This document shows, one piece after another, positions 1 to 64,000 of a stretch of DNA of 64,000 nt. This stretch comes from Candidatus Argoarchaeum ethanivorans. GTDB lineage: Archaea; Halobacteriota; Methanosarcinia; Methanosarcinales; EX4572-44. Where the stretch lies: NCBI GenBank assembly GCA_905067555.1, contig CAJHIS010000001.1, positions 8,611 through 72,610 of the forward strand, read 5' to 3'. The first letter of the stretch is position 1. Every line of letters begins with the position of its first letter. The notes beneath the pieces are model-generated. The model ran no database searches, was not told the DNA's origin, and worked only from the letters and a program-made list of their open reading frames with translations. Both the position numbers and the translations under genes were made by a program.

Positions 1-105
1 GTAGCGAGGTGCAACCGAGCGAAACCGTTTATCCCGTGTTAAGTGAGTGCGATGGCACCGAGCCAACGAAGTTGGCGAGAGTCGCGGAGGAAAGGCACTC
101 AATAT

Positions 106-966
106 TTATTGCCTCATCCTTTGTTTTGTTCTTTCTATGTTTGACATTATTACCTTACGATATAAGGGATAGTTCTCAACAGTGTAGATTTTCAGAGCTT
201 CTTCATAGGCTCGGATTGCTTTAGTGAGCTTTCCCTCTTTATCTCGAACTTCAGCAAGAGCCGTGTAAGCATTTCCAAGATTATTCTGGGTTGTAGCATA
301 GTCAACAGGATATTTCTCAACAGTTCTGATTTTCAGAGCTTCTTCATAGGCTCGGATTGCTTTAGTGAGCTTTTCCTCTTTATCTCGAACTTCAGCAAGA
401 ATACTGTAAGCATTTCCAAGATTATTCTGGGTCATTGCATAGTCAACAGGATATTTCTCAACAGTTCTGATTTTCAGAGCGTCTTCATAGGTTTGGATTG
501 CTTTAGTGAGGTTTTCCTCTTTATATCGAACTTCAGCAAGAGTACTGTAAGCATTTCCAAGATTATTCTGGGTTGTGGCATAATTTACAGGATATTTCTC
601 AACAGTGTAGATTTTCAGAGCTTCTTCATAGGCTATGATTGCTTTAGTGAGGTTTTCCTCTTTATTGCTTAGCTCAGCTAATTTAGAGTGACAAATTCCT
701 TCATTATTTTTGAGATGTGCATAGTCCTCGGGGTCCTTTCTCTCAGAAATTATTTTTAACATCTCTGCATATATCTTTAATGCATCTCTAATCATATTTT
801 TCTTCAACAAACTATCTGCATTAGTTATAATGGTCATGCGTGTACTTTTTAATATCTTTTCCTTTCTGTATTCAAACAAATAATAGAGTACAAGCCCTGC
901 TATAATGGCTCCGATAGCTCCACCGAGTATTGCTACAAGCCATGGATTGCTTAAATCAAATGTCAT
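106..966 (-). CDS. membrane-anchored TPR-repeat protein
   Basis: 286-aa ORF. It has an N-terminal hydrophobic helix (WLVAILGGAIGAIIAGLVLYYLF) followed by four near-identical 47-aa units (YPV(D/N)YA.TQNNLGNAY..LAEVR.KE..LTKAI.AYEEALKI.TVE), typical of TPR-like helical repeats. Confidence 0.8.
   Translation of the reverse strand: MTFDLSNPWLVAILGGAIGAIIAGLVLYYLFEYRKEKILKSTRMTIITNADSLLKKNMIRDALKIYAEMLKIISERKDPEDYAHLKNNEGICHSKLAELSNKEENLTKAIIAYEEALKIYTVEKYPVNYATTQNNLGNAYSTLAEVRYKEENLTKAIQTYEDALKIRTVEKYPVDYAMTQNNLGNAYSILAEVRDKEEKLTKAIRAYEEALKIRTVEKYPVDYATTQNNLGNAYTALAEVRDKEGKLTKAIRAYEEALKIYTVENYPLYRKVIMSNIERTKQRMRQ
175..738. repeat. 141-bp tandem repeat, about 4 copies, inside the TPR gene
   Basis: The string ctcaacagt recurs at 175, 316, 457 and 598, an exact 141-nt period. 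The units are highly similar at the DNA level. Confidence 0.9.
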
Positions 967-1086
967 GCCTTTCCTCCACGATTTCGCCTAATATAGTTAT
1001 ATCCAACATCAATGTCGTGCATCTTACCAATTTGGAGTATATATAAACTTTATGTCGTACTCTGTCAGTCTTTCACCACCCAAGTG

Positions 1087-2175
1087 TCATCGTTTTATCA
1101 TTCCCATTTCGCCAAGTCGTGTTGGCAGGTAAGTATCTGTCACATAGTCGAGTCCTTTTCCTGCAAATGCTTGCTGTTCTGCTTTTTTTCCAAGTTCGAT
1201 TTGAAGGTTAATCTGGTTTTTCCAGTAGTCAGTATCAAAACGTGGATCTGTTAGTTCGTTGTGCAGCGCTTTCATATCCTGATCAGTAAGTTTGTCTGTA
1301 GATAAATCATAGTCAATAATATCGCTTGGCTGTACTCCAAGGAATTTTGCTTTTGGTGCTGCCATGAACTCACTCAAGTGTGCGGTTTTGATTGCCCCGT
1401 AAGCTACGCTTGCATAAATGCGGTAGCTCCACGGGTCCGCATCTGTGAATACTGCAACCGGGATGTTGAGTTCTTCGTTTAATCGTTTGATTAATCTGCG
1501 GGTGCTTCTGGCTGGCTGCCCTTTTAAATGGATAAGAAGTGCGTGGTATTTTTCGTCGAAGCCGTTCTCGATTAATCGATCCTGCATGCCCCCGGTCTCG
1601 ATTGCGATGATGATTTGTGCATCGTGCTCGAGAAATTCGATGTTTTCAACGTTGTATGGTATTTGGTATCCTGCCTCTCCAACATCTTCCTGGCAGTGAA
1701 TGATCCGCTCGCCCCGTTTCGTGGTTTCCCTGATTCGCAGTGGCCCAAAGATGGTAGCACCATTTTCTTCCGGACGCACATGAAAATCTTCTCGTTGGAG
1801 TCCGGTTATGATTTCAAGGTCTTCTATGAGCCGATCACTTTCCGGCTGCTCCTTAAATTTAGCTATATCCCAGTTCTCGGATATGTAGTAAATTTCTCTT
1901 AAGGTTGAGCTTTTATTGTTACTCAGGTGATCGTTGATGAGAAGGTCACAGATGTGTGTTGTTTTTAATAGCTGGTATGCACCTTTGGTGGTCTTTGCAC
2001 TTCTTATGCTCCTACCGCCGCCATAGACCCACACATCATTCTCGCTTATTTCGATGTTGTTCTTCGTACGTGTCGGAAGCTGTAGATGCGGTATGCTGCC
2101 CTCGTCTATTTGTTCATAGATTATCCGGATTAGCTGTTTTAAGCTTGCTATTGACTGGATGTTTGTAACAATCAT
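1087..2175 (-). CDS. top6A: DNA topoisomerase VI subunit A (Spo11-like)
   Basis: The length is about 362 aa and it lies immediately downstream of top6B. The track ORF starts at 2250, but the region between 2176 and 2250 is an inserted hairpin element. The ATG at 2175 (MIVTNIQ...) is preceded by AGGTGAT and its context is duplicated at the top6B stop. Confidence 0.9.
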
Positions 2176-2266
2176 TATGGCATCACCTCTGTACAACTTC
2201 GTTGTGCAGACACATTCAACTCTCGATTGCGGAGCAATCGAGTTGCACAAAATTGGGTAACTATCA

Positions 2267-4126
2267 TTAGGGCATCACCATGACTTTTGTACCTGTAACA
2301 AGTTCTTTGTCTATTCCCTCTACAATTACAGGAGGTAATTTTTCAATCGCCTCACTTGGTATCGTTAAATCGTAAAATATTGCTCGCCCCTCCTGTGGTT
2401 TCAGATTAATCCCCCACCGGTAGTTGTACTCACCATCAGTCGTTATGATTTCAGGCTGCGGGCTTGGATTGTATATGGGATATGTCAAGGATTCATACAG
2501 CATGAACTTTTGTTTTGTCTCGGTGTTGTTGCGGATTTGTATAATCACATGCTGCACTTTTTCGCGCTGTTCAACCTGTCTTTTGATATGCACATTTCCC
2601 ATTATTTTGGCAACAACAGGTGTTATATCAGGTACAGGAAGTTCAAGTATCTCTGATGTTTTTGCTGCAATGCGCGGCAGTAGTTTATGGATTATTACTT
2701 CCTTTTCCCGTCTCTTGGAGAGTGCCTTTTGTTTCCCTATGTAAGCTAACAGCTTTCTTGCAAGCTCTTTTAGTGCCAGTTCGGTTTCACTTACGATCTC
2801 TGGCACATCAGCAATTGCCTCCTTTGATTCCGAGGTGAAGGGTATGTGTGTTGATGCTACGTGTACCAGTATGATAATTGGCCCAACTGGTAGGCTTCCT
2901 CCAGGCTGGTCGATGGAATACTGTCTCCACTTGATGTTTTCAATGGCATGAGTGATAGCACAGGCTCCCTGTTGGTACAACAACGGCACCCTGTTTGCAA
3001 ACCGCAGTATGTTTGTACGTTGATCTTTTCTAAGGCTTCCTCCATAAGCAATGCCTGCCTCAACAACAAAAGGATGGCCGCTGTGCACTGAAGCTGTGCG
3101 CGTAGTAGTAGCGATAAAATCTATGGTGTGCTCCTTTTCAAGTCCTTTATAAATAAGTTGTTCACCGATCGGTGAAAGGCAATCAGTAGACGGCGCCATA
3201 ATCTTCACATTTTTAAAAGCATTGATGAGCTTTTTTGCCCCGTTCAGATCGATTAGATGCGGATCAGTGTCCGGATCAAGACCCGCTTTGCTGCAAATTT
3301 CTTCTGCAGTGTAGAGACCAATCTTGGAAAGGGAGTGCCGAAGGAAAGCTGCAAGACGCTTTCGCTCTGTGTATCGCAGCATTTTCAACAGTGTTCCAAG
3401 TTCGATGCCGTTTGGATGTGGCAGCACTTCTTTTGCTGGTGCCGGCAACCTGTCGGTAGCACGCTCAAACCGAATTTCGTTTCCATCAGGCTCTATGAAT
3501 GTGATGCGTGCATGTGGATTGATGATTGCAGTATCTTTCAGGTATTCGTATACTGATTGTCGCCGTCCTTTGACATAGCTTGCTTCCATTTCAAGTTCGA
3601 TGCGAATGCCCTGCAGCCGATCCCACTCGATTTCCTCGTCTTTGAGTATTTGCGGCTCATTGGTTTTTGTGTTGATAATAAGTTCAAAATAGTGTGCAGG
3701 ATAATTTTTTCCAATCTTGGAAATGATACGAACCGGCTTTCCGGACGTGAGTTGTGAATACAGTACTGCTGCCGATATGCCAATTCCCTGCTGCCCGCGA
3801 CTCTGTTTTATGGCATAAAAACGTGAGCCGTACAACAGTTTTGCAAAAACGTTTGGAATCTGTTCTCGTGTAATGCCAGGCCCGTTATCTTCAACGATTG
3901 TTGTTATTGTTTCTTTAGTTGTGTTTTCTACAAAAACTATAATATCAGGAAGTATGTCCGCCTCTTCACAAGCATCAAGTGCATTATCCACTGCCTCCTT
4001 CACAGTAGTTATCAGGCACCGTGGGGCAGAATCAAAACCAAGTATCTGTCTGTTCTTTTCAAAGAATTCTGCAATGCTGATAGATTGCTGCTTCTTTGCA
4101 AGTTGTTCTGCCACAGGTGTTTTCAT
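2267..4126 (-). CDS. top6B: DNA topoisomerase VI subunit B (GHKL ATPase)
   Basis: 619 aa. It has a Bergerat-fold N-terminus (EAVDNALDA..., DNGPGI, GQQGIG) and is adjacent to top6A. Confidence 0.92.
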
Positions 4127-4231
4127 CAGATATTATTAATATGGAATGGTATATGTTACTTTGGATTCAAGAGCATTCCAACCGATATGTTTTTGAGATA
4201 TTATTTATATGGTAAGGGTGGTGATTGAATA

Positions 4232-4759
4232 GTGAGACATAAAACCATATTAATATTGTTAATCCTCTTTTCATCAGTTTTTGCACTTGGTTGTGTAGAT
4301 AATGAAACTGAAGACGTACCTGACGTTAAGATGCCGATTGATACTGCTTCAATAGATGACCTGATCCCAACAAAAGATCTGCCGATTGGCATTACCTATC
4401 TTGGGGTGCACGAAGTAGTTATTGAGAATGCAACAGAGTCCATCGAAGCCGTGTATAAAAACAGTAACAAAGACGATTTTTATGTGCGTGTTGCTAAAAC
4501 AGACAGCAAAGATTCTGCAAAGAAGTTAATTGAAGATTACAAGTCACAGTACAATGGCTATCGATATAATCCATTTGAAGAAGTAATGCTGAGTAATCAC
4601 AGTGCCACGCAGATAAAGGATTATACAATTCAACAGGGTAAAAACGAGTTCACCTACCTGTACATCTGGAATAATGAGAATTATGTGTTTATTGTTTCAA
4701 GCAACATATTAAATGACAACTCTCTGACCTTTGAGATTGCTCAAGCAGTCGGCTACTAA
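4232..4759 (+). CDS. secreted or lipoprotein-like hypothetical protein
   Basis: 175 aa. It has a signal peptide followed by a Cys (LILFSSVFALGC). No recognisable catalytic motif. Confidence 0.55.
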   Translation: MRHKTILILLILFSSVFALGCVDNETEDVPDVKMPIDTASIDDLIPTKDLPIGITYLGVHEVVIENATESIEAVYKNSNKDDFYVRVAKTDSKDSAKKLIEDYKSQYNGYRYNPFEEVMLSNHSATQIKDYTIQQGKNEFTYLYIWNNENYVFIVSSNILNDNSLTFEIAQAVGY

Positions 4760-4796
4760 AAGATTGGTAATTGTATAGGATATAAAAGGAGATAAA

Positions 4797-6440
4797 CTAA
4801 GAGATATTGGTGAAAAGATCAATAAATTCAAATTTCTCTGCATCGAATAATCCTTTATCACTCAGTTTCAGTTTTGGTATAACAAGTAACGATAGAAAAG
4901 ACAGCATCATAAACGGTGCACGAAGTGTTGAACCAAAAGATTTGGCGATCTTATCCATTTCAGTATATTTTTCTGCAACTGTCAGGTAGTCTTCATTGGA
5001 CATAATTCCTGCAATTGGCAGAGGCAGAATCATCTCTGTGTTTTCAGATACTGCGCTGATGCCACCTTTGTTTTCAATAATCAGGTTAACAGCTCTACAC
5101 ATATCCGTATCATTAACTCCAATAACAACGATGTTATGAGAATCATGAGAAACACTTGAGGCAATAGCTCCTCGTTTTAGCCCGAAATTTTTAACAAAAG
5201 CTGTTGCCACTTTTGCTTCATTATAACGATTGATTGATGCCATTTTTAATAGATCTCTTTTTACATCAGACACAACACATCCATCCATTACCAGTGGCTG
5301 TGTAACTATTTTATTGGTAATTAATTGGCCATCGATTACTTCAATTACATTTATTTTGCCATTTTTATATGCAACTACAAAATCTCTCTCTACTTTTTCC
5401 TTAACGTTAAAATTATTTACTATTTTTGATGATTTTTTTGGTATCAAAGTTCTGCCTTTTTCTGCAACCAGTTTCCCGTTGATGTATGTTTTTAGTACAT
5501 TGAAGTCATCCAGATTGTCTACCTCAATAAAATCAGCAGCATCCCCAACCTGTAATAATCCAACATCTAACTGGTAATGTAAAACAGGATTCACACATGC
5601 AACACGAAGAATTTTCATCAGATCAATACCATGACCAAGACCTCTTTTCACCAGTTCATTGATGTGTCCTTTTAATAGATCGTCCGGATGTTTATCATCA
5701 CTACAGAACATGCAGCGGTCGTGATGAGTTCCCACAAGGGAAATCAACTCTTCAAAGTTCCTTCCAAGAGACCCTTCTCTGATCTGGATATTCATGCCAA
5801 GCTCAAGTCTCTCCAAAGCCTCCCCTATTGTGGAGCACTCGTGATCAGTGGATATTCCTGCATCCACATACTTTTTTAGCTCTTTGCCGCCAAGCATTGG
5901 AGCATGCCCATCGATTAATTTTGAATATTTTTTGGCGATATTAATCTTATTGATGACTTCGGGATCGTCATTAACAACACCGGGGAAATTCATAACCTCC
6001 CCTAAATATTTTATCTGCTTTAGCTTTAACAATTCCTCTATTTCACCAGAGCCAAGATATGCTCCGCTGGTCTCAAAAGGTGTTGCAGGCACACAGGAAG
6101 GTGCTCCAAAGTAAAATTTGAAAGGAATGCTCAGAGCGTCTTCTATCATATATTTTACTCCTTTTATTCCAAGCACATTGGCTATCTCGTGTGGGTCAGA
6201 AACTGCTGCAACCGTTCCATGAATTACAGCCGCCCGTGCAAACTCCGAAGGAGTTAACATCGAGCTTTCAATATGAATATGCGCATCAACGAGTCCAGGG
6301 ATAATGTAGGTGTCACACCCGTCATCTGTTTTTAGGATATCCACTATTCTGCCGTTTGAAATTGTCAATGTTCCCTGATAAATCCTTGAATGCAGGACAT
6401 CAACAATGTTACCTGAGACTGTTTTTACATCTTTTTTCAT
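4797..6440 (-). CDS. ade: adenine deaminase
   Basis: 547 aa. It carries the amidohydrolase metal motif GLVDAHIHIESSM and the overall length and architecture of Ade. It ends with TAG. Confidence 0.88.
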   Translation of the reverse strand: MKKDVKTVSGNIVDVLHSRIYQGTLTISNGRIVDILKTDDGCDTYIIPGLVDAHIHIESSMLTPSEFARAAVIHGTVAAVSDPHEIANVLGIKGVKYMIEDALSIPFKFYFGAPSCVPATPFETSGAYLGSGEIEELLKLKQIKYLGEVMNFPGVVNDDPEVINKINIAKKYSKLIDGHAPMLGGKELKKYVDAGISTDHECSTIGEALERLELGMNIQIREGSLGRNFEELISLVGTHHDRCMFCSDDKHPDDLLKGHINELVKRGLGHGIDLMKILRVACVNPVLHYQLDVGLLQVGDAADFIEVDNLDDFNVLKTYINGKLVAEKGRTLIPKKSSKIVNNFNVKEKVERDFVVAYKNGKINVIEVIDGQLITNKIVTQPLVMDGCVVSDVKRDLLKMASINRYNEAKVATAFVKNFGLKRGAIASSVSHDSHNIVVIGVNDTDMCRAVNLIIENKGGISAVSENTEMILPLPIAGIMSNEDYLTVAEKYTEMDKIAKSFGSTLRAPFMMLSFLSLLVIPKLKLSDKGLFDAEKFEFIDLFTNIS

Positions 6441-6498
6441 CTTTGTTCCAAGTTCCTTTTGTAACCACGAGACTCGTTATTTCTGCAAAGCAAAAGCT

Positions 6499-7743
6499 TT
6501 ACTTTTTACTGGTATCCACCAGTCCCGATACAAGAAGTGCTGAACCGACTGCCCCGATAAACTGGGAGTATTTTGGTATGTGTACTTCCACATGCAGCAG
6601 GTCTTCAAGCGCTTTCGGAAGCCCTGCTATCAGTGATGAACCGCCAACCATAATCACCGGCTCTTTGACTTCCACCTCTTGTAGTTGTTGTTCAAAGACC
6701 TGTTCTGCTACACTGTAGCACGCTGCTGCAGCAACATCCTCTGGTTTTGCTCCTGTTGATAGTGAGTTTACAAGCGATTGTATTCCAAAAACAATACAGT
6801 AACTGTTCATTTCAATGTTTTTGGAATTTCCCTTGAGTGCAAGGTCTCCAAGTTTGGTGATTTCCACACCAAGCCTTCTTGCAGTTATTTCAAGAAATCT
6901 TCCTGATGCACCTGCACAGATGCCGCCGAGAGTGAACATCCCTGGTATGCCATCGTGGACTGAGATTGCTTTGTTATCCATCCCACCGATGTCGATCACA
7001 GTAGCGTCTCCTTTTTGTTTGTCTGCAAGGAATACTGCACCTTTGCTGTTAACAGTAACCTCTTCCTGCACGAGATCAGCACTAAACTTATCTCCTATAA
7101 GAAACCGTCCATAGCCGGTGGTACCGAGTGCATCCAGTTCACTTTGTTTGATTCCCGCACTTTCCAGTGCAATGTTAAATGCTTCATCTGCACTGTCCAA
7201 CACTTTTGTTGTTGGAACCCAACCGGTGCCTATAACCTCGTTGTCTTTCATAATCACGCATTTGGTGGTGGTTGAGCCTGAATCGATTCCTGCTGTAAGA
7301 CCTGTTTGCCGCTCTCGTGCAAGCAGGCTTTTTCTGCGTGCCATGGTGGTAAGAGCCTCCATCCTTGTAAGCAGTGTACCGGACGTGGTGCGTTCCGTGA
7401 ATGAATAACTGATCACAGGCAGACTTGTTTTTTCATATATGTACCTGCGCACTTCACTTCTGGCAAGCGCTGCTTCAGCACATCTGAAACAGGTAGCAAC
7501 GAACACAGCGTCCACATCGGTTTTTCCATCAACGATTGATTTTGCTCTTGCCATCAGTAGCTTGAGGTCAGGGCTTGCAACTTCCAAGCCAAAATCCTTT
7601 TCAATTCTTGCAATATCATCATAGTCGACATCAGCAAATACCATTTCTGCATTCACCTGCTTGGCTGCAGCCTCGATTTCAGGTTGAATTCCGCTGTATT
7701 CTGTTCCACAGGATAACTGTGCGATTTTAACATTTTTACTCAT
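6499..7743 (-). CDS. BadF/BadG/BcrA/BcrD-type ATPase fusion, methanogenesis marker 15-like
   Basis: 414 aa. The C-terminal half has acetate/sugar-kinase-fold ATPase motifs ([19 protein letters not shown]). The N-terminal extension and the neighbouring small genes fit the mmp5/mmp6/mmp15 cluster as I recall it. Confidence 0.6.
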
Positions 7744-8188
7744 GTTTCAGCACCTCCGATGATTGGAGGAACTCAGCAATTTTGTATACAAAGTCTCTTG
7801 CGTCATCATCATTCGTTGGATAGGATAATTCAAGCATTGGTATTTTTTTTGCACGGATAAGGAAGTTTACAAGCTCATTGGTGCGTGCACATCCCATACA
7901 CCCGAAAGTTGCTTCCGGATCGCTGACAACGACTGCCGCATCTGCTTTTTCAAGTAGTGGCCCTATCAGTGCCATTCTGCCACGCACACCGGATGGAACC
8001 TCTACTGCTGCATATTTTAAACCTATTTTAGGGTCCTCCGGAGTGATGTTGAGCGGCGGCGAGTCGAGCCCTACACTGGTAACTTTTTTTCTAATCTCCT
8101 GTGGAATGGTAAGCGGCTCGTGACCGAATCGATCTACTAAATCAGCCAGAACGAGGCTGTTGGTTGGATATATCAATATTTTTGACAT
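7736..8188 (-). CDS. methanogenesis marker 5-like protein
   Basis: 150 aa with a [11 protein letters not shown] motif. It overlaps the downstream ATPase gene by 8 nt. The assignment is from memory of the family. Confidence 0.5.
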
Positions 8189-8207
8189 GTTCTATTACTC
8201 CTGATAT

Positions 8208-8678
8208 TCATAAGCTGTGAAGACAATCTGCGATGATTTTTTTAAACACATCGACATCAAGTTTTGCTGGTTTTTCGTGTGTTGTTGGTTTTACTCCCAT
8301 ATCATACTCTAACAAGGCGCGTGACATTAATGGGAGTGTTGCTGCTTCCGCCTCTATCTGGTGGAAACCCGGCCGCGCACCACCGCCGCTTGTAGCTCTA
8401 CACCTCCGCAGATCCCCTATGGGAAATCCACGTTCTTTAATAAAAATGCCATACGGATCAAGAATTCGGATATCTCTTATCAAACTGTTCACGTCTTCCT
8501 TTTTTCCGGATACCTCTGCTCCAAAACACGTTTCTTTGACAATCACATCTTTTCGCAGTGCGTATATTTTATATAACAAGTCTCCTGGCATCATGTGTCT
8601 TGAGGAGAGAATGATAAGTTTTGTTATCACATCTTTTTTACTTACATCAGCATCTTCCATTGTATTTCCTCCCAGCAT
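8208..8678 (-). CDS. methanogenesis marker 6-like protein
   Basis: 156 aa, same strand and cluster as the two genes above. The assignment rests on context and size only. Confidence 0.4.
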   Translation of the reverse strand: MLGGNTMEDADVSKKDVITKLIILSSRHMMPGDLLYKIYALRKDVIVKETCFGAEVSGKKEDVNSLIRDIRILDPYGIFIKERGFPIGDLRRCRATSGGGARPGFHQIEAEAATLPLMSRALLEYDMGVKPTTHEKPAKLDVDVFKKIIADCLHSL

Positions 8679-8749
8679 ATATCAAGTTACATAGTTTTTT
8701 GTTTGATATATATAGCTAACGATACCGACTTCCAGACGAATACCAGCTT

Positions 8750-9802
8750 TTATCTTCCTACGATGTGGACTGCTGTGGTTTTAAAAGATGCATAGATATG
8801 TTCATCGATGTTTAACTCAAGCTCTTCTGCTGATTGTTTTGTTGTGAATGCAACAAGCTCGTTATCAAGCTCCATTCTTACTATTGCCCCAAGGTGTATG
8901 ATTTTTTTTATTTTTGTTTCCAGATTGTTTCTTGCACTTGTTTCTTGCAACTCTTTTGATATGATTATATCTTCTGGTCGTATGAATGCATGAACTTTGC
9001 TGCCGATTTCAAGGTCGGATATGGCAAATATTTCACTGCTGCCGATATCTACTATTGTAAGCCCGTCTATTTTTTTGGATATGTGTCCTTCAAGCACATT
9101 CTCTGTTCCAACGAAGTCTGCGATCATTCTATTTTTTGGCGTGTTGAATATTTCATGTGTTGTGCCTGTTTGAACGATCTCCCCACCCATCATGATTCCT
9201 ATCCTGTCTGCCATAATCATTGCTTCGGTTTGATCATGTGTTACATGAATTATCGTGATGTCTGATTCGTTGTGGATTTTTTTGAGTTCGTCCTGCAGTC
9301 CTGCCTTTGTTCTTGCATCAAGGGCGCTCAACGGCTCATCTAAAAGTAATATGTGTGGGTTTAACATGAGGGCTCTTCCTATTGCCGTCTTTTGTTTTTC
9401 TCCACCAGAGAGGGTGGTTGGGTATCGATCTTTAAGGTACGTTATCCCAAGTAAATCCATCATTGCCTGTGATTCCTTGTTGATTTTATCTTTTGGTATT
9501 TTTTTAATTTTTAGTCCATACTCGATGTTCCCTTCCACTGTAAAATGTGGAAATAGTCCATAGTCCTGGTACACAAATCCAACTTCCCGATCTTCAGGTG
9601 TCATAGTTGTAACATTGTCCCCGTGTATCCATATTTCACCGGCATCCGGTATGTAAAATCCTGCTATAAGTTCAAGAAGAAGTGTTTTTCCTGCGGCAGT
9701 CGGACCTAAAATTACAAAGTATTCTCCCTTTTCAATAGTTAAGTTTATGTCCTTTAAATTAAATTCTTTCCATTTTCGCTGGAGATTTTTAATTGTTATC
9801 AT
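8750..9802 (-). CDS. ABC transporter ATP-binding protein, molybdate/tungstate type with C-terminal TOBE-like domain
   Basis: Walker A GPTAAGKT, signature LSGGEKQK and Walker B LLLDEP are present. The start is set at MITIKNL (9802), which overlaps the permease stop as ATGA. The longer track ORF (to 10006) runs through the permease gene. Confidence 0.85.
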   Translation of the reverse strand: MITIKNLQRKWKEFNLKDINLTIEKGEYFVILGPTAAGKTLLLELIAGFYIPDAGEIWIHGDNVTTMTPEDREVGFVYQDYGLFPHFTVEGNIEYGLKIKKIPKDKINKESQAMMDLLGITYLKDRYPTTLSGGEKQKTAIGRALMLNPHILLLDEPLSALDARTKAGLQDELKKIHNESDITIIHVTHDQTEAMIMADRIGIMMGGEIVQTGTTHEIFNTPKNRMIADFVGTENVLEGHISKKIDGLTIVDIGSSEIFAISDLEIGSKVHAFIRPEDIIISKELQETSARNNLETKIKKIIHLGAIVRMELDNELVAFTTKQSAEELELNIDEHIYASFKTTAVHIVGR

Positions 9803-10695
9803 CGTCTTTCTCCATGTTTGGATGCTCGCAGGATGATAAAGATTACAAGGCAGATTGAAACAAGAAGTATGGATGCAGGTCTTGAGCTTGTTAAACCGTA
9901 CATTGTGAATAGATCGTATATCAGAACAGGAGCAGACTTTGGGAAGTATGCAATGATAAGAACCGCTGAGAATTCGCTTACTCCACGAGCCCAGCACAGT
10001 ATGCATCCATTGAATATGGACGGCGATGCAAGAGGAAACGTTATCCTTCTAAACGTTGTCCATTGGGATGCTCCGAGTGAGCGTGACACGTTTTCCAGTC
10101 TCGGATCAACGGTTTTAAAACCCTCTCTTGCTGTATCAACAAGATATGGAAGGCTCATAAACAGCATGGCGGCAACAATCCCCGGAAATGCATCCACGAA
10201 GACGACCCCAATCTTACCAAAAGGTGCACCGATAATCCCAGATCGCATAAAAACCCCATAGAGTGCAATTCCAGCAACCACATGTGGGATCATAATCGGG
10301 ATGTCTATAATGCCTTCGATAACACTCTTGAATGCAAAATCCTTTCGTGCGAGGATGTATGCCAAAGGAACTCCGAAGATGAATGCGATTAATGCAGAGA
10401 CTGATGCAGCAGAAATACTTATCCATATTGCAGTTAGAATCGTAGAATCCTTTGCTGCACTAATCAAAGCCGATATATCGCCGCTCTGTCGATAAAACAT
10501 ATCTCCAAGTGTAACAAAGACAAAAGCAACGAGAAGGAATCCTGAAAAGAAGAAAAGAAGAAGAAACCTATCTTTTTTTAGTTTTTTCATCACATTTTTA
10601 ATTGTCTTAAGATACATCCCGAATCGTTCATTATGTGCCATACGATATAACGATTTGCCAGACAGAACCATTTTCAGGTATTCGTGCAAGACCAC
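9799..10695 (-). CDS. ABC transporter permease (ModB/WtpB-like)
   Basis: A multi-pass hydrophobic protein that is translationally coupled to the ATPase. The true start may be an internal Met (for example MYLKTIKN...). Confidence 0.8.
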   Translation of the reverse strand: MVLHEYLKMVLSGKSLYRMAHNERFGMYLKTIKNVMKKLKKDRFLLLFFFSGFLLVAFVFVTLGDMFYRQSGDISALISAAKDSTILTAIWISISAASVSALIAFIFGVPLAYILARKDFAFKSVIEGIIDIPIMIPHVVAGIALYGVFMRSGIIGAPFGKIGVVFVDAFPGIVAAMLFMSLPYLVDTAREGFKTVDPRLENVSRSLGASQWTTFRRITFPLASPSIFNGCILCWARGVSEFSAVLIIAYFPKSAPVLIYDLFTMYGLTSSRPASILLVSICLVIFIILRASKHGERR

Positions 10696-10985
10696 GAGAT
10701 TCCACGAGATTTGAACTGTTACTTACTCTGTAAGTAACTCTTGATTACGCAGTAATATTATTGTGCTGGTCGCGTGCTGGTCGCGTGTTCCCATTCTACA
10801 AGTTGACGGCTTCGATTTTACGCACAACAATATTATATACCAGCGATGCATGTCATTCCAACTGTGAACTGCTAAAAGGTTTACGCAACCACAAGAAATT
10901 CAGATAATGATGGAGGTAGTAACCCACGATAAAAGAATGGAACGACAGGAAGGAATCATTTGAAGTACTGGATGGCAAGGAACTT

Positions 10986-11627
10986 GTGGGAGAGTTCCTG
11001 TCAACTGTTATAAAAAAAGCCAAGGAGGTGGCTGCTGGCAGTGGAATCTGCGTGGTTCAGAATTTCGAGCCGTTCCCGCTTTATTCTATCATGGCAGACC
11101 TCGGCTTTGAGCACAGTACTGAGAAGACATCTGATACTGAATACCGGGCGTACTTTTACCGGGCAGAAACAAGAGAAGCTGATGCCAGTACAAACGTTCC
11201 ACTACACCCAGCAGCTCTTCTCAATCTCGGCAAAATCGACAAAACGCTTGGCAAGATAACGTCACAGTTTTGGCAGCTTGTCTGGAATAGAGAAGAGCCT
11301 GCAATAGACCAGAAGACTAAATACCTGCTCTCGCTTGCAAATGCTGTTGGTTCAGGTCGCATTCGTCAGGCAACACGAGAACTGGTGAAAGCATACTTTG
11401 AAGGCGTTACTGTTTCCGAACTGGACGAACTCTTCTCTCTTTTTGTCTGGAACCAGGGGGTCGGTAACTTTGCGTCAGAGATCGGACCATCAACACTCTT
11501 TGCTGCTTATCAGTTAATCAAGAGGCTTGAGAACGAAGGAAAGTCAAGGGGCGAGGTGCTGGCGGAACTCGTCAGTAAGTATGGTGAAAAGAATCCGGAT
11601 GTAAGCGTGCTCGAAAAGAAACAATAA
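10986..11627 (+). CDS. carboxymuconolactone decarboxylase (AhpD-like) family protein with N-terminal DUF2249-like region
   Basis: The C-terminal half resembles the CMD/AhpD fold (KTKYLLSLANAVGSGRIRQATRE). The track start is a GTG. The frame is open upstream to 10923 without an ATG, so the 5' end is uncertain. Confidence 0.5.
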   Translation: MGEFLSTVIKKAKEVAAGSGICVVQNFEPFPLYSIMADLGFEHSTEKTSDTEYRAYFYRAETREADASTNVPLHPAALLNLGKIDKTLGKITSQFWQLVWNREEPAIDQKTKYLLSLANAVGSGRIRQATRELVKAYFEGVTVSELDELFSLFVWNQGVGNFASEIGPSTLFAAYQLIKRLENEGKSRGEVLAELVSKYGEKNPDVSVLEKKQ

Positions 11628-11659
11628 TAATAAACACACACAATAGGAGATAAAAGATT

Positions 11660-13057
11660 ATGAAGAGATTTTTTATATTATTGGTTCTGTTGTTACTGAC
11701 CCCCTCCATCCTGATGGGATCAGTAGCAGCATCAACTTGTATTGACTGCCACAGCACAGTCACCCCGGAGATTGTCGAAGATTTCAAGAGCGGTGCGATG
11801 GGCAACGACGTCGATTGCTCAACCTGTCACGGAACAGCCCACAGTTCGATTGCTACCGTTGACAAGGCGAAGATGCCGACACACGATACGTGCGGTGCGT
11901 GCCATGCTACGCAGGACGCGCAGTACATGGACGGAAAGCACAGCCTCGCATGGACTGCGATGTTTGCGATGCCAACAACCGCGGATCAGCCAAAAGAACT
12001 GATGGAGGGTCAGAAGGGCTGCGGAGGCTGCCACAAGATTGGAGCGAAGGACGAGACTGGCTGGGATGAGTACCACTACGGTGTTAATGGCTGTGACAGT
12101 TGCCATACGAGGCACAGCTTTTCAGTAGCCGAGGCAAGAAGACCAGAAGCATGCATGACCTGTCATCAGGGCTTCGACCATGCCCAGTGGGAAATGTATT
12201 CAACCTCAAAGCACGGTTCGATCTACCTGACAGAGGGTGATGACTGGAACTGGGGCGCGCCGATCTCTGATGCGAAAGCGAGTTACACCGCCCCCACATG
12301 CCAGATGTGCCACATGAATAACGGAGACCACAATGTTATCACTAGTTGGGGATTTCTTGGTGTCAGAGTCGAGGAGCCTGATAAGGAGTGGGCTGACGAT
12401 CGGGAAACGGTTCTAAAGTCGTACGGTGTCCTCGATGCTGACGGAAACCCAACAGCAAGATTTGATCTTATAGGTCCTGCAAAGCTTGCAAGGACAACGA
12501 TTGCCGAGTGGAACGCACCCCGTGAGGAGATGATTGCAGTGTGTGGCGACTGCCACTCAGAGAAGTTCGCAAGAATCTCACTCGAGGAAGGCGACCAGAT
12601 GCTTCGGGAAGCTGACAGGGTCTACGCGGAGTCAGTCGAGATTGTTGCAGCACTGCATCGCGACGGCATACTCCCAGAGCCAGAATATATCGACGAACTC
12701 CCGTCTTATCCATATCCTGATGTTCTCAGGTTCTACGATCAGTCACACACGATCGAAGAGGATCTCTGGGTTATGTGGATGAAGTACCGAATGCGCTGTT
12801 TCCAGAGCGCGTTTCATGCAAACGCGGATCAGGAACAGTGGTACGGCTGGGGACCGCTTAAGGAGACCGCGGTTGCGATCAAGTCAGAAGACAGGAGTCT
12901 TCGGGCTGAAGCAGAGCTTGCAGAGGCTGTAGTTGCTGAAGGGATGACTGGAACTGCAGAGACCAAAGCAAATACAGCAGAGAGTCCAGGGTTCGGGGCA
13001 GTCTTCTCGTTCACATCGATTCTTGCTCTATTCGTTCTGTTGAGGAGAAGAGGGTAA
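11660..13057 (+). CDS. octaheme c-type cytochrome, hydroxylamine oxidoreductase (HAO)-like, with PGF-CTERM anchor
   Basis: It has a signal peptide and eight CxxCH motifs (CIDCH, CSTCH, CGACH, CGGCH, CDSCH, CMTCH, CQMCH, CGDCH). HAO-like strings CDSCHTRHSF and CMTCHQGFDH...SKHG are present. The C-terminus SPGFGAVFSFTSILALFVLLRRRG is an archaeosortase PGF-CTERM signal. Confidence 0.85.
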   Translation: MKRFFILLVLLLLTPSILMGSVAASTCIDCHSTVTPEIVEDFKSGAMGNDVDCSTCHGTAHSSIATVDKAKMPTHDTCGACHATQDAQYMDGKHSLAWTAMFAMPTTADQPKELMEGQKGCGGCHKIGAKDETGWDEYHYGVNGCDSCHTRHSFSVAEARRPEACMTCHQGFDHAQWEMYSTSKHGSIYLTEGDDWNWGAPISDAKASYTAPTCQMCHMNNGDHNVITSWGFLGVRVEEPDKEWADDRETVLKSYGVLDADGNPTARFDLIGPAKLARTTIAEWNAPREEMIAVCGDCHSEKFARISLEEGDQMLREADRVYAESVEIVAALHRDGILPEPEYIDELPSYPYPDVLRFYDQSHTIEEDLWVMWMKYRMRCFQSAFHANADQEQWYGWGPLKETAVAIKSEDRSLRAEAELAEAVVAEGMTGTAETKANTAESPGFGAVFSFTSILALFVLLRRRG

Positions 13058-13092
13058 ATATTACTTTTTTATTTTTTATTTAGAGGTATAAA

Positions 13093-13476
13093 ATGACAAC
13101 AAAAAAAGAACTTGAAGCAAACTTTAAAGGCGAAACAACAGAAGTCGGGCTCTATCTTGCAATGTCAAAGCAGGCTGAGCGCGAGGGACACCACACTGCA
13201 GCAATGTATTTCAGGCAGGTTGCAATGGATGAAGCATGGCATGCAGCAGAGATCGCTGAACTTCTCGGTATGATCAAAGACACAAGGTCGAACCTTGAGA
13301 TGATGTTAAAAGGCGAGACCATGGCTGAAACCGAGAAGGCAAATGCTGCAAAGAAAGCGGAAGCAGAGAACATGATCGATGCTGCACGCTTCTTTGAACG
13401 AGCATCAAAGGACGAGGCACGGCACAAAGCCGGTTTAAAAGGAGTTCTCATGCGATTTGAAGCACATGGGTGGTAA
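13093..13476 (+). CDS. rubrerythrin/ferritin-like diiron protein (no rubredoxin domain)
   Basis: 127 aa with a paired E...ExxH pattern (EVGLY...EREGHH, DEAWH, ETMAE, DEARH). Confidence 0.75.
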   Translation: MTTKKELEANFKGETTEVGLYLAMSKQAEREGHHTAAMYFRQVAMDEAWHAAEIAELLGMIKDTRSNLEMMLKGETMAETEKANAAKKAEAENMIDAARFFERASKDEARHKAGLKGVLMRFEAHGW

Positions 13477-13557
13477 CCAGGTAATAAAAATGGAAGCAAT
13501 AATTAAACAGACAAAACGTGTAGTAATACCAGAAGAAAGAAAGCAGAGGCGATAGAA

Positions 13558-14229
13558 ATGGCTAATGAAAAGAAGACAGACCTTCCGGAGAAAGGGGCAA
13601 TCTTACAGAGAGACCGGGAGACTTATGCGATAGCACCAGCTATACCAGCAGGTGTGGTCCCTCCCGATGTTTTAAGGAAGATTGCAGATGTCGCAGAGAA
13701 ATATGGTGCAGCCGCGATAAAGATCACGGGTGCACAGCGGATGGCAATCGTTGGACTTAAGGAAGAAGATATCGATTCTGCCTGGAACGATCTTGGGATG
13801 GACATGGGCGCAGCAATCGGATTATGCGTGCGAAGTGTGAAAACCTGTCCAGGGACGGCATTTTGTAAGCGCGGTGTTTCAGACAGCCTTGGTCTCGGCA
13901 TGGCTCTTAATGATGCGTATCACGGCATGAGTCTTCCTGCCAAGTTCAAGATTGGCGTGTCAGGATGTGCAAACTGCTGCGGTGAGTCATGGGTGAGAGA
14001 CATTGGCTTCTTTGGCTTCAGGAACGGATTTAAAGTAGTAGTCGGAGGAAACGCTGGCAGGAAGCCGAGAATCGCAAAGGAACTAACTTATGTTGAGTCA
14101 ATCGAGGATGCGATGAAAGTAACGCAGAGCGTGATTGATTACTACAAAGCAAACGCAAAGCAGAGGGAGCGGATCGGCGAATTCACTGACAGGATCGGGT
14201 TTGGGGAGTTTACGAAAAAAGTGCTCTGA
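13558..14229 (+). CDS. small siroheme-[4Fe-4S] sulfite/nitrite reductase family protein (low-molecular-weight aSiR-like)
   Basis: 223 aa with the Cys cluster CPGTAFC...GCANCCGE characteristic of the NiR/SiR siroheme-binding domain. Confidence 0.75.
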   Translation: MANEKKTDLPEKGAILQRDRETYAIAPAIPAGVVPPDVLRKIADVAEKYGAAAIKITGAQRMAIVGLKEEDIDSAWNDLGMDMGAAIGLCVRSVKTCPGTAFCKRGVSDSLGLGMALNDAYHGMSLPAKFKIGVSGCANCCGESWVRDIGFFGFRNGFKVVVGGNAGRKPRIAKELTYVESIEDAMKVTQSVIDYYKANAKQRERIGEFTDRIGFGEFTKKVL

Positions 14230-14359
14230 TAAAGGAGAAGGATGAAGGTCTTGATAAACCTCATGAGTCAAGAGTATACACTTCATTTCGGGAAAGAAGA
14301 TCAAGTAGATAATAGCTTAATTATGTGCTAAAGAGGCGATAAAAACGAATACTTGGAAA

Positions 14360-15280
14360 TTGAGTTGGACTTATGATAAAGCAAACTATCAACCAGGTAG
14401 TAATGGCATTATACGTTTCAATTTGGAAAATACTGGAGAGAATTATTTGTACATCTCAAAGTTGAGATTGCAATTCGATTGGCAGAAAAACAAATGCTAT
14501 TCAAAAGATTGTGCAATTCGAATTGAACCTAATTTTAGCAGCCATATTTTAGAGTTGCCCTTCATTATTCCAACAGATATAACGGGTATTTCTATTTATA
14601 GAATTGGTTATCATTTATGGGAATATGATTATTTGACTGAAAAATGGAATGATTTTAATGAACAATGGAGTAAGTGGGAATACTATGTCAAAGTCATACT
14701 TAGGCCTTATTATCGTGCTTTTGTTAGTAAAGGTCTTATACCGAAAGAACACCTAATTAATGATCCAATAATTGAAATAATAAAAGAATGGGGCTTTATT
14801 ACCAAAACCGTTGAAGAACCAGTAAATCCTGAAGATTTGGCTCCGATTATTAAAAAAGAAATTGGTAATTCAGAATGTCTAATTTTAATTGCCACTCCTC
14901 GCTTTAAAGATGCTTTAACTGGGTTATTTAAGATTTTTGATTGGGGGCATGGTGAAACTGGTATCGCTTTTGGAATGGATAAACCCCTGCTCATACTGAA
15001 AGATGAAAGAGTGGATTTAGGTGGGTTACCCTCGGCATTAAATTATCAAAATAATTTAATTAGTTTTGATATACTTAACATCCAAGACATAAGACAAAAG
15101 TTAGGTGGTACAATTCCTTCACTTAGAGGTTGGATAGAATCAATTAAACGACAGAAAGATCAAATAGCAGTAACAAAACAACGAGAAGAGTTTCGGGATA
15201 CAATAGAAAAAATAGCACTTGGAGTAGGAGGAGGATTACTACTTGGTGGAATTGCAGGATATTTGATTGGAAGGAAGTAA
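14360..15280 (+). CDS. membrane-anchored protein with TIR/NDT-like Rossmannoid domain
   Basis: 306 aa. The central region (YRAFVSKG...SECLILIATPRF...HGETGIAFGMDKPLLIL) fits the TIR-like/nucleoside-deoxyribosyltransferase-like pattern. It has a C-terminal TM helix and a TTG start in the track. It lies at the left edge of the AT-rich island. Confidence 0.5.
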   Translation: MSWTYDKANYQPGSNGIIRFNLENTGENYLYISKLRLQFDWQKNKCYSKDCAIRIEPNFSSHILELPFIIPTDITGISIYRIGYHLWEYDYLTEKWNDFNEQWSKWEYYVKVILRPYYRAFVSKGLIPKEHLINDPIIEIIKEWGFITKTVEEPVNPEDLAPIIKKEIGNSECLILIATPRFKDALTGLFKIFDWGHGETGIAFGMDKPLLILKDERVDLGGLPSALNYQNNLISFDILNIQDIRQKLGGTIPSLRGWIESIKRQKDQIAVTKQREEFRDTIEKIALGVGGGLLLGGIAGYLIGRK

Positions 15281-15392
15281 AGACCAACACCGATGATGCG
15301 CCGTTTTTCAAAACGGTGTGGATGGATCGGGGCTTTATAAGAGGCATGAGTTTATGTATGAGGAAAATAAAAACAAAAGAAGGTGAAAAAAT

Positions 15393-16061
15393 ATGAAAAA
15401 GAAAACCATAGTAGGCTTAATAGCTATGGTGGGAATTGCATCAGTTGTGATATTTGCGGGATGCATTGAGGTGGATTCATCAGTATTTACTCCTACACCA
15501 ACTCCACATGTAGTATCACCAGCATCATCTTTCGAAATTGAATATCCTATAACAGCATATTTTGTGATAAGAGGAGGGCATTTTCAAATAACATTTTATG
15601 AGGATGGTTCAGCACTTTCAAAAGAGAAACACGGAGAATTTGACATGGCATGGAGGATAAAGGAAAAGACAACTTCAAGATACAGACTTAAAATAGGAAC
15701 TGCTGATTCTGATCCTGATGTAATAATTCTCTCTAACCATGATGCAATACTTGACCTCGGAGATGATAATATTCGTGGCTATTGGAAAAAGGGAGAATCG
15801 ACAGCTTTCGAAATTGAATATCCTGTAACAGTGTATTTTAAGATACCTGCACCAATTCAAATAACATTATATGAAGATGGATCATCACTTTGTAAATCTG
15901 CTGATGATAAAGCATATTACGATGAATGGGTGATAGAGATAGACACAATTTCAAAAATTAAATATAGACTTCGTGGTGATGATGACTGCTTTGTGCTTTT
16001 CTCTAACCATGATGCAGTACTTGACCCCGGATCAGGTAATATTCTTGGCTATTGGAGATAA
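15393..16061 (+). CDS. lipoprotein-like protein with internal two-domain duplication
   Basis: Signal peptide plus Cys (VIFAGC). Two units of about 95 aa both start FEIEYP(I/V)T.YF and end SNHDA(I/V)LD(L/P)G..NI.GYW. Confidence 0.6.
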   Translation: MKKKTIVGLIAMVGIASVVIFAGCIEVDSSVFTPTPTPHVVSPASSFEIEYPITAYFVIRGGHFQITFYEDGSALSKEKHGEFDMAWRIKEKTTSRYRLKIGTADSDPDVIILSNHDAILDLGDDNIRGYWKKGESTAFEIEYPVTVYFKIPAPIQITLYEDGSSLCKSADDKAYYDEWVIEIDTISKIKYRLRGDDDCFVLFSNHDAVLDPGSGNILGYWR

Positions 16062-16378
16062 CAAATCAAAATTACAGAGAAAAGGAGGAGAAAAATAAAA
16101 AAGAGATTCGGGCAAAGGATTAGAGAGAAGATTAGAGGCCGATTTGGATTTGAAATAGATGAAATAAAATTCAAGGGCATAATGACAGAATTAAAACTTA
16201 AACCAAAAAGAAGACAAAAACAATAAATTTAGGGATGCCCCGCATTTTAGAGCTTGTCCCGTTAGCACTGTGGCGGGAAAAACGGATGCACCCGAATTAT
16301 TCGGGTGTGGAGTGGTTGAGGCTTAGAGGGATATTAATGCATGGATAAAAAAATAAGAAGAAAAGGAGGCGATATTGT

Positions 16379-16447
16379 ATGAGAAGCGGTTGGTTAGCCT
16401 TTGAAATCATACTACTTGTAGTTAGCGGGCTACTGTATATCTTATAG
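16379..16447 (+). CDS. possible 22-aa hydrophobic micro-protein
   Basis: ATG preceded by AAAGGAGG. It encodes MRSGWLAFEIILLVVSGLLYIL and sits directly upstream of the next TM protein gene. It is too short to validate. Confidence 0.25.
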   Translation: MRSGWLAFEIILLVVSGLLYIL

Positions 16448-16457
16448 GGGATTAAAA

Positions 16458-17111
16458 ATGCCATATAGTGACATGGTTAAAGCAATAATCATTTTTGTCG
16501 CAGGAATCATAGCAAGCGTTTTTGCACGAATTCTTTATGATTTGTGGAACCGCCCTAAAGTAAGATTTATAGATGATATAGATTCTGCAGGGCGGTGTTA
16601 TAGCATTTTTGTTGAAAATAAAGGAAGATCCGCGGCTATAAACTGTGAGGCAATGTTAACCCTACTAAATATAAATTTAGACGATATCATAGATGTAGAA
16701 GGCGCAACAGTGACTACCAACTCTCCTAGGAAAATAAAAGACATGAATTTATCTTGGGCTCGTAAGGATAATGAAGGTTGCTTAATTGCGATTACGATTT
16801 ATCCTGGTGCATGTCAACTACTTAACTTCTACGAAATAGAAAAGCCCGATTTACAAATCAAAATAGCATCAGAAAAAGGTTTGGATTCGCCAAGAGTGGT
16901 ATTAAAAAGCCACAAAGAGTATAAAGGGGAAATTAAAATATTTGCAGAAAATTTAAAACATAATCATAAAGAACACAAAAAAAAGTTTATTATCTCGAAA
17001 GCCACTGATGACGATGTGAAATTAAAATTTATTGACAATGAGAATGCGTTGAAAAGGCTATGGAAAGAGAGCGTTAAAAAAGTCCAGAAGGTGTACAGAA
17101 AGAAAAGGTAA
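16458..17111 (+). CDS. hypothetical N-terminally anchored protein
   Basis: 217 aa with an N-terminal TM helix and a Lys-rich C-terminus. No recognisable motif. Confidence 0.5.
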   Translation: MPYSDMVKAIIIFVAGIIASVFARILYDLWNRPKVRFIDDIDSAGRCYSIFVENKGRSAAINCEAMLTLLNINLDDIIDVEGATVTTNSPRKIKDMNLSWARKDNEGCLIAITIYPGACQLLNFYEIEKPDLQIKIASEKGLDSPRVVLKSHKEYKGEIKIFAENLKHNHKEHKKKFIISKATDDDVKLKFIDNENALKRLWKESVKKVQKVYRKKR

Positions 17112-17124
17112 GTCCAACCACCAG

Positions 17125-18886
17125 GGAGTCCCTGCACTTTAGAGCCTGTCCCATAATTAACATCGTTCCGATACTTTTATCACTCTTCCAGCCATATTAT
17201 GTAATATGGCGTTCATTAGAAGGCTCCACAATCAAAATTGGTTATTTCCCCCAAATATTTTGGATTTAATCGATGAAGACCATGTTTGTAGACTTGTTGA
17301 TGAAGTCATTGAAGGTATAGACTTTAACGAGATTGAGAAACGATATGATGGCCCTGGCAGTCCGGCGTATCATCCAAAGGTTATGATGAAGCTTCTTATT
17401 CAGGGTACTATCGATGGGATTCGGTCTTCTCGTAGGATTTCCAAGGCAACAAAGGAAAATGTTGTCTATATGTACCTTTCAGACCGATTAAATCCAGATT
17501 TTCGTACGATCTGTAGGTTTAGGAAGGATAATTTAGATGTTATTAAACTTGTTTTTGCCGAGATCATAAAGTTAGCTAGGGGAATGGACATGGTAAAACT
17601 TGGTCATTTGAGCATTGATGGTACGAAAATCAAAGCTTCAGCCTCGAATTTTAGTGTACTGTCAAAAGAAGAGCTTGACGAGATAAACGAGGCTATTGAC
17701 ACGGAACTTCAGAGAGGAATCGCTGTTGACGAGATGGAGGATGATATATATGGAAATGTTAATCCTGACACGCTTCCAAAGAGTTTTAAAGACGTTAAAG
17801 TGGAGATAAGAAAGAAAAAAACGAAGAAGATCGTAGATCAATACAGAAAAGGTGACCAAAAAGAGAGGAATAGAATCGAAAAACAACTTGATAAGGTTTA
17901 GAATGAATTTGTAACGTCAGAAAAAGATTTTTTGAGTTTTACCGATCCGGAAAGCAGATTCATGCCGAACAAGAAGCATTTCACCGAATTCTCGTACAAT
18001 CCACAGATAACGGTTGATGCTGAGCATGGAATAATCATTGCAGAGGATGTAGTCCAAAATGTCAGGGATGTAGATCAGTTAAAGCCTCAAATCGAACAGA
18101 TAGAGGAAGTTTTTGGTGAACTACCGGAAGACATGGTTGTAACTGCCGACAATGGTTACCATTCCTCAAAAAACATTGATTTTTTGAAACAACGCAATCC
18201 GGATGGATATATTCCCCACGAAAAACTTGCATCCAGGATGAAGAAGAAAGAAACGAAATCAAAGAGATTCAGCAAAGAAAATTTTGAATATAATACCAAA
18301 AAAGACGAATTCACCTGTCCAAATGGAGAAACCGTAAAATTCAGCTACGAATACTTCGATAAACACAAAGGGAAACAGGTAAGGGTTTATCGAGGAGTTG
18401 GGTGTGGCAGATGCCAGGATAAAAAGCTCTGCACAAAGAGCAATCATAAACCAAAGCTTATCAAATGTTACGGCAATGAGACTAACCTGCGGGAAATGGC
18501 TGAAAAAATGGAGTCAGCAGAAGGACAGGAGGTTTACCGTGTAAGATCGAAGACAGTAGAGAGCGTATTTGGGCATATCAAGCAAAACATCGGACTACGA
18601 GAGTTTTTAACGAGAGGTTTAGAAAACGTGAGAGCAGAATTCACCCTAACATGCATAGCACACAACATGAAGAGAATACTGAAAATAAAAAGCCAAATCA
18701 AGGATATTGAAGCGAATACTGTTGAAAATAGACGTCATAATCACACTTCATTCAAGAAACTATGCGAAAAACTAAGAAAACATGGTATAATCTCTTGTGT
18801 TCCATAAGCGAAAGTTTAAGACATAATCCAACTATTCAACACCATTGAACCCGGTTGTGGGACGGGCTCTGCAGAGCGGGGCATCC
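17125..18886 (+). mobile_element. IS1182-like (IS5 superfamily) insertion sequence, about 1.76 kb
   Basis: Imperfect terminal inverted repeats of about 32 bp: GGAGTCCCTGCACTTTAGAGCCTGTCCCATAA at 17125 versus the reverse complement of 18855-18886, GGATGCCCCGCTCTGCAGAGCCCGTCCCACAA (24/32 match). They enclose a transposase reading frame. Confidence 0.8.
17206..18807 (+). pseudogene. IS1182-family DDE transposase interrupted by a single in-frame TAG (17899-17901)
   Basis: The two track ORFs (17206-17901 and 17932-18807) are in the same frame with no other stop between them. The N-terminal part (YHPKVMMKLLIQG...ICRFRKDN) and the C-terminal part (DNGY..., ESVFGHIKQN...) are typical of IS1182/IS5 transposases. 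Confidence 0.75.
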
Positions 18887-19267
18887 TTGGTGTTGCATGA
18901 TATTTAAAGCTATTATTTTATAAAATACCCAATTGAAGTGCGGAAAGTGGGTGACATATTGTAATTCGTTGATATCAATATTCTATATAATATTGGTTTT
19001 ACTTGTATAACTCGATTTTCGGTGAAACGTAAATCACAGCCCAAAAGGTGTCACGCAAGTATGACACGTTCCACCCTTTCCAAACGTCTATTCTTCAATC
19101 GCGTCGTTATCATTGGTAATTCTACATGTGTTCTGTGACGATAAAAGGACCGGCTATTTCAATTCACCGAAAGTCAGGGTATAACACTTTCATTGGGAGT
19201 AGTTTTATGTAGAGATAGTCGGATATAATTAATAGTTAGGAGGAAAACACAAAAAGGGAGCAGAGCT

Positions 19268-19732
19268 ATGGCTGATATCATAAGCATAATGAGCGCTATT
19301 GTTGGTATTATCTCTCTTAGTATTGCAATTACCCAAACTATCAGACTATCTCATCTGCAAAAGCTTCGAGTCGGCAATCTTCGTGAGGCTCTTCAGAATT
19401 GTCGTCTTACTATGATCGAATCAGACCGTCTTTTGAATAATCGCGAAGAATATGATCTCGAAAACAAAGGAGCACTCATCAAGGTCCAAGCGATTCACTC
19501 GAATTCATGCGGGTTAATACGAGCAATCTTCCATGAATTGTCCCAAGTGGATACGCCTTATAATGAGCAGAAGCTCGAAGATTATATCTCACTGGATTTG
19601 ATAACAAGCAAGTGGCTTTGGAAGCAAGCGGCGTTATTCATTCCAACACAAGAACGCACGTTTGAGATTCCAGAACTCCCTGATGATACGCCGGACTATA
19701 TGGCCAAAGCTGGTAGAAGCAAAAAGGACTAG
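19268..19732 (+). CDS. hypothetical protein with N-terminal TM helix
   Basis: 154 aa, no motif recognised, ends with TAG. Confidence 0.45.
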   Translation: MADIISIMSAIVGIISLSIAITQTIRLSHLQKLRVGNLREALQNCRLTMIESDRLLNNREEYDLENKGALIKVQAIHSNSCGLIRAIFHELSQVDTPYNEQKLEDYISLDLITSKWLWKQAALFIPTQERTFEIPELPDDTPDYMAKAGRSKKD

Positions 19733-19824
19733 GGGGCTTGTGACCGTATCTTATGTGGCCGGTCATCTGGCCGATGTCAACGAGCGAATACAAATTTCTC
19801 CATGAATAATACTGAGGTGCACAC

Positions 19825-20259
19825 ATGAACGTAACCATTCGAGAAATCCGTTCTGAGGATTATGAAGCATCGATTAGGTTTTGGGAAAGCATTGACGAAA
19901 TTGAACTTGACGATTCAGAGGGAAAACAGGATTTTGAGTTCTTCCTGCGAAGAAACAAAGGTATGAGCTTCTTGGCTCTTGACAAAGAAGAAGTTATTGG
20001 AGCATGTTTGGCTAGTCACAACGGTAGACGCGGTTTCTTGGATCATTTGGCAATTGCCCCAAGCCATCGCAGAAAAGGACTGGGCAAGATGTTGGTTGAA
20101 AAATGCTTGAAAGTACTTCAAGCTGAAGGCATAAAGAGAAACTATGTCTTCTTGTTCAAGGAAAATGCTGAAGGTCGAGCATTTTGGGAGCATATCGGGT
20201 GGTCACAATGTGATGAATATGTTATGATGTCCATTCAACTCGATAGGAATACAAGATGA
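19825..20259 (+). CDS. GNAT family N-acetyltransferase
   Basis: 144 aa with the acetyl-CoA binding motif (LAIAPSHRRKGLGKMLVE). Confidence 0.8.
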   Translation: MNVTIREIRSEDYEASIRFWESIDEIELDDSEGKQDFEFFLRRNKGMSFLALDKEEVIGACLASHNGRRGFLDHLAIAPSHRRKGLGKMLVEKCLKVLQAEGIKRNYVFLFKENAEGRAFWEHIGWSQCDEYVMMSIQLDRNTR

Positions 20260-20410
20260 AAGGAATGCCGAGTAACCACGCACAGTTCTTTCAGTTCCCA
20301 GTCACCGACCCCGTTTTCGAAAAACGGGGCATCAAGTAGGATGCTTTGTGGGTGTTACCTCTTGGGAAACATTGGGATCAGGTGCCTTGAGCAACAGATT
20401 TAATTTTTCT

Positions 20411-21886
20411 CTACATATTATTTAAATTTTTGCATATTTCATTCTTAACAGAATCAAAACTGAAATTATACAACTTTTCAGAATCAGATTTACTAATGGC
20501 TATTCCTTTGTGTACGAAATCATTCCTTTTTTTCTTGTAACGGTTTAAAAATTCATATTTTTTGTTATCAATTTTTCCTAAAAAACTTAAAAATTCAATT
20601 TTAGTCGCGATTGACCAATTATCATATTTGTCAGCCTTTTTATTTTGTCCATACATCTCATTTTTTTCAGAGATAACTTCGGCAAATAATCGTGGTATTA
20701 AATTCTCTACAATGAACCAACTAAAAAGAAATGATTGAGAAAATTCTAAACTTTTTAAATGTGTATAACTGTCAAGTAAGAAAAGTACTAAATCGTTCAA
20801 TTTTTTATCACTATATATAATTTCGGCAGTTTTTATAATTTCATTCATTTTATCAAGAGGAATCACAGTCTTTCTATATCCTTTAAAATTCATTGGTTTA
20901 AATCTTTGATTAGCTGAATTCCAACTGCATCCGCCTATTGAATCACCCAAAACTGGAATGTTTTGTTTTATTTTAGAACTGATAAGTCCAGATTCTCGCA
21001 CTGATAACGATTCAATTCCTAAGATAAGAGAAATTCCGAAAATAGTGTTTATTATTTTAATCGCACTCTCTTCATCTTCTATTTGAATCACTACAAATCC
21101 ATATTTATCATAAAAACCCTTTCGGCCATCAAATGTGAATTCAAATTCATATTTTGGATATTCAACAATATTCGGGCCATACAACTTTTCTTTAAAACTA
21201 ATCTCAATATCGTTTCCTATAAAAACGCCTGGATAATAATAGGCACCAATTACACCCACTAATGATCTATCATGTGTTATTGATTGAGAACTTGGCTTTT
21301 GAATCACGGTTTCATTTCGAATCAAAGCTCTCCGCTTTGCATATTGAAATGATTCAATCATCTTTTGTTCGAAATAACCTAATTCTGCAACATTTCCTTT
21401 GAAATTAGCAACCCAACCATTATTAAAAAATGCGCTACCATATCTCAATCCATTTCTAAAATTTGTTAAAGGATAATTTCTCATAATATCTAAGAAATTT
21501 GAGAAATGCAGAACAAAATAATCTGAATATTTATTCATTTGATTCTCATCATGGTACCAACGAAAATCGTCCTCTTGATTGGTGATTTCTTTTTCCCATC
21601 TCGGTTCGTCCATAATTTTTATTACTTCTTCCTCAAGTTCAAAACCTTTAAAAGGACCATTAATTTTAATTTCTTTATCTGGTCTATCAGAATCATGTAG
21701 AAAAACTAAAAGCTGACACTCATGGGGTTCTGAAACCCAGAAAATTTCAATTTGGCATGGAGCTGAATAGTTACTGTAATCCAAAATTTGTTTTTGTTCT
21801 AATTCATTCAGTTTTTCATATTCTTTCCTAAAAGTATCAATAAGATTCTGACCCCATTTTTCGAGTTCTTGTACTTTTTTATGCAT
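20411..21886 (-). CDS. HEPN-domain protein (Abi-like), large unknown N-terminal domain
   Basis: 491 aa and very AT-rich. The C-terminal helical region ends with KKRNDFVHKG, an Rx4H HEPN RNase motif. Confidence 0.55.
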   Translation of the reverse strand: MHKKVQELEKWGQNLIDTFRKEYEKLNELEQKQILDYSNYSAPCQIEIFWVSEPHECQLLVFLHDSDRPDKEIKINGPFKGFELEEEVIKIMDEPRWEKEITNQEDDFRWYHDENQMNKYSDYFVLHFSNFLDIMRNYPLTNFRNGLRYGSAFFNNGWVANFKGNVAELGYFEQKMIESFQYAKRRALIRNETVIQKPSSQSITHDRSLVGVIGAYYYPGVFIGNDIEISFKEKLYGPNIVEYPKYEFEFTFDGRKGFYDKYGFVVIQIEDEESAIKIINTIFGISLILGIESLSVRESGLISSKIKQNIPVLGDSIGGCSWNSANQRFKPMNFKGYRKTVIPLDKMNEIIKTAEIIYSDKKLNDLVLFLLDSYTHLKSLEFSQSFLFSWFIVENLIPRLFAEVISEKNEMYGQNKKADKYDNWSIATKIEFLSFLGKIDNKKYEFLNRYKKKRNDFVHKGIAISKSDSEKLYNFSFDSVKNEICKNLNNM

Positions 21887-21893
21887 TAACCCC

Positions 21894-22979
21894 CTATGTA
21901 AGCCCCAGCCGTTTCTCTATATTAACCCTCGATCTTTCTTCCTTCTGACGAAGCGTTCGCTCTATCGAATCATGCCCCTTTTCATCAACTTCCGCACTCT
22001 CTATCAATTCTTTATCAATAAGTTTCTGATACAACTGCCTGCCTTTTTCTGTGCGTGTAATGACTGTTGACCATCCCTTGGGTGAGCCTTCGCTGCCAAC
22101 TGAAATGTCTGCATAGACCGAAGTAAAATCAGGGCATACACTGCATCCAGCCCTGGTATATTTATCCAGCTCTTCATGAGTGATGATCTTCTTTTTACCA
22201 TCTTTAAAGGAGATAATCATCCCCTCTTTCTTAACATCGAAGCCTGCAACACCTGCTTTATCTATGTCTATACTCTGGAGTATCTGGTCATCGAACTGTC
22301 CTTTACAGAATAGCCCTACTGCAAAGGTGATGATATTATGTGGTATTAGCATATTACGTCTGTTGTATATTGCCTGCGTTTTGCGTAGCGCATATATCTG
22401 GCAGGGAGTGCCTACAATTGCAAGTCTTTCATAACCTTTATCTTTCAATTTTTTGAGGTCTGTGAGTGGCGAGTAGATTGAAGATACTGTGTAACGTGAA
22501 CCTGCAGCACTCAGAAGATCTTCTTCTGTTGCTGCTACTACCGGCACCGGGGCACAGTTTTCATTGTATTGAGAGACTACTACTCCATCCACAAGATTAT
22601 TATCAAGTAGATATTTGAATATTGTTGTTACTACTCCACCATCCTGGCACACATCTTTTATCGGCTGGTAGGTGGTGCGTGCTGCTTTTGGTTTACCATC
22701 GTACTTCGCTCTTTCAAGCTCCTTTTTCTGCCAGAAGTAGGATGGTTCTATGCGTGGGCAGGACATTACACAAATATTGCAATCATTGCATGCAAGGCCA
22801 CTTCTTGATTCGATCTCACTCCTCTTTTGCGTATCCTGCACTGGCTTGTTATCTACGATAGAAATATATTGCAGGGGGCATACTGCTGCACAGTTCCCAC
22901 ATGAAACACATATATCAGCATCAATAACTTCTTTTAATAATTGGTCATAACCATTCATCATTCTACTAAAAAAGTACAC
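21894..22979 (-). CDS. coenzyme F420 hydrogenase/dehydrogenase beta-subunit family protein with N-terminal 2x[4Fe-4S]
   Basis: Two ferredoxin Cys motifs (CVSCGNCAAVCP, CNDCNICVMSCP) followed by an FrhB/FdhB-like body. Confidence 0.7.
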   Translation of the reverse strand: MYFFSRMMNGYDQLLKEVIDADICVSCGNCAAVCPLQYISIVDNKPVQDTQKRSEIESRSGLACNDCNICVMSCPRIEPSYFWQKKELERAKYDGKPKAARTTYQPIKDVCQDGGVVTTIFKYLLDNNLVDGVVVSQYNENCAPVPVVAATEEDLLSAAGSRYTVSSIYSPLTDLKKLKDKGYERLAIVGTPCQIYALRKTQAIYNRRNMLIPHNIITFAVGLFCKGQFDDQILQSIDIDKAGVAGFDVKKEGMIISFKDGKKKIITHEELDKYTRAGCSVCPDFTSVYADISVGSEGSPKGWSTVITRTEKGRQLYQKLIDKELIESAEVDEKGHDSIERTLRQKEERSRVNIEKRLGLT

Positions 22980-23262
22980 TCTTCTTAAACTAAGCGGTTT
23001 TTTATAACAAATAGTTAAAATAATAAAATAGTTCGCATCTTTGCAACTATACGAATTTTGGACTGAGCGAAAGGAAGGTGTTGAGTGGAAGTGGTTTATA
23101 GGGTAATCTCACTACCTTAAGCAGATACCCTACCTCTACGTAATTCGTTACGAGCTTCTTTTCGTGGTTTGAGCTCGAGTAACTGGTACGGTTTATGCAG
23201 TCGTTTGACGGCACGCGAAACACTCTCGTCCGAGTTTATCCCCAATACACCTGTTCGCGATA

Positions 23263-24963
23263 TCACACCGTTTCATTTGCTCGTTGTGCTTCTGTCTCCT
23301 TTTCCAGTGTTCCACCAATTCTTTCAGTTAACAGAGCTTCCATTTCCTCAATTTTGCTGTTTTCAATTTTGTTAATAATAATTCCCGGTTTTGGCAGTTT
23401 TTTGCCATTTTCAAGTTCCATCAATGCTTCTTCATATAATACAGTATGAATATTGCCTGTAAAACCCAATTGTTTCCATGCAGTTTCCATGAGACCCGGC
23501 ATAACCGGCTCAAATAATATGACAAGAGCTTTTGCGATCTGTAGAGAATCCTTCAGCACTTCCGCACATTTATTTTTGTCTGTTTTTATCAGTTTCCAGG
23601 GTTCTCTTGACTGGAAGTACGTGTTGCCAAAATCAGCAAGTAGCATAGCATGATCTGCTGCCTGCTTGAATTCATAGTTATTAATACTTGCTGTATTTGC
23701 ATCAATCGCTCTCTTTATTTCGTTCATCGTTTCAGAACTTACTTTTGCATCCGGAACTCCCTCAAAACTTTTATAAGCAAATGATAATGTACGGTACAGG
23801 AAGTTTCCAAACGAGCCTGCCAATTCACTGTTAGTTTTCTGTTGAAACATTTCCCATGAAAAATTAAGATCCTTGGTGTGTGAGGTGTAACTTGCAAGAT
23901 AATATCGCAGGATGTCCGGATGGAAGCCATGACTAAAATAGTCCTCATCAACCCATAACACATAGCCACGACTCTTTGAGAATTTTCGGTCTTCAATCTT
24001 CACCATTCCGGATGCGACAATCGAAGACGGGAGTGTGTAACCTGCACCTTTCAGCATTGCAGGCCAGAAGATACAGTGATGGTATACAATATCAAGCCCG
24101 ATGAAATGAATAATGCGAGAATCAGAGCACCACACGTCTTCCCAGTTTTTACCCTCTCTTTTTGCCCATTCCTCGGTAAACGAGATATATCCAATCGGAG
24201 CATCCACCCATACGTACACGACAAGATCTTCGTGATCTGGAAAAGCTACACCCCATTCCATATTCCTTGTGATACACCAATCCCTGAGTTCATTGTTCAC
24301 CCATTTAATAGCGTAGTTGCGTGCATTAGTAGTGCCCCCGAGCTTTGGTAAATAGTCAAGCAGGAAGTCTTTGAAAGAGGAGAGCTTAAAGAAGAAGTGC
24401 TCCTGACTGCGGTATTCCGCTTTAGTTCCACAAATCTTGCACACAGCATTTTTTATCTCACCGGGCTCAAGGTGTTTACCACAGCCCTGGTCGCATTCAT
24501 CACCACGAGCATGAGAGCCGCAATAGGGGCATATACCTTCAACATATCTATCCGGAAGAAAACGGCTGCATTTTGGACAGTAGGCAAGGTCAATCTTCAT
24601 TGAATACACGTAGCCGGCTTTGATAAGAGCGTTTACTATTGAAAGAGTTCTGTTGTGGTTTGATTGCGAGTCTGTGCTTCCAAAGTAGTCAAATTCAACG
24701 TCCATCTTTTTGAATATTTCATCAAAGTGCGCGTGGTATTTTTTCGCAAGTTCTTCCGGAGTTGTGCCCTGCTCTTCAGCATTCACCACGACAGGCGTGC
24801 CATGCGCATCAGAACCACACACGAACACCACCTCTTGACCCTGTTTGCGCAGGGATCGCACAAAGATGTCAGCAGGTACATAAGTGCGGAGATGTCCGAT
24901 ATGGCACTTGCCATTAGCATAGGGCAGACCACAGGTTACAAGTATTGGCCGTAACAAAGTCAT
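23263..24963 (-). CDS. metG: methionine--tRNA ligase
   Basis: HIGH motif ([11 protein letters not shown]), zinc knuckles (CPKC...CPYC) and KMSKS variant (KFSKSRG). 566 aa. Confidence 0.93.
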
Positions 24964-25292
24964 AAATATCGTCTGTCAATACTTGATCCTGTATTTTATC
25001 TTTTGCATCGGAAAATGATACAGTTCCCCGGTAGATCATTATTTGTAAGTTACCTTATGAGAAGCCGTCAAATTAGCAAAGTCAATATATAACCGGATAA
25101 TCACCAGGCAGAAGCTAACAGCATGAGTTCTGATCGCTGCATAACACCTGTAGACTACTTGCAGACGTGTCTCTTGGAAGTAGATGCGAGCTTGTTCGCC
25201 ATCTCGCTTAGTGGCGAGTTATCTAAAATCAGCTTGATTATCTCGATTTCGCGTCAAGATTATCAGGATAAGGATTACTAAAGCGGTGAACA

Positions 25293-27422
25293 CTAAAATA
25301 GGTGCAGTTTCTTGATGTTTTCAACGCTCCGTATTTCTTCATCCGGGTTGGATGGTGTTGGTGTTTGAACATTTTTATGCTTTAGATTGAAATCTGCGAT
25401 AATCACTTCTTCTCGACCTTCCTTAACCTCGCACAATTTATATGTCAGGTCTCCCGTGTCTTTGCATCCACCATCCACCAATGAGCTGAAATAGTTGTTG
25501 TTCAACTGCCCGAAGATCGATGTCCCGCCGTAGAGCCCTGTATTTGCAATCAGGATATAAGATGGGGTTCTTTCAACATGACTGTGTGCCTCGTTCTGAA
25601 ATCGTTCGTTTGCAGGGTTGAAGGCTGGGCAGAAGATCATATCAATATCGGTTCCTCTGAAGTAGTGGGCTAAATCGTCAAAGTCCCTGCAGATCAGTAT
25701 TATGAACTTGCCAAACTGGGTCTCGTATCTGTATACTGTGTCTCCAGGTATCATTCTTTCTTCTAGTTTCATTACTCCATCTTCAAAAGTCGATGGTCTG
25801 ATCTTTTGCTGGTGTGGTATATCACGATCAGATTCCATTATCAGCGGGCAGATATTCTTCTTGTCTTTATAGAAACTTCCACCGATAATAATCATGTCAG
25901 GATATTTGCTCTTGATCTCACTTATCCACTCTTCGCAGAGGCAGAGTTCAGGTAAGCAGACGATGTTTGCACCATCGTTCCTGGCTATCTCAAGTACTGA
26001 AAATATTTTTGTTTTTACCTCGTCTTTCTTTTTAATGATGAATGGGAATGATTTTGTAAGTTCAAAAGAGATTTGGGCTACGGCAATCCTGACAATCTCT
26101 TGTTTTGTCTTTGAGATATGCACGGTCTGAATTTTAGGGATGTAGGTGTTTTCCTGCACGTACCCAAGAACTCTGACGATTGCTGCGCCCCGTTCTCCAG
26201 GTTCCATATCTGTTAGATTCTTGAGCTGTTCACATGCGTCTACTTTTTTATTAGTTGGAAGATATTCACACCAACCTCTTGCAAAACCTGCCGTGTCGTC
26301 CAGCGCTGTCATTAGCGCCAATATGTCGTTTATGGGCAGCAGTTCCTTTGCAGATCTGGCAGTTTCGCGTCCAAGTTTTTCAAGCGGCGTTCCTTGCGTC
26401 TTCCTGCATACCGCTCTTGCCTTCTCAGGAATCTCAGGTATTATCTCTTTGATCTGTTCATCGATTATCGGCAGCCCTCGATGTAAAACTTGTGCTGCAC
26501 CGGGCGTCCCTTCTGCCGCGTCACCGATCAGGTCTGCGGCGCGGTCACAGTATTGTCGGTAGGTGTTGAGATGATGCTGTATGGTATCCAGATTTGCTTC
26601 TTGCACTTTGTGAGCTTCTGTTAGTGCGTTTGCGAGATTTTCTACTGCTTTAACGAGTGTTTCTTTGTTTTTTGATCCTTCTGATGCATTTTTTGCTTCT
26701 GTTAAGTATTCTTGGACTTCTTTTTCTGTTTTCTGTTTCTCGAATGTTATTGCGTAGAATGATCTGTAGAATGGGAGGCAGAATTTGGATGGGTTGGAAT
26801 ATCCTATCGCTTCTTTTGATGATTCTTCGAAGAATGAAATGGCATTTTTCATCTCTTCCCTGAACTCCTCTTCACTCTGTGCCTTGGTTGCCTTGAATAC
26901 GGACGCTTTGCCAAGAGAATGATTTGAACTCAGCCGCACCCAAACATCTTTGTCTCGTGTTAGTTTAATCAGGTCTTTCCACGCTGTGTCTCTGTCGGGA
27001 ACGTGTTGGAAGACAGAACCGAGTGCTTCTGCTGCTATCCTTCGCACATCATCGTCTTTGCTATGTGTTAGTTGGTGCAGGTCTTTCCATGCTGCCTTTT
27101 TATCTGGAACATGTTGAAATACAGAACCAAGTGCATCTGCTGCCCTCCACCGCACATACCCATTTTCGTCTTGTATTAGTTGAATCAGATCTTTCCATAC
27201 TTCTTTTTTATCTGGAACGTGTTGGAAGGCAGAACCAAGTGCATCTGCTGCCCTCCACCGCACACCACGGTTTTTGTCCTGTGTTAGTTTGTGCAGGTCT
27301 TCCCATGCTTTTTCTCTGTCAGGTAAATCTGCAAAATCACTGCGTAGCTGCTCCACCGCCAATCGGCGTTCCTCAATCTCAAAGCTTACGGTTTTCCTGT
27401 GAATCTCAGCCTGATCGACCAT
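25293..27422 (-). CDS. HEAT-repeat / carbon-nitrogen hydrolase (nitrilase superfamily) fusion protein
   Basis: The N-terminus has 4 PBS-lyase-type HEAT repeats of 36 aa (VRWRAADALGS.FQHVPDKK..WKDL). The C-terminal about 270 aa has the E-K-C pattern (CLPELCL ... QQKIRPS ... ILICRDF). Confidence 0.7.
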   Translation of the reverse strand: MVDQAEIHRKTVSFEIEERRLAVEQLRSDFADLPDREKAWEDLHKLTQDKNRGVRWRAADALGSAFQHVPDKKEVWKDLIQLIQDENGYVRWRAADALGSVFQHVPDKKAAWKDLHQLTHSKDDDVRRIAAEALGSVFQHVPDRDTAWKDLIKLTRDKDVWVRLSSNHSLGKASVFKATKAQSEEEFREEMKNAISFFEESSKEAIGYSNPSKFCLPFYRSFYAITFEKQKTEKEVQEYLTEAKNASEGSKNKETLVKAVENLANALTEAHKVQEANLDTIQHHLNTYRQYCDRAADLIGDAAEGTPGAAQVLHRGLPIIDEQIKEIIPEIPEKARAVCRKTQGTPLEKLGRETARSAKELLPINDILALMTALDDTAGFARGWCEYLPTNKKVDACEQLKNLTDMEPGERGAAIVRVLGYVQENTYIPKIQTVHISKTKQEIVRIAVAQISFELTKSFPFIIKKKDEVKTKIFSVLEIARNDGANIVCLPELCLCEEWISEIKSKYPDMIIIGGSFYKDKKNICPLIMESDRDIPHQQKIRPSTFEDGVMKLEERMIPGDTVYRYETQFGKFIILICRDFDDLAHYFRGTDIDMIFCPAFNPANERFQNEAHSHVERTPSYILIANTGLYGGTSIFGQLNNNYFSSLVDGGCKDTGDLTYKLCEVKEGREEVIIADFNLKHKNVQTPTPSNPDEEIRSVENIKKLHLF

Positions 27423-27715
27423 TTCTTACACCTGACCGCCTTTATGCACTCGCCACCAAAAATCATCGTTCATCAATATAATTGATGTTAAAACCTCGGT
27501 TGAATAAATCATTTGCGTTTCGACTGGAATCTTAACCTGCGTGGTGTTCGGGCACACCGTCGATTGACTTGGTTGTGCTTATGTGAAAAAGCTCAACACA
27601 TAATTTACATAAAAAAACCTCAATAGAACAGAAAGACCTGTCAAATCAGAAACGCAAAAATTTCCGAACATGCTCAATAAGTTGTGGTCGTTTTGTGCAA
27701 TCGTGAGATAACTTC

Positions 27716-27852
27716 TCTCACCGCAGAGATCGCGGAGAACTAAAGAGCACTTCCTCTTTTGCGTCCTTTGTGTGCTCCGCGGTTAAATTCCCTGGCTTTG
27801 ATCCATGCCGTTTTGTGCCAGTATGTTGACCACATAGTATTCTGGCAAGTAC
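27716..27852 (+). repeat. about 140-bp intergenic element, copy 1
   Basis: It aligns over about 140 nt (roughly three quarters identical by eye) with 34499-34636. Shared strings include CACCGC, CGCGGTTAAATTCCCTG, TTTGATCCAT and ATGTTGACCACA.AGTATTCTGGCA.GTAC. Confidence 0.8.
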
Positions 27853-28033
27853 GAATTTCCGAGGTAATTTGATGACATCTCCACGACACCACCTGCTACA
27901 GATTAAATTTATATATTGAAAAGTGGTTAGATGGCTACCTCATGCTAAATCCCGGCAGCCATCAGTTTGAAAAATTAAAGATCAATAAACCGTTAGGTAC
28001 AGTGCAAAAGCACAAACAGGAGCGCAGTTTCAA

Positions 28034-29359
28034 ATGACTGATTACGCAGTCTTCTGGGGTTGTACCATCCAGGCACGTTTTCCATTCATGGAAAAATCAA
28101 CCACACTTGTTTTAGACCGAATAGGTGTTAGCCTCCATGAAATTGATGGCGTCACCTGCTGTCCCACAAAATTAATCAAGCTTGCAGACGAATTTACCTG
28201 GTACGTTACAGCAGCAAGAAACCTCTCTCTGGTAGAAAATATGGGCATGGATCTTGTAACACCGTGCAATGGATGTTACAGCACCTTAAAATCAGCGGCA
28301 TCAGAACTTAATATGAATGCTCAATTAAGAGATGAGGTAAATGAGATACTTGCAGAAGTGGGACTTGAATATAAAGGAACGATACACGTCAAACATCTCG
28401 TTGAAGTGTTGTATGACGATATAGGAATTGACAAAATCAAAAAATACGTAGTAAAACCGCTTGATGGCATGAACATTGCAGTTCACTACGGATGCCACAT
28501 GATCCGTCCGAGTTCTGCCATACATTTCGATAATCCGAATCATCCTACAAAGTTCGACCTGATAGTCGAAGCACTATCTGCCAATAGTATAGACTATTCA
28601 ACAAAGATGCTCTGCTGTGGAAACGACCTGAATAATACAGACGACTCATCGAATGCGATCGTTCTTGCTCGCCAGAAGATTCTTGAAGTTCAGGAGATGG
28701 CAGATGCCATGACAATGACATGCCCTGCCTGTTTTAGCCAGTTTGATTCCAAGCAATATCTCCTTGAAAAAAGCGGTGAGCGGTTACACATGCCGATACT
28801 ATGCCTTACAGAACTTATAGGGCTCGCTTTCGGATTTGAACCCTCTGAACTGGGTATGAACCTACACAGGGTCGAAACAGAATCATTCATCGAAAAATGG
28901 CATGAATGCTCAGAAAATCTCGAAAGTGCAAGGCAATATTTCGATCTGGCAGATCTGAGACGCTGTTATGAATGTGCTGCATGTGTTGACGACTGCCCGG
29001 TTACAAAACCAATTCCACAGTTTGAACCAAACCAGATCATCGGTAAGATTATACGCGGCAGATTAAATGAGGTTGTGGAATCACACGAGATCTGGTACTG
29101 CACAAACTGCTACACGTGCTACGAACTTTGCCCGCAGAAGTTTGGCATGATCAAGGTCTTTGACCGTCTAAAAAGTCTTGCGGGCGAGCGCGGTATAGCA
29201 CCGGATGGGTTCAAGGGCAGCCTCAAGATGTTCCTGGATACCGGGAAGTTGGGTGAGCCGACAACAGTACGCAAGAGATTGAAACTGTCTAAACCCCCAC
29301 AAAGTGGTGCTGATGAGCTAAAGAAATTGATTGACACAATCAAATCAAGAGGTAAATAA
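28034..29359 (+). CDS. heterodisulfide reductase-like protein: two CCG domains (HdrB-like) fused to a C-terminal 2x[4Fe-4S] (HdrC-like) domain
   Basis: CCG-type Cys motifs (CCPTK, CNGC; LCCGN, CPAC), then CYECAACVDDCP and CTNCYTCYELCP. Confidence 0.75.
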   Translation: MTDYAVFWGCTIQARFPFMEKSTTLVLDRIGVSLHEIDGVTCCPTKLIKLADEFTWYVTAARNLSLVENMGMDLVTPCNGCYSTLKSAASELNMNAQLRDEVNEILAEVGLEYKGTIHVKHLVEVLYDDIGIDKIKKYVVKPLDGMNIAVHYGCHMIRPSSAIHFDNPNHPTKFDLIVEALSANSIDYSTKMLCCGNDLNNTDDSSNAIVLARQKILEVQEMADAMTMTCPACFSQFDSKQYLLEKSGERLHMPILCLTELIGLAFGFEPSELGMNLHRVETESFIEKWHECSENLESARQYFDLADLRRCYECAACVDDCPVTKPIPQFEPNQIIGKIIRGRLNEVVESHEIWYCTNCYTCYELCPQKFGMIKVFDRLKSLAGERGIAPDGFKGSLKMFLDTGKLGEPTTVRKRLKLSKPPQSGADELKKLIDTIKSRGK

Positions 29360-29370
29360 ATAAAATAACG

Positions 29371-29494
29371 AATCAAGGGGTAAATAAGTAAGATGAAAGA
29401 TCATTGTTATCTGCACAACTTCGTTGTGCAGAAAGTAATTCTTGATTGCAAAGTAATCAAGGTATAGGTAAGTAAGATGAAAGATAATTGTTAT
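29371..29494. repeat. hairpin insertion (29411-29454) flanked by 40-bp direct duplication of the hdr-like/gltS junction
   Basis: The direct repeats at 29371-29410 and 29455-29494 are offset by exactly 84 nt, and each contains GTAAGATGAAAGAT.ATTGTTAT. The insert carries CTGCACAACTTCGTTGTGCAG and CTTGATTGCAAAGTAATCAAG. Confidence 0.85.
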
Positions 29495-30604
29495 ATTCCG
29501 TCCGGGTGTTCCATATCCGGCATGATTAATGAGTCAGGAAAAAGGTTTGATGGAAATAGTGTCATCAGATCGATCGCTCTTATGCACGATCGTGGAAATG
29601 GTCTTGGAGGCGGTTTTGCTGCTTATGGGATATATCCAAGACATGCTGAACAGTTTGCTTTTCACATGATGTTTGACCATATAGAAGCAAAGGAAGCATG
29701 TGAAGAATATTTTAAGGATAGATTTGACATTGTACTCGACGAAGAGATGCCAACCTGTTCTGGCGGAGCATTTGAGGAAGAGACTTCAGGAAGATATGGG
29801 GAATACGGGGGACATCCAATCACAAATCCTCCAATCCTGTGGCGGTATTTTATGGATGTACCGAAAAGCAAAACAAGTTTTGTTTCAGAGAATGAATATA
29901 TTGTCAAGAACGTTATGGAGGTTAACTCCAGAATAGACGGTGCTTTTGTTGCATCATCCGGCAAGAACATGGGGGCATTTAAAGGCGTGGGATACCCTGA
30001 AGATATTGGAGTATTCTATAAACTGGATGAGTACAAGGCATACATCTGGACTGCACACGGCAGGTTTCCGACAAACACACCTGGGTGGTGGGGAGGAGCG
30101 CATCCATTCTGCCTTCTTGATTGGTCAATTGTTCATAACGGGGAGATATCATCCTATGGAATCAACAAACGATACCTTGAACCTCACGGCTATAAGTTAG
30201 AACTTCGGACCGATACCGAGGTCATAGCATACCTGTTCGACCTGCTTGTTCGAAAGCATAAAATACCAATGGAGATGGCTATAAAAGCACTCGCACCCCC
30301 CTTCTGGAAAGACATTGACAGAATGCCAGAGCGTGAGCAGAGAATCGCAACTGCTATCAGGCAAGTCTATGGCGGGGCACTCCTGAATGGTCCGTTTAGT
30401 GTCATTCTTGGACATAGTCGCGGTATGATTGGGTTCAATGATCGCATCAAACTGAGACCAATGACCTGTGCAAGAGCTGATGATATGCTGTACATGGCAT
30501 CAGAGGAAGCAGCCATCAGAGAGATTGCACCTGAACTGGGTGAGGTCTGGAGTCCAAAAGCTGGAACAGCAGTGATTGGCAAATTAAGTGAAGAGGTGAT
30601 ATAA
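29477..30604 (+). CDS. archaeal glutamate synthase, glutamine amidotransferase (class II) subunit
   Basis: 375 aa with an Ntn-type amidotransferase N-terminus (...CSISGMINE), followed by the FMN and GXGXG subunit genes. Confidence 0.85.
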   Translation: MKDNCYIPSGCSISGMINESGKRFDGNSVIRSIALMHDRGNGLGGGFAAYGIYPRHAEQFAFHMMFDHIEAKEACEEYFKDRFDIVLDEEMPTCSGGAFEEETSGRYGEYGGHPITNPPILWRYFMDVPKSKTSFVSENEYIVKNVMEVNSRIDGAFVASSGKNMGAFKGVGYPEDIGVFYKLDEYKAYIWTAHGRFPTNTPGWWGGAHPFCLLDWSIVHNGEISSYGINKRYLEPHGYKLELRTDTEVIAYLFDLLVRKHKIPMEMAIKALAPPFWKDIDRMPEREQRIATAIRQVYGGALLNGPFSVILGHSRGMIGFNDRIKLRPMTCARADDMLYMASEEAAIREIAPELGEVWSPKAGTAVIGKLSEEVI

Positions 30605-30782
30605 ATGAGTTCTGAGATTTCACCAGACTCGATTGCTTCGCAGCTTGATTACTTCGTAATCAAGAGTTCTTTTCTGCACTCGATTGCTTCGCAGTCAAGA
30701 GCTATTTTCACACACAGCGTGTGTGGTTCTGCACAACGAAGTTGTGCAGGTGATATAAAATGATTTCTGAGATTCCACCAGA
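30594..30782. repeat. composite hairpin insertion (30628-30747) flanked by 34/35-bp direct duplication of the gltS subunit junction
   Basis: AGGTGATATAAATGAGTTCTGAGATTTCACCAGA (30594) versus AGGTGATATAAAATGATTTCTGAGATTCCACCAGA (30748). The insert contains CTTGATTACTTCGTAATCAAG, CACACACAGCGTGTGTG and CTGCACAACGAAGTTGTGCAG. Confidence 0.85.
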
Positions 30783-32271
30783 GTTCATCGTAAAGATTGA
30801 CTACGAGCAATGCAAGCGATGCAAGCGATGTGTCATGAACTGTAGTTTCGGATGCATGCAATTCAAGGACAGGGTAATACCTGATCACAAAAAATGTGTG
30901 GCATGTCAACGGTGCGTTACATTCTGTCCTGAATCTGCGATAACGATTACTAAGAATGAATTATCCTACAAGGAGAATGCAAATTGGACGCCAGAAATTC
31001 GGCAGAACATTTTAAAGCAGGCAGAAACCGGTGGCATGATCCTTTCAGGGATGGGAAACCCCAGAGCTTACCAGATACTCTGGGATCACCTGTTAATCGA
31101 TGCATGTCAGGTCACCAACCCATCCATCGACCCGCTCCGTGAACCAATGGAACTGAGGACTTTTATTGGTAGAAAGCCTGAACGTCTGGAGTTTTCAGCG
31201 GATGAAAATGGCGAGATAGAACTTGCAACTGAACTTGGACCCCAGATCAAACTGGATATTCCGGTCGTGTTTGCAGCAATGTCCTATGGTGCGATCAGTT
31301 TGAACGCTCACAAAGCACTTGTGATGGCTGCCAAACAGTCAGGTACGCTTATGAACACAGGCGAGGGAGGACTTCACAAAGACCTGTACTCTTATGCAGA
31401 CAATATCATCGTTCAGGTAGCATCAGGAAGGTTTGGCGTGCACAGTGAGTACCTGAATACGTGCGTAATGGTCGAAATCAAGATCGGACAGGGTGCAAAA
31501 CCAGGTATAGGTGGGCATCTGCCAGGTGAGAAGGTAGGAGAAGAAATATCAAAAACAAGGATGATTCCAGTCGGGACAGATGCTATCTCACCAGCACCGC
31601 ATCATGATATTTATTCAATCGAAGACCTTTCCCAGTTAATCTACGCAATCAAAGAAACTACTGATTACACAAAGCCGGTTTCTGTCAAGATTTCAGCAGT
31701 GCACAATGTTGCTGCGATTGCAAGTGGAATTGTGCGTGCTGGTGCGGATATTGTCACGATAGACGGATTCCGCGGCGGTACCGGGGCTGCACCCATGGTA
31801 ATCAGGGATAACGTGGGAATTCCAATCGAAGTTGCATTGGCAGCGGTTGACCAGAGGCTTCGCGATGAAGGCATCAGAAACAACGCTTCAATTCTCTGTG
31901 CAGGGGGGATTCGAACAAGCGCTGATATGGCGAAGGCAATTGCTCTTGGTGCAGATGCGGTTGTTATCGGGACTGCCGCTCTTGTAGCAATGGGTTGTCG
32001 TGTCTGCCAGAAGTGCTACACAGGAAACTGTGCGTGGGGAATTGCTACCCAGAAGCCAGAGCTTGTCAGGAGGCTGGACCCACTGGTTGCTTCAGAGCGG
32101 CTTTCGAATCTCTTGAGGGCATGGGACCTTGAACTAAAGGAGATTCTCGGCTCTCTCGGCGTGAACTCCATTGAATCACTGCGCGGCAGCCGTGAACGAC
32201 TTCGTGGCATAGGACTGGATGAAATGACACTTAAGATCCTTGGAGTCAAACCAGCTGGGGTTGGACAATGA
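30760..32271 (+). CDS. archaeal glutamate synthase, FMN/[Fe-S] catalytic subunit with N-terminal 2x[4Fe-4S]
   Basis: 503 aa. It has CKRCKRCVMNC and CVACQRCVTFCP, then a GltS FMN-domain body (GEGG, KIGQGAKPGIGGHLPG, GGTGAAP). Confidence 0.9.
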   Translation: MISEIPPEFIVKIDYEQCKRCKRCVMNCSFGCMQFKDRVIPDHKKCVACQRCVTFCPESAITITKNELSYKENANWTPEIRQNILKQAETGGMILSGMGNPRAYQILWDHLLIDACQVTNPSIDPLREPMELRTFIGRKPERLEFSADENGEIELATELGPQIKLDIPVVFAAMSYGAISLNAHKALVMAAKQSGTLMNTGEGGLHKDLYSYADNIIVQVASGRFGVHSEYLNTCVMVEIKIGQGAKPGIGGHLPGEKVGEEISKTRMIPVGTDAISPAPHHDIYSIEDLSQLIYAIKETTDYTKPVSVKISAVHNVAAIASGIVRAGADIVTIDGFRGGTGAAPMVIRDNVGIPIEVALAAVDQRLRDEGIRNNASILCAGGIRTSADMAKAIALGADAVVIGTAALVAMGCRVCQKCYTGNCAWGIATQKPELVRRLDPLVASERLSNLLRAWDLELKEILGSLGVNSIESLRGSRERLRGIGLDEMTLKILGVKPAGVGQ

Positions 32272-33002
32272 AGATTGACTGCAGTGGCATGTACTATCGA
32301 AAACTGAACAAGATAATTCGTGATGCAGCAGAAGCTGGTGAGAGCGAGTTCATACTCGATCATGTAAATGGTCAGCGATATATTGGCAGCGGAATCAATA
32401 AGAAAATTAAGATTACCATCAATGGTGTGCCAGGAAACGATCTTGCGATGTTTATGAATGGCCCTTCAATCACCGTTAATGCCAATGCCCAGGATGGAAT
32501 TGCAAATACCATGAATGCAGGCGAAATCATCGTGCATGGAGATGCTGGTGATGTTATAGGATATGGTATGCGCGGCGGAAAGATATATATCAAAGGAAAT
32601 GTTGGATACAGAACCGGTATTCACATGAAAGAATACAAGAAAAAGGTGCCTGTGATCATAGCAGGTGGTGTTGCTTGTGATTTCTGTGCTGAATACATGG
32701 CTGGTGGAATTCTGGTTTTACTTGGTCTTGAGAAAGGGGGAGATATGCCAATTACTGGCGACTATCTTGGAACAGGCATGCACGGCGGTGTAGTCTATAT
32801 TCGCGGTGGGGTAGATGAGAACATGCTCGGTAAAGAAGTGAGTGTGCTTGAACTGGATGAGAAAGATCTGAAGATTCTAAAGAAGCACCTGGCTGAGTTC
32901 TGCGAGCACTTTGGGTTTGATTTGGAGGAGGTTATGAGCAAGCCTTTTGTTAAACTTCTTCCGGTATCGAGCAGACCTTATGGGAATCTGTATGCATATT
33001 AG
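32268..33002 (+). CDS. archaeal glutamate synthase, GXGXG-motif subunit
   Basis: 244 aa with repeated beta-helix GXGXG strings (HGDAGDVIGYGMRGGKIYIKGNVGYRTG). It overlaps the previous gene by 4 nt and ends with TAG. Confidence 0.88.
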   Translation: MKIDCSGMYYRKLNKIIRDAAEAGESEFILDHVNGQRYIGSGINKKIKITINGVPGNDLAMFMNGPSITVNANAQDGIANTMNAGEIIVHGDAGDVIGYGMRGGKIYIKGNVGYRTGIHMKEYKKKVPVIIAGGVACDFCAEYMAGGILVLLGLEKGGDMPITGDYLGTGMHGGVVYIRGGVDENMLGKEVSVLELDEKDLKILKKHLAEFCEHFGFDLEEVMSKPFVKLLPVSSRPYGNLYAY

Positions 33003-33074
33003 TTTGACCGTAACAGTTATACACAAAGATACGGTAAAAGGATAGTGACTACTTAATAACTAACAGGTGATAAC

Positions 33075-34400
33075 ATGACGACGACAAAAGATGATGTAAT
33101 GTCTGCAGTCGAGGAAAGAAATGTAAAGTTCATCAGACTGTGGTTCACAGATATTATGGGCGTACTCAAAAGTTTTGCAATCACGAAAGAGGAACTCGAA
33201 GGTGCGCTCGAGAATGGAATGGGTTTTGACGGCTCATCGATTGCTGGCTACCAGGACATCGAGGAGAGCGATATGGTTGCAATGCCGGACACCTCAACCT
33301 TCCAGGTGCTCCCATGGAGACCACAGGAGGATGCAACCGCGAGAATGTTTGTGAATGTACTGACCCCGGACAGGAAACCGTACGAAGGCGATCCAAGATA
33401 CGTCCTCAAGAGAAATCTTGAGCGGGCAAAGAAGATGGGGCTTTCGATGTTTACTGGACCCGAGCTTGAGTACTTCTACTTCAGAAGCTCAGAATCACCG
33501 GAAGTCCTTGATAAGGGCGGGTACTTTGATCTAACACCGCTTGACCTTGCCACCGATTACCGTAGAGAGACCGTGTTTGCGCTTGAGAAGATGGGAGTCC
33601 GTGTAGAATATAGCCATCACGAGGTTGCACCGAGCCAGCACGAGATTGATCTCAGATATACCGATGCTCTTGCCATGGCAGACAATGTGATGACGTATCG
33701 GCTTGTCGTAAAGGAGATCGCCCAGAAATTCGGCGTCTATGCAACATTTATGCCAAAACCAATCTTCGGAGAGAACGGGTCAGGCATGCACATCCACCAG
33801 TCGCTTTTTGCAGGTGATCACAACGCATTCTTTGACGCAGATGATGAGTACACGCTCTCTGATCTTGCAAAGGGTTATATCGCAGGACTGCTCCGCCATT
33901 CAAGAGAGATCTGTTCGGTCTTTGCCCAGAGCGTAAACTCATACAAGCGGCTCGTGCCTGGATTTGAGGCGCCTGTGTACATCGCATGGGCACGGCGGAA
34001 TAGATCAGCGCTCATAAGGGTTCCGATGTACCAGCCAGGAAAGGAACTTGCGACGCGGATGGAATACCGTGCAGCGGATCCGATCTGCAATCCATATCTC
34101 ACATTCTCTGTGATGCTTGCGGCAGGACTCGAAGGTGTCGAAAATGGATACGAACTGCCAGACCCACTGGAACGGAACATCTACACGATGACAGGATCTG
34201 AGAGAGAGAGTCTGGGTGTCGAAACGCTTCCGCAAAACCTTGGCGATGCAATCGCTGAAACCGAGAAGAGTGATCTTGTGCGACGGGCTCTTGGAGACCA
34301 CACCTTCGAGCGGTTCATCTCGCTTAAGAAACAGGAATGGGATGATTACCGGATACAGGTTACGCCTTACGAGATTACGAAGTTTCTGCCGATGATGTAA
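33075..34400 (+). CDS. glnA: glutamine synthetase type I
   Basis: 441 aa with classic GS strings (FTDIMG, GFDGSSI, NGSGMHIHQS, PGFEAP). AGGTGAT is upstream of the ATG. Confidence 0.95.
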   Translation: MTTTKDDVMSAVEERNVKFIRLWFTDIMGVLKSFAITKEELEGALENGMGFDGSSIAGYQDIEESDMVAMPDTSTFQVLPWRPQEDATARMFVNVLTPDRKPYEGDPRYVLKRNLERAKKMGLSMFTGPELEYFYFRSSESPEVLDKGGYFDLTPLDLATDYRRETVFALEKMGVRVEYSHHEVAPSQHEIDLRYTDALAMADNVMTYRLVVKEIAQKFGVYATFMPKPIFGENGSGMHIHQSLFAGDHNAFFDADDEYTLSDLAKGYIAGLLRHSREICSVFAQSVNSYKRLVPGFEAPVYIAWARRNRSALIRVPMYQPGKELATRMEYRAADPICNPYLTFSVMLAAGLEGVENGYELPDPLERNIYTMTGSERESLGVETLPQNLGDAIAETEKSDLVRRALGDHTFERFISLKKQEWDDYRIQVTPYEITKFLPMM

Positions 34401-34498
34401 GTTAAAATCGTAGAGATATGGCCAGTTACCGGGACGTGAACTCTTCGGTGTGGAAGCCTGGGTGTGTGCACGAGCGCTATCTAAAAATCCGAATGTTT

Positions 34499-34636
34499 TA
34501 TCACCGCGGGGAAGTGCAGAGAACTGGAAAGGCACCTCCTCTTTTTCCTCCTGATTGGCTTCGCGGTTAAATTCCCTGTTTTGATCCATACCTTTCGGTG
34601 TCAAGGATGTTGACCACACAGTATTCTGGCAGGTAC
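34499..34636 (+). repeat. about 140-bp intergenic element, copy 2
   Basis: Paralogue of 27716-27852 in the same orientation, located between glnA and the mptD-like gene. Confidence 0.8.
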
Positions 34637-34703
34637 CTTAAATGTGCTCTCTTGTAAAATTTAAGGAAGATGAATAATCCAGTGAATATGGAAATGCATT
34701 ATT

Positions 34704-35063
34704 ATGGAACATAGAATTATATCGTCAGGTGAACAGGCAGTATTTGAAGCAGGGATTAAGCTTGGAGCATTGTACCATCAATTCACAGGTGCCCCAATCA
34801 GTCCCGCAAGTGTTGATTCTATGGAAAAAGCCATAGAAGAAAGTATTGCTCTTCAACCTTATGTGATAAATATAACTGTGAAAATAGATCGCGACGTTAT
34901 AAACGCACGTTTAAATGAATTCGGGTACTGTGAAATCGAGGGAAGCATGCTGGATGTAACTCTCATAACGCGTGTTGGACGCAGCACAGCGACAGTGAGA
35001 TTGTCTTATGACAGCAAACTTGGGTATCCTTTAATGAAGATATTGCAAATAGAGGAAAACTGA
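34704..35063 (+). CDS. archaeal dihydroneopterin aldolase (MptD)-like protein
   Basis: 119 aa. The FEAGIKLGALYHQF string is as I recall for the MptD family, and mptA is nearby. Confidence 0.5.
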   Translation: MEHRIISSGEQAVFEAGIKLGALYHQFTGAPISPASVDSMEKAIEESIALQPYVINITVKIDRDVINARLNEFGYCEIEGSMLDVTLITRVGRSTATVRLSYDSKLGYPLMKILQIEEN

Positions 35064-35120
35064 TACAGTTCAACCTCGTGTGGAAATCCGCATAAAACCA
35101 CGAGATTTGAATTGTTACTT

Positions 35121-35810
35121 TTAATCCCGCAGAGTTGTAAACGGATCTGGAAAACCAGCCTCATCAAAGGCACGCTTGCGACGCATACAGGATTCACAGA
35201 CCCCACAGGGCAGAGCTTTTTCATTGTAGCACGACCATGACCACTGGAAAGGTGCATCGATACTCATGCCGAGCTTCACGATCCCGACTTTACTTAATGA
35301 TTGCAGTGGTGCGTACACGATAGGATGATTCAATGTGCCGTATTCAAGTGCCTTATTAAACAGCTCAACAAATCTTGTTGAATTATCAGGAAATGTAAAA
35401 GCTTCCTCAGAGTCAAAACCAGTGATTATTGTTCCATAGCCATAGTTTTCTGCAAAGGACGCAGCAATAGATAAAAATACCATATTTCGAGCAGGCACCC
35501 ACACCGCTTCGGCTGTTTTAAAAATAATAGAACTATTATCAAGTTCATCTGCACTGTTGATTGTTGGAACATCCATGTTAGTAGCAGTAAGCGCACTGTC
35601 AAACTCTGCGAGCCATGGCAGTTTAATGACCTGTTGAGAAACACCATAATGTGCTGCTATTTTTGCCGAATATTTAAGTTCATGCCTGCAAGCCCTTTGC
35701 CCATAATCGAAAGTAAGGCACAAAAGCTCATCAAACTCATCAAAAGCTTTTTTAAAAGCAACCACTGAGTCCATTCCGGAGGATAATAATACCACTGCGT
35801 TGTTTGTCAT
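35121..35810 (-). CDS. queC: 7-cyano-7-deazaguanine synthase
   Basis: PP-loop LLSSGMDS and a C-terminal Zn Cys cluster (CYNEKALPCGVCESCMRR). The start is set at MTNNAVVLL, while the track ORF extends 20 codons further. Confidence 0.88.
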   Translation of the reverse strand: MTNNAVVLLSSGMDSVVAFKKAFDEFDELLCLTFDYGQRACRHELKYSAKIAAHYGVSQQVIKLPWLAEFDSALTATNMDVPTINSADELDNSSIIFKTAEAVWVPARNMVFLSIAASFAENYGYGTIITGFDSEEAFTFPDNSTRFVELFNKALEYGTLNHPIVYAPLQSLSKVGIVKLGMSIDAPFQWSWSCYNEKALPCGVCESCMRRKRAFDEAGFPDPFTTLRD

Positions 35811-35885
35811 AATACTAATAGAGGTGTCATAGAAAAGTTTATACTTTACGATGCATCTACCAATAAGCAAAATTTGAGGTTATGT

Positions 35886-36362
35886 ATGGACATGTTTTCT
35901 CATATCAAAGACGACCACGTACAGATGGTTGATATAAGTGGAAAGAACGACTCAATAAGAATTGCTTCTGCAAGAGGGGATATTAAACTTCGCCCCCGAA
36001 CAATTGATGCAATAAGAAATCAGCAGGTAACAAAAGGGAATGTGCTTGCAACAGCACGAATTGCAGCCATTTTAGCAGTAAAAAAAACACCGGAACTAAT
36101 ACCCATGTGTCATCAAGTTTCCATCGACGCCATTGATATAAGTTTTGATGTGTCAAGCACAACCATAACTGTTGAGGTTATTGTAAAATCAGATGGTAAA
36201 ACAGGTGTTGAAATGGATGCTTTGACGGGTGTTTCTGCTGCTCTCTTAACGATCTGGGATATGGTAAAATCAGCAGAGAAAGACGAAACCGGCAACTATC
36301 CACTAACAATGATTCAAGAGATTAAAGTGATAAGTAAAACAAAAGAAGAAAAATCAGTTTAG
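35886..36362 (+). CDS. moaC: cyclic pyranopterin monophosphate synthase accessory protein
   Basis: MoaC strings (MVDISGK, ELIPMCH, GVEMDALT). The ATG at 35886 is preceded by GAGGT. The track uses an upstream TTG. Confidence 0.88.
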   Translation: MDMFSHIKDDHVQMVDISGKNDSIRIASARGDIKLRPRTIDAIRNQQVTKGNVLATARIAAILAVKKTPELIPMCHQVSIDAIDISFDVSSTTITVEVIVKSDGKTGVEMDALTGVSAALLTIWDMVKSAEKDETGNYPLTMIQEIKVISKTKEEKSV

Positions 36363-36374
36363 GTAGTTATAGTT

Positions 36375-37334
36375 TCAGCCCTCATTCCAAAGCTCGTCTC
36401 GCAGTTCTTTTATGGTAGCTGTTCGCTCTGCAAAAGCATTGTGTCTATGAATACTTTCTTCGTTGATCTGTTTGATCGTTATAATGGTATCGTCTGGTAG
36501 TTGTTTGAATTCTTTCACTATTTTTTGAGCCATGGTACGCACACAATCTTCTACGAATTTTGGATTGCGGTGTGCCTGTTCAACAAGGGCAGCTTCATCC
36601 CTCCTTTTCAAGAATTCATATACCGTTGCGCTCATCGAATCTTCTATGATGTGTATGATCTTGTCAAGTGGCACATTAACCCCATCGTGCACTTCTATTG
36701 TTATCGTGCCGCGACCGCGCTGGTTGTGTGTTGCCATTGGAATCTTTTCCAAGATTCTTTCTATTATTTCTTTTGAGATTCCAAGTTTTTCCAGTTCGTT
36801 GATTGCTTTATCCCGCATGATCTCCTGGGCACAGGGACATGCGGTGATGCCAAGAACTTCTGCTCCAATCAGTTTTCGAACAATCGTTTTTTCGCCCCTG
36901 ATTGCTGTAGCTTCTGCAATCATGTCAACAATCTCATGGCATGTCACCTGATCGTGAGGAGTTTTTCTTTTTATCGCATACTCACTTTTCATTCGAACCT
37001 CTGCCCGATTCGCATATTCGTGTTGATCCAGTAATTTTCTTGCTACTGCTCCACAAAGTTCTTCCACTTCATACACCGGGCTTTCAACAGCTTCTTCTAT
37101 CACACCATCCACTGCCTCGAAGTTTCGTGAAAGATTCGCACCCTTTCGATCCAGTGGTAAATCAACAAAAATATCAAAGGTAGAAATGAGTATAATTGGG
37201 CGACTATTCTTTCGAGTTATCTCTACGAGTTTTTTAACATTTGTGACGCCTACTCGTGTTAGGTTTACAGGAATCTCTGGTTTATTGGCTTGTACATCTG
37301 GTAAAGACACAACAGGCAACTCCTCCGGGTTCAA
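36375..37334 (-). CDS. mptA: GTP cyclohydrolase MptA (FolE2/type IB family)
   Basis: 319 aa. It has the LPDVQ N-terminal motif and a family-typical body (CPCAQE, HNQRG). The only in-frame start upstream of LPDVQ appears to be a TTG. Confidence 0.8.
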
Positions 37335-37576
37335 CCTCTTTTACGTATGATAACTGTTTCGGTTCTAAATCTAAAATTTTTAACGTATAGGAAAGTATAT
37401 AACGCATTTGCTTATTTTGCACTTGATTGCTGCGTAATCAAGAGTTCATTGTTATTTTCTGCAAAGCGTAAGCTTTGCAGTGCTTGTACATCTGGTAAAG
37501 ACACAACAGGCAACTCCTCCGGGTTCAACCTCTTTTACGTATGATAACTGTTTCGGTTCTAAATCTAAAGTTTTTA
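37288..37576. repeat. hairpin insertion (37383-37481) flanked by about 95-bp near-identical direct duplication
   Basis: 37288-37382 and 37482-37576 are offset by 194 nt and differ at about 1-2 positions. The insert carries CTTGATTGCTGCGTAATCAAG and CTGCAAAGCGTAAGCTTTGCAG. The duplicated block contains the mptA 5' end plus upstream DNA. Confidence 0.9.
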
Positions 37577-37581
37577 CGATT

Positions 37582-38358
37582 ATGATGCAGTCAATAAATA
37601 TATATTGCAGGGAGCATAAGTTGAGACCCATGCAACAGATAGATTTGCCAGGACTTAATTCCAAAAGTGCAATAGATGCCGGACTCGAGTACATAAAAAA
37701 TCTTTCTCCTGATAATGTTAAAAGTGTATCTCGTATCATCCAGGCACTTTCTCTTGGAAACGTAGACCCTTCCCTGCCATCTGCTCATGTGAGCTGGCTG
37801 ATTAAAGAGAAAAAAGATGACCACTGGGAAACGGATAGTGTTTTGCTGGATACGGCACGCGCTGTTTCGGCTCTCGCATCGTATGGGATTATATTTCCTG
37901 ATGTGAGCAGGTGGCTATTAAAGCAGCAGTTGGGTGATGGTTCATGGAATAACAATCTTACAGAGACTGCTTATGTGTTAATTGCACTTGGAGATGTAAA
38001 GGAGAGAAACACCAGTGGATGCAGATGGCTGGTAGGAAATCCAGAGCTTACATCCACCGGCACGACTGCTCTTGCCATTACTGCACTATGCAAACACGGC
38101 TTTAATGAAGGGGATTTTATTGATCGTAACGTGGTACTGCTCAGAGAGGGGCAACTTGCTGATTGTAGCTGGAAAAGCCTTGCTATATCCAACATGGTTG
38201 TTCAGGCACTATTTGCTGCTGGTGAAGAAAAGGCAGCAATTCGTGCAGTTCCCTGGATATTATCCCGGCAGCGCGAGGATGGCAGCTGGAAGAATAAAAG
38301 CGATAATACTGCTCTAACGCTCATCACTTTAAAGATGATTACAGCATGGAAAAAGTAA
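37582..38358 (+). CDS. prenyltransferase / squalene-cyclase-repeat (alpha-alpha toroid) protein
   Basis: Repeated Q..DGSW-type motifs (QQLGDGSWNN, RQREDGSWKN, LADCSWKS). The start is moved to the ATG at 37582 because 37480-37576 is the duplicated antisense mptA 5' region. Confidence 0.65.
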   Translation: MMQSINIYCREHKLRPMQQIDLPGLNSKSAIDAGLEYIKNLSPDNVKSVSRIIQALSLGNVDPSLPSAHVSWLIKEKKDDHWETDSVLLDTARAVSALASYGIIFPDVSRWLLKQQLGDGSWNNNLTETAYVLIALGDVKERNTSGCRWLVGNPELTSTGTTALAITALCKHGFNEGDFIDRNVVLLREGQLADCSWKSLAISNMVVQALFAAGEEKAAIRAVPWILSRQREDGSWKNKSDNTALTLITLKMITAWKK

Positions 38359-38420
38359 TAATACATGTGGTTATAGTGAAGCTGTGGAAGGCATTGTTCC
38401 TCGATAAATAAGTGATATTT

Positions 38421-39920
38421 ATGAAAGTGACGAAATCTTTATGTCCTGAATGCCATAAAGTTATAAAAGCGGAAATTTTTGAAGATTCCGAAGGGAAAAT
38501 AAAAATTAGAAAAACCTGTGATGTTCATGGAGTATTTGAAGACATCTACTGGTCTGATGCAGAGCTATACAAAAAATTTGAAAAGTACTGGTACGATGGC
38601 AGCGGGATCAGTGAGCCAAACACATCACTAAATAACAACTGCCCATATAATTGCGGTATATGTAAAGATCATAAAACAACAACAATTCTTGCTAATATTG
38701 ATGTGACCAACCGATGTAATCAGCACTGTCCTATATGTTTTGCAAATGCTGCAAGCGCTGGATACGTTTACGAGCCCACGATTGAGCAAATAAAAGATAT
38801 GCTGACTGGTCTTCGAAACCAGAAGCCAGTTCCATGTCCGGCAGTTCAATTTGCAGGTGGGGAGCCAACAGTGCGAGAGAATATCGTTGAAATCGTGCAG
38901 GCTGCAAGTGATATTGGTTTTCCACAGATACAAATAGCAACCAACGGCATTAAACTTGCTAAAAGCGTGGAATTGTGTAAAAAACTTCGTGCTGCAGGTC
39001 TCAAAACAATATACCTTCAGTTTGATGGTCTGACTGAAAAACCTTATATAATAGCTCGCGGGTACAATGCACTCCCGCTAAAACTAAAGGCAATAGAGAA
39101 CTGCAGAGCAGCCGGGCTTGTCAGTATCGCTCTTGTGCCTACTGTTGTAAAAGGCGTGAATGATGATCAGCTTGGGGATATCATACGATTTGCTGCAAAG
39201 AACAACGATGTGGTAAAAGGTATTAACTTCCAGCCAGTCTCCTTTGCCGGGCGTATCGATAAAACCGAGCGTGAACGAATGCGAATTACCATACCTGATG
39301 TGTTGCACCTTGTAGAAGAGCAAACAGGAGGCGAGATTGCAGCATCTGATTTTTATCCAGTGCCGTTCATCTTACCTATTTCCCATTTTGTTGCATCTGA
39401 AAAGAATGAACCTTATGCCGAATTCTCAGTACATCCACACTGTGGCGCTGGTACTTATGTATATATTGAAAATGGAAAAATGATACCAATTACTCGCTTC
39501 ATTGATGTTGAGGGGTTGCTTGAATTCGTAAATGAACTTGCCATTGGAATAGAACGCAAAAAATATACAAAATCTTTCGGGAAGCTAACTGCTATTGGAA
39601 AACTCATAAAAGGCATCTCAAGGTTCGTTGATCCGGACCTTGCACCAAGTCAGGTCAATGTAAGAAAACTTTTCATTGACGTTCTTAAAGATGGGACTAA
39701 TGAAGCTACAAAAGAATTCCATCGCAACACTCTCTTCCTCGGAATCATGCACTTTCAGGACATGTACAACATAGATCTTGAACGAATACAGCGATGTGGC
39801 ATCCACTATGCGACACCAGATGGTCGAATAATACCATTCTGTACCTACAACACCCTGCACCGTGAAGAGGTGGAAAGAAAATTTGCACAGCCACTAAAAA
39901 CACCGGTAAAACATAAATAA
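38421..39920 (+). CDS. radical SAM protein with N-terminal zinc-ribbon, MJ0619/Tes (tetraether synthase)-like architecture
   Basis: CPEC...C..H ribbon, CNQHCPICF radical SAM cluster motif, about 500 aa. The specific family assignment is from memory of the architecture only. Confidence 0.6.
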   Translation: MKVTKSLCPECHKVIKAEIFEDSEGKIKIRKTCDVHGVFEDIYWSDAELYKKFEKYWYDGSGISEPNTSLNNNCPYNCGICKDHKTTTILANIDVTNRCNQHCPICFANAASAGYVYEPTIEQIKDMLTGLRNQKPVPCPAVQFAGGEPTVRENIVEIVQAASDIGFPQIQIATNGIKLAKSVELCKKLRAAGLKTIYLQFDGLTEKPYIIARGYNALPLKLKAIENCRAAGLVSIALVPTVVKGVNDDQLGDIIRFAAKNNDVVKGINFQPVSFAGRIDKTERERMRITIPDVLHLVEEQTGGEIAASDFYPVPFILPISHFVASEKNEPYAEFSVHPHCGAGTYVYIENGKMIPITRFIDVEGLLEFVNELAIGIERKKYTKSFGKLTAIGKLIKGISRFVDPDLAPSQVNVRKLFIDVLKDGTNEATKEFHRNTLFLGIMHFQDMYNIDLERIQRCGIHYATPDGRIIPFCTYNTLHREEVERKFAQPLKTPVKHK

Positions 39921-39939
39921 AATCAATGAGCAGCGGCTT

Positions 39940-40713
39940 TTATTTTATTATTTGTATGATATCTTCAGTGTTAATATCAAAGTAATCTCTTGCACTTGCC
40001 CTGTTGAGTGAGATTTCCAAGAAGCCGTGACTCCCGATCAACAGGAGCGGCTCGTCAGAGTTAACATTTGCGTAGGTATGCACAAAGGGTAATGGTTGAC
40101 CCTCTAAAAATAAAGTTTCGCCATATTTTACAAATTTAAAAACTATCTCTTCTGGTATGTTTGTTATGAGATTGCCAAAACTGTCTATAAATATTATTTC
40201 TCCTGCAAGGATGTTGTTCTTAATCGAAGGTGCTTTTGTTGGAAGCTCGATGAAGTCTGTGACGGGCTTACCCATTTCATGTATGTTTTCTCCGAGTGAT
40301 AACCTCGCTCCAGCTGGTGCAAAGATGTCTCTTCCATGAAAGGTAGGAGAAGCTTTTTCAGTGGATCCGGGGAAGATTTCAAACACTTCAAAACTGCCAA
40401 TAGTTTTTGCTGCTGGTATCAGTAGACCATTATCAGGACCTACCAGATACTGTGTTTTTTCACCGGTTGCTCGTATGGCAAGACTTCTTCGCTCTGACCC
40501 AACACCAGGATCTACCACTGCAATATGTACTGTATTATCTGGAAAAAATGGTGCTGTGAAGGATAAAGCTGCTGCACCCCATTTTATGTTCTGCGGTGGA
40601 ATACCGTGAGTGATATCAACGATATTTGTTTGTGGTGCTATCGTGAGTATGACTGCTTTCATTGCTGCTGGATAAAAGTCTCTAAAATCAGTTAACAAAG
40701 TTATTATTGGCAT
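39940..40713 (-). CDS. SAM hydrolase / SAM-dependent halogenase family (DUF62) protein
   Basis: 257 aa. The N-terminus IITLLTDF...Y plus VVDPGVG and HGRD strings are typical of the DUF62 family. Confidence 0.75.
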   Translation of the reverse strand: MPIITLLTDFRDFYPAAMKAVILTIAPQTNIVDITHGIPPQNIKWGAAALSFTAPFFPDNTVHIAVVDPGVGSERRSLAIRATGEKTQYLVGPDNGLLIPAAKTIGSFEVFEIFPGSTEKASPTFHGRDIFAPAGARLSLGENIHEMGKPVTDFIELPTKAPSIKNNILAGEIIFIDSFGNLITNIPEEIVFKFVKYGETLFLEGQPLPFVHTYANVNSDEPLLLIGSHGFLEISLNRASARDYFDINTEDIIQIIK

Positions 40714-41036
40714 TGGGATATTTTAATTACTTTTTATTCTACTCGATACTGGTAAGTTAGCCTCAACCCATCACACCCTATTGGAATTGGGTGCATCCTT
40801 GGTTAGGAAAACTAACGCCCTCGGCAGGGACATATTTCATATCTCATTGATGCCTATAAACTTATCCCCTCCTTGGGATTGTCACGTCTTCTGGTGTTGA
40901 CACTGTTTTGAAGTTATTGTTGATTTGAGTCTTGTGGACGCCGCTCAGTGTTTGAATATGAGAGAGATCTCAATGTTCCAGCCACAACACCACGCGATGT
41001 AATCGCTTTTGATATCCGATAGGTTTATATAATGAA

Positions 41037-41753
41037 ATGATAAAACAATGTATAACATATTTAGGAATTCATAATTTTATGTTAGATGTGCAGCAGGATC
41101 CTACTGAAATTCTTGTCAACATGGCAAAAAATGATGAAATAGATCCATGGCATATTGATATCGTAGAAGTTACTGATCGATTTTTAAAAAGAATTGAACA
41201 GCTTGAACTGCTGGATCTTAGGATATCCGGCAGAACACTTTTTTATGCTTCAGTGCTTTTGAAAATGAAGTCAAACACCTTAATTGAGCCAGACCTGCCA
41301 GAAGATGAAGATGATGATTTCTTCGATGGAGCAGAGTTCGCTGATGCAGCAGACTTCCCAGTTCCAACACCTCCAATGCGCCATAAATCAGTAAGGCCTG
41401 CCACACTGGATGAACTGATAGCAGAACTTAAAAAAGCTGAGGTGGTGGAGAAACGCAGACAGGGACGTGTACCTGACAAAAAAACAAATATAAAAAAAAT
41501 AGATACCGATGAGGTAATCGGTATAGCTCATGAAGAAAGTATTGAAAAAAAAGTAGCCCAGATCTACAAAAAACTGGACGAACTGTTCAAGACCGGGGGC
41601 AATGTCAACTTCAACGAGCTTTTATTACAAAGCGATGATGATAAAATAATGACTTTTATCGCATTGTTATTTCTTGCAGGAGAGAGAAAAATATGGCTTG
41701 AACAGCCAGAACTATTTGGAGAGCTTTGGATTTATAAGTGTGCAAAGGTGTAA
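41037..41753 (+). CDS. scpA: segregation and condensation protein A (kleisin)
   Basis: The N-terminal IDPWHIDIVEVTDRFLKRI and C-terminal winged-helix-like part are present, and it is followed by scpB. The true start may be the internal MLDVQQ (41079). Confidence 0.75.
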   Translation: MIKQCITYLGIHNFMLDVQQDPTEILVNMAKNDEIDPWHIDIVEVTDRFLKRIEQLELLDLRISGRTLFYASVLLKMKSNTLIEPDLPEDEDDDFFDGAEFADAADFPVPTPPMRHKSVRPATLDELIAELKKAEVVEKRRQGRVPDKKTNIKKIDTDEVIGIAHEESIEKKVAQIYKKLDELFKTGGNVNFNELLLQSDDDKIMTFIALLFLAGERKIWLEQPELFGELWIYKCAKV

Positions 41754-41799
41754 AGAACTGCAAACTATGTTTACAGAAAACAATCAGGTACAGGATATA

Positions 41800-41862
41800 G
41801 ACAAATAGGTACATGGTATAGATAAATAGGTACATGGTATAGATAAATAGGTACATGGTGTA
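41800..41862. repeat. 21-bp tandem repeat x3 (GA(T/C)AAATAGGTACATGGT(A/G)TA)
   Basis: Units at 41800, 41821 and 41842, in the intergenic region between scpA and scpB. Confidence 0.9.
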
Positions 41863-41967
41863 ACGAAATGCAGGATGAGAAGTTGGTTGAAGCCATCACA
41901 CGATATTTTCTGCACAACGAAGTTGTGCAGGTGCAACGAAATGCAGGATGAGAAACTGGTTGAAGCC
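41857..41967. repeat. hairpin insertion (41895-41929) flanked by 38-bp direct duplication of the scpB start region
   Basis: GGTGTAACGAAATGCAGGATGAGAAGTTGGTTGAAGCC (41857) versus GGTGCAACGAAATGCAGGATGAGAAACTGGTTGAAGCC (41930). The insert ends with CTGCACAACGAAGTTGTGCAG. Confidence 0.88.
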
Positions 41968-43044
41968 GCCCTTTTCGTGGCTGGAAAACCTGTTAGCGAT
42001 GTAGCACTTAAAAAAATTGTAGGTAGTCTTGCAAGAGCTAGAAGGGCAGTAGAAAATCTCATCTTCGAGTATCAACAGCGTGATACAGCTCTCGAAATCG
42101 TGGAGCTTGACAAAAAATATGTAATGCAGCTAAAACCAGAATATTCAAAGCATGTTAAAACCGTATCGCCAAAGGAGATATCATCGCCGGCACTAAGAAC
42201 ACTCGCCATGATCGCCTACCATCAGCCTGTAACACAATCAAAACTTGTACAAATCAGGGGAAACGCCATTTATGACCATTTATCTGAACTAAAACAAAAA
42301 AATCTTATCACACCAAAACGTCATGGCAGAACATTTATATTAACCACAGGTGAAGCTTTTGCAGATTACTTTAACCTTAAAATCAATAATCAACAAGAGA
42401 TCAGGGAGAAAATTATCGAGCTTGCAAAGGAGCAAAATGTTGGACTGGATCGGTGGCTTCGCAAAAAACCATCCATTATAACAACTCCCATGTATGAAAG
42501 TCTCCTCACGTACTGTGGTATTAAACAATTCCAGGTTTCAGACAAACTCTACGTAAGTCCAGAGTGTATAGCAGAACTGGGTGATGCAACGGTAGTAGTA
42601 ATCAGCAGGGGATATGCTGAGCGCATAAGAGAACATTTTACAGGCGAGATAATAGAGGTCAGCGCTTCAACATTCAAAGATTTGATCGAATCAATGAAAA
42701 AACTAAAAAATTTTGCGAAAGAAAAAACAATAAACAAAAAAATAACTGAGATAACTGAGATGAAGGAACAATACATTGATAAGACAATAAGTCTCACGAC
42801 TGCTGTTTCACCCTCTACGAATATGGCGGTGGAGATTGCAAAAGAGCTTCGTCTCCCAATCTCGGCAAAAGGCAAAAAATTGGCCCCGGACTACAGCATC
42901 ACAACAGATGAAATTGATACTACAACTGGCGCTTTAATACAGATACCAACGCATCAGAAAAACATCGATGTAGTCGGGAGAATCAATGAGAGATACCGAA
43001 GCATCATCGACCAGATAAAACAAATCGAAGAAAGCTCGGGGTAA
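41941..43044 (+). CDS. scpB: segregation and condensation protein B-like
   Basis: MQDEKLVEAALFVAGKPVS is a canonical ScpB N-terminus. The start is set at the second (gene-proximal) copy of the duplicated ATG. The long C-terminal extension is unassigned. Confidence 0.75.
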   Translation: MQDEKLVEAALFVAGKPVSDVALKKIVGSLARARRAVENLIFEYQQRDTALEIVELDKKYVMQLKPEYSKHVKTVSPKEISSPALRTLAMIAYHQPVTQSKLVQIRGNAIYDHLSELKQKNLITPKRHGRTFILTTGEAFADYFNLKINNQQEIREKIIELAKEQNVGLDRWLRKKPSIITTPMYESLLTYCGIKQFQVSDKLYVSPECIAELGDATVVVISRGYAERIREHFTGEIIEVSASTFKDLIESMKKLKNFAKEKTINKKITEITEMKEQYIDKTISLTTAVSPSTNMAVEIAKELRLPISAKGKKLAPDYSITTDEIDTTTGALIQIPTHQKNIDVVGRINERYRSIIDQIKQIEESSG

Positions 43045-43081
43045 ACAATTATAATATCTTACCGATCATAGATCACAAAAT

Positions 43082-43936
43082 ATGTGCCAGATCGCCAGAG
43101 TTCCAGAAAAGAATAATCTAACTGAAGAAGAAACGATTGAAATACTGTCAAAACTTCTTGTTCAAAGTGTAAGGAAGCTGAGCTTTCCAAAAACTGCAAT
43201 TGCATTCTCTGGAGGTGTTGACAGCAGCCTCATTGCTTATCTGCTTGATAAAGTGTGTACTGTCGAACTCTTCACTACAAGCATAAAATCTTCACACGAC
43301 AGAGCAGCAGCCCCAAATGCAGCAGCAGCACTCCGGATGAGCGATCGACTGCACACATATCATCTCAGTGAAAGTGAGCTTGAACGGACGCTGCCAGAAC
43401 TGCTATCAGTCATCAAGTCTACCAATTTCTTTGATGTGAGTATCGCTTTTCCGTTATATATTGCAGCAAGGGAAGCCCATTATAAAGGCTACGAGGTGAT
43501 GTGTAGTGGCCAGGGTGCTGATGAGCTTTTTGCCGGATATAAACGCTACGAATCAATGGGTAGTGTAGAGCTTGAAAGAAATTTGATGAAGGACTTTTAT
43601 CAAATGTCGCATGTGAGTCTCGATAGAGACTATAAATCTTCAATGGCAAATACGGTTGAACTTAGACTGCCCTTTATTGATCGCGAGCTTACGGACTTTG
43701 TTTGCAAAATACCAGTTGAATTAAAGATAAAAAACAACATTCGAAAGTATATCCTCAGAAAGACTGCACAATCACTCGGACTACCGGAAGAGCTTGTATG
43801 GGCTCATAAAAAAGCAGCACAATACAGCAGCGGTGTGTATAAGGCACTGGTTAGAATTGCAAGAAAGAATGGATATAAAAAAGGAGAGGTTCAACAATAT
43901 TTAAACAGTCTCGAATCAGGAGTTGCAACTACTTAG
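43082..43936 (+). CDS. asparagine synthase-like PP-loop ATP pyrophosphatase (no GATase domain)
   Basis: SGGVDSS PP-loop and GQGADELFAGYKRY. Confidence 0.7.
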   Translation: MCQIARVPEKNNLTEEETIEILSKLLVQSVRKLSFPKTAIAFSGGVDSSLIAYLLDKVCTVELFTTSIKSSHDRAAAPNAAAALRMSDRLHTYHLSESELERTLPELLSVIKSTNFFDVSIAFPLYIAAREAHYKGYEVMCSGQGADELFAGYKRYESMGSVELERNLMKDFYQMSHVSLDRDYKSSMANTVELRLPFIDRELTDFVCKIPVELKIKNNIRKYILRKTAQSLGLPEELVWAHKKAAQYSSGVYKALVRIARKNGYKKGEVQQYLNSLESGVATT

Positions 43937-43989
43937 AAAATGTTCATTTTTCGCATTTTTCTCCAATTTTTGTCATGCTTTCTTTTTAC

Positions 43990-44619
43990 TCATTTTGTTG
44001 CCCTGATCACAACAAATGATCCTTCGCCGCAGCCTTCCCTCACTTGCTCAATATCTTTTATCTCAGCCAGATTATGGAAAATTGTTTGAGTAAAATTGAA
44101 ACTCTTGAAACCTGCCTTTTTCAGGTTAAAGACAACTTCATTTACTGTATAAAAAGTAGCTATCCTGTAAAACACACTCTCTTTTTTATGTTGCTGATAT
44201 AATATCCCAACAGGGCTTTTTCGATCGACAAATCCAATTATCAGAAGCCCACCGGGTTTTAGCACCCGATATGCTTCCTCAAAAGCTGCTTCTATGTCGT
44301 CTACAAAGCAGATAGTAGTTACCATTAATGCAAAGTCAAACTGCGAATCATCAAAAGGAAGATGTTCAGCTACAGCATCGATGATCCCAATGCCCCCCTT
44401 TCGAGCAATCTCACTCATCTTTCTTGATGGATCAACTCCAATTTTAATGCCTAACGGTATTGCAAATCTACCGCTTCCTACACCAATCTCAATGCCATTA
44501 TTACTTTTTGGCAATTGCCCCCTCATTGCCAGAAGCTCAGATTCAAAAACAAATTCGTTTTTTTCAAACCAATCTTCGTATTTGGACACATGTTCGTCAA
44601 AAGGCTTGGTTTTTGCCAC
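43990..44619 (-). CDS. class I SAM-dependent methyltransferase
   Basis: Motif I EIGVGSGRF plus LKPGGLLII. Confidence 0.8.
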   Translation of the reverse strand: MAKTKPFDEHVSKYEDWFEKNEFVFESELLAMRGQLPKSNNGIEIGVGSGRFAIPLGIKIGVDPSRKMSEIARKGGIGIIDAVAEHLPFDDSQFDFALMVTTICFVDDIEAAFEEAYRVLKPGGLLIIGFVDRKSPVGILYQQHKKESVFYRIATFYTVNEVVFNLKKAGFKSFNFTQTIFHNLAEIKDIEQVREGCGEGSFVVIRATK

Positions 44620-44636
44620 GGTCTATTCTCCAAAAA

Positions 44637-45893
44637 TCAGCAAGATTTCAATCTTATTTCGCGCGGGTCTGCAATCTCTCCTTTTATTGCGCTTGCAGCA
44701 GCAGTTTCCGGTGATGCGAGGTAGATCAGTCCGCCTTTCCCCATGCGTCCTTTGAAGTTGCGATTGGCTGTTGAGAGGCATACTTCCCCATCCCCTAGCA
44801 CACCCAGATGAGCGCCAAGACACGGCCCGCACCCGGGTGGTGCAATCATTGCCCCTGCTCTTACGAGTGCCTGGATATACCCCTTCCCCATAGCATCAAG
44901 AAGTGTCTGTCTTGAAGCCGGTATTACAATTGTGCGGACACAAAACTTATTGTTTTTCGTGATTTTTGCTGCTGTTTCAATGTCTTCCAACCTGCCGTTG
45001 GTGCATGTCCCGATGAACACCTGGTCAACAGGTGTACCAACCACCTCACTTACCGGGCAGACATTATCCACCTGGTGAGGACATGCAACCAGTGGCTCAA
45101 GATCTGAAACATCCATGTTATATTCGCTAATGTAGTCAGCATTCCTGTCAGCATGTACCGGGGTGTAGTTTTCCACTGCACACTTTTTTATGAATTTAAA
45201 GGTTTTCTTGTCAGGAGTTATGACGCTGTTTTTTGCCCCCATCTCAATAGCCATATTGCAGAGTGTCATTCTGCCATCCATATTGAGGTGTTCTATTGCT
45301 TCACCATAGTATTCGATTGCCTGATAGGTCGCACCGTCAGATCCTATTCTTCCAACTACCATGAGTGCCAGATCCTTAGCCGATGTTCCTGCTGGCAGTT
45401 TGCCATCGATTACGACTTTGATTGTTTTTGGAACTCTAAGCCATATTCTGCCAGTCGCAAAGATCTCTGCCATATCAGTTGCACCAACACCTGTTGCAAA
45501 CGCACCGAATGCACCGTAAGTGCAGGTGTGAGAATCCGCTCCAATGATAAGTTTCCCTGGAAGTGCAAACCCGCGTTCCGGTAGAACCTGATGACATACT
45601 CCTTCACCAACATCATAATAGTTCACGATACCCTGCTCTTTAATCCAGCTTCTAATATCATGCTGGAGGTTTGCTGCCGTCTCATTATTGGCGGGAGCGA
45701 GATGATCAAAAGGGATGATAATTTTCTCCGGGTCAAAAACCTTTGAAACATTCATTTCTTTTAATGCCTTTACAGCAAGCACGCTGGTTCCATCGTGTGC
45801 CATGGCAAAATCAACTCCTGCCTCAATAAAATCATCAGCAGATGCTTTTTCACCTGCTGCTCCGGATAGTATCTTCTCACTCACAGTTGGCAT
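44637..45893 (-). CDS. aconitase-family dehydratase large subunit (3-isopropylmalate / homoaconitate)
   Basis: 418 aa with GADSHT and Fe-S ligands ([15 protein letters not shown]). LeuC and HacA cannot be separated by eye. Confidence 0.85.
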
Positions 45894-45922
45894 GGTTTAA
45901 AACCTGAAGAATTTGATTTGTA

Positions 45923-45995
45923 TAGCCCGGACAGGATTCGAACCTGTGTCGCAAGGTCCAGGGCCTTGCATGATTGACCCCTACACTACCGGGCT
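45923..45995 (-). tRNA. tRNA-Gln (anticodon CUG)
   Basis: 73-nt cloverleaf: acceptor AGCCCGG/CCGGGCU with A1:U72, T-arm ACAGG-UUCGAAU-CCUGU, and anticodon arm CAAGG-CCCUGGA-CCUUG. No encoded CCA. Confidence 0.85.
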
Positions 45996-46122
45996 CCAAC
46001 AGACATTATCACATCCTTCCTATTAATTAAACTATTCGCATCTACGAGAACAGATCAATATACAAAGCAAAACCTTCTAAAGGGAAGTGGACTAAAAAGA
46101 AATACCATTAAAGAAGGTAAAG

Positions 46123-47265
46123 ATGAATGAAATTCCAGCCGACATAGATATAGATAAAATCGCAGAGTTGTTTCATACAACAAAACAGCGAGTAAGAGGC
46201 TTACTGAACAGGAGAACTCTACACAAAACACCAGATGGAAATTTAATCTTAGACAAAAGCATATCAGGTGTTGGAAGTGGAACCAATGTATTTTTAAAAA
46301 ACTATGAAGTAGTGCGTGGTTTTCCAAAAATCCAGAGGGCAATGATGTTACAATCTGCACTGGCTGCACACTTTAGCTGCAAGAGCGTTGCAGTGGAAGA
46401 AAAAATGAATGGCTACAACACAAGAGTAGCGTTTATTGACAATAAAATAATCGCACTCACAAGAGGAGGTCACACTTGCCCCTACACCACAGAAAAAGCA
46501 CAGACCTTGATACCTGAAAAAATATTTACTGATCACCCTGGAATTGTGTTGTGCGGTGAAATGGCAGGACCTGATAGTCCTTATGTTCCAAAAAACATCT
46601 ACAACGTTAAATCCCTCGAATTTTTTCTCTTTGACATAAGAGAGAAAAACACAGGAATACCGCTATCAGTGGCAGCCAAATACAATATTGCAGAGCAATA
46701 CAATATAACCTGCACGAAACTCTTTGGAATATATCCTATAGCTGAAGCATACAATAAAATCACCAGAATAATAAAAAATCTTGGAGCATGCGGGCGAGAA
46801 GGCGTAGTCATAAAAGACCCAGCGATGAAGCAACCACCACTTAAATACACCAGTTCACAGAGCAACTGCTCAGATCTACAACATGCCTTCACATACTACC
46901 ATGATTACGCAAAAAGTTTCTTCTACTCGCGAATTGCAAGAGAAGCTTTCCAGTCAGTGGAATGGAATGAAACTCCGGAAGAGATACAACATCGATGTAT
47001 TCAACTTGGGGGAAGCATCCTCCAGCCGATGATTGCAACGATCAAAAAAATACAGGGGGAAGAGAAAATTAGCGAAAATGTACAAATACTGGTAAAGAGC
47101 CTCCAGACCGCTGAGAAATTCAAGGAACATCTTCGCATACTTGGCATAGATGCCATATTCCACAAACCGGAAAAGATCAATAACGAATACCTGGTAAAAA
47201 TACAAAAAATCAACCAGCGAACCAACGACAAAACCGAATCCATTCTTACTGGAGATACCTGGTAA
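46123..47265 (+). CDS. ATP-dependent RNA ligase, archaeal Rnl3 type
   Basis: Nucleotidyltransferase motif I VEEKMNGYN. The upstream RGFPKIQR string is as in Pab1020/MthRnl-type ligases (recalled). Confidence 0.75.
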   Translation: MNEIPADIDIDKIAELFHTTKQRVRGLLNRRTLHKTPDGNLILDKSISGVGSGTNVFLKNYEVVRGFPKIQRAMMLQSALAAHFSCKSVAVEEKMNGYNTRVAFIDNKIIALTRGGHTCPYTTEKAQTLIPEKIFTDHPGIVLCGEMAGPDSPYVPKNIYNVKSLEFFLFDIREKNTGIPLSVAAKYNIAEQYNITCTKLFGIYPIAEAYNKITRIIKNLGACGREGVVIKDPAMKQPPLKYTSSQSNCSDLQHAFTYYHDYAKSFFYSRIAREAFQSVEWNETPEEIQHRCIQLGGSILQPMIATIKKIQGEEKISENVQILVKSLQTAEKFKEHLRILGIDAIFHKPEKINNEYLVKIQKINQRTNDKTESILTGDTW

Positions 47266-47314
47266 CCGATATTTTTATATACTAACCGTGCTACAGTGAC
47301 ACACTATATCACTG

Positions 47315-48121
47315 TTGGAGTTAAGTATGTCAGAAATTGGAAAAAATATTAGACTTGAGAGAATAATGGATCGAGAGAGCAGAAATATGGTAATCATCCC
47401 GATGGACCACGGTATTTCCATAGGTCCTGTTGCTGGTATTGTGAACCTGCCAGAGGCTGTTAACAAGGCAGCAGAAGGCGGCGCCAATGCTGTTCTCATG
47501 CAGAAAGGAATGGCAAAACATGGACATCGTGGGTATGGGCAGGACATAGGACTTATTATCCACATGAGTGCCTCAACAAGTCGTGCACCAGATCCTAATG
47601 ACAAAGTACAGGTGTGCACTGTCGAAGAAGCAATAAAACTCGGAGCAGATGCTGTTAGCGTTCATATTAACATTGGCTCTGAAACAGAATCCAAACAGCT
47701 TCGGAAACTCGGGATGGTCGCAGAAAGCTGTGATGCATGGGGAATGCCTTTAATTGCCATGATGTACCCTCGCGGGAAAAACGTCACAAACCAGAACGAT
47801 TCCGAACTCGTAGCACATGTTGCACGCGCCGGGGCAGAGCTTGGGGCAGACATTATCAAAACAAACTACACAGGCGACCCTGACAGCTTTAAAGACGTTG
47901 TTGCAGGATGCCCGGTTCCAGTGGTAATGGCTGGAGGACCAAAGGCAAACACTGACAGAGAGTTTCTTGAAATGGTGGCAGGTGCAATGAAAGGTGGTGC
48001 ACGCGGTGTCGCCATCGGGAGAAACGTGTTCCAGCATAAAAACCCAGCCGCAATGACCCGTGCTCTTACAAAAATAGTTCACAAAAGCACCACGGTAGAC
48101 AAAGCAATGGAGGAACTTTAA
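47315..48121 (+). CDS. class I aldolase family, ADH synthase (AroA')-like
   Basis: 268 aa DhnA/FbaB-type aldolase ([14 protein letters not shown]), directly followed by dehydroquinate synthase II. Confidence 0.75.
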
Positions 48122-48293
48122 GTGAAATACATCTGGATAAATTCAAACCCGTATCGCTTTGCGATGCGGAGATGCAAAGCAATGGAGGAACTTCATTGTG
48201 AAACACCTTTGGATAAATTCAAACCCGTATCGCTTTGCGATGCGGAAATACAAAGCAATGGAGGAACTTCATTGTGAAACACCTTTGGATAAA
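48100..48293. repeat. three copies of the aroA'/aroB' junction (about 42 bp) separated by two identical 33-bp hairpin inserts
   Basis: Junction copies at 48100-48141, 48175-48217 and 48251-48293. The inserts at 48142-48174 and 48218-48250 carry CCGTATCGC-TTT-GCGATGCGG. Confidence 0.9.
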
Positions 48294-49401
48294 AGCAGAC
48301 AGTAATGTCTGGGACAACGACAAAGAAAGGATCACAACCGCTCTTGAATCGGGATTTGACTTCACTCTTGTGAGCGAGGACGATATTGGAAAAGTACAAG
48401 CACTCGGCAACATCAAAATAGCAGCCCACACCACGAGCGAATACAGCAACGCCGATGTCCTTGTAATCGGGAAAAACAGCGAAGGAGACGGAACTATTCC
48501 ACTCAGCGAAAGCTCAGAGGATATAAAAACCGCAGAAAAACTTACAAAAAGCGGAAAAACAGTCGCAGGATACGTAGTAATACACAACAAGGAATATGAA
48601 GCGTTCGCATCCAAAATAGCACAACACTGTAAGTACCTGATCGTCATGGGAACCGACTGGAAAGTCATACCACTTGAAAATCTTATAGCAGATCTCCAGT
48701 CACTGGATGTTGAAATAATCGCAGGCATAACCGATGCAGCAGAAACAAAACTCGCGCTTGAAACACTGGAACACGGCTCAGACGGCGTACTTGTTGACAC
48801 TGATGACGCAAGCGAGATAAAAAGAATAGCAGACGCACGCGAAAAAAGCGAAATGAAACCAGTGGAACTTACAGCAGCAACCATCACAAAAGTAAAACCG
48901 GTAAGCATGGGAGACCGTGTCTGCATAGACACATGCAGCCTGATGAAACTCGGCGAAGGCATGCTCATCGGAAGCCAGTCCAACGGCCTGTTCCTCGTGC
49001 ACGCAGAAAGTGAAGAGAGCCCTTATGTTGCAGCACGACCGTTTCGGGTGAACGCTGGAGCAGTACACGCCTACATAAAAATCGGAGAAAAAACCAGATA
49101 CCTCTCGGAAATGGAAGCAGGAGATGACGTACTGATCGTAAACAAGGACGGCAAACAGAAAAAAGCAGTTGTGGGACGAGTCAAAATCGAAAAACGACCA
49201 CTGATGTTAATCGAAGCAACAGTAAGCAACACCACAATCAAAACCCTCCTGCAAAACGCAGAAACCATCAAACTCGTGAAACCAGATGGCACACCATTAT
49301 CAGTAGCAGACATCAAAGAAGGAGATGAAGTACTGGCACACTTTGAAGACACTGCACGACACTTTGGGATGCAGATAGAAGAGACTATTATAGAGAAATA
49401 G
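48274..49401 (+). CDS. 3-dehydroquinate synthase II (archaeal AroB')
   Basis: About 375 aa. The start is proposed at GTG 48274 (VKHLWIKAD...) because in junction copy 1 the same GTG directly follows the aroA' TAA. The track ATG at 48235 lies inside the inserted hairpin. Confidence 0.75.
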
Positions 49402-49595
49402 GAGCTTGTTAGCTTTCGGAATATTGGGGGAAAATAAGAAATCCTCCAGACTTAATCTTCGATAATGTGAAGTCAGAGGATTTATATGCGAAGTGAGTTT
49501 GGATATAACGCCAATTTGAGTTGATATACGAACTTGAGTTTGGATAGATCTGAGTTGAGTAGAATGGCGGTTTGGACATTCATGAGGCGAATAAC

Positions 49596-50423
49596 ATGAG
49601 TAAGACAGAACATAAATTATATATCGGCAATGCTAAGCAAGAACTGCTTAATATAACGAATAATAGCATTCAATTAATTGTCACATCTCCACCTTATTGG
49701 AATGCACGAAATTATGAACATTCACAACAAATTGGCTTTAACGATACTTATGAAGAATATCTTAAGGCACTGGGACAGATATTTGAAGAGTGCGTAAGAG
49801 TACTTTTACCTGACGGAAAAATTGCATTGAATATCGGAAACATTTATAACAAAGATAATATCGAAAAAAGAACATATACGGTGAATCTAGTACTAGATTT
49901 ATGGAAAATTTTAAGTGAGTTTAAAGTGTTGAGATATATGGGTACGATTTTCTGGAAAAAAACCACTTCACGTAATGGAGCAGTTCTATTTGGAAGTTAT
50001 CCATATCCATCTAATTTTATGATTTCTACAGCATTGGAACCTATTCATGTCTTCAGGAAGATAGGTAAAAGAAAAATCCCCAAAGAGGTAAAAGAAAAAT
50101 CACGTATTTCAAAGGCAGAATTCAGAGAACTTAGAGAGCCAATTTGGTACTTAAATGGAACTAGTAAAAAGGCGCATCCAGCAGTATTCCCTAATGAGTT
50201 GCCTCATAGGCTGATTAAAATGTATTCTTTTTATGGTGATATTGTGTTGGATCCCTTTTGTGGCATCGGAACTGCAAATGTGGAGGCTCTTAGATTAGGT
50301 AGAGATTCTATAGGAATAGATGTAAGAGAAGATTATGTTGAAACAACAGTATCAAATTTAAAGAGAATAAAGGAACCTGCAGCCATATCGATATTTAATC
50401 ACGGAGAGGATATTTATGAGTAA
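49596..50423 (+). CDS. DNA methyltransferase, beta-class N4-cytosine/N6-adenine (SPPY motif)
   Basis: Motif IV VTSPPYW lies upstream of motif I LDPFCGIGT, which is the beta permutation. The ATG at 49596 is preferred over the track TTG at 49572. Confidence 0.85.
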   Translation: MSKTEHKLYIGNAKQELLNITNNSIQLIVTSPPYWNARNYEHSQQIGFNDTYEEYLKALGQIFEECVRVLLPDGKIALNIGNIYNKDNIEKRTYTVNLVLDLWKILSEFKVLRYMGTIFWKKTTSRNGAVLFGSYPYPSNFMISTALEPIHVFRKIGKRKIPKEVKEKSRISKAEFRELREPIWYLNGTSKKAHPAVFPNELPHRLIKMYSFYGDIVLDPFCGIGTANVEALRLGRDSIGIDVREDYVETTVSNLKRIKEPAAISIFNHGEDIYE

Positions 50424-51003
50424 CGATGAAATACCTAAAATAAAAACCATGGTAAGGCGATATAAATCTTCACTCCCAAAATTAACTATATTTATATTGG
50501 GTCCCGGTGAACATAACATCGATCCATATGCAAAGAAATGTTATAGCAAACGGTGTCAGATTAAAAATGAACTCGCACGCGACCATGATACCTTTTTTCT
50601 CGAAGAGATATATAACGAAGCAAGAAATGATGGAGTAGATGTTACCAATACACTTGACTTTGAAGATATTCTAATAAAAAAAGAGGCCGATACCGTCATT
50701 ATGATTTTTGTTCTAAATGCTACGGGACTTGAAGCAGAGCTAGTAGCATTTTCACGATGTCCAGAATTAGCAGAAAAAATGTGGGTATTTTACGATAGCA
50801 CTTACTACGAATTTGGTAATAAAAATTTTTGGCATGTTAATAGTGCTTTAGACTCAATAGAGGGACGTAATGGTAGAATTAAACCATTTACGGAAAGTGA
50901 GATTGATTCATGTTCATTATTAACAAGAGTTAAGAACATGATAGAGCAAAAGAGGAGGGCTCTTTCTATATTACCATACAAGAAGTATCAGGGGGTTGAG
51001 TAA
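50416..51003 (+). CDS. nucleoside 2-deoxyribosyltransferase-like (NDT/TIR-assemblage) protein
   Basis: 195 aa. IFILGPG (compare iYlAGP) and ADTVIMIFVLNATGLEAELVAF (compare aD.vva.......G...ElG.A) are present. It overlaps the MTase stop by 8 nt. Confidence 0.5.
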   Translation: MSNDEIPKIKTMVRRYKSSLPKLTIFILGPGEHNIDPYAKKCYSKRCQIKNELARDHDTFFLEEIYNEARNDGVDVTNTLDFEDILIKKEADTVIMIFVLNATGLEAELVAFSRCPELAEKMWVFYDSTYYEFGNKNFWHVNSALDSIEGRNGRIKPFTESEIDSCSLLTRVKNMIEQKRRALSILPYKKYQGVE

Positions 51004-53766
51004 ATGGTAGCTACAAGCAGTATAAAAAACATTTGGAAACTTCTGGAAAGATTTAAGGATGAATCAACCCTATTGATGAATGAGGATAATTTAGTAGTTC
51101 TTATTTATATTACCAAGCATGAGGGAATTGGGGTAGATGATTTAATAAAAAAATTAGATAAGCACATCATCCATGTAAAAGATAACGTAGTATTTTTGAA
51201 ATCTAACAGATTCATTATAGGAAAAAATAGTTTGATCTATGCTACCGAGAAGGGGGAAGAGATGGTTGACATAATTGAATATTCACAATATAAAATTGAC
51301 GATGTTCCAAAAGATATAATTTTGGGATATACTTTAGAAAAACCACCGTTAGGCATTGGTTCTACATCTTTTACCTTTAAAGCAGAAAGAAAGAAGATAA
51401 AAAATAAGGTCATAAAAATATTCAAACCTGGAATATTTGACCACATAGATTTTGACAAGAAAATAGAGGCATTACAACCGCTATCAAATCTCACCAATTT
51501 AGTTTTACCTGATGATTACGGGGATTTTGAATGGAATGATAGGGAATTTAGATATATTGTGATGAAATATATTAAAGGAAGAACTTTGAATGAGTTTCTT
51601 AATGAGAAAGTAGATATAGACTTAAGAAAGTTTATAGATAATTTTTTAAAAGAAGTAGGAAAAACGTTAGAAAAAGTAGAGAAATCAGGTTTAAATCATG
51701 GTGACCTTCACTCAAATAACATTTTAGTAGTTGAAGACGAGTTAGAAAAAGGCAAGAAGATATGCCACTTTCACATAATAGATTTCATGGGCATCAAATC
51801 AAACGAGGAATTCCGTGAATTTGAGCTTTCAGATTTTGAATATTTCAAACAACATCTCCTAAAAATAGTAAAAGTATATGCTTCTACTCCATCGGGAAAA
51901 CCTGATTTGAAAAAGTTGGGGGATAGATTTTACTACATAGTACAAAATCTGCAAAACGGAGAATATCATTCATTTAAGGATTTATTTGACGCACTTTCTG
52001 CGAAACTCCCTCCTCCTTCAAAATTAGGTAATATAAAGGAGCCACCGTTTAGTTTTATCAGATTTGAACAATACGACATTAATGATCCTCTGTGGCTTAG
52101 AAGGTTTGAAGTTGAGAATGCTTTGTATGCACCTATCAAACGATTTGACAATGTAATATGCTCAGGTCCAAGAGGATGTGGTAAGACTATTTACTTGAGG
52201 TCTTTAACTTTCGTTCCAAGATTAGTAAAATCAATCCAGAATGGGCCAGATAAATATCCTGAGGTGAAAGATAAGGTTGCATTTTTTGATAACATCTTCG
52301 GCATTTATTTTGCTTGCAGACAGGGAGAGTTTAAGTATTTCTCTGAAAAATACTTTAGATTTACACCTAAAACACAACTACTTATCAAACACATAATTGC
52401 GCTAAGAATCATTAAGAGGACGCTAAATTTAATAAACGATGGTTACACGGAGAGGGTACTATCGAGCGAGCCAAAAATAGAGTCAATCTTGAAATTTTTG
52501 ACTCAATATCTAAAGAGGGATCTTATGATGACTCCTGAAGCAAAAGAAAGACCATTTGAACAGTTGGATGGCATATTAAGCATTGAAGAAAACTATTGTG
52601 AAAGTATATTAGGTGAAGATGAGAATTATCCAGATATTAGCAAGATGTTAAATGAGCATTTATTAATTGATTTTTTCAGTGGTTTAAAAAATTCTGTTTC
52701 TGAGCTATCTAACATAAAATTTTATGTTATTTTTGATGATGTAAGCGATCCTCAGGTTCCTTTTGAATGCCAAAAAATTATCAATTCGTTTATGTCATGC
52801 CTTAACGAAATATATTGCTGTAAATTTTCAACAGAAAAATTTGCCTACACCTATGAAGATATGTCTGGTAAAACTTTGCAACCTACCAATGATTATACAT
52901 ATATGGACCTATCCTTCATGGGAGCGCCTGGGGATAGATACACTGATAAAATCTACAAACAATATTTAGGGAAGATAATTAATAAGCGCCTTGAAATAGC
53001 TAATCATAAACAGAATATCAATGGACTTTTAGGAAATTCGCCAGATTCTGCACAGAAATTGATAACTTTGCTCTCTGAATGCGCCAAGGGAAATCGAGAT
53101 GTATATAATAAAATTAAATTTGCTGGATGGGACTTGGTTATTCAGTTGTCTTCGAGGAGCGTGAGAGATGCTATTGCTATATGTGATTCAATCTTTAGAG
53201 AATGCGAAACTAAAAAAAATCTATCTGATGAAATAAAAGAAGGAAAAACAAAAATGCCAATAGAGATTCAGGATAGAGCCATTAGAAAACATTCTCTAGA
53301 AGAGTACAGGAGCTTACTGAATATTACATATCATGGTAGAGAAATCTTTAATATCGTTAGAAATTTTGGCGAAATATCTCGCAAGTATTTGGAGAAAGAG
53401 ATAACTAACGAGGAAGGCAGGAAATACGAAATGATTACAATAGAAAGGATCGATGCTAAAGAAATATCAGAAGATGCAAAAAAAATATTTAGAACATTAA
53501 TCCGTTATTCTGTTTTTTTAGATAGAGGTCTTTGTTTTTCCAGAGAGGAAATAGGATTGGTTCAAAAAATTACACTGCATAAAAAGTTTACACCGGCCCT
53601 GATGACAACTTACCGTGAAAGAGAGCATCTTCGATTATCAAAGGATAGATTAGAAAAATTCATTTTACATCCCGATGAATTTAGGCAGGAACTTATAACA
53701 GGGAAAAAAATAGATAAGCATCAATTAGAAATCTTTGATTTTTTAGAAGGTGATAGAAATGAGTAG
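51004..53766 (+). CDS. wHTH + atypical (RIO/Bud32-like) protein kinase + P-loop NTPase fusion protein
   Basis: 920 aa. Kinase motifs are GIGSTSFTF, VIKIFK, HGDLHSNNILV and IIDFMG. Walker A is GPRGCGKT and Walker B is FYVIFDDVSD. The ATG directly abuts the previous TAA. Confidence 0.65.
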   Translation: MVATSSIKNIWKLLERFKDESTLLMNEDNLVVLIYITKHEGIGVDDLIKKLDKHIIHVKDNVVFLKSNRFIIGKNSLIYATEKGEEMVDIIEYSQYKIDDVPKDIILGYTLEKPPLGIGSTSFTFKAERKKIKNKVIKIFKPGIFDHIDFDKKIEALQPLSNLTNLVLPDDYGDFEWNDREFRYIVMKYIKGRTLNEFLNEKVDIDLRKFIDNFLKEVGKTLEKVEKSGLNHGDLHSNNILVVEDELEKGKKICHFHIIDFMGIKSNEEFREFELSDFEYFKQHLLKIVKVYASTPSGKPDLKKLGDRFYYIVQNLQNGEYHSFKDLFDALSAKLPPPSKLGNIKEPPFSFIRFEQYDINDPLWLRRFEVENALYAPIKRFDNVICSGPRGCGKTIYLRSLTFVPRLVKSIQNGPDKYPEVKDKVAFFDNIFGIYFACRQGEFKYFSEKYFRFTPKTQLLIKHIIALRIIKRTLNLINDGYTERVLSSEPKIESILKFLTQYLKRDLMMTPEAKERPFEQLDGILSIEENYCESILGEDENYPDISKMLNEHLLIDFFSGLKNSVSELSNIKFYVIFDDVSDPQVPFECQKIINSFMSCLNEIYCCKFSTEKFAYTYEDMSGKTLQPTNDYTYMDLSFMGAPGDRYTDKIYKQYLGKIINKRLEIANHKQNINGLLGNSPDSAQKLITLLSECAKGNRDVYNKIKFAGWDLVIQLSSRSVRDAIAICDSIFRECETKKNLSDEIKEGKTKMPIEIQDRAIRKHSLEEYRSLLNITYHGREIFNIVRNFGEISRKYLEKEITNEEGRKYEMITIERIDAKEISEDAKKIFRTLIRYSVFLDRGLCFSREEIGLVQKITLHKKFTPALMTTYREREHLRLSKDRLEKFILHPDEFRQELITGKKIDKHQLEIFDFLEGDRNE

Positions 53767-54817
53767 TATAGACGAATTCAAACTAGAGTTTATAAAAGAA
53801 AGAAGTGACTCGCTTTATATTTGTGCAGCCGGATTCGAAGATAGATCTCGTGCTATCGTTGAAAGATTGAAAGACAGAAGGGAGAACTTTTTTAAATATT
53901 CTCTTATTCTTGAATATTCTGACACTAAGCATAAAGAATACAATAAACCCAATTTAGAATTTATCCAATCCACTTTACCCCAGATATCATGCCGTTTACT
54001 AGAAAACGCAATAGTTGATATAGACCATATTTATCAAATCAAGGCTAACATAATAGAAGCATTTAAAAGAATACCAATAGAAGATATTGGAACAGTTTTC
54101 ATAGATATATCGGGAATGGCCAATTCCCTGATATTACTAAGTGTACATCAAGCCAAAAAAAGGTTTTTGGGCAAGGAGATAGTAATATTATATGCGGAAG
54201 CGGACATTTACTACCCCTCTATAGAAAAAAGAGCCGAAATTAAAAGACTAATGAAAAGCGATGAGGAAGAGGATATATTAAAATTAGGTGATGAATTGGG
54301 CGCTTCTGGTACAAGAGAGGTGATAATTTTACCGGGTTTTAAAGGATATTTCACTGAGAATAAACCAATATGTCTCATATTCCTTGTTGGATATGAACCT
54401 TCAAGAGCTGCAGGGTTATTAGACACTTACCGTCCAAACATGGTAGTAGTGTGCTATGGAGGTTCTCCTCATGAAAAATTTGAATGGAGAAGAGATTTTT
54501 CAAAAGAACTGCATGTAGACTTGTTTAATAAATTTAATCATGTGGAGAGGGGTATCTCTACGTTTTATATATCCGAGATAGTTACTGAGTTGGATAAAAT
54601 ATACAAAAGCATTGAGAATAGTGGACACGAATTATATGAGTATTATAATGTAGCTATAACGCCTCAATGCAGTAAATTACAAACTATTGCGGCTTACTTA
54701 TTTTCCCAGATACATCCAGACGTGCAAATTGTCTTTTGCTTTCCAGGTAAATTTAATCCAGAAAGATATTCCAAAGGCGTAGGGAAAATATGGGTTTACA
54801 AATTACAAAATGTTTGA
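53759..54817 (+). CDS. tandem Rossmann-like protein, Csa3/CARF-like motifs in both halves
   Basis: Half 1 has LYICAAGFEDRSRAIVERL ... FIDISGMANSLILLSV. Half 2 has CLIFLVGYEPSRAAGLL ... VAITPQCSKLQTIAAYL. The ATG at 53759 is preceded by GGTGAT and overlaps the upstream TAG. The track uses GTG 53750. Confidence 0.45.
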   Translation: MSSIDEFKLEFIKERSDSLYICAAGFEDRSRAIVERLKDRRENFFKYSLILEYSDTKHKEYNKPNLEFIQSTLPQISCRLLENAIVDIDHIYQIKANIIEAFKRIPIEDIGTVFIDISGMANSLILLSVHQAKKRFLGKEIVILYAEADIYYPSIEKRAEIKRLMKSDEEEDILKLGDELGASGTREVIILPGFKGYFTENKPICLIFLVGYEPSRAAGLLDTYRPNMVVVCYGGSPHEKFEWRRDFSKELHVDLFNKFNHVERGISTFYISEIVTELDKIYKSIENSGHELYEYYNVAITPQCSKLQTIAAYLFSQIHPDVQIVFCFPGKFNPERYSKGVGKIWVYKLQNV

Positions 54818-54860
54818 CAAAACTGCCACTTCGCCTAACACAGCATATACAGTGCGGGCT

Positions 54861-54920
54861 TCATGCGTGTTCGGTTAAGAGACAAATCGTGATAAACCAG
54901 GGGAACACAATAAACTATTG
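54861..54920 (+). repeat. 60-bp direct repeat, copy A
   Basis: TCATGCGTGTTCGGTTAAGAGACAAATCGTGATAA...GGGGAACACAATAAACT recurs at 56586-56645. Confidence 0.85.
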
Positions 54921-55178
54921 GGCGAAATTGAGATTGGGTTCCATCCATGACTGGTTGTGATTTTGATGTGCATCAGGATTTGCCAGAGCCTTCAAGTCGT
55001 CAAAAACGTGAGCAATAAATCACCAAAACTTCTTAACCGAACACCAATGGTGCGGGCTTCGCCCCTGCCCTCCGGAACATTGCCCCTTTCGGTCGCAACG
55101 TCGTATGTGCTGGAAACGTTATCTGATATTCGCCTTGGTAGATAACATCTTTAAGAGCAATACCGGGAGGTGTTTGAA

Positions 55179-55337
55179 ATGGCAATACGAACCTTTACCG
55201 CGGTTCTCCACAAGGAAGAAGATCTATACGTAGCAGAATGCCCTGAAGTTGGGATGGTTAGCCAGGGATACACTATCGAGGAAGCCATCGCCAATCTGAA
55301 AGAAGCGACAGAACTCTATCCGGTTTTGATGCCATAG
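55179..55337 (+). CDS. small HicB/UPF0150-like antitoxin
   Basis: 52 aa: MAIRTFTAVLHKEEDLYVAECPEVGMVSQGYTIEEAIANLKEATELY.... It is below the ORF-track length cut-off. Confidence 0.6.
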   Translation: MAIRTFTAVLHKEEDLYVAECPEVGMVSQGYTIEEAIANLKEATELYPVLMP

Positions 55338-55340
55338 TGT

Positions 55341-55560
55341 ATGCCTAAGTTGCGCAGGATATCAGGAAAAGAAGCCGTGCGTGCACTGACGCTTGGGCTT
55401 ATAGAGAGTGCGGCAACGCGGCAGCCACGTGGTGCTCAAGAAGCAAACGTCAGATGGCGCTCGGATGCGTGGTTCTTCTACGTGAGCTGGCGATAGGCAC
55501 GTTAAGGGGCATTCTACGGTAAGTCAGGATAACACCCCTGACGAGTTTAGGGAGAACCTC
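55341..55560 (+). pseudogene. decayed hicA toxin gene
   Basis: MPKLRRISGKEAVRAL is in one frame, QRGSHVVLKKQTSDG in a second, and VVLLRELAIGTLRGILR*VRITPDEFRENL in a third with an internal TAA. That makes at least two frameshifts plus a nonsense codon. Confidence 0.7.
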
Positions 55561-55665
55561 TATCGAACGACTGCCAAACGTCAGATAACACGGCACCCGC
55601 GGCTAACGCCCAAATGCTGACGCGTGTAAAAGATTTTAATGTGATGTGGTGGTTGAGGTTGCTGT

Positions 55666-55926
55666 ATGGATAAGGCTCGTATACTTGAAGAGTTGAAAAG
55701 GAACTCAAAGAAGATTCGTTTTAAGAGGCTATGCACGGTCGCTGAGGTTTTTGGGTTTAGATTTAAAGGCGGAAGGGGCAGCCATCGTATTTATGTGCGA
55801 GATGGAATAGATGAAATGTTAAATTTTCAAAATGTAAGTGGTAAGGTAAAACCTTATCAAGTAAAACAACTTATAAAGATTATTGAAAAGTATAACCTCT
55901 TAAAGGAAGATGAAAGAGATGTATAA
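55666..55926 (+). CDS. hicA: HicA-family mRNA interferase toxin
   Basis: 86 aa with a GGRGSHRIY motif, overlapping the downstream antitoxin gene. Confidence 0.8.
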   Translation: MDKARILEELKRNSKKIRFKRLCTVAEVFGFRFKGGRGSHRIYVRDGIDEMLNFQNVSGKVKPYQVKQLIKIIEKYNLLKEDERDV

Positions 55927-56179
55927 GTACGCAATAGAGATATTCCACAGCGAAGAAGACGAGGGGTCTATCGCGGTGGTACCGGAATTACCGGGATGCA
56001 CAGCGTTCGGAGAAAACGAAGAAAAGGCATTGGAAGAGATAAAAATAGCTATGGAACTGTGGATAGAGACTGCGAAAAAAGAGGGAAGAAATATACCACA
56101 ACCTCATGGAAAAGAGATTCTAAAGCTAATCTATGAGAATGCCTTTCGCACCACACACCCTGGTGGGGCTGGCGCATAA
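55910..56179 (+). CDS. hicB: HicB-family antitoxin
   Basis: 89 aa with EDEGSIAVVPELPGCTAFGENEEKALEEIKIAMELWIE. Confidence 0.8.
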   Translation: MKEMYKYAIEIFHSEEDEGSIAVVPELPGCTAFGENEEKALEEIKIAMELWIETAKKEGRNIPQPHGKEILKLIYENAFRTTHPGGAGA

Positions 56180-56585
56180 CAGAGCGTATCTGGCTTCGGC
56201 TATCACCTTCACCAAAATTGGCCTTACTGGCAACTTTGTATACTTGCAGAACGTTATATGCAATCGTGGACAAAATATTAATAACTATGAGTATATTAAA
56301 AAAGGAATTGACATCAAGATGCCGCTATTTGATGTGAAGGAGGTTGTACCCATAAATTCCGGCGTGTGTTCGATGGATAAGATGCTAACCGATGTTGATT
56401 ACGTGAGTTTTTTGGTCGAAATTTTGTTAAAGTTCGGTTAGAAACAGCCCGGAATTTTGTTCAGAAGTTGAAGAACCATCTTGAAAGGTGGACAGATGGA
56501 GAGAAATGAACGGAGTTCGGAACTCTCGCCCGCCTTAGAAAATATGGCTTCTCTGATAACTCGCGTTGAACAATCTGATAAATCA

Positions 56586-56645
56586 TCATGCGTGTTTGGT
56601 TAAGAGACAAATCATGATAAGTTAGGGGAACACAATAAACTGTTA
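56586..56645 (+). repeat. 60-bp direct repeat, copy B
   Basis: Paralogue of 54861-54920, 45 nt from the 3' end of tRNA-Glu. Confidence 0.85.
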
Positions 56646-56689
56646 GATACGCAATATCTGGAATTATGGAAATGCAAAAATATTTTAAG

Positions 56690-56762
56690 TGCTCCGATCG
56701 GGATTTGAACCCGAGTCCTCGGCTCGAAAGGCCGAAATGATTGGCCGCTACACTATCGGAGC
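56690..56762 (-). tRNA. tRNA-Glu (anticodon UUC)
   Basis: Acceptor GCUCCGA/UCGGAGC, anticodon arm UCGGC-CUUUCGA-GCCGA and T-loop UUCAAAU. Confidence 0.9.
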
Positions 56763-56779
56763 GCTGAAGCATTTTCCAG

Positions 56780-56852
56780 TAGTCCCGGGCGGATTCGAAC
56801 CGCCGTCGCCGGCTCCAAAGGCCGGCAGGATTGACCACTACCCTACAGGACT
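56780..56852 (-). tRNA. tRNA-Gln (anticodon UUG)
   Basis: Acceptor AGUCCUG/CGGGACU with A1:U72, anticodon arm CCGGC-CUUUGGA-GCCGG and T-loop UUCGAAU. Confidence 0.9.
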
Positions 56853-56924
56853 GCTTTTTTTTACATCAATACACCATCATACATATTCTTTGTGGCAAAA
56901 AGTGTAAACAAGTGTAACATCTTT

Positions 56925-57824
56925 TTAAAACAATGGTTTATCGGTTTGTGGCAGAATCTGTTGTTCTCGCGCAAGCTGGAATAGTGTTTCGACCGCCGCT
57001 TTACCATCTACTCCTATGTCGATAGTGTAATCATTAACGTACATGCCGATATGGGCTTGTATCACATCGTCTGCCATTTCCTGTGCATACTGTTTTACAT
57101 ATTGCATTGCTGCACCAGGGTTTTTATTTGCATACTTGATGCTCTCACAAAGAGCTGTGTCGATAGTATCTATGGCTTTTTTGCCAATACTTCGCTTTGC
57201 AGCAACACAACCGAGGGGAATTAACTTCCCAGTCTCATCTTCCCACCATTCTCCAAGATCCACCACTTTCTTTAGCCTATAGTGTGGATAGGTAAAGCGG
57301 CTTTCATGAATGATCGCTCCCGCATCAACAATTCCATCTGCTACCGCAGGCATTATTTTGTCAAATGGCATGATAACTATGTTTTTTATTTTTGGCTCAA
57401 ACAATTGCAGCAACAGGTATGCAGTGGTAAATTTTCCTGGCACAGCAATTGTTTTTCCAGTAAGCTCTGCCTGTTTGAAACTCTCTTGTGCAACAATAAT
57501 TGGCCCACACCCTCTTCCAAGTGCACTTCCACTTCGCAGAAGAGAGTATTCATCAAGCAGGAATCCAAGTGCATGGTAGGAAAGCTTGCTTACATCATAG
57601 CATCCTGAAAATGCCTGCTGGTTCAATGTCTCAATATCATGCAGGTGCGGGTTAAATCTGATGTTATAGGTATCAACAGGTAGATTTGTTTCTGCTTGCG
57701 TTGTATGTGGGTGTTGGTTAAATCTGATGTTACAGGTATCGACAAGGTTGTGGGCTAAAGCATGAAATATAAAGGTATCATTAGGGCACGTTGAATAGCC
57801 AAGTGAATAATATTTGTTTACCAT
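56925..57824 (-). CDS. MqnA/MqnD family (futalosine-pathway) protein
   Basis: LGYSTCPNDTFIFHAL N-terminus, DVSKLSYHA and GSALGRGCGPI. It contains a 22-aa in-frame duplication/insert. Confidence 0.7.
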   Translation of the reverse strand: MVNKYYSLGYSTCPNDTFIFHALAHNLVDTCNIRFNQHPHTTQAETNLPVDTYNIRFNPHLHDIETLNQQAFSGCYDVSKLSYHALGFLLDEYSLLRSGSALGRGCGPIIVAQESFKQAELTGKTIAVPGKFTTAYLLLQLFEPKIKNIVIMPFDKIMPAVADGIVDAGAIIHESRFTYPHYRLKKVVDLGEWWEDETGKLIPLGCVAAKRSIGKKAIDTIDTALCESIKYANKNPGAAMQYVKQYAQEMADDVIQAHIGMYVNDYTIDIGVDGKAAVETLFQLAREQQILPQTDKPLF

Positions 57825-57842
57825 TTCAAATCCATGCAGTAA

Positions 57843-58655
57843 TCAGTCTATCAGTTCTTTTACAATCGGCACGAGTTCATCTAACCGATTGATGGTTTTA
57901 TCTACACTCTCAAGAAGCCTTGCTGGACGCATATTATACTGCTGCAAAGTTAGTATCGCCATGTCTGAAGCCTCAAAGGCAAGTAAATCATTTATAGCAT
58001 CTCCTACCATAATTACCGGATTATATTTCTTTTTAAGTCGATTGACTATCTCCCTTTTACGAAGAGGAGTGGATAAACCAAAGGATTTCTCTTGCGTAAT
58101 TCCAATACAGTCAGCCAAGTGCTCAATATCCAGTTGTCGATCGCCAGAAGCTATGTACACATCAACTCCAAGCTGGTGCAAGGCTGCGATAATCTTTTTT
58201 ACATGAGGAAATAAACTCCCCCTGCTGCTTAAAGCGTATGGGATGTTCTGGGCTTCCATATCTACCATGATGCCAATTCCAACATAATAACGATTATTGT
58301 AACCGGACAATACCTCATCCAGTACCTCTTGGAGGTCTCTTACTGTTGCCCTACTATCCTTTTTAACAGCTTTGATAACCGCCTCTTTTGTTATAGGCTG
58401 CGATGTGCAGGTAATACCAATATCAATGTTATAGGTGTCAAGAAAATCACGGATTGGAATTGAAGATGGGAGTTGTTGTATATCTTCAACATCTTCCATG
58501 TGGATTACTGCGATTACACATTCCTTTTTTTTACTAGCCATTGCAACAGTAGACACATCACACAGCATCAAATTTTTATTTATGTCCTTGGCAATTCGAT
58601 ACATAGAAAGCAGAGTGCCAGCACTATCAAACACCACAGCAGCATGTTTAGACAT
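57843..58655 (-). CDS. HAD-superfamily hydrolase (soluble P-type-ATPase-like)
   Basis: VVFDSAGTL (motif I), IASGD and MVGDAINDL (motif IV). The start is set at MSKHAAVV, while the track ORF extends to 58709. Confidence 0.7.
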   Translation of the reverse strand: MSKHAAVVFDSAGTLLSMYRIAKDINKNLMLCDVSTVAMASKKKECVIAVIHMEDVEDIQQLPSSIPIRDFLDTYNIDIGITCTSQPITKEAVIKAVKKDSRATVRDLQEVLDEVLSGYNNRYYVGIGIMVDMEAQNIPYALSSRGSLFPHVKKIIAALHQLGVDVYIASGDRQLDIEHLADCIGITQEKSFGLSTPLRKREIVNRLKKKYNPVIMVGDAINDLLAFEASDMAILTLQQYNMRPARLLESVDKTINRLDELVPIVKELID

Positions 58656-58792
58656 ACAAAACATAGTAACCCATTCTGATAATATATGTGTTTCCACCAA
58701 TAGCATCATGCCAGGCTTGTGAAATCATAGACAATTTAGTCATTTTGGAGTCGCAGAACTACATACTCCGTATGCAGAGATTAACCTAACAA

Positions 58793-58870
58793 CTGCACAA
58801 CTTCGTTGTGCAAAAATACCGGTAACCTTTAATTCTTGATTGCGAAGCAATCAAGTGTGCCAGCAATCAA
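58793..58870. repeat. dual-hairpin intergenic element (no flanking duplication detected)
   Basis: CTGCACAACTTCGTTGTGCA (58793-58812) and CTTGATTGCGAAGCAATCAAG (58835-58855), plus a partial GCAATCAAG. Confidence 0.8.
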
Positions 58871-58960
58871 GTTTCAGGTCAATCATCATCGCTCAGGTTT
58901 AAGTAAAACTTTTCGGAAGTAATATAAATAAGTGGAAACAACAACATTCTGGTACTACGT

Positions 58961-60154
58961 ATGAAGATCATTCGCGATCCGGTACATGGACACATCCAGC
59001 TTGATGCTCTTGCCGTTCAAATCATCGATACACCATACTTCCAGAGGCTGAGGCGGATACGGCAGCTTGGATTGTCGTATCTTGTATACCCTGGTGCAAA
59101 TCATACAAGATTCGAACATAGTCTTGGAAGTTACTATCTCGCGTGCAAGCTCACACACCTTATAGAGGATCCACAGATAAAAAAAGAAATACAGCTAGCA
59201 GCCTTGCTTCATGATATTGGACATGGGCCGCTATCCCACACCACTGAAGAACTAATTCACAGGTACACCAGAAAAACTCATATTGATGTGGAAGATATTG
59301 TTGAACATACGGTTATTGCAAGCATACTTGAAGCATACGAAATCTCGCCAAAACAGATAGTAAAACATATAAAAGGCCAGACTTATGAAAGCCAGATACT
59401 TACAAGCGAAATTGATGTTGACCGCATGGATTACCTGATCAGGGATTCTCACTATACAGGTGTTGCTTATGGGCTCATTGACCATCTGAGACTCCTTCAC
59501 GAAATACATTTTCATGGAAACAAACTTGCGGTGGAAATGGGCGGGTTGCGGGCGGTAGAGGCTTTACTTATATCACGCTTCTTTATGCATCCAACAGTAT
59601 ATTATCATCATGTAAGTCGTATAGCAGAAAGCATGTGCCAGAAAGCCATTGAACACCTGCTGGATAAACAAAAACTGCAACCCTTCGAGCTACGTTCAAT
59701 GGATGATACAACTCTTATCACAACCCTGCAACAATCAGATAAATACACAAAAGAAATAGCAAATCGGTTGAATAACAGAAACCTCTTCAAACGGGCCATA
59801 TACACAGGATTTGACAATCTTCCTGCAAACATTTTGACATACATTGGACATTCCAAACGACTTGAACATGAAATAGCAGAAACAGCAAATATCAATCCGG
59901 ACTATGTAATTGTTGACATACCACCACAGCCAGAGATATGCGAGAGTAAAGCACAGATTATAATCAATGACACCACATTACCGCTGGATCAAGCATCGCC
60001 AATAGTGGCTTCTCTTGAAAAATCACAGCACGATAACTGGAGGCTTGGAATATATACGCTGCCGGAGTATAGGAATCGTATAGCGACTGCTTCACGAGAG
60101 ATACTCCAGATAAAAAGAGAAACAAAGCAGTATCGGTTGGATAACATGCCGTGA
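58961..60154 (+). CDS. HD-domain dNTP triphosphohydrolase-like (SAMHD1/dGTPase family) protein
   Basis: HTRFEHSLG, LLHDIGHGPLSH and DVDRMDYLIRDSHYTGV. Confidence 0.85.
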   Translation: MKIIRDPVHGHIQLDALAVQIIDTPYFQRLRRIRQLGLSYLVYPGANHTRFEHSLGSYYLACKLTHLIEDPQIKKEIQLAALLHDIGHGPLSHTTEELIHRYTRKTHIDVEDIVEHTVIASILEAYEISPKQIVKHIKGQTYESQILTSEIDVDRMDYLIRDSHYTGVAYGLIDHLRLLHEIHFHGNKLAVEMGGLRAVEALLISRFFMHPTVYYHHVSRIAESMCQKAIEHLLDKQKLQPFELRSMDDTTLITTLQQSDKYTKEIANRLNNRNLFKRAIYTGFDNLPANILTYIGHSKRLEHEIAETANINPDYVIVDIPPQPEICESKAQIIINDTTLPLDQASPIVASLEKSQHDNWRLGIYTLPEYRNRIATASREILQIKRETKQYRLDNMP

Positions 60155-60225
60155 AATAAACACACATTTATAGTTTAATACCTACTCTATAATCTTAAAA
60201 GATATGAAAAACAATTTAAAATCGT

Positions 60226-60690
60226 ATGAATGATTTGATTTACGCCGTTGTGCAACCTTTCAAAATAAAAGGTGAACGCAGCATTAAGACAAAAGAATTC
60301 ATCCTCAGCCTTGTACTGGATTTAAAATGGTTTAAACCGGATGAAGCAAAAACTGTGCTCTCAACTGCTGTAAACAACGGACTGCTGCAACAAGAAGGAG
60401 ATTTTGTAACAGTAAACTTTGATCTTACACAGGTAAACCCCCCATTCGATTTCAAGCCAACCACTGATATAATAAATACAGCAGAAGAAAGCTTGTTTGA
60501 AAAAATAATTGAGCGGATCATCGTTAACACTGGAGAGGATAAACGGAAGGTCATAGCAGCTATCAACCAGAACCAGAAAAAATTATCTAGATTGGTTGAT
60601 ATAAATGTAAGCGCTTTGATAATAGCTATGGAAAATGATGTTGATGTGTCAGACCTGATTAACGCTGCCTATCACGAGCTTGAAATATAA
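60226..60690 (+). CDS. conserved archaeal hypothetical protein
   Basis: 154-aa ORF with plausible coding composition. No motif recognised. Confidence 0.5.
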   Translation: MNDLIYAVVQPFKIKGERSIKTKEFILSLVLDLKWFKPDEAKTVLSTAVNNGLLQQEGDFVTVNFDLTQVNPPFDFKPTTDIINTAEESLFEKIIERIIVNTGEDKRKVIAAINQNQKKLSRLVDINVSALIIAMENDVDVSDLINAAYHELEI

Positions 60691-60718
60691 TATTGGTATT
60701 TGTTTAGCTCCTTTTTGT

Positions 60719-60842
60719 AACCACGAGATTACACAGATTTTCACGAGAAAAAATGAACATGCAAGATATAAAATGCAAATCTAAATAATATCGTATGCCT
60801 AAGTATCATCTTCTTGTATTAGTCTCGTGGAATCTCGTGGTT
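60719..60842. mobile_element. 124-bp MITE-like element with AACCACGAGAT-type terminal inverted repeats
   Basis: The left end is AACCACGAGATT...TTCACGAGA. The right end TCTCGTGGAATCTCGTGGTT is the reverse complement of AACCACGAGATTCCACGAGA. Solo copies of the end motif occur at 6463, 10690 and 35097. Confidence 0.65.
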
Positions 60843-60932
60843 TTTTCCGCCTCAGCTCGAAACATATACTTTACCAAAAATAATGATGGGTTTTTATATG
60901 ATGTGGAAAATAAGATTAAACGAACGATTAAG

Positions 60933-63900
60933 GTGAAGCACTTGACTACCGAACGCAGCTATCTGTTATTAATAACGTTATTTTTCATATCTGTGATGTG
61001 TACCTGCCAGGTCGCTTCTGCTGATGATAGAATAAGTTTTGAATTTCCACTTGAAACTGGAGATAGTATATATTTTGAAGATGGTTACTACAAGGTAACA
61101 CTTGTCGGTACTGAATGGCAGTTTGGTTGGGCACTGCTTAATATTAGCTGTGATAGTTGTTTATACGAGCCGCGAGAGGTCTATGGTCGTAAAAACGAGA
61201 CAATCCATTATCCGAGTGCTGATAACCCAGTGATATCTATAACTAATACAAGAGACGTTAGTAGAGATAGTGCCAGAGTAACCATATCATTTCCAGAACG
61301 CTGGAGTTATAAGCTCGTCACTGGAGAAGAGGTGGATAAAGTAGAGGTGAATAAAGTGGAAATACGCGGTGACGTGTATGATAACCTTACTAACCATAAA
61401 CCCAATGCCACTGGCAAAGGTATAGCAAGTTGGAATTCATACAACTTCGCCGGTTTTTTCTATGATTTTGATACTGATTTTTGGAGCGAGACGTTGACGG
61501 TTGAAAGTGCATCTGGTCGCAGCATCGATGAAAATGATTTGGTGTATGAATCTAATCCAATCAATATCAACTTTGAACATGATGACTGGGGCAAGTACGA
61601 TCTTATTGGTTTTATGGCTGAGGAATACTTTGCTGCTTATAATAACACAATTCCAGTAACCAGTAAAGATCTACTCTCAAAAGGGTACCTTTCTAAAGTG
61701 TTAATCGATGAAGACGATAAGCATACTATCACCATTGGAAGCACTCTACCTCTTAAGGAAGGGTATGCACTAAAAGCCATTGACATCAGTGTAAATGATA
61801 CACTGGTGCGCTTTGTACTACTAAAAGATGGTGAAGAAGTCTCTGGGAGCGATGAAATTGTCGATAAAGGTAAAAACTACGTATACGAGAAAAAGATTGG
61901 GAATGTCAGTGATGTTCCAATAATAATTGTGTATGTTGAAACTGTTTTCCATGGCAGGGAGACCGATGCAGCCTTCATTCACGGAGTATTCCAGATTTCA
62001 GAGAATCCCATAGAAATCGAAACTGGTGATACCTACGGCATCATGGAAGTGAAAGAACGAAGTGGCAAAATCATAATGAAAAACCGAGAATCAATATCTT
62101 TGGATGCTGGTGACATGATTGATGTGATGGGAGAGGTTCGTTTTAAGGTAGCAGATTCTGATGAGTTGAGATTTTATCCGTTTATAGACTGCTCAGGGTA
62201 TTGTGAGATCAGAGGAATGTTGACAAACGGTACAGAAACACAAACATGGGATTCGTATTCTTTTGCAGGGCTTTATTACGATTTGGATCAGGATATTAAA
62301 ACTGAAAAATTGGAGATTTCAGGAATTTCTGGCAGAACGATAGAAAAAGGAAATCTGACGTATCAGACTCATAGTACTCATAAATATTTCAATGTTTATA
62401 AATATAAAGGACTTTTAGTGAATGGAGAAGCTAATTATTCAGTTATTGGCTGGAAAGGAGAGCAGTATGCAGCCATCAACGAAAAGGCAAATAAGATTGC
62501 CAGGATAGTTGTTGAGCAGGATAATACGCCAAGTGATAAAAAAACCCTGACGATTGGCGAGACATGGGATATTGGAGATGGCTGGAGTTTGACGGCTCAG
62601 GGGATCGATGCCAGAGCAACTCCGAGACAGGCATGGCTTGTCCTAAGCAAGGATGGCGTAAAGCTTGAAGATGAAGTTGTAGCTGATGGAGATGTGGTTA
62701 CCTACCAAGAGGATCTCAGTGGTGAAAGTGATGTTCCTCTCTTTGTAACTTATGTAGACAGCGTGTTTGTAGGTGCAACCAGTGATATGGTGCAGTTAAG
62801 ATACACATGGGCAATCTCCCCAGACGTAACGATTATAAAAAGCGGGGATGAATTCGGTAAACTGGAAGTTGTCAATGCCACACAGAAGAAACTTATTCTA
62901 AATAACAACTACAATTTTTCCCTTGATCCAGAAAGTACTAAACACATAATTGGCAAGATCAATTTTAAAATTGCAGACTCTTCTTCCCTCAGGTTTTATC
63001 CATTTATAGCTATAAACAGCTTTCCTCCTTCTCCTCTCCCCGCCGCATGGTCAGGTATAGCCAGGTGGAATCTCTATGAGAATTATACCTTTGCCCTGAT
63101 AGACATTGATGCAAAATCATCCCCGCGTCAGGCGTGGCTTCAGTTATCAAAAGATGACTATGTAATAGAGGATATTGTTGTGAGACCAGGAGATATCTAC
63201 AGGTATAACGGGACACATTGCGAGATATTCAGCGCTAAAATGGAGGCTATTTTCAAAGGAACCGCCACCGATCTGGTGAGGCTGACAGATGTCTGCCAGT
63301 ACTCGGAGACAAATGGAAGTCTTCTCATAAACAATAATACTTACTTATTCATACACGGTTCTCCTGATAGACAGGACTGGGAGATATATGAAAACTATAA
63401 TTTTTCCCTTCTGGATATTGATGCAGGGGCTACACCGAGGCAGGCGTGGCTGCAGCTCTCAAAGAACAATGTAACAGTTATGGATAGAGTGGTTGTATCG
63501 GGCGATTGCTTCTCGTACGGACCCAACACAACTATTTTCAGTGCATGTGTAGGCGATATTTTTTGGGGCATGAACAGTGTGGGCAGCAAGCTGGTTACAC
63601 TTGAGGGCGTCTATCAGTATTCAGAGATAGATAAAAGTGTTCTGATAAACAATGCAACCTATCTATTCATGCCAGAGGAAGCTGCGCCACTTGAAACAGC
63701 AGAGCTTGAAGAAAATTATAATCTCTCTTTGATGGACATCGATGCAAGGGCTACACCCAGGGAGGCGTGGCTACAGATTTCCAATGGCACTCACAGGAGC
63801 AATGCAATAGTTCATGATGGTGAGAGATACACTGATGGCGCTTTAGAGATTGTTATCGGTTCTGTGTTCCATGGAGGGAAATCGACAAACATGGTACTGT

Positions 63901-64000
63901 TAAGCAGCGTAAGACAGCACTCTACGAATGACACCCTGATCTTAAACCAGTCCATGCTACTCGCTGATCAGTATCCGAATGGAGAGATATGGGCGCTGCA
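60933..64000 (+). CDS. S-layer / cell-surface protein with Methanosarcina-type duplication domains (partial, continues beyond the window)
   Basis: It is absent from the ORF track because no stop is reached. The frame is open from GTG 60933 to 64000 wherever I spot-checked it. It has a signal peptide (LLLITLFFISVMCTCQVASA). The W.SYNFAGF(F/Y)YD.D... and EGYALKAIDI... blocks occur twice. From about 63050 there are about 320-nt modules of ENY.F.L.DIDA..TPRQAWLQLSK. Confidence 0.75.
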   Translation, partial: MKHLTTERSYLLLITLFFISVMCTCQVASADDRISFEFPLETGDSIYFEDGYYKVTLVGTEWQFGWALLNISCDSCLYEPREVYGRKNETIHYPSADNPVISITNTRDVSRDSARVTISFPERWSYKLVTGEEVDKVEVNKVEIRGDVYDNLTNHKPNATGKGIASWNSYNFAGFFYDFDTDFWSETLTVESASGRSIDENDLVYESNPININFEHDDWGKYDLIGFMAEEYFAAYNNTIPVTSKDLLSKGYLSKVLIDEDDKHTITIGSTLPLKEGYALKAIDISVNDTLVRFVLLKDGEEVSGSDEIVDKGKNYVYEKKIGNVSDVPIIIVYVETVFHGRETDAAFIHGVFQISENPIEIETGDTYGIMEVKERSGKIIMKNRESISLDAGDMIDVMGEVRFKVADSDELRFYPFIDCSGYCEIRGMLTNGTETQTWDSYSFAGLYYDLDQDIKTEKLEISGISGRTIEKGNLTYQTHSTHKYFNVYKYKGLLVNGEANYSVIGWKGEQYAAINEKANKIARIVVEQDNTPSDKKTLTIGETWDIGDGWSLTAQGIDARATPRQAWLVLSKDGVKLEDEVVADGDVVTYQEDLSGESDVPLFVTYVDSVFVGATSDMVQLRYTWAISPDVTIIKSGDEFGKLEVVNATQKKLILNNNYNFSLDPESTKHIIGKINFKIADSSSLRFYPFIAINSFPPSPLPAAWSGIARWNLYENYTFALIDIDAKSSPRQAWLQLSKDDYVIEDIVVRPGDIYRYNGTHCEIFSAKMEAIFKGTATDLVRLTDVCQYSETNGSLLINNNTYLFIHGSPDRQDWEIYENYNFSLLDIDAGATPRQAWLQLSKNNVTVMDRVVVSGDCFSYGPNTTIFSACVGDIFWGMNSVGSKLVTLEGVYQYSEIDKSVLINNATYLFMPEEAAPLETAELEENYNLSLMDIDARATPREAWLQISNGTHRSNAIVHDGERYTDGALEIVIGSVFHGGKSTNMVLLSSVRQHSTNDTLILNQSMLLADQYPNGEIWAL

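Follow-up and report, generated by a model that had tools for sequence, protein, structure and literature searches.

Hairpin-bearing inserts between long direct duplications at gene starts of Candidatus Argoarchaeum ethanivorans

The window analyzed here, a stretch of 64,000 nucleotides, stems from the genome of Ca. Argoarchaeum ethanivorans; Ca. Argoarchaeum is an ethane-oxidising archaeon. At six loci an insert (I) is flanked by two copies of a duplicated target block (D), termed D-I-D for duplication-insert-duplication. All six loci described in the first-pass annotation are present, with inserts composed of a few perfect hairpins (Table 1). As had also been proposed, the duplication retains the stop codon of the upstream gene together with the ribosome-binding site and start codon of the downstream gene. 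Judged by the reading frames, copy 1 holds the end of the upstream gene and copy 2 the beginning of the downstream gene.

Table 1 Features of the hairpin-bearing loci in the window
Feature	Position	Strand	Content
Topoisomerase VI subunit A gene	1087-2175		
Locus 1 working D copy	2165-2187	-	23 nt; GGTGAT Shine-Dalgarno, TAATG, topoisomerase VI subunit A start
Locus 1 insert	2188-2256	+	69 nt; hairpin A 2189-2209 (1 mismatch), B-type hairpin 2222-2242
Locus 1 decoy D copy	2257-2279	-	topoisomerase VI subunit B stop codon and decoy ATG; 30-codon small ORF, its TAA 2 nt before the true start
Topoisomerase VI subunit B gene	2267-4126		
Older repeat of locus 2 junction	29343-29370	+	28 nt; AATCAAGAGGTAAATAA...AAAATAACG
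Locus 2 decoy D copy	29371-29410	+	40 nt; decoy ATG 29393, 24-codon small ORF
Locus 2 insert	29411-29454	+	44 nt; hairpin A 29411-29431, hairpin B 29441-29461
Locus 2 working D copy	29455-29494	+	start of glutamine amidotransferase-domain gene (29477-30604)
Locus 3 decoy D copy	30594-30627	+	Shine-Dalgarno, stop of gene 29477-30604, decoy ATG 30605 (52-codon small ORF)
Locus 3 insert	30628-30749	+	122 nt; nested 16-nt direct repeat (30628-30643, 30677-30692) bracketing a B-type unit (30644-30664); two further hairpins
Locus 3 working D copy	30750-30782	+	start of glutamate synthase domain gene (30760-32271)
GTP cyclohydrolase gene mptA	36375-37313/37334		
Locus 4 working D copy	37288-37382	-	95 nt; 5' region and first codons of mptA
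Locus 4 insert	37383-37481	+	99 nt; P module, hairpin B, hairpin E
Locus 4 P module	37383-37406		promoter-like
Locus 4 hairpin B	37422-37442		
Locus 4 hairpin E	37459-37480		CTGCAAAGC-GTAA-GCTTTGCAG
Locus 4 decoy D copy	37482-37576	-	99% identity to working copy
Locus 5 older event	41747-41785	+	eroded D remnant GGTGTAAAGAAC (scpA stop codon), then hairpin and tail
Locus 5 older-event hairpin	41758-41776		CTGCAAAC-TAT-GTTTACAG
21-nt tandem repeat	41786-41859	+	3.5 copies; derived from the tail of the older locus 5 insert
Locus 5 decoy D copy	41857-41894	+	38 nt; decoy ATG 41868, 27-codon small ORF
Locus 5 insert	41895-41929	+	35 nt; 15-nt tail and hairpin A (41910-41930)
Locus 5 working D copy	41930-41967	+	scpB start, ATG 41941
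Locus 6 D-H-D-H-D array	48099-48293	+	D ~42 nt, H 33 nt; period 76, 2.6 copies; first D with stop codon of aldolase gene (47315-48121), last D with GTG start (48274) of 3-dehydroquinate synthase II
Locus 6 hairpins	48149-48169, 48225-48245		CCGTATCGC-TTT-GCGATGCGG
Hairpin array without duplication	58757-58870	+	divergent intergenic region; CTACATAC-type hairpin, A and B
Hairpin A of this array	58793-58813		1 mismatch
Hairpin B of this array	58835-58855		

Two hairpin types were counted in the window. Hairpin A, CTGCACAAC-TTC/GAA-GTTGTGCAG, is found in five copies at ≤1 mismatch (expected 0), where six had been claimed; the B-type hairpin is found in six copies (expected 0.02). Compared with shuffled controls, the hairpins fold far better (z -3 to -6). 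The foot of hairpin A lies 0-1 nt from the D boundary at all four D-I-D loci that carry it. The earlier observation that hairpin A abuts a duplication boundary holds at these loci but not for the fifth copy, at 58793, which sits within a hairpin array and has no duplication.

The sample was extended to 720 kb from four close relatives (the window strain, Eth-Arch1, GOS and WB58). These contain at least 181 copies of the 21-nt hairpin A, a number from a biased sample since the loci were fetched for carrying this hairpin; its sequence recurs at hundreds of unrelated sites. In more distant relatives (MptA ~81% identical), about 82 kb contained no perfect hairpin with an 8-bp stem. The arrays are modular in build: the hairpins share the foot CTGCA...TGCAG and are connected by T-rich linkers, and some units are headed by a conserved promoter-like 23-mer (P module). 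There is good support for reading the inserts as copies, many of them incomplete, from a modular family of short palindromic repeats resembling bacterial REP/BIME elements, and equally for placing this family in the cold-adapted Argoarchaeum cluster of the GoM-Arc1 archaea; in the DNA sampled it is confined to this lineage. The Argoarchaeum lineage is also rich in other young tandem repeats.

Several of the loci have empty alleles in the sampled strains. A single D copy with no hairpin whatever is found at locus 1 (L187), at locus 2 (Eth-Arch1 L050), at locus 4 (WB58 and L184) and in L077, the empty counterpart of L038/L042. The proposed coupling of insertion to target duplication is thereby supported. 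The filled and empty alleles show, at the level of genomic sequence, that a unit entering unique DNA leaves the target stretch on both of its sides, with the direction of change (gain or loss) inferred from few strains only.

Loci also differ between strains in their inserts or copy numbers. At locus 1, different inserts lie between identical D boundaries. Locus 3, with a direct repeat of about 33 nt and one indel (30594-30627/30748-30782), contains the hairpin CACACAC-AGC-GTGTGTG and a hairpin A (30729-30749) that adjoins the second D copy; L050 has another insert between the same D, with two units adjacent and no D separating them. At locus 4, Eth-Arch1 and GOS carry a different, independent event (34+39). 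Two successive events at locus 5 used the same 38-bp D, with both ends within 1 nt; WB58 retains the full 38-nt older D copy, and the 21-nt repeat at 41786 has 1.5 copies in Eth-Arch1 and GOS. Locus 6 is D-H-D in some strains and D-H-D-H-D in others. The 28-nt repeat preceding locus 2 is also present in Eth-Arch1 and looks like the leftover of an earlier module insertion. These structures turn over fast, by precise insert loss (apparently via recombination between both D copies), tandem amplification (D-I-D-I-D), nested insertions and erosion of the decoy copy.

Under the search criteria D ≥20, I ≥15 and period ≤200, D-I-D structures reach a density of 226 per Mb in the Argoarchaeum loci and 11 per Mb in distant relatives (0.99 Mb), a ~20-fold difference; for those with a perfect hairpin in I the densities are 68 and 1 per Mb. 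A flanking duplication is detectable at 32% of the hairpin A copies versus 2.8% of random sites (~11-fold), and at 10% of repeat blocks versus 0.8%. At such frequencies, the strong form of the first-pass proposal fails the refutation test set for it in advance.

Across about 20 independent events, D usually measures 30-42 bp, with a clear mode near 36 bp and a range of 16-95, and I typically 33-44 bp, the typical unit of about 35 nt consisting of one hairpin and an 11-18 nt tail; the D-I period is 65-77. Curation gave the (D,I) pairs (38,35), seen three times, (34,38), (34,39), (39,34), (33,34), (30,35), (32,42), (42,33), (33,43), (36,41), (40,44) and (95,99), with (23,69), (46,23) and (20,138) as outlying cases. 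The duplications had been described as long and variable; they are long, but their spread was overstated, 23 and 95 bp being extremes because D is mostly 30-42 bp. The distance from D boundary to hairpin foot is -5 to +4 nt. The inserts lack terminal inverted repeats and a fixed second end, the latter being cut at arbitrary positions, even within the loop of the next hairpin. No description of these elements was found in the published literature, in line with the earlier view that they belong to no described class, but long variable target duplications have a precedent in IS1634 and IS1549, where they span 8-514 bp (PMC2266710).

In about 20 events, the working D copy nearly always covers the Shine-Dalgarno sequence and the start codon plus 3-9 codons. 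Where D is unique, a long ORF has its start codon inside the working copy (11-12 of 14 events), at a distance of 11-26 nt from the 5' end of that copy and of 10-27 nt from its 3' end. In about 5 of 11 events the first base of D coincides with the 5' edge of the Shine-Dalgarno sequence; a uniform model would yield fewer such cases, and the excess may reflect a site preference. A targeting rule for gene junctions, as originally suggested, is not borne out: most hairpin copies sit in intergenic arrays without recognisable duplications, GTG follows 13 of 176 hairpin A copies, and the hairpins point either way with respect to the adjacent gene. The gene-start pattern probably results from survivorship and not from targeting, both because most copies lie in such arrays and because an insertion into an operon would be viable only within about 25 nt past the start codon and with D over the Shine-Dalgarno sequence. 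In compact operons, viable insertions would reach no further than 10-27 nt into the downstream gene, with D reaching the upstream stop codon and the Shine-Dalgarno sequence. The decoy start in copy 1 would then give a short reading frame that crosses the insert and terminates on or close to the true start. At loci 1, 2, 3 and 5, the decoy ORFs end -12 to +8 from the true start and could preserve translational coupling. By duplicating ribosome-binding site and start codon, mobile DNA would enter tight operons while both neighbouring genes survive.

The best reading, which we hold with about even confidence, is a REP/BIME-like modular family that spreads by copying, with long target duplication, survivorship at gene starts and joining by copy-choice. 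Its least certain part is the joining, which we infer to be replicative copy-choice at Okazaki-fragment scale. A nascent strand would leave the target, copy a short piece of a hairpin array and drop off once the completed palindrome folds; it would then restart on the original template, tens of nucleotides behind the point of departure, sometimes steered by 2-7 nt of microhomology. Pointers to such template switching are junction overlaps of 7 nt at locus 2 (AATCAAG, the right arm of hairpin B and the first 7 nt of D), 4 nt at L005:5804 (GCAG), 3 nt at L013 (TCT) and 2 nt at locus 3 (AG). Further pointers are the TTTTTA that the locus 4 junction has in common with the usual left flank of P modules, the missing terminal inverted repeats and fixed second end, the young tandem repeats of the lineage, and resident IS200-type transposases with unrelated end hairpins. 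Against it, microhomology is absent from roughly half of the junctions and its enrichment is based on some 13 hand-curated events, and the clustering of both D and I around 35 nt is unexplained by template switching alone.

This clustering leads to the main rival, which we consider possible though unlikely: a ruler-type integrase (Cas1-Cas2, casposase-like or unknown) that would insert short, stiff hairpin-ended DNA of ~35 bp through two strand transfers staggered by ~36 bp, after which gap repair would duplicate the target. D would resemble the CRISPR repeat that is duplicated around a new spacer, and D of 30-42, I of 33-44 and a period of 65-77 match repeat-plus-spacer dimensions; D stays close to I even in the largest event (95, 99), and one insert end is exactly defined. 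The scpB double event, where one 38-bp D served two successive inserts as in a growing array, and the different inserts within identical D boundaries at loci 1 and 3 fit this integrase better than template switching. Off-target spacer integration founding new arrays has a precedent, at least in the citation given by PMC6698737. However, the hairpin family is the sole source of the inserts, D is spread over 16-95 bp, as in (23,69), (46,23) and (20,138), some junctions overlap by 2-7 nt, and the adjoining units at locus 3 of L050 have no D between them. CRISPR arrays were not found in the 720 kb, the known type III-H system of A. ethanivorans comes without an adaptation module, and the hairpin elements could not be connected with a Cas1, a casposase or any other enzyme.

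Single-strand transposition by an IS200/IS605-type or RAYT-like Y1 transposase, modelled on REP/REPIN or PATE elements, is improbable. Here the duplication would arise secondarily from replication across the new hairpin. The units do have a conserved foot, strand polarity and a loop orientation constant relative to the defined end, and 13 of 14 events have, by our reading, A or C as the last D base ahead of the hairpin. Y1 genes are present in sampled loci (an intact solo tnpA in L185, a frameshifted tnpA ~190 nt from an A-B module in L053, tnpA with tnpB in L026 and L059), but their proximity means little because hairpin modules are so common, and resident IS200/IS605 copies bear their own, unrelated end hairpins. 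Moreover, Y1 transposition yields no target duplication, the arbitrary insert ends are not a second cleavage site, and a consistent target tetranucleotide is absent. Very improbable is a route via RNA, in which a processed hairpin RNA, its 3' end trimmed to the foot, would be joined to a ribosome-protected mRNA fragment; reverse transcription with end-to-end template jumps would follow, and the product would recombine into the genome. D of 30-42 nt, from about -12 to -26 through +10 to +27 around the start codon, has the size and position of an initiating-ribosome footprint, yet selection alone predicts the same start-codon window, and D is not a start region in locus 4 (95 bp), the nested events, L013 and L071. 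Trimming by a 3'-exonuclease would be expected to halt at the hairpin foot, which lies at the boundary, inserts starting inside loops would match plausible RNase cleavage sites, P modules look like promoters from which the arrays would be transcribed, and the hairpin is sense-oriented in 8 of 10 gene-start events by our reading; no reverse-transcriptase-like ORF was found in the 720 kb sampled. We give just as little credence to purely local tandem duplication or slippage around pre-existing hairpins, with nothing inserted from elsewhere, as has been proposed for Borg tandem repeats. As an origin it is already contradicted by the empty sites with one D and zero hairpins, and the identical 21-nt hairpin occurs at hundreds of unrelated places. 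Strain variation at locus 6, the variable 21-nt repeat at 41786 and the many hairpin arrays with tandem duplications of whole-number copy counts agree with it. Slippage would thus account for later expansion and not for the origin of the elements.

The duplication-insert-duplication (D-I-D) layout claimed in the first-pass annotation, an insert (I) between two copies (D1 and D2) of a duplicated target stretch (D), was found at all six loci, both by direct reading and in an independent repeat search. The D copies at these loci are 88-99% identical to each other, and all inserts fold far better than shuffled sequence. The hairpin stems are perfect and 8-10 bp long. Hairpin A (CTGCACAAC-TTC/GAA-GTTGTGCAG) occurs five times in the window at ≤1 mismatch (0 expected), one copy fewer than the six counted earlier, and the B-type hairpin occurs six times (0.02 expected). 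On the window, Rfam returned three tRNAs only and no RNA family covering the hairpins. Together with a hairpin array, there are seven window sites, every one of them intergenic or at a gene boundary. The junctions sit in archaeal housekeeping operons, and about 10% of the window genes bear a D-I-D event.

Positions and make-up of the features (window positions, or positions on contig stretches of relatives, which carry L-numbers)
Feature	Position	Make-up	Setting
Locus 1	2165-2279	D 23 nt, I 69 nt; decoy ORF of 30 codons, stop TAA 2 nt before true start	topoisomerase VI subunits B and A
Locus 2	29371-29494	D 40 nt, I 44 nt; decoy ORF of 24 codons, stop 12 nt before true start	HdrD-like protein, then split glutamate synthase in three domains (with locus 3)
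Locus 3	30594-30782	D about 33 nt, I 122 nt; decoy ORF of 52 codons, stop TGA overlaps true ATG	as locus 2
Locus 4	37288-37576	D 95 nt (copies 99% identical), I 99 nt	MptA
Locus 5	41857-41967	D 38 nt, I 35 nt; decoy ORF of 27 codons, stop 8 nt after first base of true start	ScpA/ScpB
Locus 6	48100-48293	D about 42 nt, I 33 nt; D-I-D-I-D, period 76, 2.6 copies	aldolase/3-dehydroquinate synthase II
Seventh site	58757-58870	hairpin array, no duplication	divergent intergenic region
P module	37383-37406; L071:2109; L076:3348; L025:1739; L060 (-)7650	promoter-like 23-mer	
Tandem repeat	41786-41859	21 nt, AGGTACATGGTATAGATAAAT, 3.5 copies	upstream of scpB
MITE-like insertion	L037:3529-3704 (= window ~43997)	176 nt, 9-bp target duplication CTCATTTTG	Eth-Arch1; absent in window and GOS
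Inverted segment	17130-18870; L050:4408-6140		inverted in Eth-Arch1
Solo tnpA	L185:6950-7309	intact	glnA neighborhood, Eth-Arch1
tnpA	L053 (-) ~4400-4807	frameshifted copy	
tnpA and tnpB	L026; L059		
Tandem repeat	L022:4992-5371	72 nt, near-perfect, 5.3 copies, 99% identical	GOS
Coding tandem repeat	167-665	141 nt, 3.5 copies	
Coding tandem repeat	26970-27309	108 nt, 3.1 copies	709-aa HEAT-repeat protein
ORF	51004-53766	920 aa	protein-kinase domain and ORC/Cdc6-like domain

The window DNA is 94-98% identical to the close-relative genomes Eth-Arch1 and GOS and about 92-93% identical to WB58; its Top6A is identical to the protein of another A. ethanivorans MAG. The same structures are present in independent assemblies of several strains, which rules out an assembly artefact. 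Orthologous junctions, named in the first-pass annotation as the place to look for empty sites, do provide them at loci 1, 2 and 4 and on L077. Locus 1 is filled in the window, Eth-Arch1, GOS and WB58, the last with identical D boundaries and a longer insert, and is empty in L187 (ENA strain). Since L187 is 96-97.5% identical to the window and the filled WB58 is more distant (93%), this empty allele points to precise loss. In Eth-Arch1, locus 2 is empty, with D present once and the hairpin absent. Locus 3 is filled in the window and Eth-Arch1 with an identical D and different inserts, the common part being only the A hairpin beside D2. Locus 4 is empty in WB58, and GOS and Eth-Arch1 have another event in common (D 34, I 39, CTGCACAC-type hairpin), with boundaries unlike those of the window event. 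At locus 5, the A insert is missing from WB58, which retains an older event whose D copy is complete (38 nt). This older copy is 26 nt shorter in the other three genomes, where the decoy ATG is among the lost bases and the identical 38 nt were duplicated once more with a second insert. The hairpin count at locus 6 is one in Eth-Arch1 and two in both the window and WB58. Another clean filled/empty pair is formed by L038/L042 and L077 (D about 32, I about 34). The presence of filled alleles and of empty alleles with a single D across strains shows that the duplication is derived and tied to the insert. D-I-D structures undergo rapid gain, loss, expansion and erosion.

Other differences between the strains were also observed. 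The 21-nt tandem repeat upstream of scpB, which grew from an older hairpin insert's tail, has 1.5 copies in Eth-Arch1 and GOS, and WB58 has another 40-nt expansion there. The MITE-like insertion on L037, with its short target duplication, indicates that conventional transposition is also active in the lineage. The inverted segment is found a few kb from the glutamate synthase operon in Eth-Arch1 and ~10 kb away from it in the window, and thus reflects a rearrangement between the two strains. A rearrangement is likewise indicated at L185, where glnA and the solo tnpA take the place of the window's glutamate synthase operon. In other assemblies, contigs start precisely at hairpin A (L171, = window 30728) or inside the locus 1 insert (L188), so that the repeats evidently break short-read assemblies.

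For the anatomy of an insertion event, D and I values were curated by hand; automated boundary calls were broken by indels at loci 2, 3 and 6 and in L014, L021 and L184. Among events with a unique-sequence D, the net added DNA clusters at 65-77 nt. The curated (D, I) pairs are (38,35) three times, (34,38), (34,39), (39,34), (33,34), (30,35), (32,42), (42,33), (33,43), (36,41), (40,44) and (95,99), with outliers at (23,69), (33,122), (20,138), (26,60), (46,23) and a nested (16,35), several of which are clearly multi-step. The modes are thus 30-42 for D, which ranges from 16 to 95 bp (outliers 16, 20, 23, 46 and 95 bp), and 33-44 for I. Typically, the insert consists of one hairpin and a tail of 11-18 nt. 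With the A loop read as GAA, the hairpin forms the right-hand end of the insert and its foot lies within a few nt of D2; at the left, the insert ends at an arbitrary point, in some cases within the loop of the hairpin next to it in the donor array. Inserts measure 21-140 nt and are non-coding, their ends are unrelated to each other and without terminal inverted repeats, and the flank preceding the hairpin has only a weak A/C preference. Insert and target overlap by 7 nt at locus 2 (AATCAAG, right arm of B), 4 nt at L005:5804 (GCAG), 3 nt at L013 and 2 nt at locus 3, and a TTTTTA match is present at the locus 4 junction. About half of the junctions, as we read the curated events, are without overlap.

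A census was performed on 720 kb, comprising the window and 89 loci sampled for containing hairpin A. At least 181 copies of hairpin A were found. A direct repeat scoring ≥30 spans 32% of the copies compared to 2.8% of random positions, and a direct repeat abuts both sides of 39/387 high-copy repeat blocks compared to 25/2989 controls. D-I-D density is 226 per Mb in the sampled Argoarchaeum loci, compared to 11 per Mb across 0.99 Mb from distant relatives; if only structures whose insert holds a perfect hairpin are counted, the densities are 68 and 1 per Mb. The claim that the insertions are flanked by duplications therefore holds as a large excess over controls and not for every copy: the association is strong but not universal, as the majority of hairpin copies in the census are without a recognizable flanking duplication. 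Most copies are located in mosaic arrays of related modules in which the flanks are repeats too. The module types are A, B (CTYGATTGC..GCAATCRAG), E (CTGCAAAGC..GCTTTGCAG), CCGCACAC..GTGTGCGG and CTGCATAC..GTATGCAG, joined by linkers such as AGAGTTATTT. At its foot, the hairpin reads CTGCA...TGCAG; other module types have CCGCA / CTYGA there.

A further array component is the P module, a 23-mer (ACGTATAGGAAAGTATAAACGCA) with a purine-rich stretch and a TATA-like box, of which 31 copies at ≤4 mismatches were found in the sampled loci. Its usual left neighbor is TTTCTTGA or TTTTTTTA, and it is followed by a leader of ~30 nt (..CTCGTTCTCTTGCTACTGAAAT..) and hairpin modules ending in hairpin A and TTTCTTGA. 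The unit resembles a mobile promoter cassette, and one example, directed away from mptA, forms the insert at locus 4.

Gene starts have a particular position within the duplications. In 11-12 of 14 events with a unique D, the start codon of a long ORF lies within one D copy, termed the working copy, which comprises 11-26 nt 5' of the start, including the Shine-Dalgarno sequence, and 10-27 nt 3' of it. Landing on gene junctions is nevertheless not the general rule the first-pass annotation had proposed, since the hairpin population as a whole does not follow it. GTG directly follows hairpin A in only 13/176 copies, for which reason a targeting of GGTGAT by the hairpin was dropped; likewise, orientation relative to the next gene is mixed, and 50 co-oriented and 73 convergent cassettes led to the rejection of the idea that they are always co-oriented 5' leaders. 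With ~15 gene-start events against 181 A copies, we infer that survivorship is sufficient to account for the pattern. An insertion within an operon would be tolerated only if D2 rebuilds the downstream gene and the upstream gene ends within D1, and this rule would result in the observed range around the start codon. An excess is left over, as the first base of D coincides with the 5' edge of GGTGAT in about 5/11 events; it may stem from an AG/G shared with the hairpin's ...GCAG end, or from a site preference.

At loci 1, 2, 3 and 5, the decoy start in D1 opens a small ORF that runs through the insert and stops between -12 and +8 relative to the true start. Such an arrangement would keep translational coupling. 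The decoy ORFs are suggestive of selection but do not prove it, as a random stretch of 22-50 codons is stop-free with a chance of 21-42%.

In a scan of one genome per species, at least 89 stretches matched hairpin A exactly, and all matches listed come from the GoM-Arc1 clade. Carriers among these are Ca. Argoarchaeum ethanivorans Eth-Arch1, GoM-Arc1-GOS, GoM-Arc1-LC-WB58 and a few small contigs filed as a Desulfobacteraceae bin. In ~82 kb of contigs from relatives with a MptA ~81% identical, perfect hairpins with stems of ≥8 bp were absent. The family was not seen in the sampled Ethanoperedens-like contigs. On these grounds, the hairpin family looks confined to the cold-adapted Argoarchaeum cluster of Hahn et al. 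(PMC7175092). A metagenome scan with the GltB-domain protein gave only distant relatives (≤70% identity), which served as a control set and not for empty sites; GlnA look-ups mainly led to the same genome (L170, 100% identical) or to contigs not reaching the loci.

Two public labels deserve mention. L038, L077 and L078 are RPGP01 contigs labelled Desulfobacteraceae bacterium Eth-SRB1; they carry the archaeal hairpins, are 96-98% identical to Argoarchaeum contigs, include one empty allele, and are probably misbinned Argoarchaeum strain variants. The WNEG01 loci (e.g. L080, L184, L189) are titled Ca. Ethanoperedens thermophilum GoM-Arc1-LC-WB58, yet are 92-93% identical to the window. This name is misleading, as GoM-Arc1-LC was assigned to the Argoarchaeum cluster by Hahn et al. 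(PMC7175092).

As the mechanism of insertion, replicative template switching is tentatively favored, because the inserts are arbitrary segments of donor arrays, break points are located at palindrome feet or centers, some junctions have microhomology, D is variable, and young tandem repeats abound in the lineage. Template-switch duplications (FoSTeS/MMBIR; rad27/FEN1-type flap) combine a tandem duplication with a templated junction insert, occasional microhomology and an association with palindromes. They are sporadic mutations with unrelated inserts, whereas here a single repeat family recurs, with an event in ~10% of the window genes. The main rival is a ruler-type integrase, which better explains the modes near 36 (D) and 35 nt (I), the fact that scpB took the same 38-bp D twice, and the unlike inserts between identical D boundaries that loci 1 and 3 show. 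In their repeat-insert-repeat geometry, with D and I each about 35 bp, and in the reuse of one block at scpB, the structures resemble CRISPR spacer integration, including the off-target events of Cas1-Cas2 that give rise to 'neo-CRISPR' arrays (Nivala et al. 2018, as cited in PMC6698737). In contrast to CRISPR integration, the duplication length has outliers from 16 to 95 bp around its mode, microhomology is present at some junctions, the sampled DNA holds no leader or array, and every insert matches the hairpin-module family instead of diverse foreign DNA.

In the search for an enzyme, no CRISPR-like array was found in the 720 kb, nor any reverse transcriptase by motif search, and the type III-H CRISPR-Cas locus of A. 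ethanivorans is without an adaptation module (PMC12669027). ORF clustering in the sampled loci revealed no multi-copy transposase adjoining the hairpins except ordinary IS200/IS605 copies with unrelated ends. Y1 transposases, among the enzymes proposed earlier for a search, are thus present (L026, L059, L053, L185), and their right-end hairpin, CCCTGTACTTGAGTACGGGG, is not a module hairpin. In L053 and L185, a distance of 190-250 nt separates a solo IS200-type tnpA (at least two copies) from A-B modules. Within the sampled DNA, no enzyme is tied to the hairpin elements. We consider it unlikely that a dedicated ruler machine, acting on hairpin-ended nucleic acid, makes the ~36-bp duplication and ~35-nt insert and that the gene-start structures are repeat-spacer-repeat units at birth. 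Candidates for such a machine would be an integrase of the Cas1/casposase kind or a copier of the primase or reverse-transcriptase type. One site, scpB, already has two unlike inserts with the same 38-bp repeat, and if this reading were true, it would be a living example of CRISPR-like or Borg-like arrays nucleating from ordinary sequence.

Among known repeats, REP/BIME/REPIN elements are similar in being short, high-copy, lineage-specific palindromes that are mostly extragenic, form mosaic arrays and occur in some cases inside operons. The REP palindrome bears a GTAG or CGTC tag at one end (PMC3733652), which the CTGCA...TGCAG foot does not. Further differences are the mostly co-oriented modules without inverted pairing, the archaeal host, and the 16-95 bp target duplication upon entry into unique DNA, of which the REP literature searched makes no mention. 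In the sampled loci, no RAYT was linked to the repeats. Long variable target duplications are otherwise known only for IS1634 and IS1549, an IS4-family-related group with direct repeats of 8-514 bp and no mechanistic model (PMC2266710). These elements, from Mycoplasma and Mycobacterium, are 1.5-2 kb long and have a DDE transposase and terminal inverted repeats, whereas the unit here is 21-140 nt, geneless and without inverted-repeat ends, with a duplication mode near 36 bp and no associated multi-copy transposase ORF in the sampled loci. MITEs are excluded by the same lack of inverted repeats, the arbitrary end and a duplication that is neither short nor fixed. IS200/IS605-derived PATEs have a fixed tetra- or pentanucleotide target and no duplication, in contrast to the weak A/C preference and the duplication seen here.

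The tandem repeats of Borg elements, whose hosts are the sister lineage Methanoperedens, have flanking partial repeats around a center of puzzling origin, and locus 6 is of the same shape. Borg repeats are perfect, A-rich, restricted to one locus and held to come from local sequence, whereas the center here is a recognizable copy of a dispersed hairpin and the D copies are imperfect. The tandem repeat on L022 recalls Borg intergenic repeats. Mycobacterial MIRUs are tandem minisatellites of 46-101 bp. Supply and colleagues in 1997 reportedly described them between operon genes, with small ORFs meeting the flanking stop and start codons, and MIRU studies are said to have proposed translational coupling; the decoy ORFs of 24-52 codons meet the signals of the flanking genes in the same manner. 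To our knowledge, neither a dispersed hairpin core nor a duplicated gene start has been reported for MIRUs. The elements behave like REP/BIME but fail the tag; they are classed as small non-autonomous palindromic repeats, REP/BIME-like in behavior, with an unusual and unexplained insertion signature. The suggestion of an element class without earlier description agrees with the literature searched, in which neither these repeats in GoM-Arc1 archaea nor long-duplication hairpin repeats at gene starts were found, although long variable duplications as such have the IS1634/IS1549 precedent.

Small palindromic repeats are known as intergenic passengers; here they are seen entering the coding starts of essential genes (topoisomerase VI, glutamate synthase, ScpB, MptA, aromatic amino-acid pathway). 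What lets these genes survive is the duplication of ribosome-binding site, start codon and the neighbor's stop codon. With ~1 in 10 window genes scarred and scars differing among strains 93-98% identical, insertion is a major and fast source of change in 5' regions, namely decoy starts, leader ORFs, hairpins before ribosome-binding sites and sometimes a promoter-like module. D-I-D structures also mislead gene callers on start codons, in addition to breaking short-read assemblies. The mode of ~36 bp duplicated and ~35 nt inserted is not explained by known transposition chemistry, and the mechanism may bear on the origin of Borg tandem repeats with 'foreign' centers and on the start of repeat-spacer arrays. 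Ethane-oxidizing enrichment cultures exist, which makes experiments possible. Both coding tandem repeats of the window are unrelated to the hairpin family.

Follow-up and report, generated by a model that had tools for sequence, protein, structure and literature searches.

In the 64,000-nucleotide stretch of Candidatus Argoarchaeum ethanivorans DNA analyzed here (the window), four tightly coupled genes on the forward strand (49596-54817) form a horizontally acquired cassette, belonging to a family whose invariant core is a kinase-ATPase (P3) and a CARF-like protein (P4). With moderate confidence, we read this block as one copy of a horizontally mobile, DNA-modification-linked, defense-type module that is built on P3 and P4 and works as proposed below; the family probably represents widespread, predicted anti-virus systems. 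The kinase-ATPase-CARF core had already been catalogued by bioinformaticians before the present analysis.

Organization of the locus and its relatives

The features of the locus are as follows.

Upstream flank: DeoC-family aldolase (archaeal AroA') and DHQS-II
49402-49595, forward: intergenic/promoter region 5' of the operon, holding short direct repeats
49481-49488, upstream region: TATA-like TTTATATG, assigned by eye only
49494 and 49535, upstream region: two copies of the short direct repeat TGAGTTTGGATA
49514 and 49548, upstream region: short direct repeats ATTTGAGTTGA/ATCTGAGTTGA
49570, upstream region: short direct repeat GTTTGGACAT
49596-50423, forward: P1, beta-class N6/N4 DNA methyltransferase (275 aa), from motifs and profile matches
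50416-51003, forward: P2, NDT-fold N-glycosidase-like protein (195 aa), from profile, fold and motif
51004-53766, forward: P3 (920 aa), winged-helix-like, kinase and ORC/CDC6-like AAA+ regions
51004-51303, forward: P3 N-terminal domain (about aa 1-100), winged-helix-like by weak matches
51349-51783, forward: P3 protein-kinase-like catalytic core (Pfam-matched aa 116-260)
52123-53631, forward: P3 ORC/CDC6-like AAA+ ATPase module (aa 374-876)
53759-54817, forward: P4 (352 aa), two Rossmann-like, CARF-like domains
Downstream flank: HicA/HicB
56.7 kb: tRNA-Glu and tRNA-Gln

The preliminary description had reported four coupled forward-strand genes, and the junctions were confirmed exactly where it placed them: the P2 ATG at 50416 overlaps the methyltransferase TAA (50421-50423) by 8 nt, the P2 TAA directly abuts the P3 ATG (51001-51006), and the P4 ATG at 53759 overlaps the P3 TAG at 53764-53766. 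The outer limits had to be corrected, since 49437, the former start, is intergenic and the methyltransferase ATG lies at 49596, a position backed by independent gene calls on other assemblies of the same organism; the former end, 54920, is that of an unrelated 59-nt direct repeat, the operon itself ending at 54817. The block is the most AT-rich 5 kb and the GC minimum of the whole window, with 33.0% GC against 41.7 ± 2.5% in equally long windows elsewhere in the stretch (z = -3.4), and a GC3 of 25-29% against 42-45% in the neighboring aro genes. The two 60-nt lines from which AT-richness had been judged by hand were counted correctly (21.7 and 61.7% GC), and the reported placement also holds, with archaeal aro genes upstream and HicAB and tRNA genes downstream. 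Conservation of the upstream direct repeats was looked for in related loci and none was found, so that an operator function for them is speculative.

The census covered 105 non-redundant loci related to the cassette and spread over many phyla of Archaea and Bacteria; having been retrieved by conserved peptide patterns, they are a biased sample. P4 adjoins P3 in 99 of these 105 loci, and a DNA methyltransferase accompanies the pair in 68 of the 74 informative ones. The first slot is filled by three methyltransferase classes (beta SPPY, permuted SPPY and Dam-like D12) or, alternatively, by DruA or a DndB/Hjc-like protein; in two independent loci a DruA homolog (PF14236, E = 9e-77 and 9e-86) stands directly 5' of the kinase-ATPase. 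The NDT-like gene, P2, is confined to two clades and about a third of the loci. What had been presented as a unit of four genes is thus a P3-P4 core with a swappable DNA-modification gene and an NDT-like accessory. Across related loci, neighboring genes either overlap or are separated by at most about 13 nt, and since gene order and tight coupling are repeated in dozens of unrelated genomes, the operon linkage is far beyond chance.

The census that the preliminary description had proposed thus showed both conserved linkage and a defense-island context. Several family loci are placed in defense islands, with McrBC, SNF2, DUF1156, GmrSD, DUF499 and Mrr-ResIII among their neighbors, as well as HEPN-NTase, MjaI R-M, Type III R-M, HerA and toxin-antitoxin genes. 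Moreover, the flanks differ in every genome and some copies are broken by IS elements. Other loci, L001 and L040 among them, are surrounded by housekeeping genes, and in a Bradyrhizobium locus thyX comes after the cassette.

Domain content of the four proteins

All four domain calls that had been made from the raw sequence were verified by profile and/or fold matches. P1 carries motif IV (SPPY, 49686-49697) ahead of motif I (DPFCGIG) and matches PF01555 (E = 3.7e-42) and the PADLOC model MTase_II (E = 5e-62). Among full-length relatives of known structure, the nearest are a Thermus modification methylase (1e-42), the DNA cytosine-N4 methyltransferases 8s9m/8s9n and M.PvuII, and by sequence P1 is probably an N4-cytosine (m4C) enzyme.

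P2 was matched by PADLOC NDT_II-A (E = 2.5e-7) and by the NCBIfam model of the retron St85 effector (STM3845; E = 2.6e-7, 30.6 bits against a cut-off of 100). It conserves the motif G104-x-x-x-E108 (Glu codon 50737-50739), and a PDB profile search paired it with the retron Ec86 effector (E = 7e-4); in that alignment E108 falls on E106, the position changed by mutation in the "inactive effector" structure 8qbl. The AF2 model of P2 (pLDDT 90.6) found the retron-Eco1 effector as its best Foldseek match (probability 1.0, TMq 0.54-0.57), followed by DNPH1, MilB, NDTs and CD38. Furthermore, P2 is always paired with the N-terminal extension of P3, which was present in 21/21 loci with P2 and 0/29 loci without it, and at locus L078 the P2 homolog is preceded, within one fused protein, by an LmuA/Avs2-type nuclease-like domain. 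Because of its restriction to two clades, its tie to the P3 extension and this fusion, P2 looks like an add-on effector. The retron-Eco1 N-glycosidase effector hydrolyzes NAD(P)+ (PMC12673091), and by analogy we propose P2 as an accessory effector, a predicted NAD(P)+ or nucleotide N-glycosidase.

P3, proposed here as the central sensor and switch, matches a Candidatus Argoarchaeum ethanivorans hypothetical protein at 100% identity; its full-length homologs form 45 clusters (42-83% identity), besides which there are more distant ones. It also matches PADLOC CARF6--CARF_STK_AAA (E = 1.4e-14). Three sets of weak matches, to the transcriptional regulator phrog_11046 (4.5e-5), to Pfam F-93_WHD (0.012) and CggR_N (0.025), and to PADLOC WH_III-A (0.006), suggest a winged-helix-like N-terminal domain. 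The kinase region holds the G-loop (G117/G119), K138, H232-G-D234, N239 and D260-F-G263, all of them invariant among relatives that share 20-80% identity. It was matched by Pkinase (6e-7), PK_Tyr_Ser-Thr (2.5e-5) and, more weakly, Bud32/RIO/ABC1/Kdo models, and the family profile matches ULK1, CK2, PknA and other kinases (down to 3e-21). Since the kinase match covers the N-lobe through DFG only, the C-lobe is short or divergent. In the ATPase module, which was matched by PF24389 (ORC-CDC6-like; E = 3e-28) as far as aa 876, Walker A (GPRGCGKT, 52165-52188) has an Arg within the P-loop and Walker B is D578-D579, both motifs being invariant down to 20% identity. A sequence search of solved structures returned no relative of this module beyond the P-loop, and DNA binding is assumed from the name of the Pfam family.

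P4 was matched by PADLOC CARF6--CARF_CARF_CARF (PDLC01917; E = 1.3e-27), and its AF2 model (pLDDT 93.4, pTM 0.93) matched, at Foldseek probability 1.0, Can1 (6sce, TMq 0.45), Csm6, Can2, Csa3 and the ring nuclease Sis0455. The CARF assignment draws on family HMMs to which others gave the name and on Foldseek scores that are moderate (E about 1e-4 to 1e-5), with generic Rossmann proteins matching too. The two halves align weakly to each other (hhalign E = 0.024), and relatives show sub-threshold Pfam matches to HFX_2341_N and CARF_Card1. The family comprises 2,636 50%-identity clusters at E <= 1e-3, in which fusions to a histidine kinase, with the P4-like domain as N-terminal input domain, to Metallophos and to a thymidylate-kinase-like domain were found; elsewhere a P4-like domain sits beside a PAS kinase with a response regulator. 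One PADLOC model, PDLC01925, joins both partners, aligning to P3 (1.4e-14) and P4 (2.4e-9). In this context, we propose P4 as the ligand sensor or regulator that partners P3. No maker of CARF ligands (cyclase, Cas10, CD-NTase) was linked in any locus examined, which counts against this proposed sensor role.

Proposed working and alternative readings

In the mechanism that we favor, the methyltransferase (here SPPY, probably m4C), whose motifs and conserved linkage are observed, would first mark host DNA as self. The ORC/CDC6-type ATPase of P3, joined in this variant by the winged-helix-like domain, would then engage DNA and read its state, while P4, a Can1-like pseudo-dimer of CARF-like domains, would bind a nucleotide-type ligand or otherwise gate P3. 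The folds, the intact catalytic motifs, the obligate adjacency, the P3-P4 fusions and the sensor position of P4 in other fusions are observed, and from these we infer the ligand and the logic. Activation would switch on the P3 kinase and, in the four-gene variant, P2, which, like the retron-Eco1 effector, may hydrolyze NAD(P)+ or a nucleotide and thereby arrest the infected cell. Observed here are the fold of P2 with its catalytic Glu, the unbroken pairing of P2 with the N-terminal domain of P3 and the fusion to a known effector nuclease domain; the activity and its control are predicted. In three-gene relatives without P2, the output may be the kinase itself, or a phosphoesterase fused to P4. 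Methylation-gated immunity, as the preliminary description had suggested, is a reasonable inference. Its further idea that an NDT/TIR enzyme makes the signal sensed by the CARF-like protein is unlikely as general logic, because most loci carry the CARF-like protein without an NDT-like gene.

Alternatively, the methyltransferase might not act as a passive protector of self. In a Pgl-like version, modified invader DNA would later trigger the kinase/ATPase, as proposed for Streptomyces Pgl; in an addiction version, the methyltransferase would be an antidote whose loss frees P2 and the kinase, the cassette mainly stabilizing itself. The gene content resembles type 2 BREX/Pgl (methyltransferase, S/T kinase, ORC/Cdc6-type ATPase; PMC12839542), the cassette is mobile, of foreign composition and adjoined by toxin-antitoxin genes, and it holds no nuclease able to simply restrict unmodified DNA. 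Yet PglZ and a BrxC/PglY-type ATPase are missing, the methyltransferase is small and type II-like, unlike PglX, DruA or a DndB-like protein in its slot fits an antidote poorly, and the sequence is equally compatible with inverted logic and ordinary self-marking. We regard either version as unlikely.

Still more doubtful is a role of P4 as sensor of cyclic oligoadenylates or other cyclic nucleotides that a type III CRISPR or CBASS system located elsewhere in the genome would supply, with P3 and P2 as outputs and the methyltransferase as a hitch-hiker or regulatory partner. The matches of the P4 fold to the cOA-binding Can1, Csm6, Can2 and Csa3, the filing of the family among CARF proteins by PADLOC, and a weak match of P3 to the type III-associated kinase model C3a189 agree with such a role, but the about 105 loci have no cas10, cyclase or CRISPR array nearby and no recurring neighbor family, the Pfam-annotated neighborhoods show no cas10 or cyclase, and the window contains no CRISPR array. 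Nor would it explain the near-universal methyltransferase linkage, and the 2014 survey already included CARF families unlinked to cas genes (Makarova et al., 2014; PMC4012209).

An orphan-like methyltransferase controlled by, or controlling, a kinase/ATPase pair with CARF-like input could instead regulate host expression or replication outside defense. P4-like domains do occur in ordinary two-component contexts (the histidine-kinase fusion and the PAS kinase with response regulator), the ATPase is ORC/CDC6-like, and housekeeping genes surround some loci. However, a patchy cross-domain distribution with flanks that change in every genome, foreign composition, swappable methyltransferase classes and DruA, an effector-type NDT/nuclease add-on, repeated defense-island placement and IS-mediated decay are hallmarks of defense or selfish modules, not of core regulators, and make this reading quite improbable.

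DNA base hypermodification, the alternative raised earlier, in which bases would be swapped or removed by the NDT-like enzyme, the kinase activating a base or a position in the DNA so that it can be modified further, can point to the NDT fold, whose members include transferases that exchange bases as well as hmCMP glycosidases like MilB, to the thymidylate-kinase-like domain fused to one P4 homolog and to the thyX of Bradyrhizobium, but is highly improbable given that most loci lack the NDT-like gene, the closest structural relative of P2 is a toxic NAD(P)+ hydrolase effector, the L078 fusion partner is not biosynthetic, the P3 kinase is of the protein-kinase type rather than a P-loop nucleotide/DNA kinase, and no transferase, glycosylase or precursor-synthesis gene recurs near the loci.

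Relation to known systems

No named system fits the defense-type module proposed here. The cassette has no restriction enzyme, PglZ, BrxC, cyclase, Cas10 or reverse transcriptase, which upholds the earlier statement that nuclease, PglZ, BrxC, cyclase and Cas genes are missing. The label "undescribed", however, was too strong, since PADLOC-DB models match P3 and P4 and a fused Zn-ribbon/S/T/Y-kinase/AAA+/CARF/wHTH family was reported in 2014 (Makarova et al., 2014; PMC4012209). That family shares with P3 and P4 the combination of kinase, AAA+ and CARF, and with P3 the unusual Walker A, GPRGCGKT, whose P-loop includes an Arg. In contrast, here the CARF-like protein has a gene of its own, P3 has no Zn ribbon (no cysteine in the first 120 residues), and the CARF-like domains are not followed by a wHTH. 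The 2014 text speaks of a "small family" and mentions no methyltransferase, NDT-like gene or defense-system context (PMC4012209). Both this family and the PADLOC CARF6 models are catalogue entries rather than a defined system; the linkage to a methylase, the variant with an NDT effector and the modular slots seem not to have been described before.

Among defense systems, BREX type 2/Pgl is likewise methylation-linked without a classical restriction enzyme and combines a methyltransferase, a Ser/Thr kinase and an ORC/Cdc6-clade ATPase (PMC12839542). The present cassette differs in having no PglZ and no BrxC/PglY (DUF499-type) match, a small PF01555 or D12 methyltransferase instead of PglX, kinase and ATPase in one polypeptide, and an obligatory CARF-like partner. 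The effectors of type II-A retrons (Retron-Eco1/Ec86, Sen2/St85) are NDT-like N-glycosidases sharing with P2 the fold and the G-x-x-x-E motif with its aligned catalytic Glu (E108 to E106), whereas the cassette has no reverse transcriptase or msr/msd RNA, P2 (195 aa) has no C-terminal DNA-binding domain, and its partner is a kinase-ATPase instead of an RT-msDNA complex. P4 resembles Can1, a type III CRISPR ancillary protein, in its two CARF-like Rossmann domains per chain; unlike such effectors, it has no fused nuclease or effector domain (Metallophos occurs in a few relatives), is unlinked to cas10 or CRISPR arrays, and belongs to a family whose matches to Pfam CARF models are sub-threshold.

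Many PD-T4-6 models match the P3 kinase domain (down to 6e-11), and so does mad6 of MADS (3.6e-5), a system that is methylation-associated, as is this cassette. For PD-T4-6, Stk2 and MADS Mad6 the match is restricted to the generic kinase core (for NCBIfam MADS6, P3 scores 17 bits against a cut-off of 460), and all three are without an ORC-like ATPase fusion or a CARF-like partner. Finally, Druantia includes DruA in one type, while type II needs DruM, a methylase. A DruA homolog occupies the methyltransferase slot of two family loci with neither the DruE helicase nor any other Druantia gene present, and the locus of the window itself has a methyltransferase in that slot, not DruA.

The four genes and their products

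ORF calling in the window placed the operon at 49596-54817, as four ORFs on the + strand:

49596-50423, + strand: P1, SPPY DNA methyltransferase (MTase), 275 aa
50416-51003, + strand: P2, NDT-like protein, 195 aa
51004-53766, + strand: P3, 920-aa protein with a winged-helix-like N-terminus (weak prediction), a kinase domain and an ORC/CDC6-like AAA+ module
53759-54817, + strand: P4, tandem CARF-like protein, 352 aa

The gene junctions agreed with the preliminary description, with ATGAGTAA at 50416-23, TAA directly followed by ATG at 51001-06 and ATGAGTAG at 53759-66. The sole corrections to what had been observed concerned the borders: the MTase start at 49437 was replaced by the ATG at 49596, which was backed by independent gene calls, and the operon end was moved from 54920 to 54817. 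That description had called the products an SPPY DNA methyltransferase, an NDT-like protein, a wHTH-kinase-ATPase and a tandem CARF-like protein, and all four calls were borne out by profile and fold searches.

P1 matched the PF01555 N6/N4 DNA methyltransferase family (E = 3.7e-42) and PADLOC MTase_II (5e-62), and its SPPY (motif IV) preceded DPFCGIG (motif I), as in the beta class. The top solved relative was a Thermus 'putative modification methylase' (1e-42) and the remaining full-length PDB matches were cytosine-N4 MTases (8s9m/8s9n being the closest among the named entries), while M.PvuII aligned in the C-terminal motif I region only. By the motif rule, SPPY points to N4-cytosine methylation; from this motif and its nearest relatives, P1 is probably an m4C enzyme.

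P2 had no Pfam match in the Pfam copy used, and matched PADLOC NDT_II-A (2.5e-7), the NCBIfam retron St85 effector family (2.6e-7, with a score under the cut-off of that family) and the retron Ec86 effector in PDB (7e-4). Its AlphaFold model (pLDDT 90.6) was nearest to the retron-Eco1 effector (probability 1.0, TMq 0.54-0.57), followed by DNPH1, MilB, NDTs and CD38. Moreover, the invariant Glu108 of P2 aligned to Glu106 of the retron effector, and the 'inactive effector E106A' structure carries a mutation of this Glu106; the effector is an N-glycosidase hydrolysing NAD(P)+ (PMC12673091). A split retron effector, in which P2 and the P3 N-terminal domain would reproduce the NDT plus DNA-binding architecture of Ec86, was unsupported and was rejected; the concatenate of both still matched positions 15-114 only of the NDT_II-A model. 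The P2 homologues P0169-P0182 carry, in precomputed annotation, the family PF28093, which is newer than the Pfam copy used and may be an existing label for the NDT-like family.

In P3, the N-terminal ~100 aa gave three weak winged-helix or regulator matches, which weakly suggest a winged-helix-like domain, and the first ~120 residues contained zero cysteines. The protein-kinase core matched Pkinase and PK_Tyr_Ser-Thr, as well as profiles of ULK1 and others (3e-21), the profile match being limited to the stretch from G-loop to DFG; the kinase motifs (G-loop, K138, HGD, N239 and DFG) were invariant. Residues 374-876 formed a PF24389 ORC/CDC6-like AAA+ module with Walker A GPRGCGKT and Walker B DD, R390 inside the P-loop was invariant across both deep clades, and no solved structure was sequence-related to this module beyond the P-loop. 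In Candidatus Argoarchaeum ethanivorans, a 100% identical protein is annotated as hypothetical protein.

The P4 model (pLDDT 93.4, pTM 0.93) showed two Rossmann-like domains, the second of which ends the protein; the two halves were weakly similar to each other. CARF structures headed the Foldseek matches, with Can1, Csm6, Can2, Csa3 and a ring nuclease at probability 1.0, and generic Rossmann proteins appeared too; Can1 likewise has two CARF domains within a single chain. Ten PADLOC 'CARF6--CARF_CARF_CARF' models matched P4 (best 1.3e-27). A further PADLOC model, PDLC01925, describes a single protein with a P3-like and a P4-like region, and P4 matched its C-terminal part. HFX_2341_N and CARF_Card1 Pfam matches were found, sub-threshold, in P4 relatives, and no solved structure was related to P4 by sequence. 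Together, these model and profile matches support a CARF assignment with moderate confidence.

Related loci and the interchangeable modification gene

Related loci were gathered by exact-protein look-ups, by running the P3 profile against GTDB species representatives (30 loci) and by running the P4 profile against metagenomes (best 80 of 292 relatives kept), and their genes were mapped by locally built HMMs. The kinase-ATPase gene lay immediately upstream of P4, on the same strand, in 99 of 105 non-redundant P4 loci, so that the neighbourhood census proposed in the preliminary description linked the large gene to P4. Architectures were compiled for the 74 loci with sufficient upstream sequence.

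Table. Architectures of 74 related loci; proportions are indicative only, because of retrieval by conserved peptide patterns and the best-80 cut-off.
43/74: PF01555 MTase + P3 + P4 (three-gene form)
18/74: SPPY MTase + NDT-like + P3 + P4 (form of the window)
5/74: D12 Dam-like MTase + NDT-like + P3 + P4
2/74: MTase downstream and convergent (L004, which also has an NDT-like gene, and L105)
2/74: DruA homologue in the MTase slot (E = 9e-77 and 9e-86)
1/74: DndB-like/Hjc-like protein in the MTase slot
2/74: upstream sequence cut
1/74: locus destroyed by IS elements

Gene junctions were nearly everywhere overlapping or separated by no more than ~13 nt. The idea that a conserved nuclease, or a fifth gene, lay hidden nearby was rejected, as all-against-all clustering of the neighbours gave no recurrent family. 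The position of the kinase catalytic loop tracked the NDT-like gene, at residue ~232-256 in 21/21 loci with it and at ~147-173 in 29/29 loci without it; the P3 N-terminal extension therefore comes and goes with P2, and this co-variation argues for a direct coupling between the two. It had also been proposed that an NDT/TIR-like enzyme makes the signal read by the CARF domains, which is unlikely as a general logic because two-thirds of the informative loci lacked an NDT-like gene and still had the CARF-like protein.

An SPPY (m4C-type) MTase in every system held true for two clades (in the three-gene form the PF01555 MTase also has SPPY, with a motif order opposite to that of P1) and was refuted by the D12 Dam-like MTase of clade C, so the system is not bound to one modification chemistry. 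The DruA and DndB-like replacements contradicted it as well. At two independent loci, a homologue of DruA (from Druantia, whose DruM is a methylase) occupied the MTase slot directly before the kinase-ATPase gene (L014 4420-5853; L124 451-1740), which suggests one functional slot fillable by DruA or by DNA MTases. At L078 (654-4161), this slot held a 763-aa DndB-like/Hjc-like protein, followed by an NDT-like protein with an extra N-terminal nuclease-like domain that matched LmuA (3e-11) and the Avs2 N-terminus (2.5e-10); this fusion marks the NDT-like slot as an effector slot.

An exhaustive profile search gave 2,636 clusters of the P4 family at 50% identity (E <= 1e-3), 480 of them at E <= 1e-30, and P2 was much rarer (20 clusters at 90% identity). 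Hosts of the module are spread widely over Archaea (ANME, ANME-2, Methanoperedens, Bathyarchaeia, Methanophagales, haloarchaea, Methanocorpusculum, Thermoplasmatota, and Asgard, with Promethearchaeota) and in Bacteria (WOR-3, Patescibacteria, Ignavibacteriae, Scalindua, Thermodesulfobacteriota, Lachnospiraceae, Oscillospiraceae, Izemoplasmatales, Verrucomicrobiales, Victivallaceae, Hyphomicrobiales, and rhizobial plasmids). On a Bradyrhizobium plasmid, the kinase and the ATPase were separate genes, and RefSeq names all of these products 'hypothetical protein'.

Proposed mechanism and comparison with described systems

The best-supported reading, in which we place middling confidence, is a candidate methylation-linked module of abortive-infection type. 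Self would be marked by the swappable DNA-modification gene; the ORC-like AAA+/kinase, with its obligate CARF-like partner, would act as sensor and switch, the ATPase sensing DNA and P4 binding a putative ligand of nucleotide type; the output would be the kinase itself plus, in the variant of the window, an NDT-type N-glycosidase controlled by P3 and presumably acting on NAD(P)+. Folds, intact active-site motifs, linkage statistics, fusions and context form the observed basis of this reading. A broader proposal is more tentative, and we consider it possible rather than probable: P3 and P4 would represent a large class of CARF-based immune switches (~2,600 P4 clusters at 50% identity) that spans Archaea and Bacteria and works without a cyclase. 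In such a switch, the ORC-like AAA+/kinase would read the DNA-modification state set by an exchangeable partner gene, be it for an m4C or m6A MTase, DruA or a DndB-like protein, and the tandem CARF-like sensor would gate the response. The cell would then be killed or arrested by plug-in effectors, either an NDT-type NADase, by itself or together with a nuclease, or just the kinase, and this methylation-gated abortive-infection logic would differ from that of R-M, BREX, DISARM and type III CRISPR signalling.

The core was not new. Like the kinase-AAA+-CARF family for which kinase-mediated signal transduction was suggested (Makarova et al., 2014; PMC4012209), the operon has an S/T/Y kinase domain with intact catalytic motifs, an AAA+ ATPase with an arginine within the P-loop (GPRGCGKT), and a CARF-like protein linked to the kinase-ATPase, here as P4 adjoining P3; unlike that family, P3 lacks the N-terminal Zn ribbon and P4 lacks a C-terminal wHTH after the CARF domains. 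In addition, PADLOC-DB holds 'CARF6' HMMs matching P3 and P4. These HMMs presumably come from the 2020 CARF classification. The 2014 work also contains the cas-unlinked CARF families 'DET1451' and 'MA0186', to one of which P4 may correspond.

Type II R-M shares the MTase with the operon, and the cognate restriction endonuclease was not found; neither Pfam nor PADLOC matched a nuclease in the operon, and the neighbourhoods held no recurrent nuclease family. Without a restriction enzyme, the operon is not R-M. Retrons of type II-A share the NDT fold and the catalytic Glu with P2, whose score was below the family cut-off; all operon and flanking genes were identified and none was an RT, and the Rfam matches in the window were tRNAs only, with no msr/msd RNA, so the operon is not a retron. 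With regard to MADS, NCBIfam antiphage_MADS6 scored 17.2 bits on P3 against a cut-off of 460, PADLOC mad6 matched the P3 kinase core only (3.6e-5), and the other mad genes were not found. Stk2 and PD-T4-6 are further kinase-based defence systems.

The MTase, kinase and ORC-like ATPase in combination recall type 2 BREX (PMC12839542), and a Pgl-like inverted logic, or an addiction cassette, is a rival to the methylation-linked abortive-infection module; P1-P4 had no Pfam or PADLOC match to PglZ, BrxC or PglX, which were also absent from the flanks, and the operon is therefore not BREX/Pgl itself. Action in trans, as an effector of cyclic-nucleotide signalling produced elsewhere, is a second rival, to be set beside the CARF-like folds of P4. 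The window held no CRISPR array, and the annotated neighbourhoods held no cyclase, cas or TIR genes and no recurrent neighbour family; with no linked cyclase, Cas10 or TIR, the operon belongs neither to the ancillary modules of type III CRISPR nor to CBASS, Pycsar or Thoeris.

A third rival is an epigenetic or signalling module outside defence. The P4 module was found fused to a calcineurin-like phosphoesterase, a histidine kinase or a thymidylate-kinase-like domain (L020 8190-10319; L117 4655-6775; proteins P0226, P0283 and P0129); in the histidine-kinase fusion (HisKA + HATPase_c), P4 was N-terminal, in the input position, and a lone P4-like gene on a Spirosoma plasmid had a PAS kinase and a response regulator as its neighbours. 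The last rival is a hypermodification pathway.

In this context, the claim of an undescribed system was only partly upheld: no named system fits the operon, and its core was already known from the 2014 family and the 'CARF6' HMMs, which makes it a well-founded candidate system, not a wholly unmapped entity. The gene set was unnamed in the literature consulted and was not described in works on BREX diversity, CoCoNuT, CRISPR classification and ternary conflict. Within the accessible literature, four features appear to be undescribed: a DNA MTase of interchangeable class accompanies the core nearly universally; DruA or a DndB-like protein can stand in for this MTase; one variant has an NDT-type effector, which co-varies with the P3 N-terminal domain; and the family is large and spans both Archaea and Bacteria.

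If the methylation-linked module proves to be a working defence system, CARF-type sensors would act outside CRISPR/CBASS signalling, without a linked cyclase, and a fusion of ORC/Cdc6-like ATPase and eukaryotic-type kinase would be an immune switch tied to DNA methylation. Furthermore, it would provide a compact three- or four-gene model for nuclease-free, methylation-linked systems (BREX/Pgl), and retron-type NAD(P)+-glycosidase effectors would gain a new, RT-independent controller. The interchange of the MTase with DruA or DndB-like proteins could also illuminate those poorly understood defence components.

Genomic surroundings of the operon and its relatives

Several related loci were embedded in defence islands. 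L039 was flanked on one side by McrBC, an SNF2 helicase and DUF1016, and on the other by DUF1156, GmrSD-Schlafen, an AAA_15/21 ATPase, DUF4276 and DUF499; L037 adjoined a 1,774-aa Mrr-ResIII protein, HicB and a HEPN-NTase pair; L005 adjoined an MjaI R-M system, HNH, NucS and a UvrD-like helicase; L077 adjoined a Type III R-M system and a PDC-S36/TmtA-like gene; and L076 adjoined HerA. Toxin-antitoxin pairs adjoined L003 and the operon of the window, L001 and L040 had housekeeping flanks, and no two genomes had the same flanks.

Transposases interrupted two copies (L038 6903-8156; L026 4802-5695 and 8295-9719), where Transposase_mut, and IS1595 and IS66, respectively, split or flanked the kinase-ATPase and CARF-like genes of decaying copies; L038 is a metagenome-derived, chromosome-scale contig of 4.6 Mb and L026 the complete chromosome of Halosimplex aquaticum. 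Plasmid matches numbered only 3. Carriage by viruses was rejected, as P4 was unmatched in 50,697 phage records and IMG/VR, and its fold search against viral structures gave generic Rossmann matches only.

In the window, the GC content of the operon was 33.0%, against 41.7 +/- 2.5% in other windows of equal length (z = -3.4), and was the minimum of the entire 64 kb; GC3 was 25-29% in the operon against 42-45% in the adjacent aro genes. Its upstream flank held a Pab1020-type RNA ligase, a DeoC-family aldolase (archaeal AroA') and DHQS-II, and its downstream flank HicA/HicB and tRNA-Glu/tRNA-Gln. Two further assemblies of the organism of the window (L041 and L042) had the island as an isolated ~6-kb contig broken at both island borders, perhaps because strains differ in carrying it or because of the flanking repeats.

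Just 5' of the MTase start, 49481-49579 contained a TATA-like TTTATATG and short direct repeats (TGAGTTTGGATA twice, GTTTGGACAT, and ATTTGAGTTGA/ATCTGAGTTGA) that may be an operator; a conserved upstream operator was rejected, as the direct repeats at 49494-49579 had no conserved counterparts in the related loci. A 59-nt direct repeat, 90% identical, at 54861-54919 and 56586-56644 flanked the 1.67-kb HicA/HicB region, which also held a HicB-like remnant ORF (52 aa, 55179-55334); the second copy of the repeat lay ~45 nt past the 3' end of tRNA-Glu. The two copies resemble an att-type duplication or a target-site duplication, as would be left by the insertion of a small toxin-antitoxin cassette beside the tRNA pair. 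At 48099-48293, a 76-bp tandem repeat (2.6 copies, 92% identical) consisted of the duplicated DeoC/AroA' 3' end and intergenic region and ran into the TTG that is listed as the start codon of DHQS-II. Two further tandem repeats, at 167-665 (141 bp x 3.5 copies, 91% identity) and 26970-27309 (108 bp x 3.1 copies, 78% identity), were long, in-frame and each located in a large minus-strand ORF.

Follow-up and report, generated by a model that had tools for sequence, protein, structure and literature searches.

A winged-helix, kinase and ORC/Cdc6-like ATPase protein encoded beside a tandem-CARF gene in a candidate defence cassette of Candidatus Argoarchaeum ethanivorans

The combination of a kinase, an AAA+ ATPase and a CARF module is already catalogued computationally. 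PADLOC-DB contains the model PDLC01925, 'CARF6--CARF_STK_AAA', in which all three lie on one polypeptide, and the CARF6 model names are reportedly derived from the 2020 CARF/SAVED census by Makarova et al. No experimental work on this architecture, split or fused, was found in the literature searched. A similar logic is known from RtcR, a CRISPR-independent CARF–AAA+–HTH regulator of the sigma-54 enhancer-binding protein type, in which a CARF input controls an AAA+ ATPase bearing a DNA-binding helix-turn-helix. In type 2 BREX (Pgl), the PglW protein unites kinase and winged-helix modules with a STAND/ORC-Cdc6-like P-loop domain and has been proposed to act as a 'sensory hub' (PMC12839542). PglW has 1400-1600 aa, a NERD nuclease, a pseudokinase plus a kinase and three winged helices; its ATPase domain is inactive, without Walker motifs and lid, and its partners are PglX, PglZ, BrxC, BrxD and BrxHI (PMC12839542).

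We compared these systems with a locus in a stretch of 64 kb of Candidatus Argoarchaeum ethanivorans DNA, referred to here as the window. The locus is a tightly packed cassette in the order methyltransferase, N-glycosidase, kinase–ATPase and tandem-CARF (Table 1), with the junctions ATGAGTAA, TAAATG and ATGAGTAG; two of them overlap and one abuts. The third gene starts with ATG and runs for 920 codons without interruption, a length expected by chance at ~2e-36 given the base composition of the ORF itself. The identical deposited protein is annotated as a hypothetical protein or 'protein kinase domain-containing protein'. An AF2 model of the protein was obtained with a mean pLDDT of 81.8, and residue conservation was assessed in 35 homologues with 20-79% identity to it. 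The sequence-only reading had described several modules in one polypeptide, namely an N-terminal wHTH-like segment, a kinase core without an APE segment and an ORC/STAND-like P-loop NTPase with Walker A and B motifs. All the motifs that it quoted are in place in the translation, and the AlphaFold model and profile searches agree that winged helix, kinase and ATPase are present. The fusion is real: DNA-binding, reduced protein-kinase and ORC/Cdc6-like ATPase domains share one chain.

Table 1. Coordinates of the cassette genes, and of the domains and motifs of the 920-aa protein, in the window.
Feature	Position (nt)	Strand	Residues	Basis or remark
DNA methyltransferase, first cassette gene	49596..50423	+		N6_N4_Mtase 3.7e-42; PADLOC MTase_II 5e-62
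Nucleoside-deoxyribosyltransferase-like N-glycosidase	50416..51003	+	195 aa	Retron St85 family effector, NDT_II-A
Kinase–ATPase ORF	51004..53766	+	920 aa	wHTH–kinase–ORC/Cdc6-like AAA+–wHTH
N-terminal winged helix-turn-helix	51004..51288	+	1-95	AF2 model, weak profile matches
Minimal protein-kinase-like domain	51316..52008	+	~105-335	Profiles, Foldseek, invariant residues
GIGSTSFTF			117-125	920-aa protein
VIKIFK			includes K138	920-aa protein
HGDLHSNNILV			232-242	920-aa protein
IIDFMG			258-263	920-aa protein
AAA+ ATPase core	52126..52923	+	~375-640	PF24389, PADLOC PDLC01925, invariant residues, AF2
GPRGCGKT			388-395	920-aa protein
FYVIFDDVSD			573-582	920-aa protein
Helical lid region, includes LSSRSVRDAIAIC at sensor-2 position	52948..53403	+	~649-800	AF2 helices, Rad17 alignment
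SSRSVRDAIAICD			716-728	920-aa protein
C-terminal winged-helix-like domain	53416..53703	+	~805-900	AF2 model
Tandem-CARF protein, with a pair of CARF-like Rossmann domains on a single chain	53759..54817	+	355 aa	PADLOC, AF2, Foldseek

The locus shares with PDLC01925 a Ser/Thr-kinase-like domain, an AAA+ ATPase and a CARF module, and the Pfam family 'ORC-CDC6-like' and the PADLOC model both have names for what the sequence-only reading had taken for an unrecognised architecture, a claim that is therefore withdrawn. Along the 1187 positions of the PADLOC profile, the window ATPase aligned at 337-762 (1.4e-14), the separate downstream CARF gene aligned at 934-1185 (2.4e-9), and a Methanoperedens relative aligned over both kinase and ATPase (8.8e-31). 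In contrast to the model, the window CARF module is a gene of its own, the window kinase part gave no alignment to the profile, and in the window clade an N-terminal winged helix is added to the protein and an NDT-like N-glycosidase gene to the cassette; the methyltransferase partner is missing from the model name. Membership of the 920-aa protein in PDLC01925 as a one-polypeptide match failed, since only its ATPase part aligned. The window locus is therefore a split relative of 'CARF6--CARF_STK_AAA' and not a member as modelled.

The resemblance to PglW extends to the presence of a DNA methyltransferase, around which Pgl is built. However, the ATPase motifs are intact in the window protein, the BREX partners are absent and the partner is a CARF protein. 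Identity with PglW of BREX type 2 was rejected: a NERD domain, a pseudokinase, a triple wHTH and PglX, PglZ or BrxC were not found in the cassette. RtcR, for its part, has neither a kinase nor a methyltransferase partner and belongs to another AAA+ clade; the likeness is one of logic.

The kinase domain keeps the Gly loop, K138, an HGDLHxxN catalytic loop and a DF(M)G motif, which reads DF(I/M)G across homologues. Residues G117, G119, K138, H232, D234, H236, N239, D260, F261 and G263 are invariant in the 35 homologues, and G117, G119, K138, HxD...N and DFG are kept in relatives of ~20% identity and in a stand-alone Bradyrhizobium kinase. For the alpha-C glutamate, an acidic residue occurs at 151 or 152 in most sequences, with no conserved column. 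An APE motif, an activation segment and a lower C-lobe are absent from both the sequence and the AF2 model, which has just ~70 helical residues after DFG; the domain is Bud32/RIO-sized and hence a minimal kinase rather than a canonical ePK. Given the HGDLHxxN loop and the lack of a substrate-binding lobe, small-molecule kinases (APH/CotS-like) are as good a fit as protein kinases.

The window kinase domain scored 6.2e-7 against Pfam Pkinase (29.5 bits, below the cut-off of 31.7) and 24.2 against PK_Tyr_Ser-Thr (above the cut-off of 23.1), with weak matches to ABC1, Kdo, EcKL, APH and RIO1. The family profile matched ULK1 in the PDB at 1e-20, with CK2 also among the strongest matches, and structure prediction followed by Foldseek retrieved the PknB kinase domain (3e-7, probability 1.0, TMt 0.6-0.67), so that both profile and predicted fold match the protein-kinase-like superfamily. 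Within PADLOC, its best matches were the defence kinases PD-T4-6 (Stk2-like; 5.9e-11) and mad6, the latter reaching 1.1e-25 with the Methanoperedens relative. The MADS kinase MAD6 is likewise methylation-associated, going by the name of NCBIfam NF047741; however, the PD-T4-6 and MAD6 matches span only the N-lobe through the catalytic loop, and the partners and architecture differ. Membership in MAD6 (NF047741) was rejected at 17.2 bits against a cut-off of 460. By its residues, the domain can be considered minimal and catalytically intact.

The ATPase was assigned by Pfam profile and AF2 layout, the Foldseek lists for the 920-aa protein being filled by kinase matches. Residues 374-681 matched PF24389 'ORC-CDC6-like' at 3e-28 (99.4 bits against a cut-off of 27), and relatives scored 86-160 bits. 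The AAA+ core comprises Walker A (GPRGCGKT), Walker B (FYVIFDD) and a sensor-1 region (KFST). Both Walker motifs are intact, and G388, R390, G391, G393, K394, D578 and D579 are invariant in the 35 homologues, as is S717 further downstream. In the AF2 model, a strand at 431-437 is followed by helices at 455-564 and a strand at 572-578, giving a helical insert of about 130 aa behind strand 2. Together with the C-terminal winged helix, this insert provides the predicted ORC-type features of the model.

The segment SSRSVRDAIAICD had been suggested to be a possible sensor or arginine finger. Its place in the protein corresponds to sensor 2 in AAA+ lids of the clamp-loader/ORC type and not to an arginine finger; in a profile alignment the family's 'SSgdiR' falls on 'SGDIRSAIN' of Rad17. 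No arginine finger was identified among the homologues: an invariant Arg does not occur between strands 4 and 5, where K623 is invariant. The Arg of SSRSVRD (R721) is clade-specific, being shared by 31 of 35 close relatives and absent from a distant clade that reads SGD-I-x-x.

Winged helices are modelled at both ends of the protein. At the N-terminus, AF2 gives a helix-helix-helix-hairpin arrangement (H7-16, H27-37, H44-51, H58-67, E71-74, E77-80, H82-93). Profile matches here were sub-threshold and recurrent: phrog_11046 'transcriptional regulator' over aa 23-99 of the window protein (4.5e-5), and HTH_45 (9.5e-5) and MarR (5.5e-4) in homologues. The distant clade is without this domain, and its kinase begins at about residue 25. 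The C-terminal domain (E810-815, H823-834, E838-845, E852-858, H860-866, E874-878, H880-899) has no Pfam match, and E814, P864, T869, R873 and P890 are invariant in it.

The fourth gene probably starts at ATG 53759, in an overlap with the stop of the kinase gene (ATGAGTAG), rather than at the GTG 53750 of the mechanical prediction. Its product matched PADLOC CARF6--CARF_CARF_CARF at 1.3e-27 and was modelled with a pLDDT of 91.5 and a pTM of 0.92, and the CARF-type motifs FIDISGMAN and ITPQCSKLQ are conserved. The best Foldseek PDB match was Can1 (6sce_A, 5.5e-6, TMq 0.49), followed by Can2, Csm6 CARF domains, the Crn1-type ring nucleases Sso2081 and Sis0455, Csa3 and Cam1; the probability was 1.0 for Can1, Can2, Csm6, Csa3 and the Crn1-type enzymes. 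Like Can1, a type III CRISPR tandem-CARF nuclease, the protein has two CARF domains per chain in a pseudo-dimer, but it lacks nuclease domains and CRISPR linkage and shares only 8% sequence identity with Can1. The family is large: ~1,550 representative clusters pass E ≤ 1e-3, 876 pass E ≤ 1e-10, and some members match PF19810 HFX_2341_N or CARF_Card1. Elsewhere, the module is found N-terminal to a HisKA/HATPase_c histidine kinase and to a metallophosphoesterase. Input domains take just such a place at the N-terminus of a histidine kinase, and the tandem-CARF protein is therefore the likelier small-molecule sensor. The sequence-only reading had named the 920-aa protein as the sensor/switch candidate of the operon; it is more likely the switch and output, and probably not the sole sensor.

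The first gene was predicted mechanically from TTG 49572, and its first ATG is at 49596. Its translation contains TSPPYW and DPFCGIGT, and the enzyme is of the beta class (N6_N4), with SPPY ahead of FxGxG, an order that suggests m4C as the product. Orthologues with 54-70% identity occupy the same position in five of the loci, including one designated L013. The methyltransferase stop overlaps the start of the N-glycosidase gene in ATGAGTAA. The 195-aa product of the latter matched the NCBIfam retron St85 family effector (2.6e-7) and PADLOC NDT_II-A (2.5e-7); its family profile matched the retron Ec86/Eco1 effector 7v9x_C at 1.1e-5, and in the alignment its invariant E108 corresponds to the Glu that was changed to Ala in entry 8qbl. 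The two proteins share an NDT-like fold and an aligned catalytic Glu, and the retron-Eco1 effector hydrolyses NAD(P)+ (PMC12673091). However, the similarity is weak (1e-5), neither a reverse transcriptase nor msDNA belongs to the cassette, and the window protein has no C-terminal DNA-binding domain (195 versus 307 aa). All 8 loci of the close clade have the gene and no distant locus does, and its product is a predicted toxic effector.

The cassette lies in a sharply bounded low-GC island of 5.6 kb (GC 29-39% at 49400 to 55000, against 44-50% in the flanks). Upstream are the archaeal housekeeping genes for DHQS II, DeoC aldolase and a Pab1020-type RNA ligase, and downstream are futalosine-pathway, HAD and HD genes. 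A WOR-3 bacterium, a member of the Patescibacteria and several contigs from metagenomes have the four genes in the same order, among unrelated neighbours. The kinase–ATPase and tandem-CARF genes were adjacent in all 18 loci compared, both bacterial and archaeal, down to ~20% identity. Among these loci are some from Bacteroidota, Pyrinomonadaceae, Methanoperedens, Nitrospira and the Bradyrhizobium plasmid pBq66S1MBc, on which the kinase is a separate 246-aa gene. A methyltransferase usually precedes the pair, a different one in 6 loci, and no further conserved gene was seen beside it in the 18 loci. The neighbours have a defence flavour and include an MjaI-type R-M pair, HNH and NucS-like nucleases, SIR2, MqsRA and HicAB. 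Degraded copies occur, disrupted by an IS in Halosimplex and with a fragmented CARF gene in L013. Because of the low GC content and the patchy spread across phyla, the cassette is regarded as horizontally transferred or mobile. The view that the fusion is not a housekeeping architecture is strengthened by the island and by the recurrence of the cassette at unrelated chromosomal sites in unrelated bacteria and archaea.

The four-gene cassette looks like an uncharacterised antiviral system, and our main reading, with a probability of roughly 0.55, is a methylation-linked defence system against mobile elements. The methyltransferase would mark host DNA, although its role could be regulatory instead of self-marking. 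The winged helices and the AAA+ module would bind DNA and serve as an ATP-driven switch or an oligomerising scaffold, and the tandem-CARF protein would supply a nucleotide-ligand input. Activation would switch on the kinase, the sole obvious output in the three-gene relatives, which may phosphorylate host or viral proteins, or its partner proteins. In the Argoarchaeum clade, the N-glycosidase would also be unleashed, leading to NAD+ depletion or nucleotide damage and growth arrest. Against this reading, the cassette encodes no cyclase, nuclease or other signal generator that would account for a CARF ligand. It is conceivable, though we would not expect it, that the cassette is a CRISPR-independent CARF system without a cyclase, in which the tandem-CARF protein would read an infection-derived, kinase-made or, in this clade, N-glycosidase-made nucleotide and gate a methylation-checking ORC-like ATPase with a phosphorylation response.

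The ligand could also come from elsewhere. The cassette may be an ancillary module of type III CRISPR, with the tandem-CARF protein binding cyclic oligoadenylate made in trans by Cas10 and so activating the kinase–ATPase. The best structural matches of the protein listed above all bind cOA, the PF19810 or CARF_Card1 matches of some family members point the same way, and PADLOC puts the family under a CARF census name. However, no cas10, other cas gene or nucleotide cyclase was found among the Pfam-annotated neighbours of 7 loci (within ~8 kb), the 64-kb window contains no CRISPR-like array, and the large window ORFs that were scanned include no cas genes. Instead of cas genes, a DNA methyltransferase is the constant partner, and the cassette is also present in a genome of the Patescibacteria and on a plasmid from rhizobia, so we consider this origin of the ligand unlikely. 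Alternatively, the 'kinase' might itself be a small-molecule or nucleotide kinase (APH, CotS or choline-kinase like) that makes or modifies the CARF ligand in a self-contained circuit without a cyclase. The HGDLHxxN loop, the missing activation segment and substrate-binding C-lobe, the weak ABC1, Kdo, EcKL, APH and RIO1 matches and the lack of any other signal generator in the three-gene core would all suit such a circuit, which we nevertheless find rather improbable: genuine protein kinases give the strongest matches (ULK1 at 1e-20, CK2, PknB, and the defence kinases PD-T4-6 and mad6), and the comparably short Bud32 and RIO have proteins as targets or work as ATPases.

An ORC/Cdc6-like AAA+ module with terminal winged helices resembles archaeal origin-binding proteins, the N-terminal domain resembles transcriptional regulators, and the methyltransferase is an orphan without a restriction nuclease. 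These features would fit an epigenetic or replication-control module with no role in defence, in which an ORC-like initiator or regulator is tuned by phosphorylation and methylation and controls a replicon or gene expression. We consider this very unlikely. The cassette is found in bacteria, which are not known to use ORC/Cdc6 initiators, and it occupies unrelated chromosomal sites by housekeeping genes, with no integrase or replicon genes next to it in the annotated neighbourhoods. Horizontal transfer, as indicated by the low GC and patchy cross-phylum spread, the NADase-type toxin homologue of the window clade and the degraded copies also speak against it. An origin-binding or initiator function is disfavoured because of the bacterial hosts and the defence-island setting.

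CARF domains are understood almost wholly as receptors for the cyclic oligoadenylates of type III CRISPR. The widespread tandem-CARF family described here has a kinase–AAA+ protein and a DNA methyltransferase as fixed partners, and no cyclase was seen. Its ligand and output, once worked out, could uncover a second messenger, or a means of reading DNA methylation, that is new. Study of the cassette, whose three or four genes make it experimentally tractable, could show Ser/Thr-type phosphorylation at work in prokaryotic, including archaeal, immunity, and could give a function to PF24389 and the PADLOC model set, which are now names only. If true, CARF reading without a cyclase would be a new logic of prokaryotic immunity, in which epigenetic self-marking, second-messenger sensing and a kinase output are packed into three or four genes in archaea and bacteria alike.

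The kinase–ATPase gene read from the sequence alone was confirmed as an uninterrupted open reading frame on the forward strand, starting with ATG. The chance of 920 stop-free codons at this frame's own composition (32% G+C) is approximately 2e-36. The identical database entry, from Candidatus Argoarchaeum ethanivorans, is named hypothetical or 'protein kinase domain-containing protein'. Conservation was read from an alignment of 35 homologues with 20-79% identity, and the same alignment served as input for an AlphaFold2 (AF2) model, which showed five parts at a mean pLDDT of 81.8. The modular architecture that the sequence-only reading had proposed (winged helix, kinase and P-loop NTPase) was supported by the AF2 model, Foldseek, Pfam and the alignment, and all of the motifs that it had quoted were found where it had placed them. 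We regard this architecture as almost certain.

Coordinates of the features discussed in the text (window positions in nucleotides; protein positions in residues of the kinase–ATPase)
Feature	Position	Strand	Remarks
141-nt tandem repeat	167-665		3.5 copies, 91% matches
ORF containing the 141-nt repeat	106-966	-	
ORF without Pfam match	14360-15280	+	
DDE transposase	17932-18807		
ORF without Pfam match	20411-21886	-	
tRNA-Gln(CTG)	45923-45995	-	5' of island
76-nt tandem repeat	48099-48293		2.6 copies, 92% matches
Perfect 12-nt direct repeat TGAGTTTGGATA	49494-49505 and 49535-49546		41 nt apart
Cassette junction	50416-50423		ATGAGTAA; 8-nt overlap
Cassette junction	51001-51006		TAAATG
Cassette junction	53759-53766		ATGAGTAG; 8-nt overlap
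Kinase–ATPase ORF	51004-53766	+	920 codons
HicB-like/HicA-like remnants	55180-55540		
Intact HicA	55666-55926		
Intact HicB-like	55910-56179		
tRNA-Glu(TTC) and tRNA-Gln(TTG)	56689-56852	-	back to back, ~1.9 kb 3' of island
N-terminal winged helix	residues 7-93		AF2: three-helix bundle and beta hairpin
Protein-kinase fold	residues ~105-335		AF2 model, Foldseek, profiles
P-loop ATPase	residues ~375-640		Pfam PF24389 'ORC-CDC6-like', 3e-28
Helical lid	residues ~649-800		AF2 model
Second winged-helix-like domain	residues ~805-900		AF2 model; invariant E814, P864, T869, R873, P890

The N-terminal winged helix matched phrog_11046 'transcriptional regulator' (4.5e-5), and weak profile support of this kind recurred across searches, with HTH_45 (9.5e-5) and MarR (5.5e-4) matched in homologues. 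For the kinase domain, a Foldseek search of the PDB placed the PknB kinase domain on top (E 3e-7, probability 1.0, TMt 0.6-0.67), and the family profile matched ULK1 (1e-20) and CK2 (~1e-13) among PDB sequences. As a single sequence, it scored 29.5 bits against Pfam Pkinase, slightly under the gathering score of 31.7, and 24.2 bits against PK_Tyr_Ser-Thr, slightly over that of 23.1. Pfam matches to ABC1, Kdo, EcKL, APH and RIO1 were all weak, and NCBIfam Bud32 models matched at ~1e-7. The catalytic residues are conserved: G117, G119, K138, H232, D234, H236, N239, D260, F261 and G263 are invariant in the alignment, and the catalytic loop reads HGDLHxxN; no conserved column was found for the alpha-C glutamate. 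Past DF(M)G there is neither an activation segment nor an APE motif, only ~70 residues of helices. Because the activation segment is absent, the domain is not a canonical ePK; with the size of Bud32 and RIO, it counts as a minimal kinase, and 'RIO/Bud32/APH-like', with no APE segment, was a fair description.

The ATPase carries Walker A (GPRGCGKT), Walker B (FYVIFDD) and sensor-1 (KFST) regions, with a helical insert of ~130 residues between strands 2 and 3, and G388, R390, G391, G393, K394, D578 and D579 are invariant in the same alignment. It had been called ORC/STAND-like. The ORC part of this label agrees with the Pfam match, whereas the STAND (NACHT/NB-ARC) part is unsupported, the one trace of it being a sub-threshold AAA_16 match in a single relative. 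In whole-model Foldseek searches (PDB, viral), kinase matches filled the lists and the fold of the ATPase half was not matched independently, and a profile of the ATPase matched Rad17 alone among PDB sequences, weakly (E 0.002). In the lid, LSSRSVRDAIAIC lies at the sensor-2 'GDxR' site of clamp-loader/ORC-type AAA+ proteins, and the profile alignment to Rad17 sets it against SGDIRSAIN. S717 is invariant; R721 is present in 31 of the 35 close relatives and missing from a distant clade. Of the earlier proposal of a sensor or arginine finger at this motif, the position fits sensor 2. No invariant candidate finger arginine was found; K623 is invariant.

The gene is one of four in an operon whose junctions overlap or abut, and these four make up the content of a low-GC island: the drop from 44-50% to 29-39% G+C is confined to ~49400-55000. 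Archaeal housekeeping genes (a Pab1020-type RNA ligase, a DeoC-family aldolase and a type II 3-dehydroquinate synthase) lie 5' of the island, and a HicA/HicB pair, two tRNAs and futalosine-pathway, HAD and HD genes lie 3' of it. Because the overlap ATGAGTA(A/G) recurs at two of the three junctions, the CARF gene probably starts at the ATG at 53759 and not at the mechanically listed GTG at 53750. A search for att-like repeats around the island found short local ones only, with no flanking pair, and no integrase was found. The TGAGTTTGGATA repeat is intergenic, immediately 5' of the methyltransferase gene, and could be an operator, bound for instance by the kinase–ATPase through its N-terminal winged helix.

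Several other features were noted around the island. Remnants of a second HicB-like/HicA-like pair lie immediately 5' of the intact pair; the HicB-like reading opens with MAIRTFTAVLHKEEDLYVAECPEVG, a degenerate HicA-like stretch comes after it, and together they suggest a toxin-antitoxin locus, duplicated and now decaying, at the island edge. The 76-nt tandem repeat straddles two genes, overlapping the end of the one for the DeoC-family aldolase and the first part of the 3-dehydroquinate synthase II ORF. The 141-nt repeat lies within an ORF that probably encodes a repeat-containing protein. More low-GC stretches (33-37%) occur at 14000-22000, where the DDE transposase and the two ORFs lacking Pfam matches are located, and this may be another acquired region.

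The DNA methyltransferase of the cassette belongs to the beta class (N6_N4) and carries an SPPY motif (Pfam 3.7e-42; PADLOC MTase_II 5e-62), and no restriction nuclease accompanies it within the cassette. The 195-aa protein matched the retron St85 effector family and PADLOC NDT_II-A weakly (~2.5e-7). A profile of 18 family members matched the retron Ec86/Eco1 N-glycosidase effector in the PDB (7v9x_C, 1.1e-5), and the invariant E108 was aligned to a glutamate for which entry 8qbl has alanine; the Ec86/Eco1 effector hydrolyses NAD(P)+ (PMC12673091). Precomputed annotation assigns Pfam PF28093 to most close homologues of the 195-aa protein (P0119-P0132).

The 355-aa protein matched PADLOC 'CARF6--CARF_CARF_CARF' (1.3e-27) and no Pfam family. 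Its AF2 model, of very high confidence (pLDDT 91.5, pTM 0.92), showed two Rossmann-like domains in tandem, and the best Foldseek match in the PDB was Can1 (5.5e-6, TMq 0.49), a tandem-CARF nuclease of type III CRISPR, followed by Can2, Csm6 CARF domains, the Sso2081 and Sis0455 ring nucleases, Csa3 and Cam1. The identification was made by structure comparison only, as the family profile had no match among PDB sequences. The CARF-type loops FIDISGMAN and ITPQCSKLQ are kept in the family, and some members matched PF19810 HFX_2341_N, which derives from a Csa3-like haloarchaeal regulator (PMC11434293). The family comprises 1,550 representative clusters at E ≤ 1e-3 (876 at E ≤ 1e-10). In two metagenomic members, the tandem CARF forms the N-terminal part of a fusion, with a HisKA/HATPase_c histidine kinase in P0231 and with a calcineurin-like metallophosphoesterase in P0165. 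In the histidine kinase this is the position of an input domain, and the fusions suggest CARF-type sensing as an input to two-component signalling.

The kinase–ATPase has close homologues (42-79% identity) among both archaea and bacteria, including Promethearchaeota, Patescibacteria and WOR-3. All contigs of these homologues that were of sufficient length carried the same four genes, in the same order except at one locus (L011), where a weakly related methyltransferase gene (24% identity) lies 3' on the opposite strand. The surroundings of these cassettes are unrelated and mainly housekeeping, and the cassette is horizontally mobile. A distant clade (~20-24% identity; Bacteroidota, Pyrinomonadaceae, Methanoperedens, Nitrospira and one metagenomic contig) keeps the methyltransferase, kinase–ATPase and tandem-CARF genes. 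Its methyltransferase is of another, larger type (357-390 aa), and it has neither the N-terminal winged helix nor the N-glycosidase gene. An all-against-all comparison of the ORFs of 18 loci placed the kinase–ATPase and tandem-CARF families at all 18, the beta-class methyltransferase at 8, the other methyltransferase at 6 and the N-glycosidase at 7 (8 by tblastn), with no further conserved gene family.

The linkage is conserved through both fission and fusion. Plasmid pBq66S1MBc of Bradyrhizobium quebecense encodes, in order, a methyltransferase, a kinase standing alone (246 aa), an ORC-like ATPase (652 aa) and a CARF protein, the last three annotated as hypothetical, and at the opposite extreme PADLOC PDLC01925 'CARF6--CARF_STK_AAA' has all three modules in one chain. 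The split plasmid system (NZ_CP088025.1, record 66379-75559) adjoins an annotated restriction endonuclease, two hypothetical genes, thyX and a recombinase, a setting suggestive of a small defence or mobile island. Decay is evident in some copies: the Halosimplex locus has a split CARF gene and an IS1595 transposase immediately 5' of its ATPase gene, and at locus L013 the CARF gene is in fragments. The Halosimplex locus was for these reasons discounted as a 'kinase-less' variant, as was a Thermoplasmatales locus that is cut by the contig end. There was no sign of a phage-borne cassette, since a phage genome collection gave no match and IMG/VR gave two pairs only, both very distant.

Of what is catalogued, the PADLOC 'CARF6' set of models comes closest, and the window locus is a split relative carrying additional parts. 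Because the architecture is already catalogued in Pfam and PADLOC, the novelty implied by the sequence-only reading has to be tempered; the cassette belongs to a kind described so far only computationally. Database names across the four proteins are only 'hypothetical', 'protein kinase' or 'ORC-CDC6 family AAA ATPase'. A full-text literature search for 'CARF6' found nothing relevant, and one for CARF/kinase/ORC-Cdc6/methyltransferase defence found a 2026 BREX survey only and no experimental paper. RtcR, a CARF–AAA+–HTH protein, is a conceptual parallel only. By analogy of domains, the nearest characterised counterpart of the kinase–ATPase is PglW of type 2 BREX, which likewise combines a STAND/ORC-like domain with a kinase and winged helices, in a system built around a methyltransferase; however, PglW is far larger, contains a nuclease and a pseudokinase, has an inactive ATPase domain and works with entirely different partners (PMC12839542). 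Identity with MAD6 was ruled out (17 bits against a cut-off of 460).

The CARF fold of the partner would fit a type III CRISPR ancillary module acting in trans, but there is no cas linkage at all and the methyltransferase is the constant partner; neither cas genes nor cyclases were present in the annotated neighbourhoods of the related loci or in the window. Alternatively, the kinase could be a small-molecule kinase producing the CARF ligand. It has the HGDLHxxN loop and lacks a substrate lobe, and the cassette has no obvious signal generator, all of which speaks for this idea; yet it resembles protein kinases, among them the PD-T4-6 and mad6 defence kinases, much more strongly. The ORC-like fold and winged helices would also suit a replication or epigenetic regulator; against this, the hosts include bacteria, the chromosomal sites are scattered, the 195-aa partner is toxin-like and decaying copies exist.

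We favour a methylation-linked defence system as the best explanation of the cassette taken whole, at a probability of roughly 0.55; a defence role as such is probable. The methyltransferase would mark self DNA, the AAA+ module together with the two winged helices would act as an ATP-dependent switch or scaffold that binds DNA, a nucleotide-like signal would enter through the tandem-CARF protein, and the kinase would be the output. This specific order of events is unlikely to hold in every step, and the CARF ligand is its weakest point because the cassette encodes no obvious signal generator. The earlier label of sensor/switch for the kinase–ATPase is plausible but was amended, since ligand sensing falls more probably to the neighbouring CARF protein. 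Among the three-gene relatives, the kinase is the sole catalytic activity beyond the methyltransferase and the ATPase. The Argoarchaeum clade would have gained an NADase-type N-glycosidase as an extra effector, and the winged helix as an extra DNA-binding or regulatory element.
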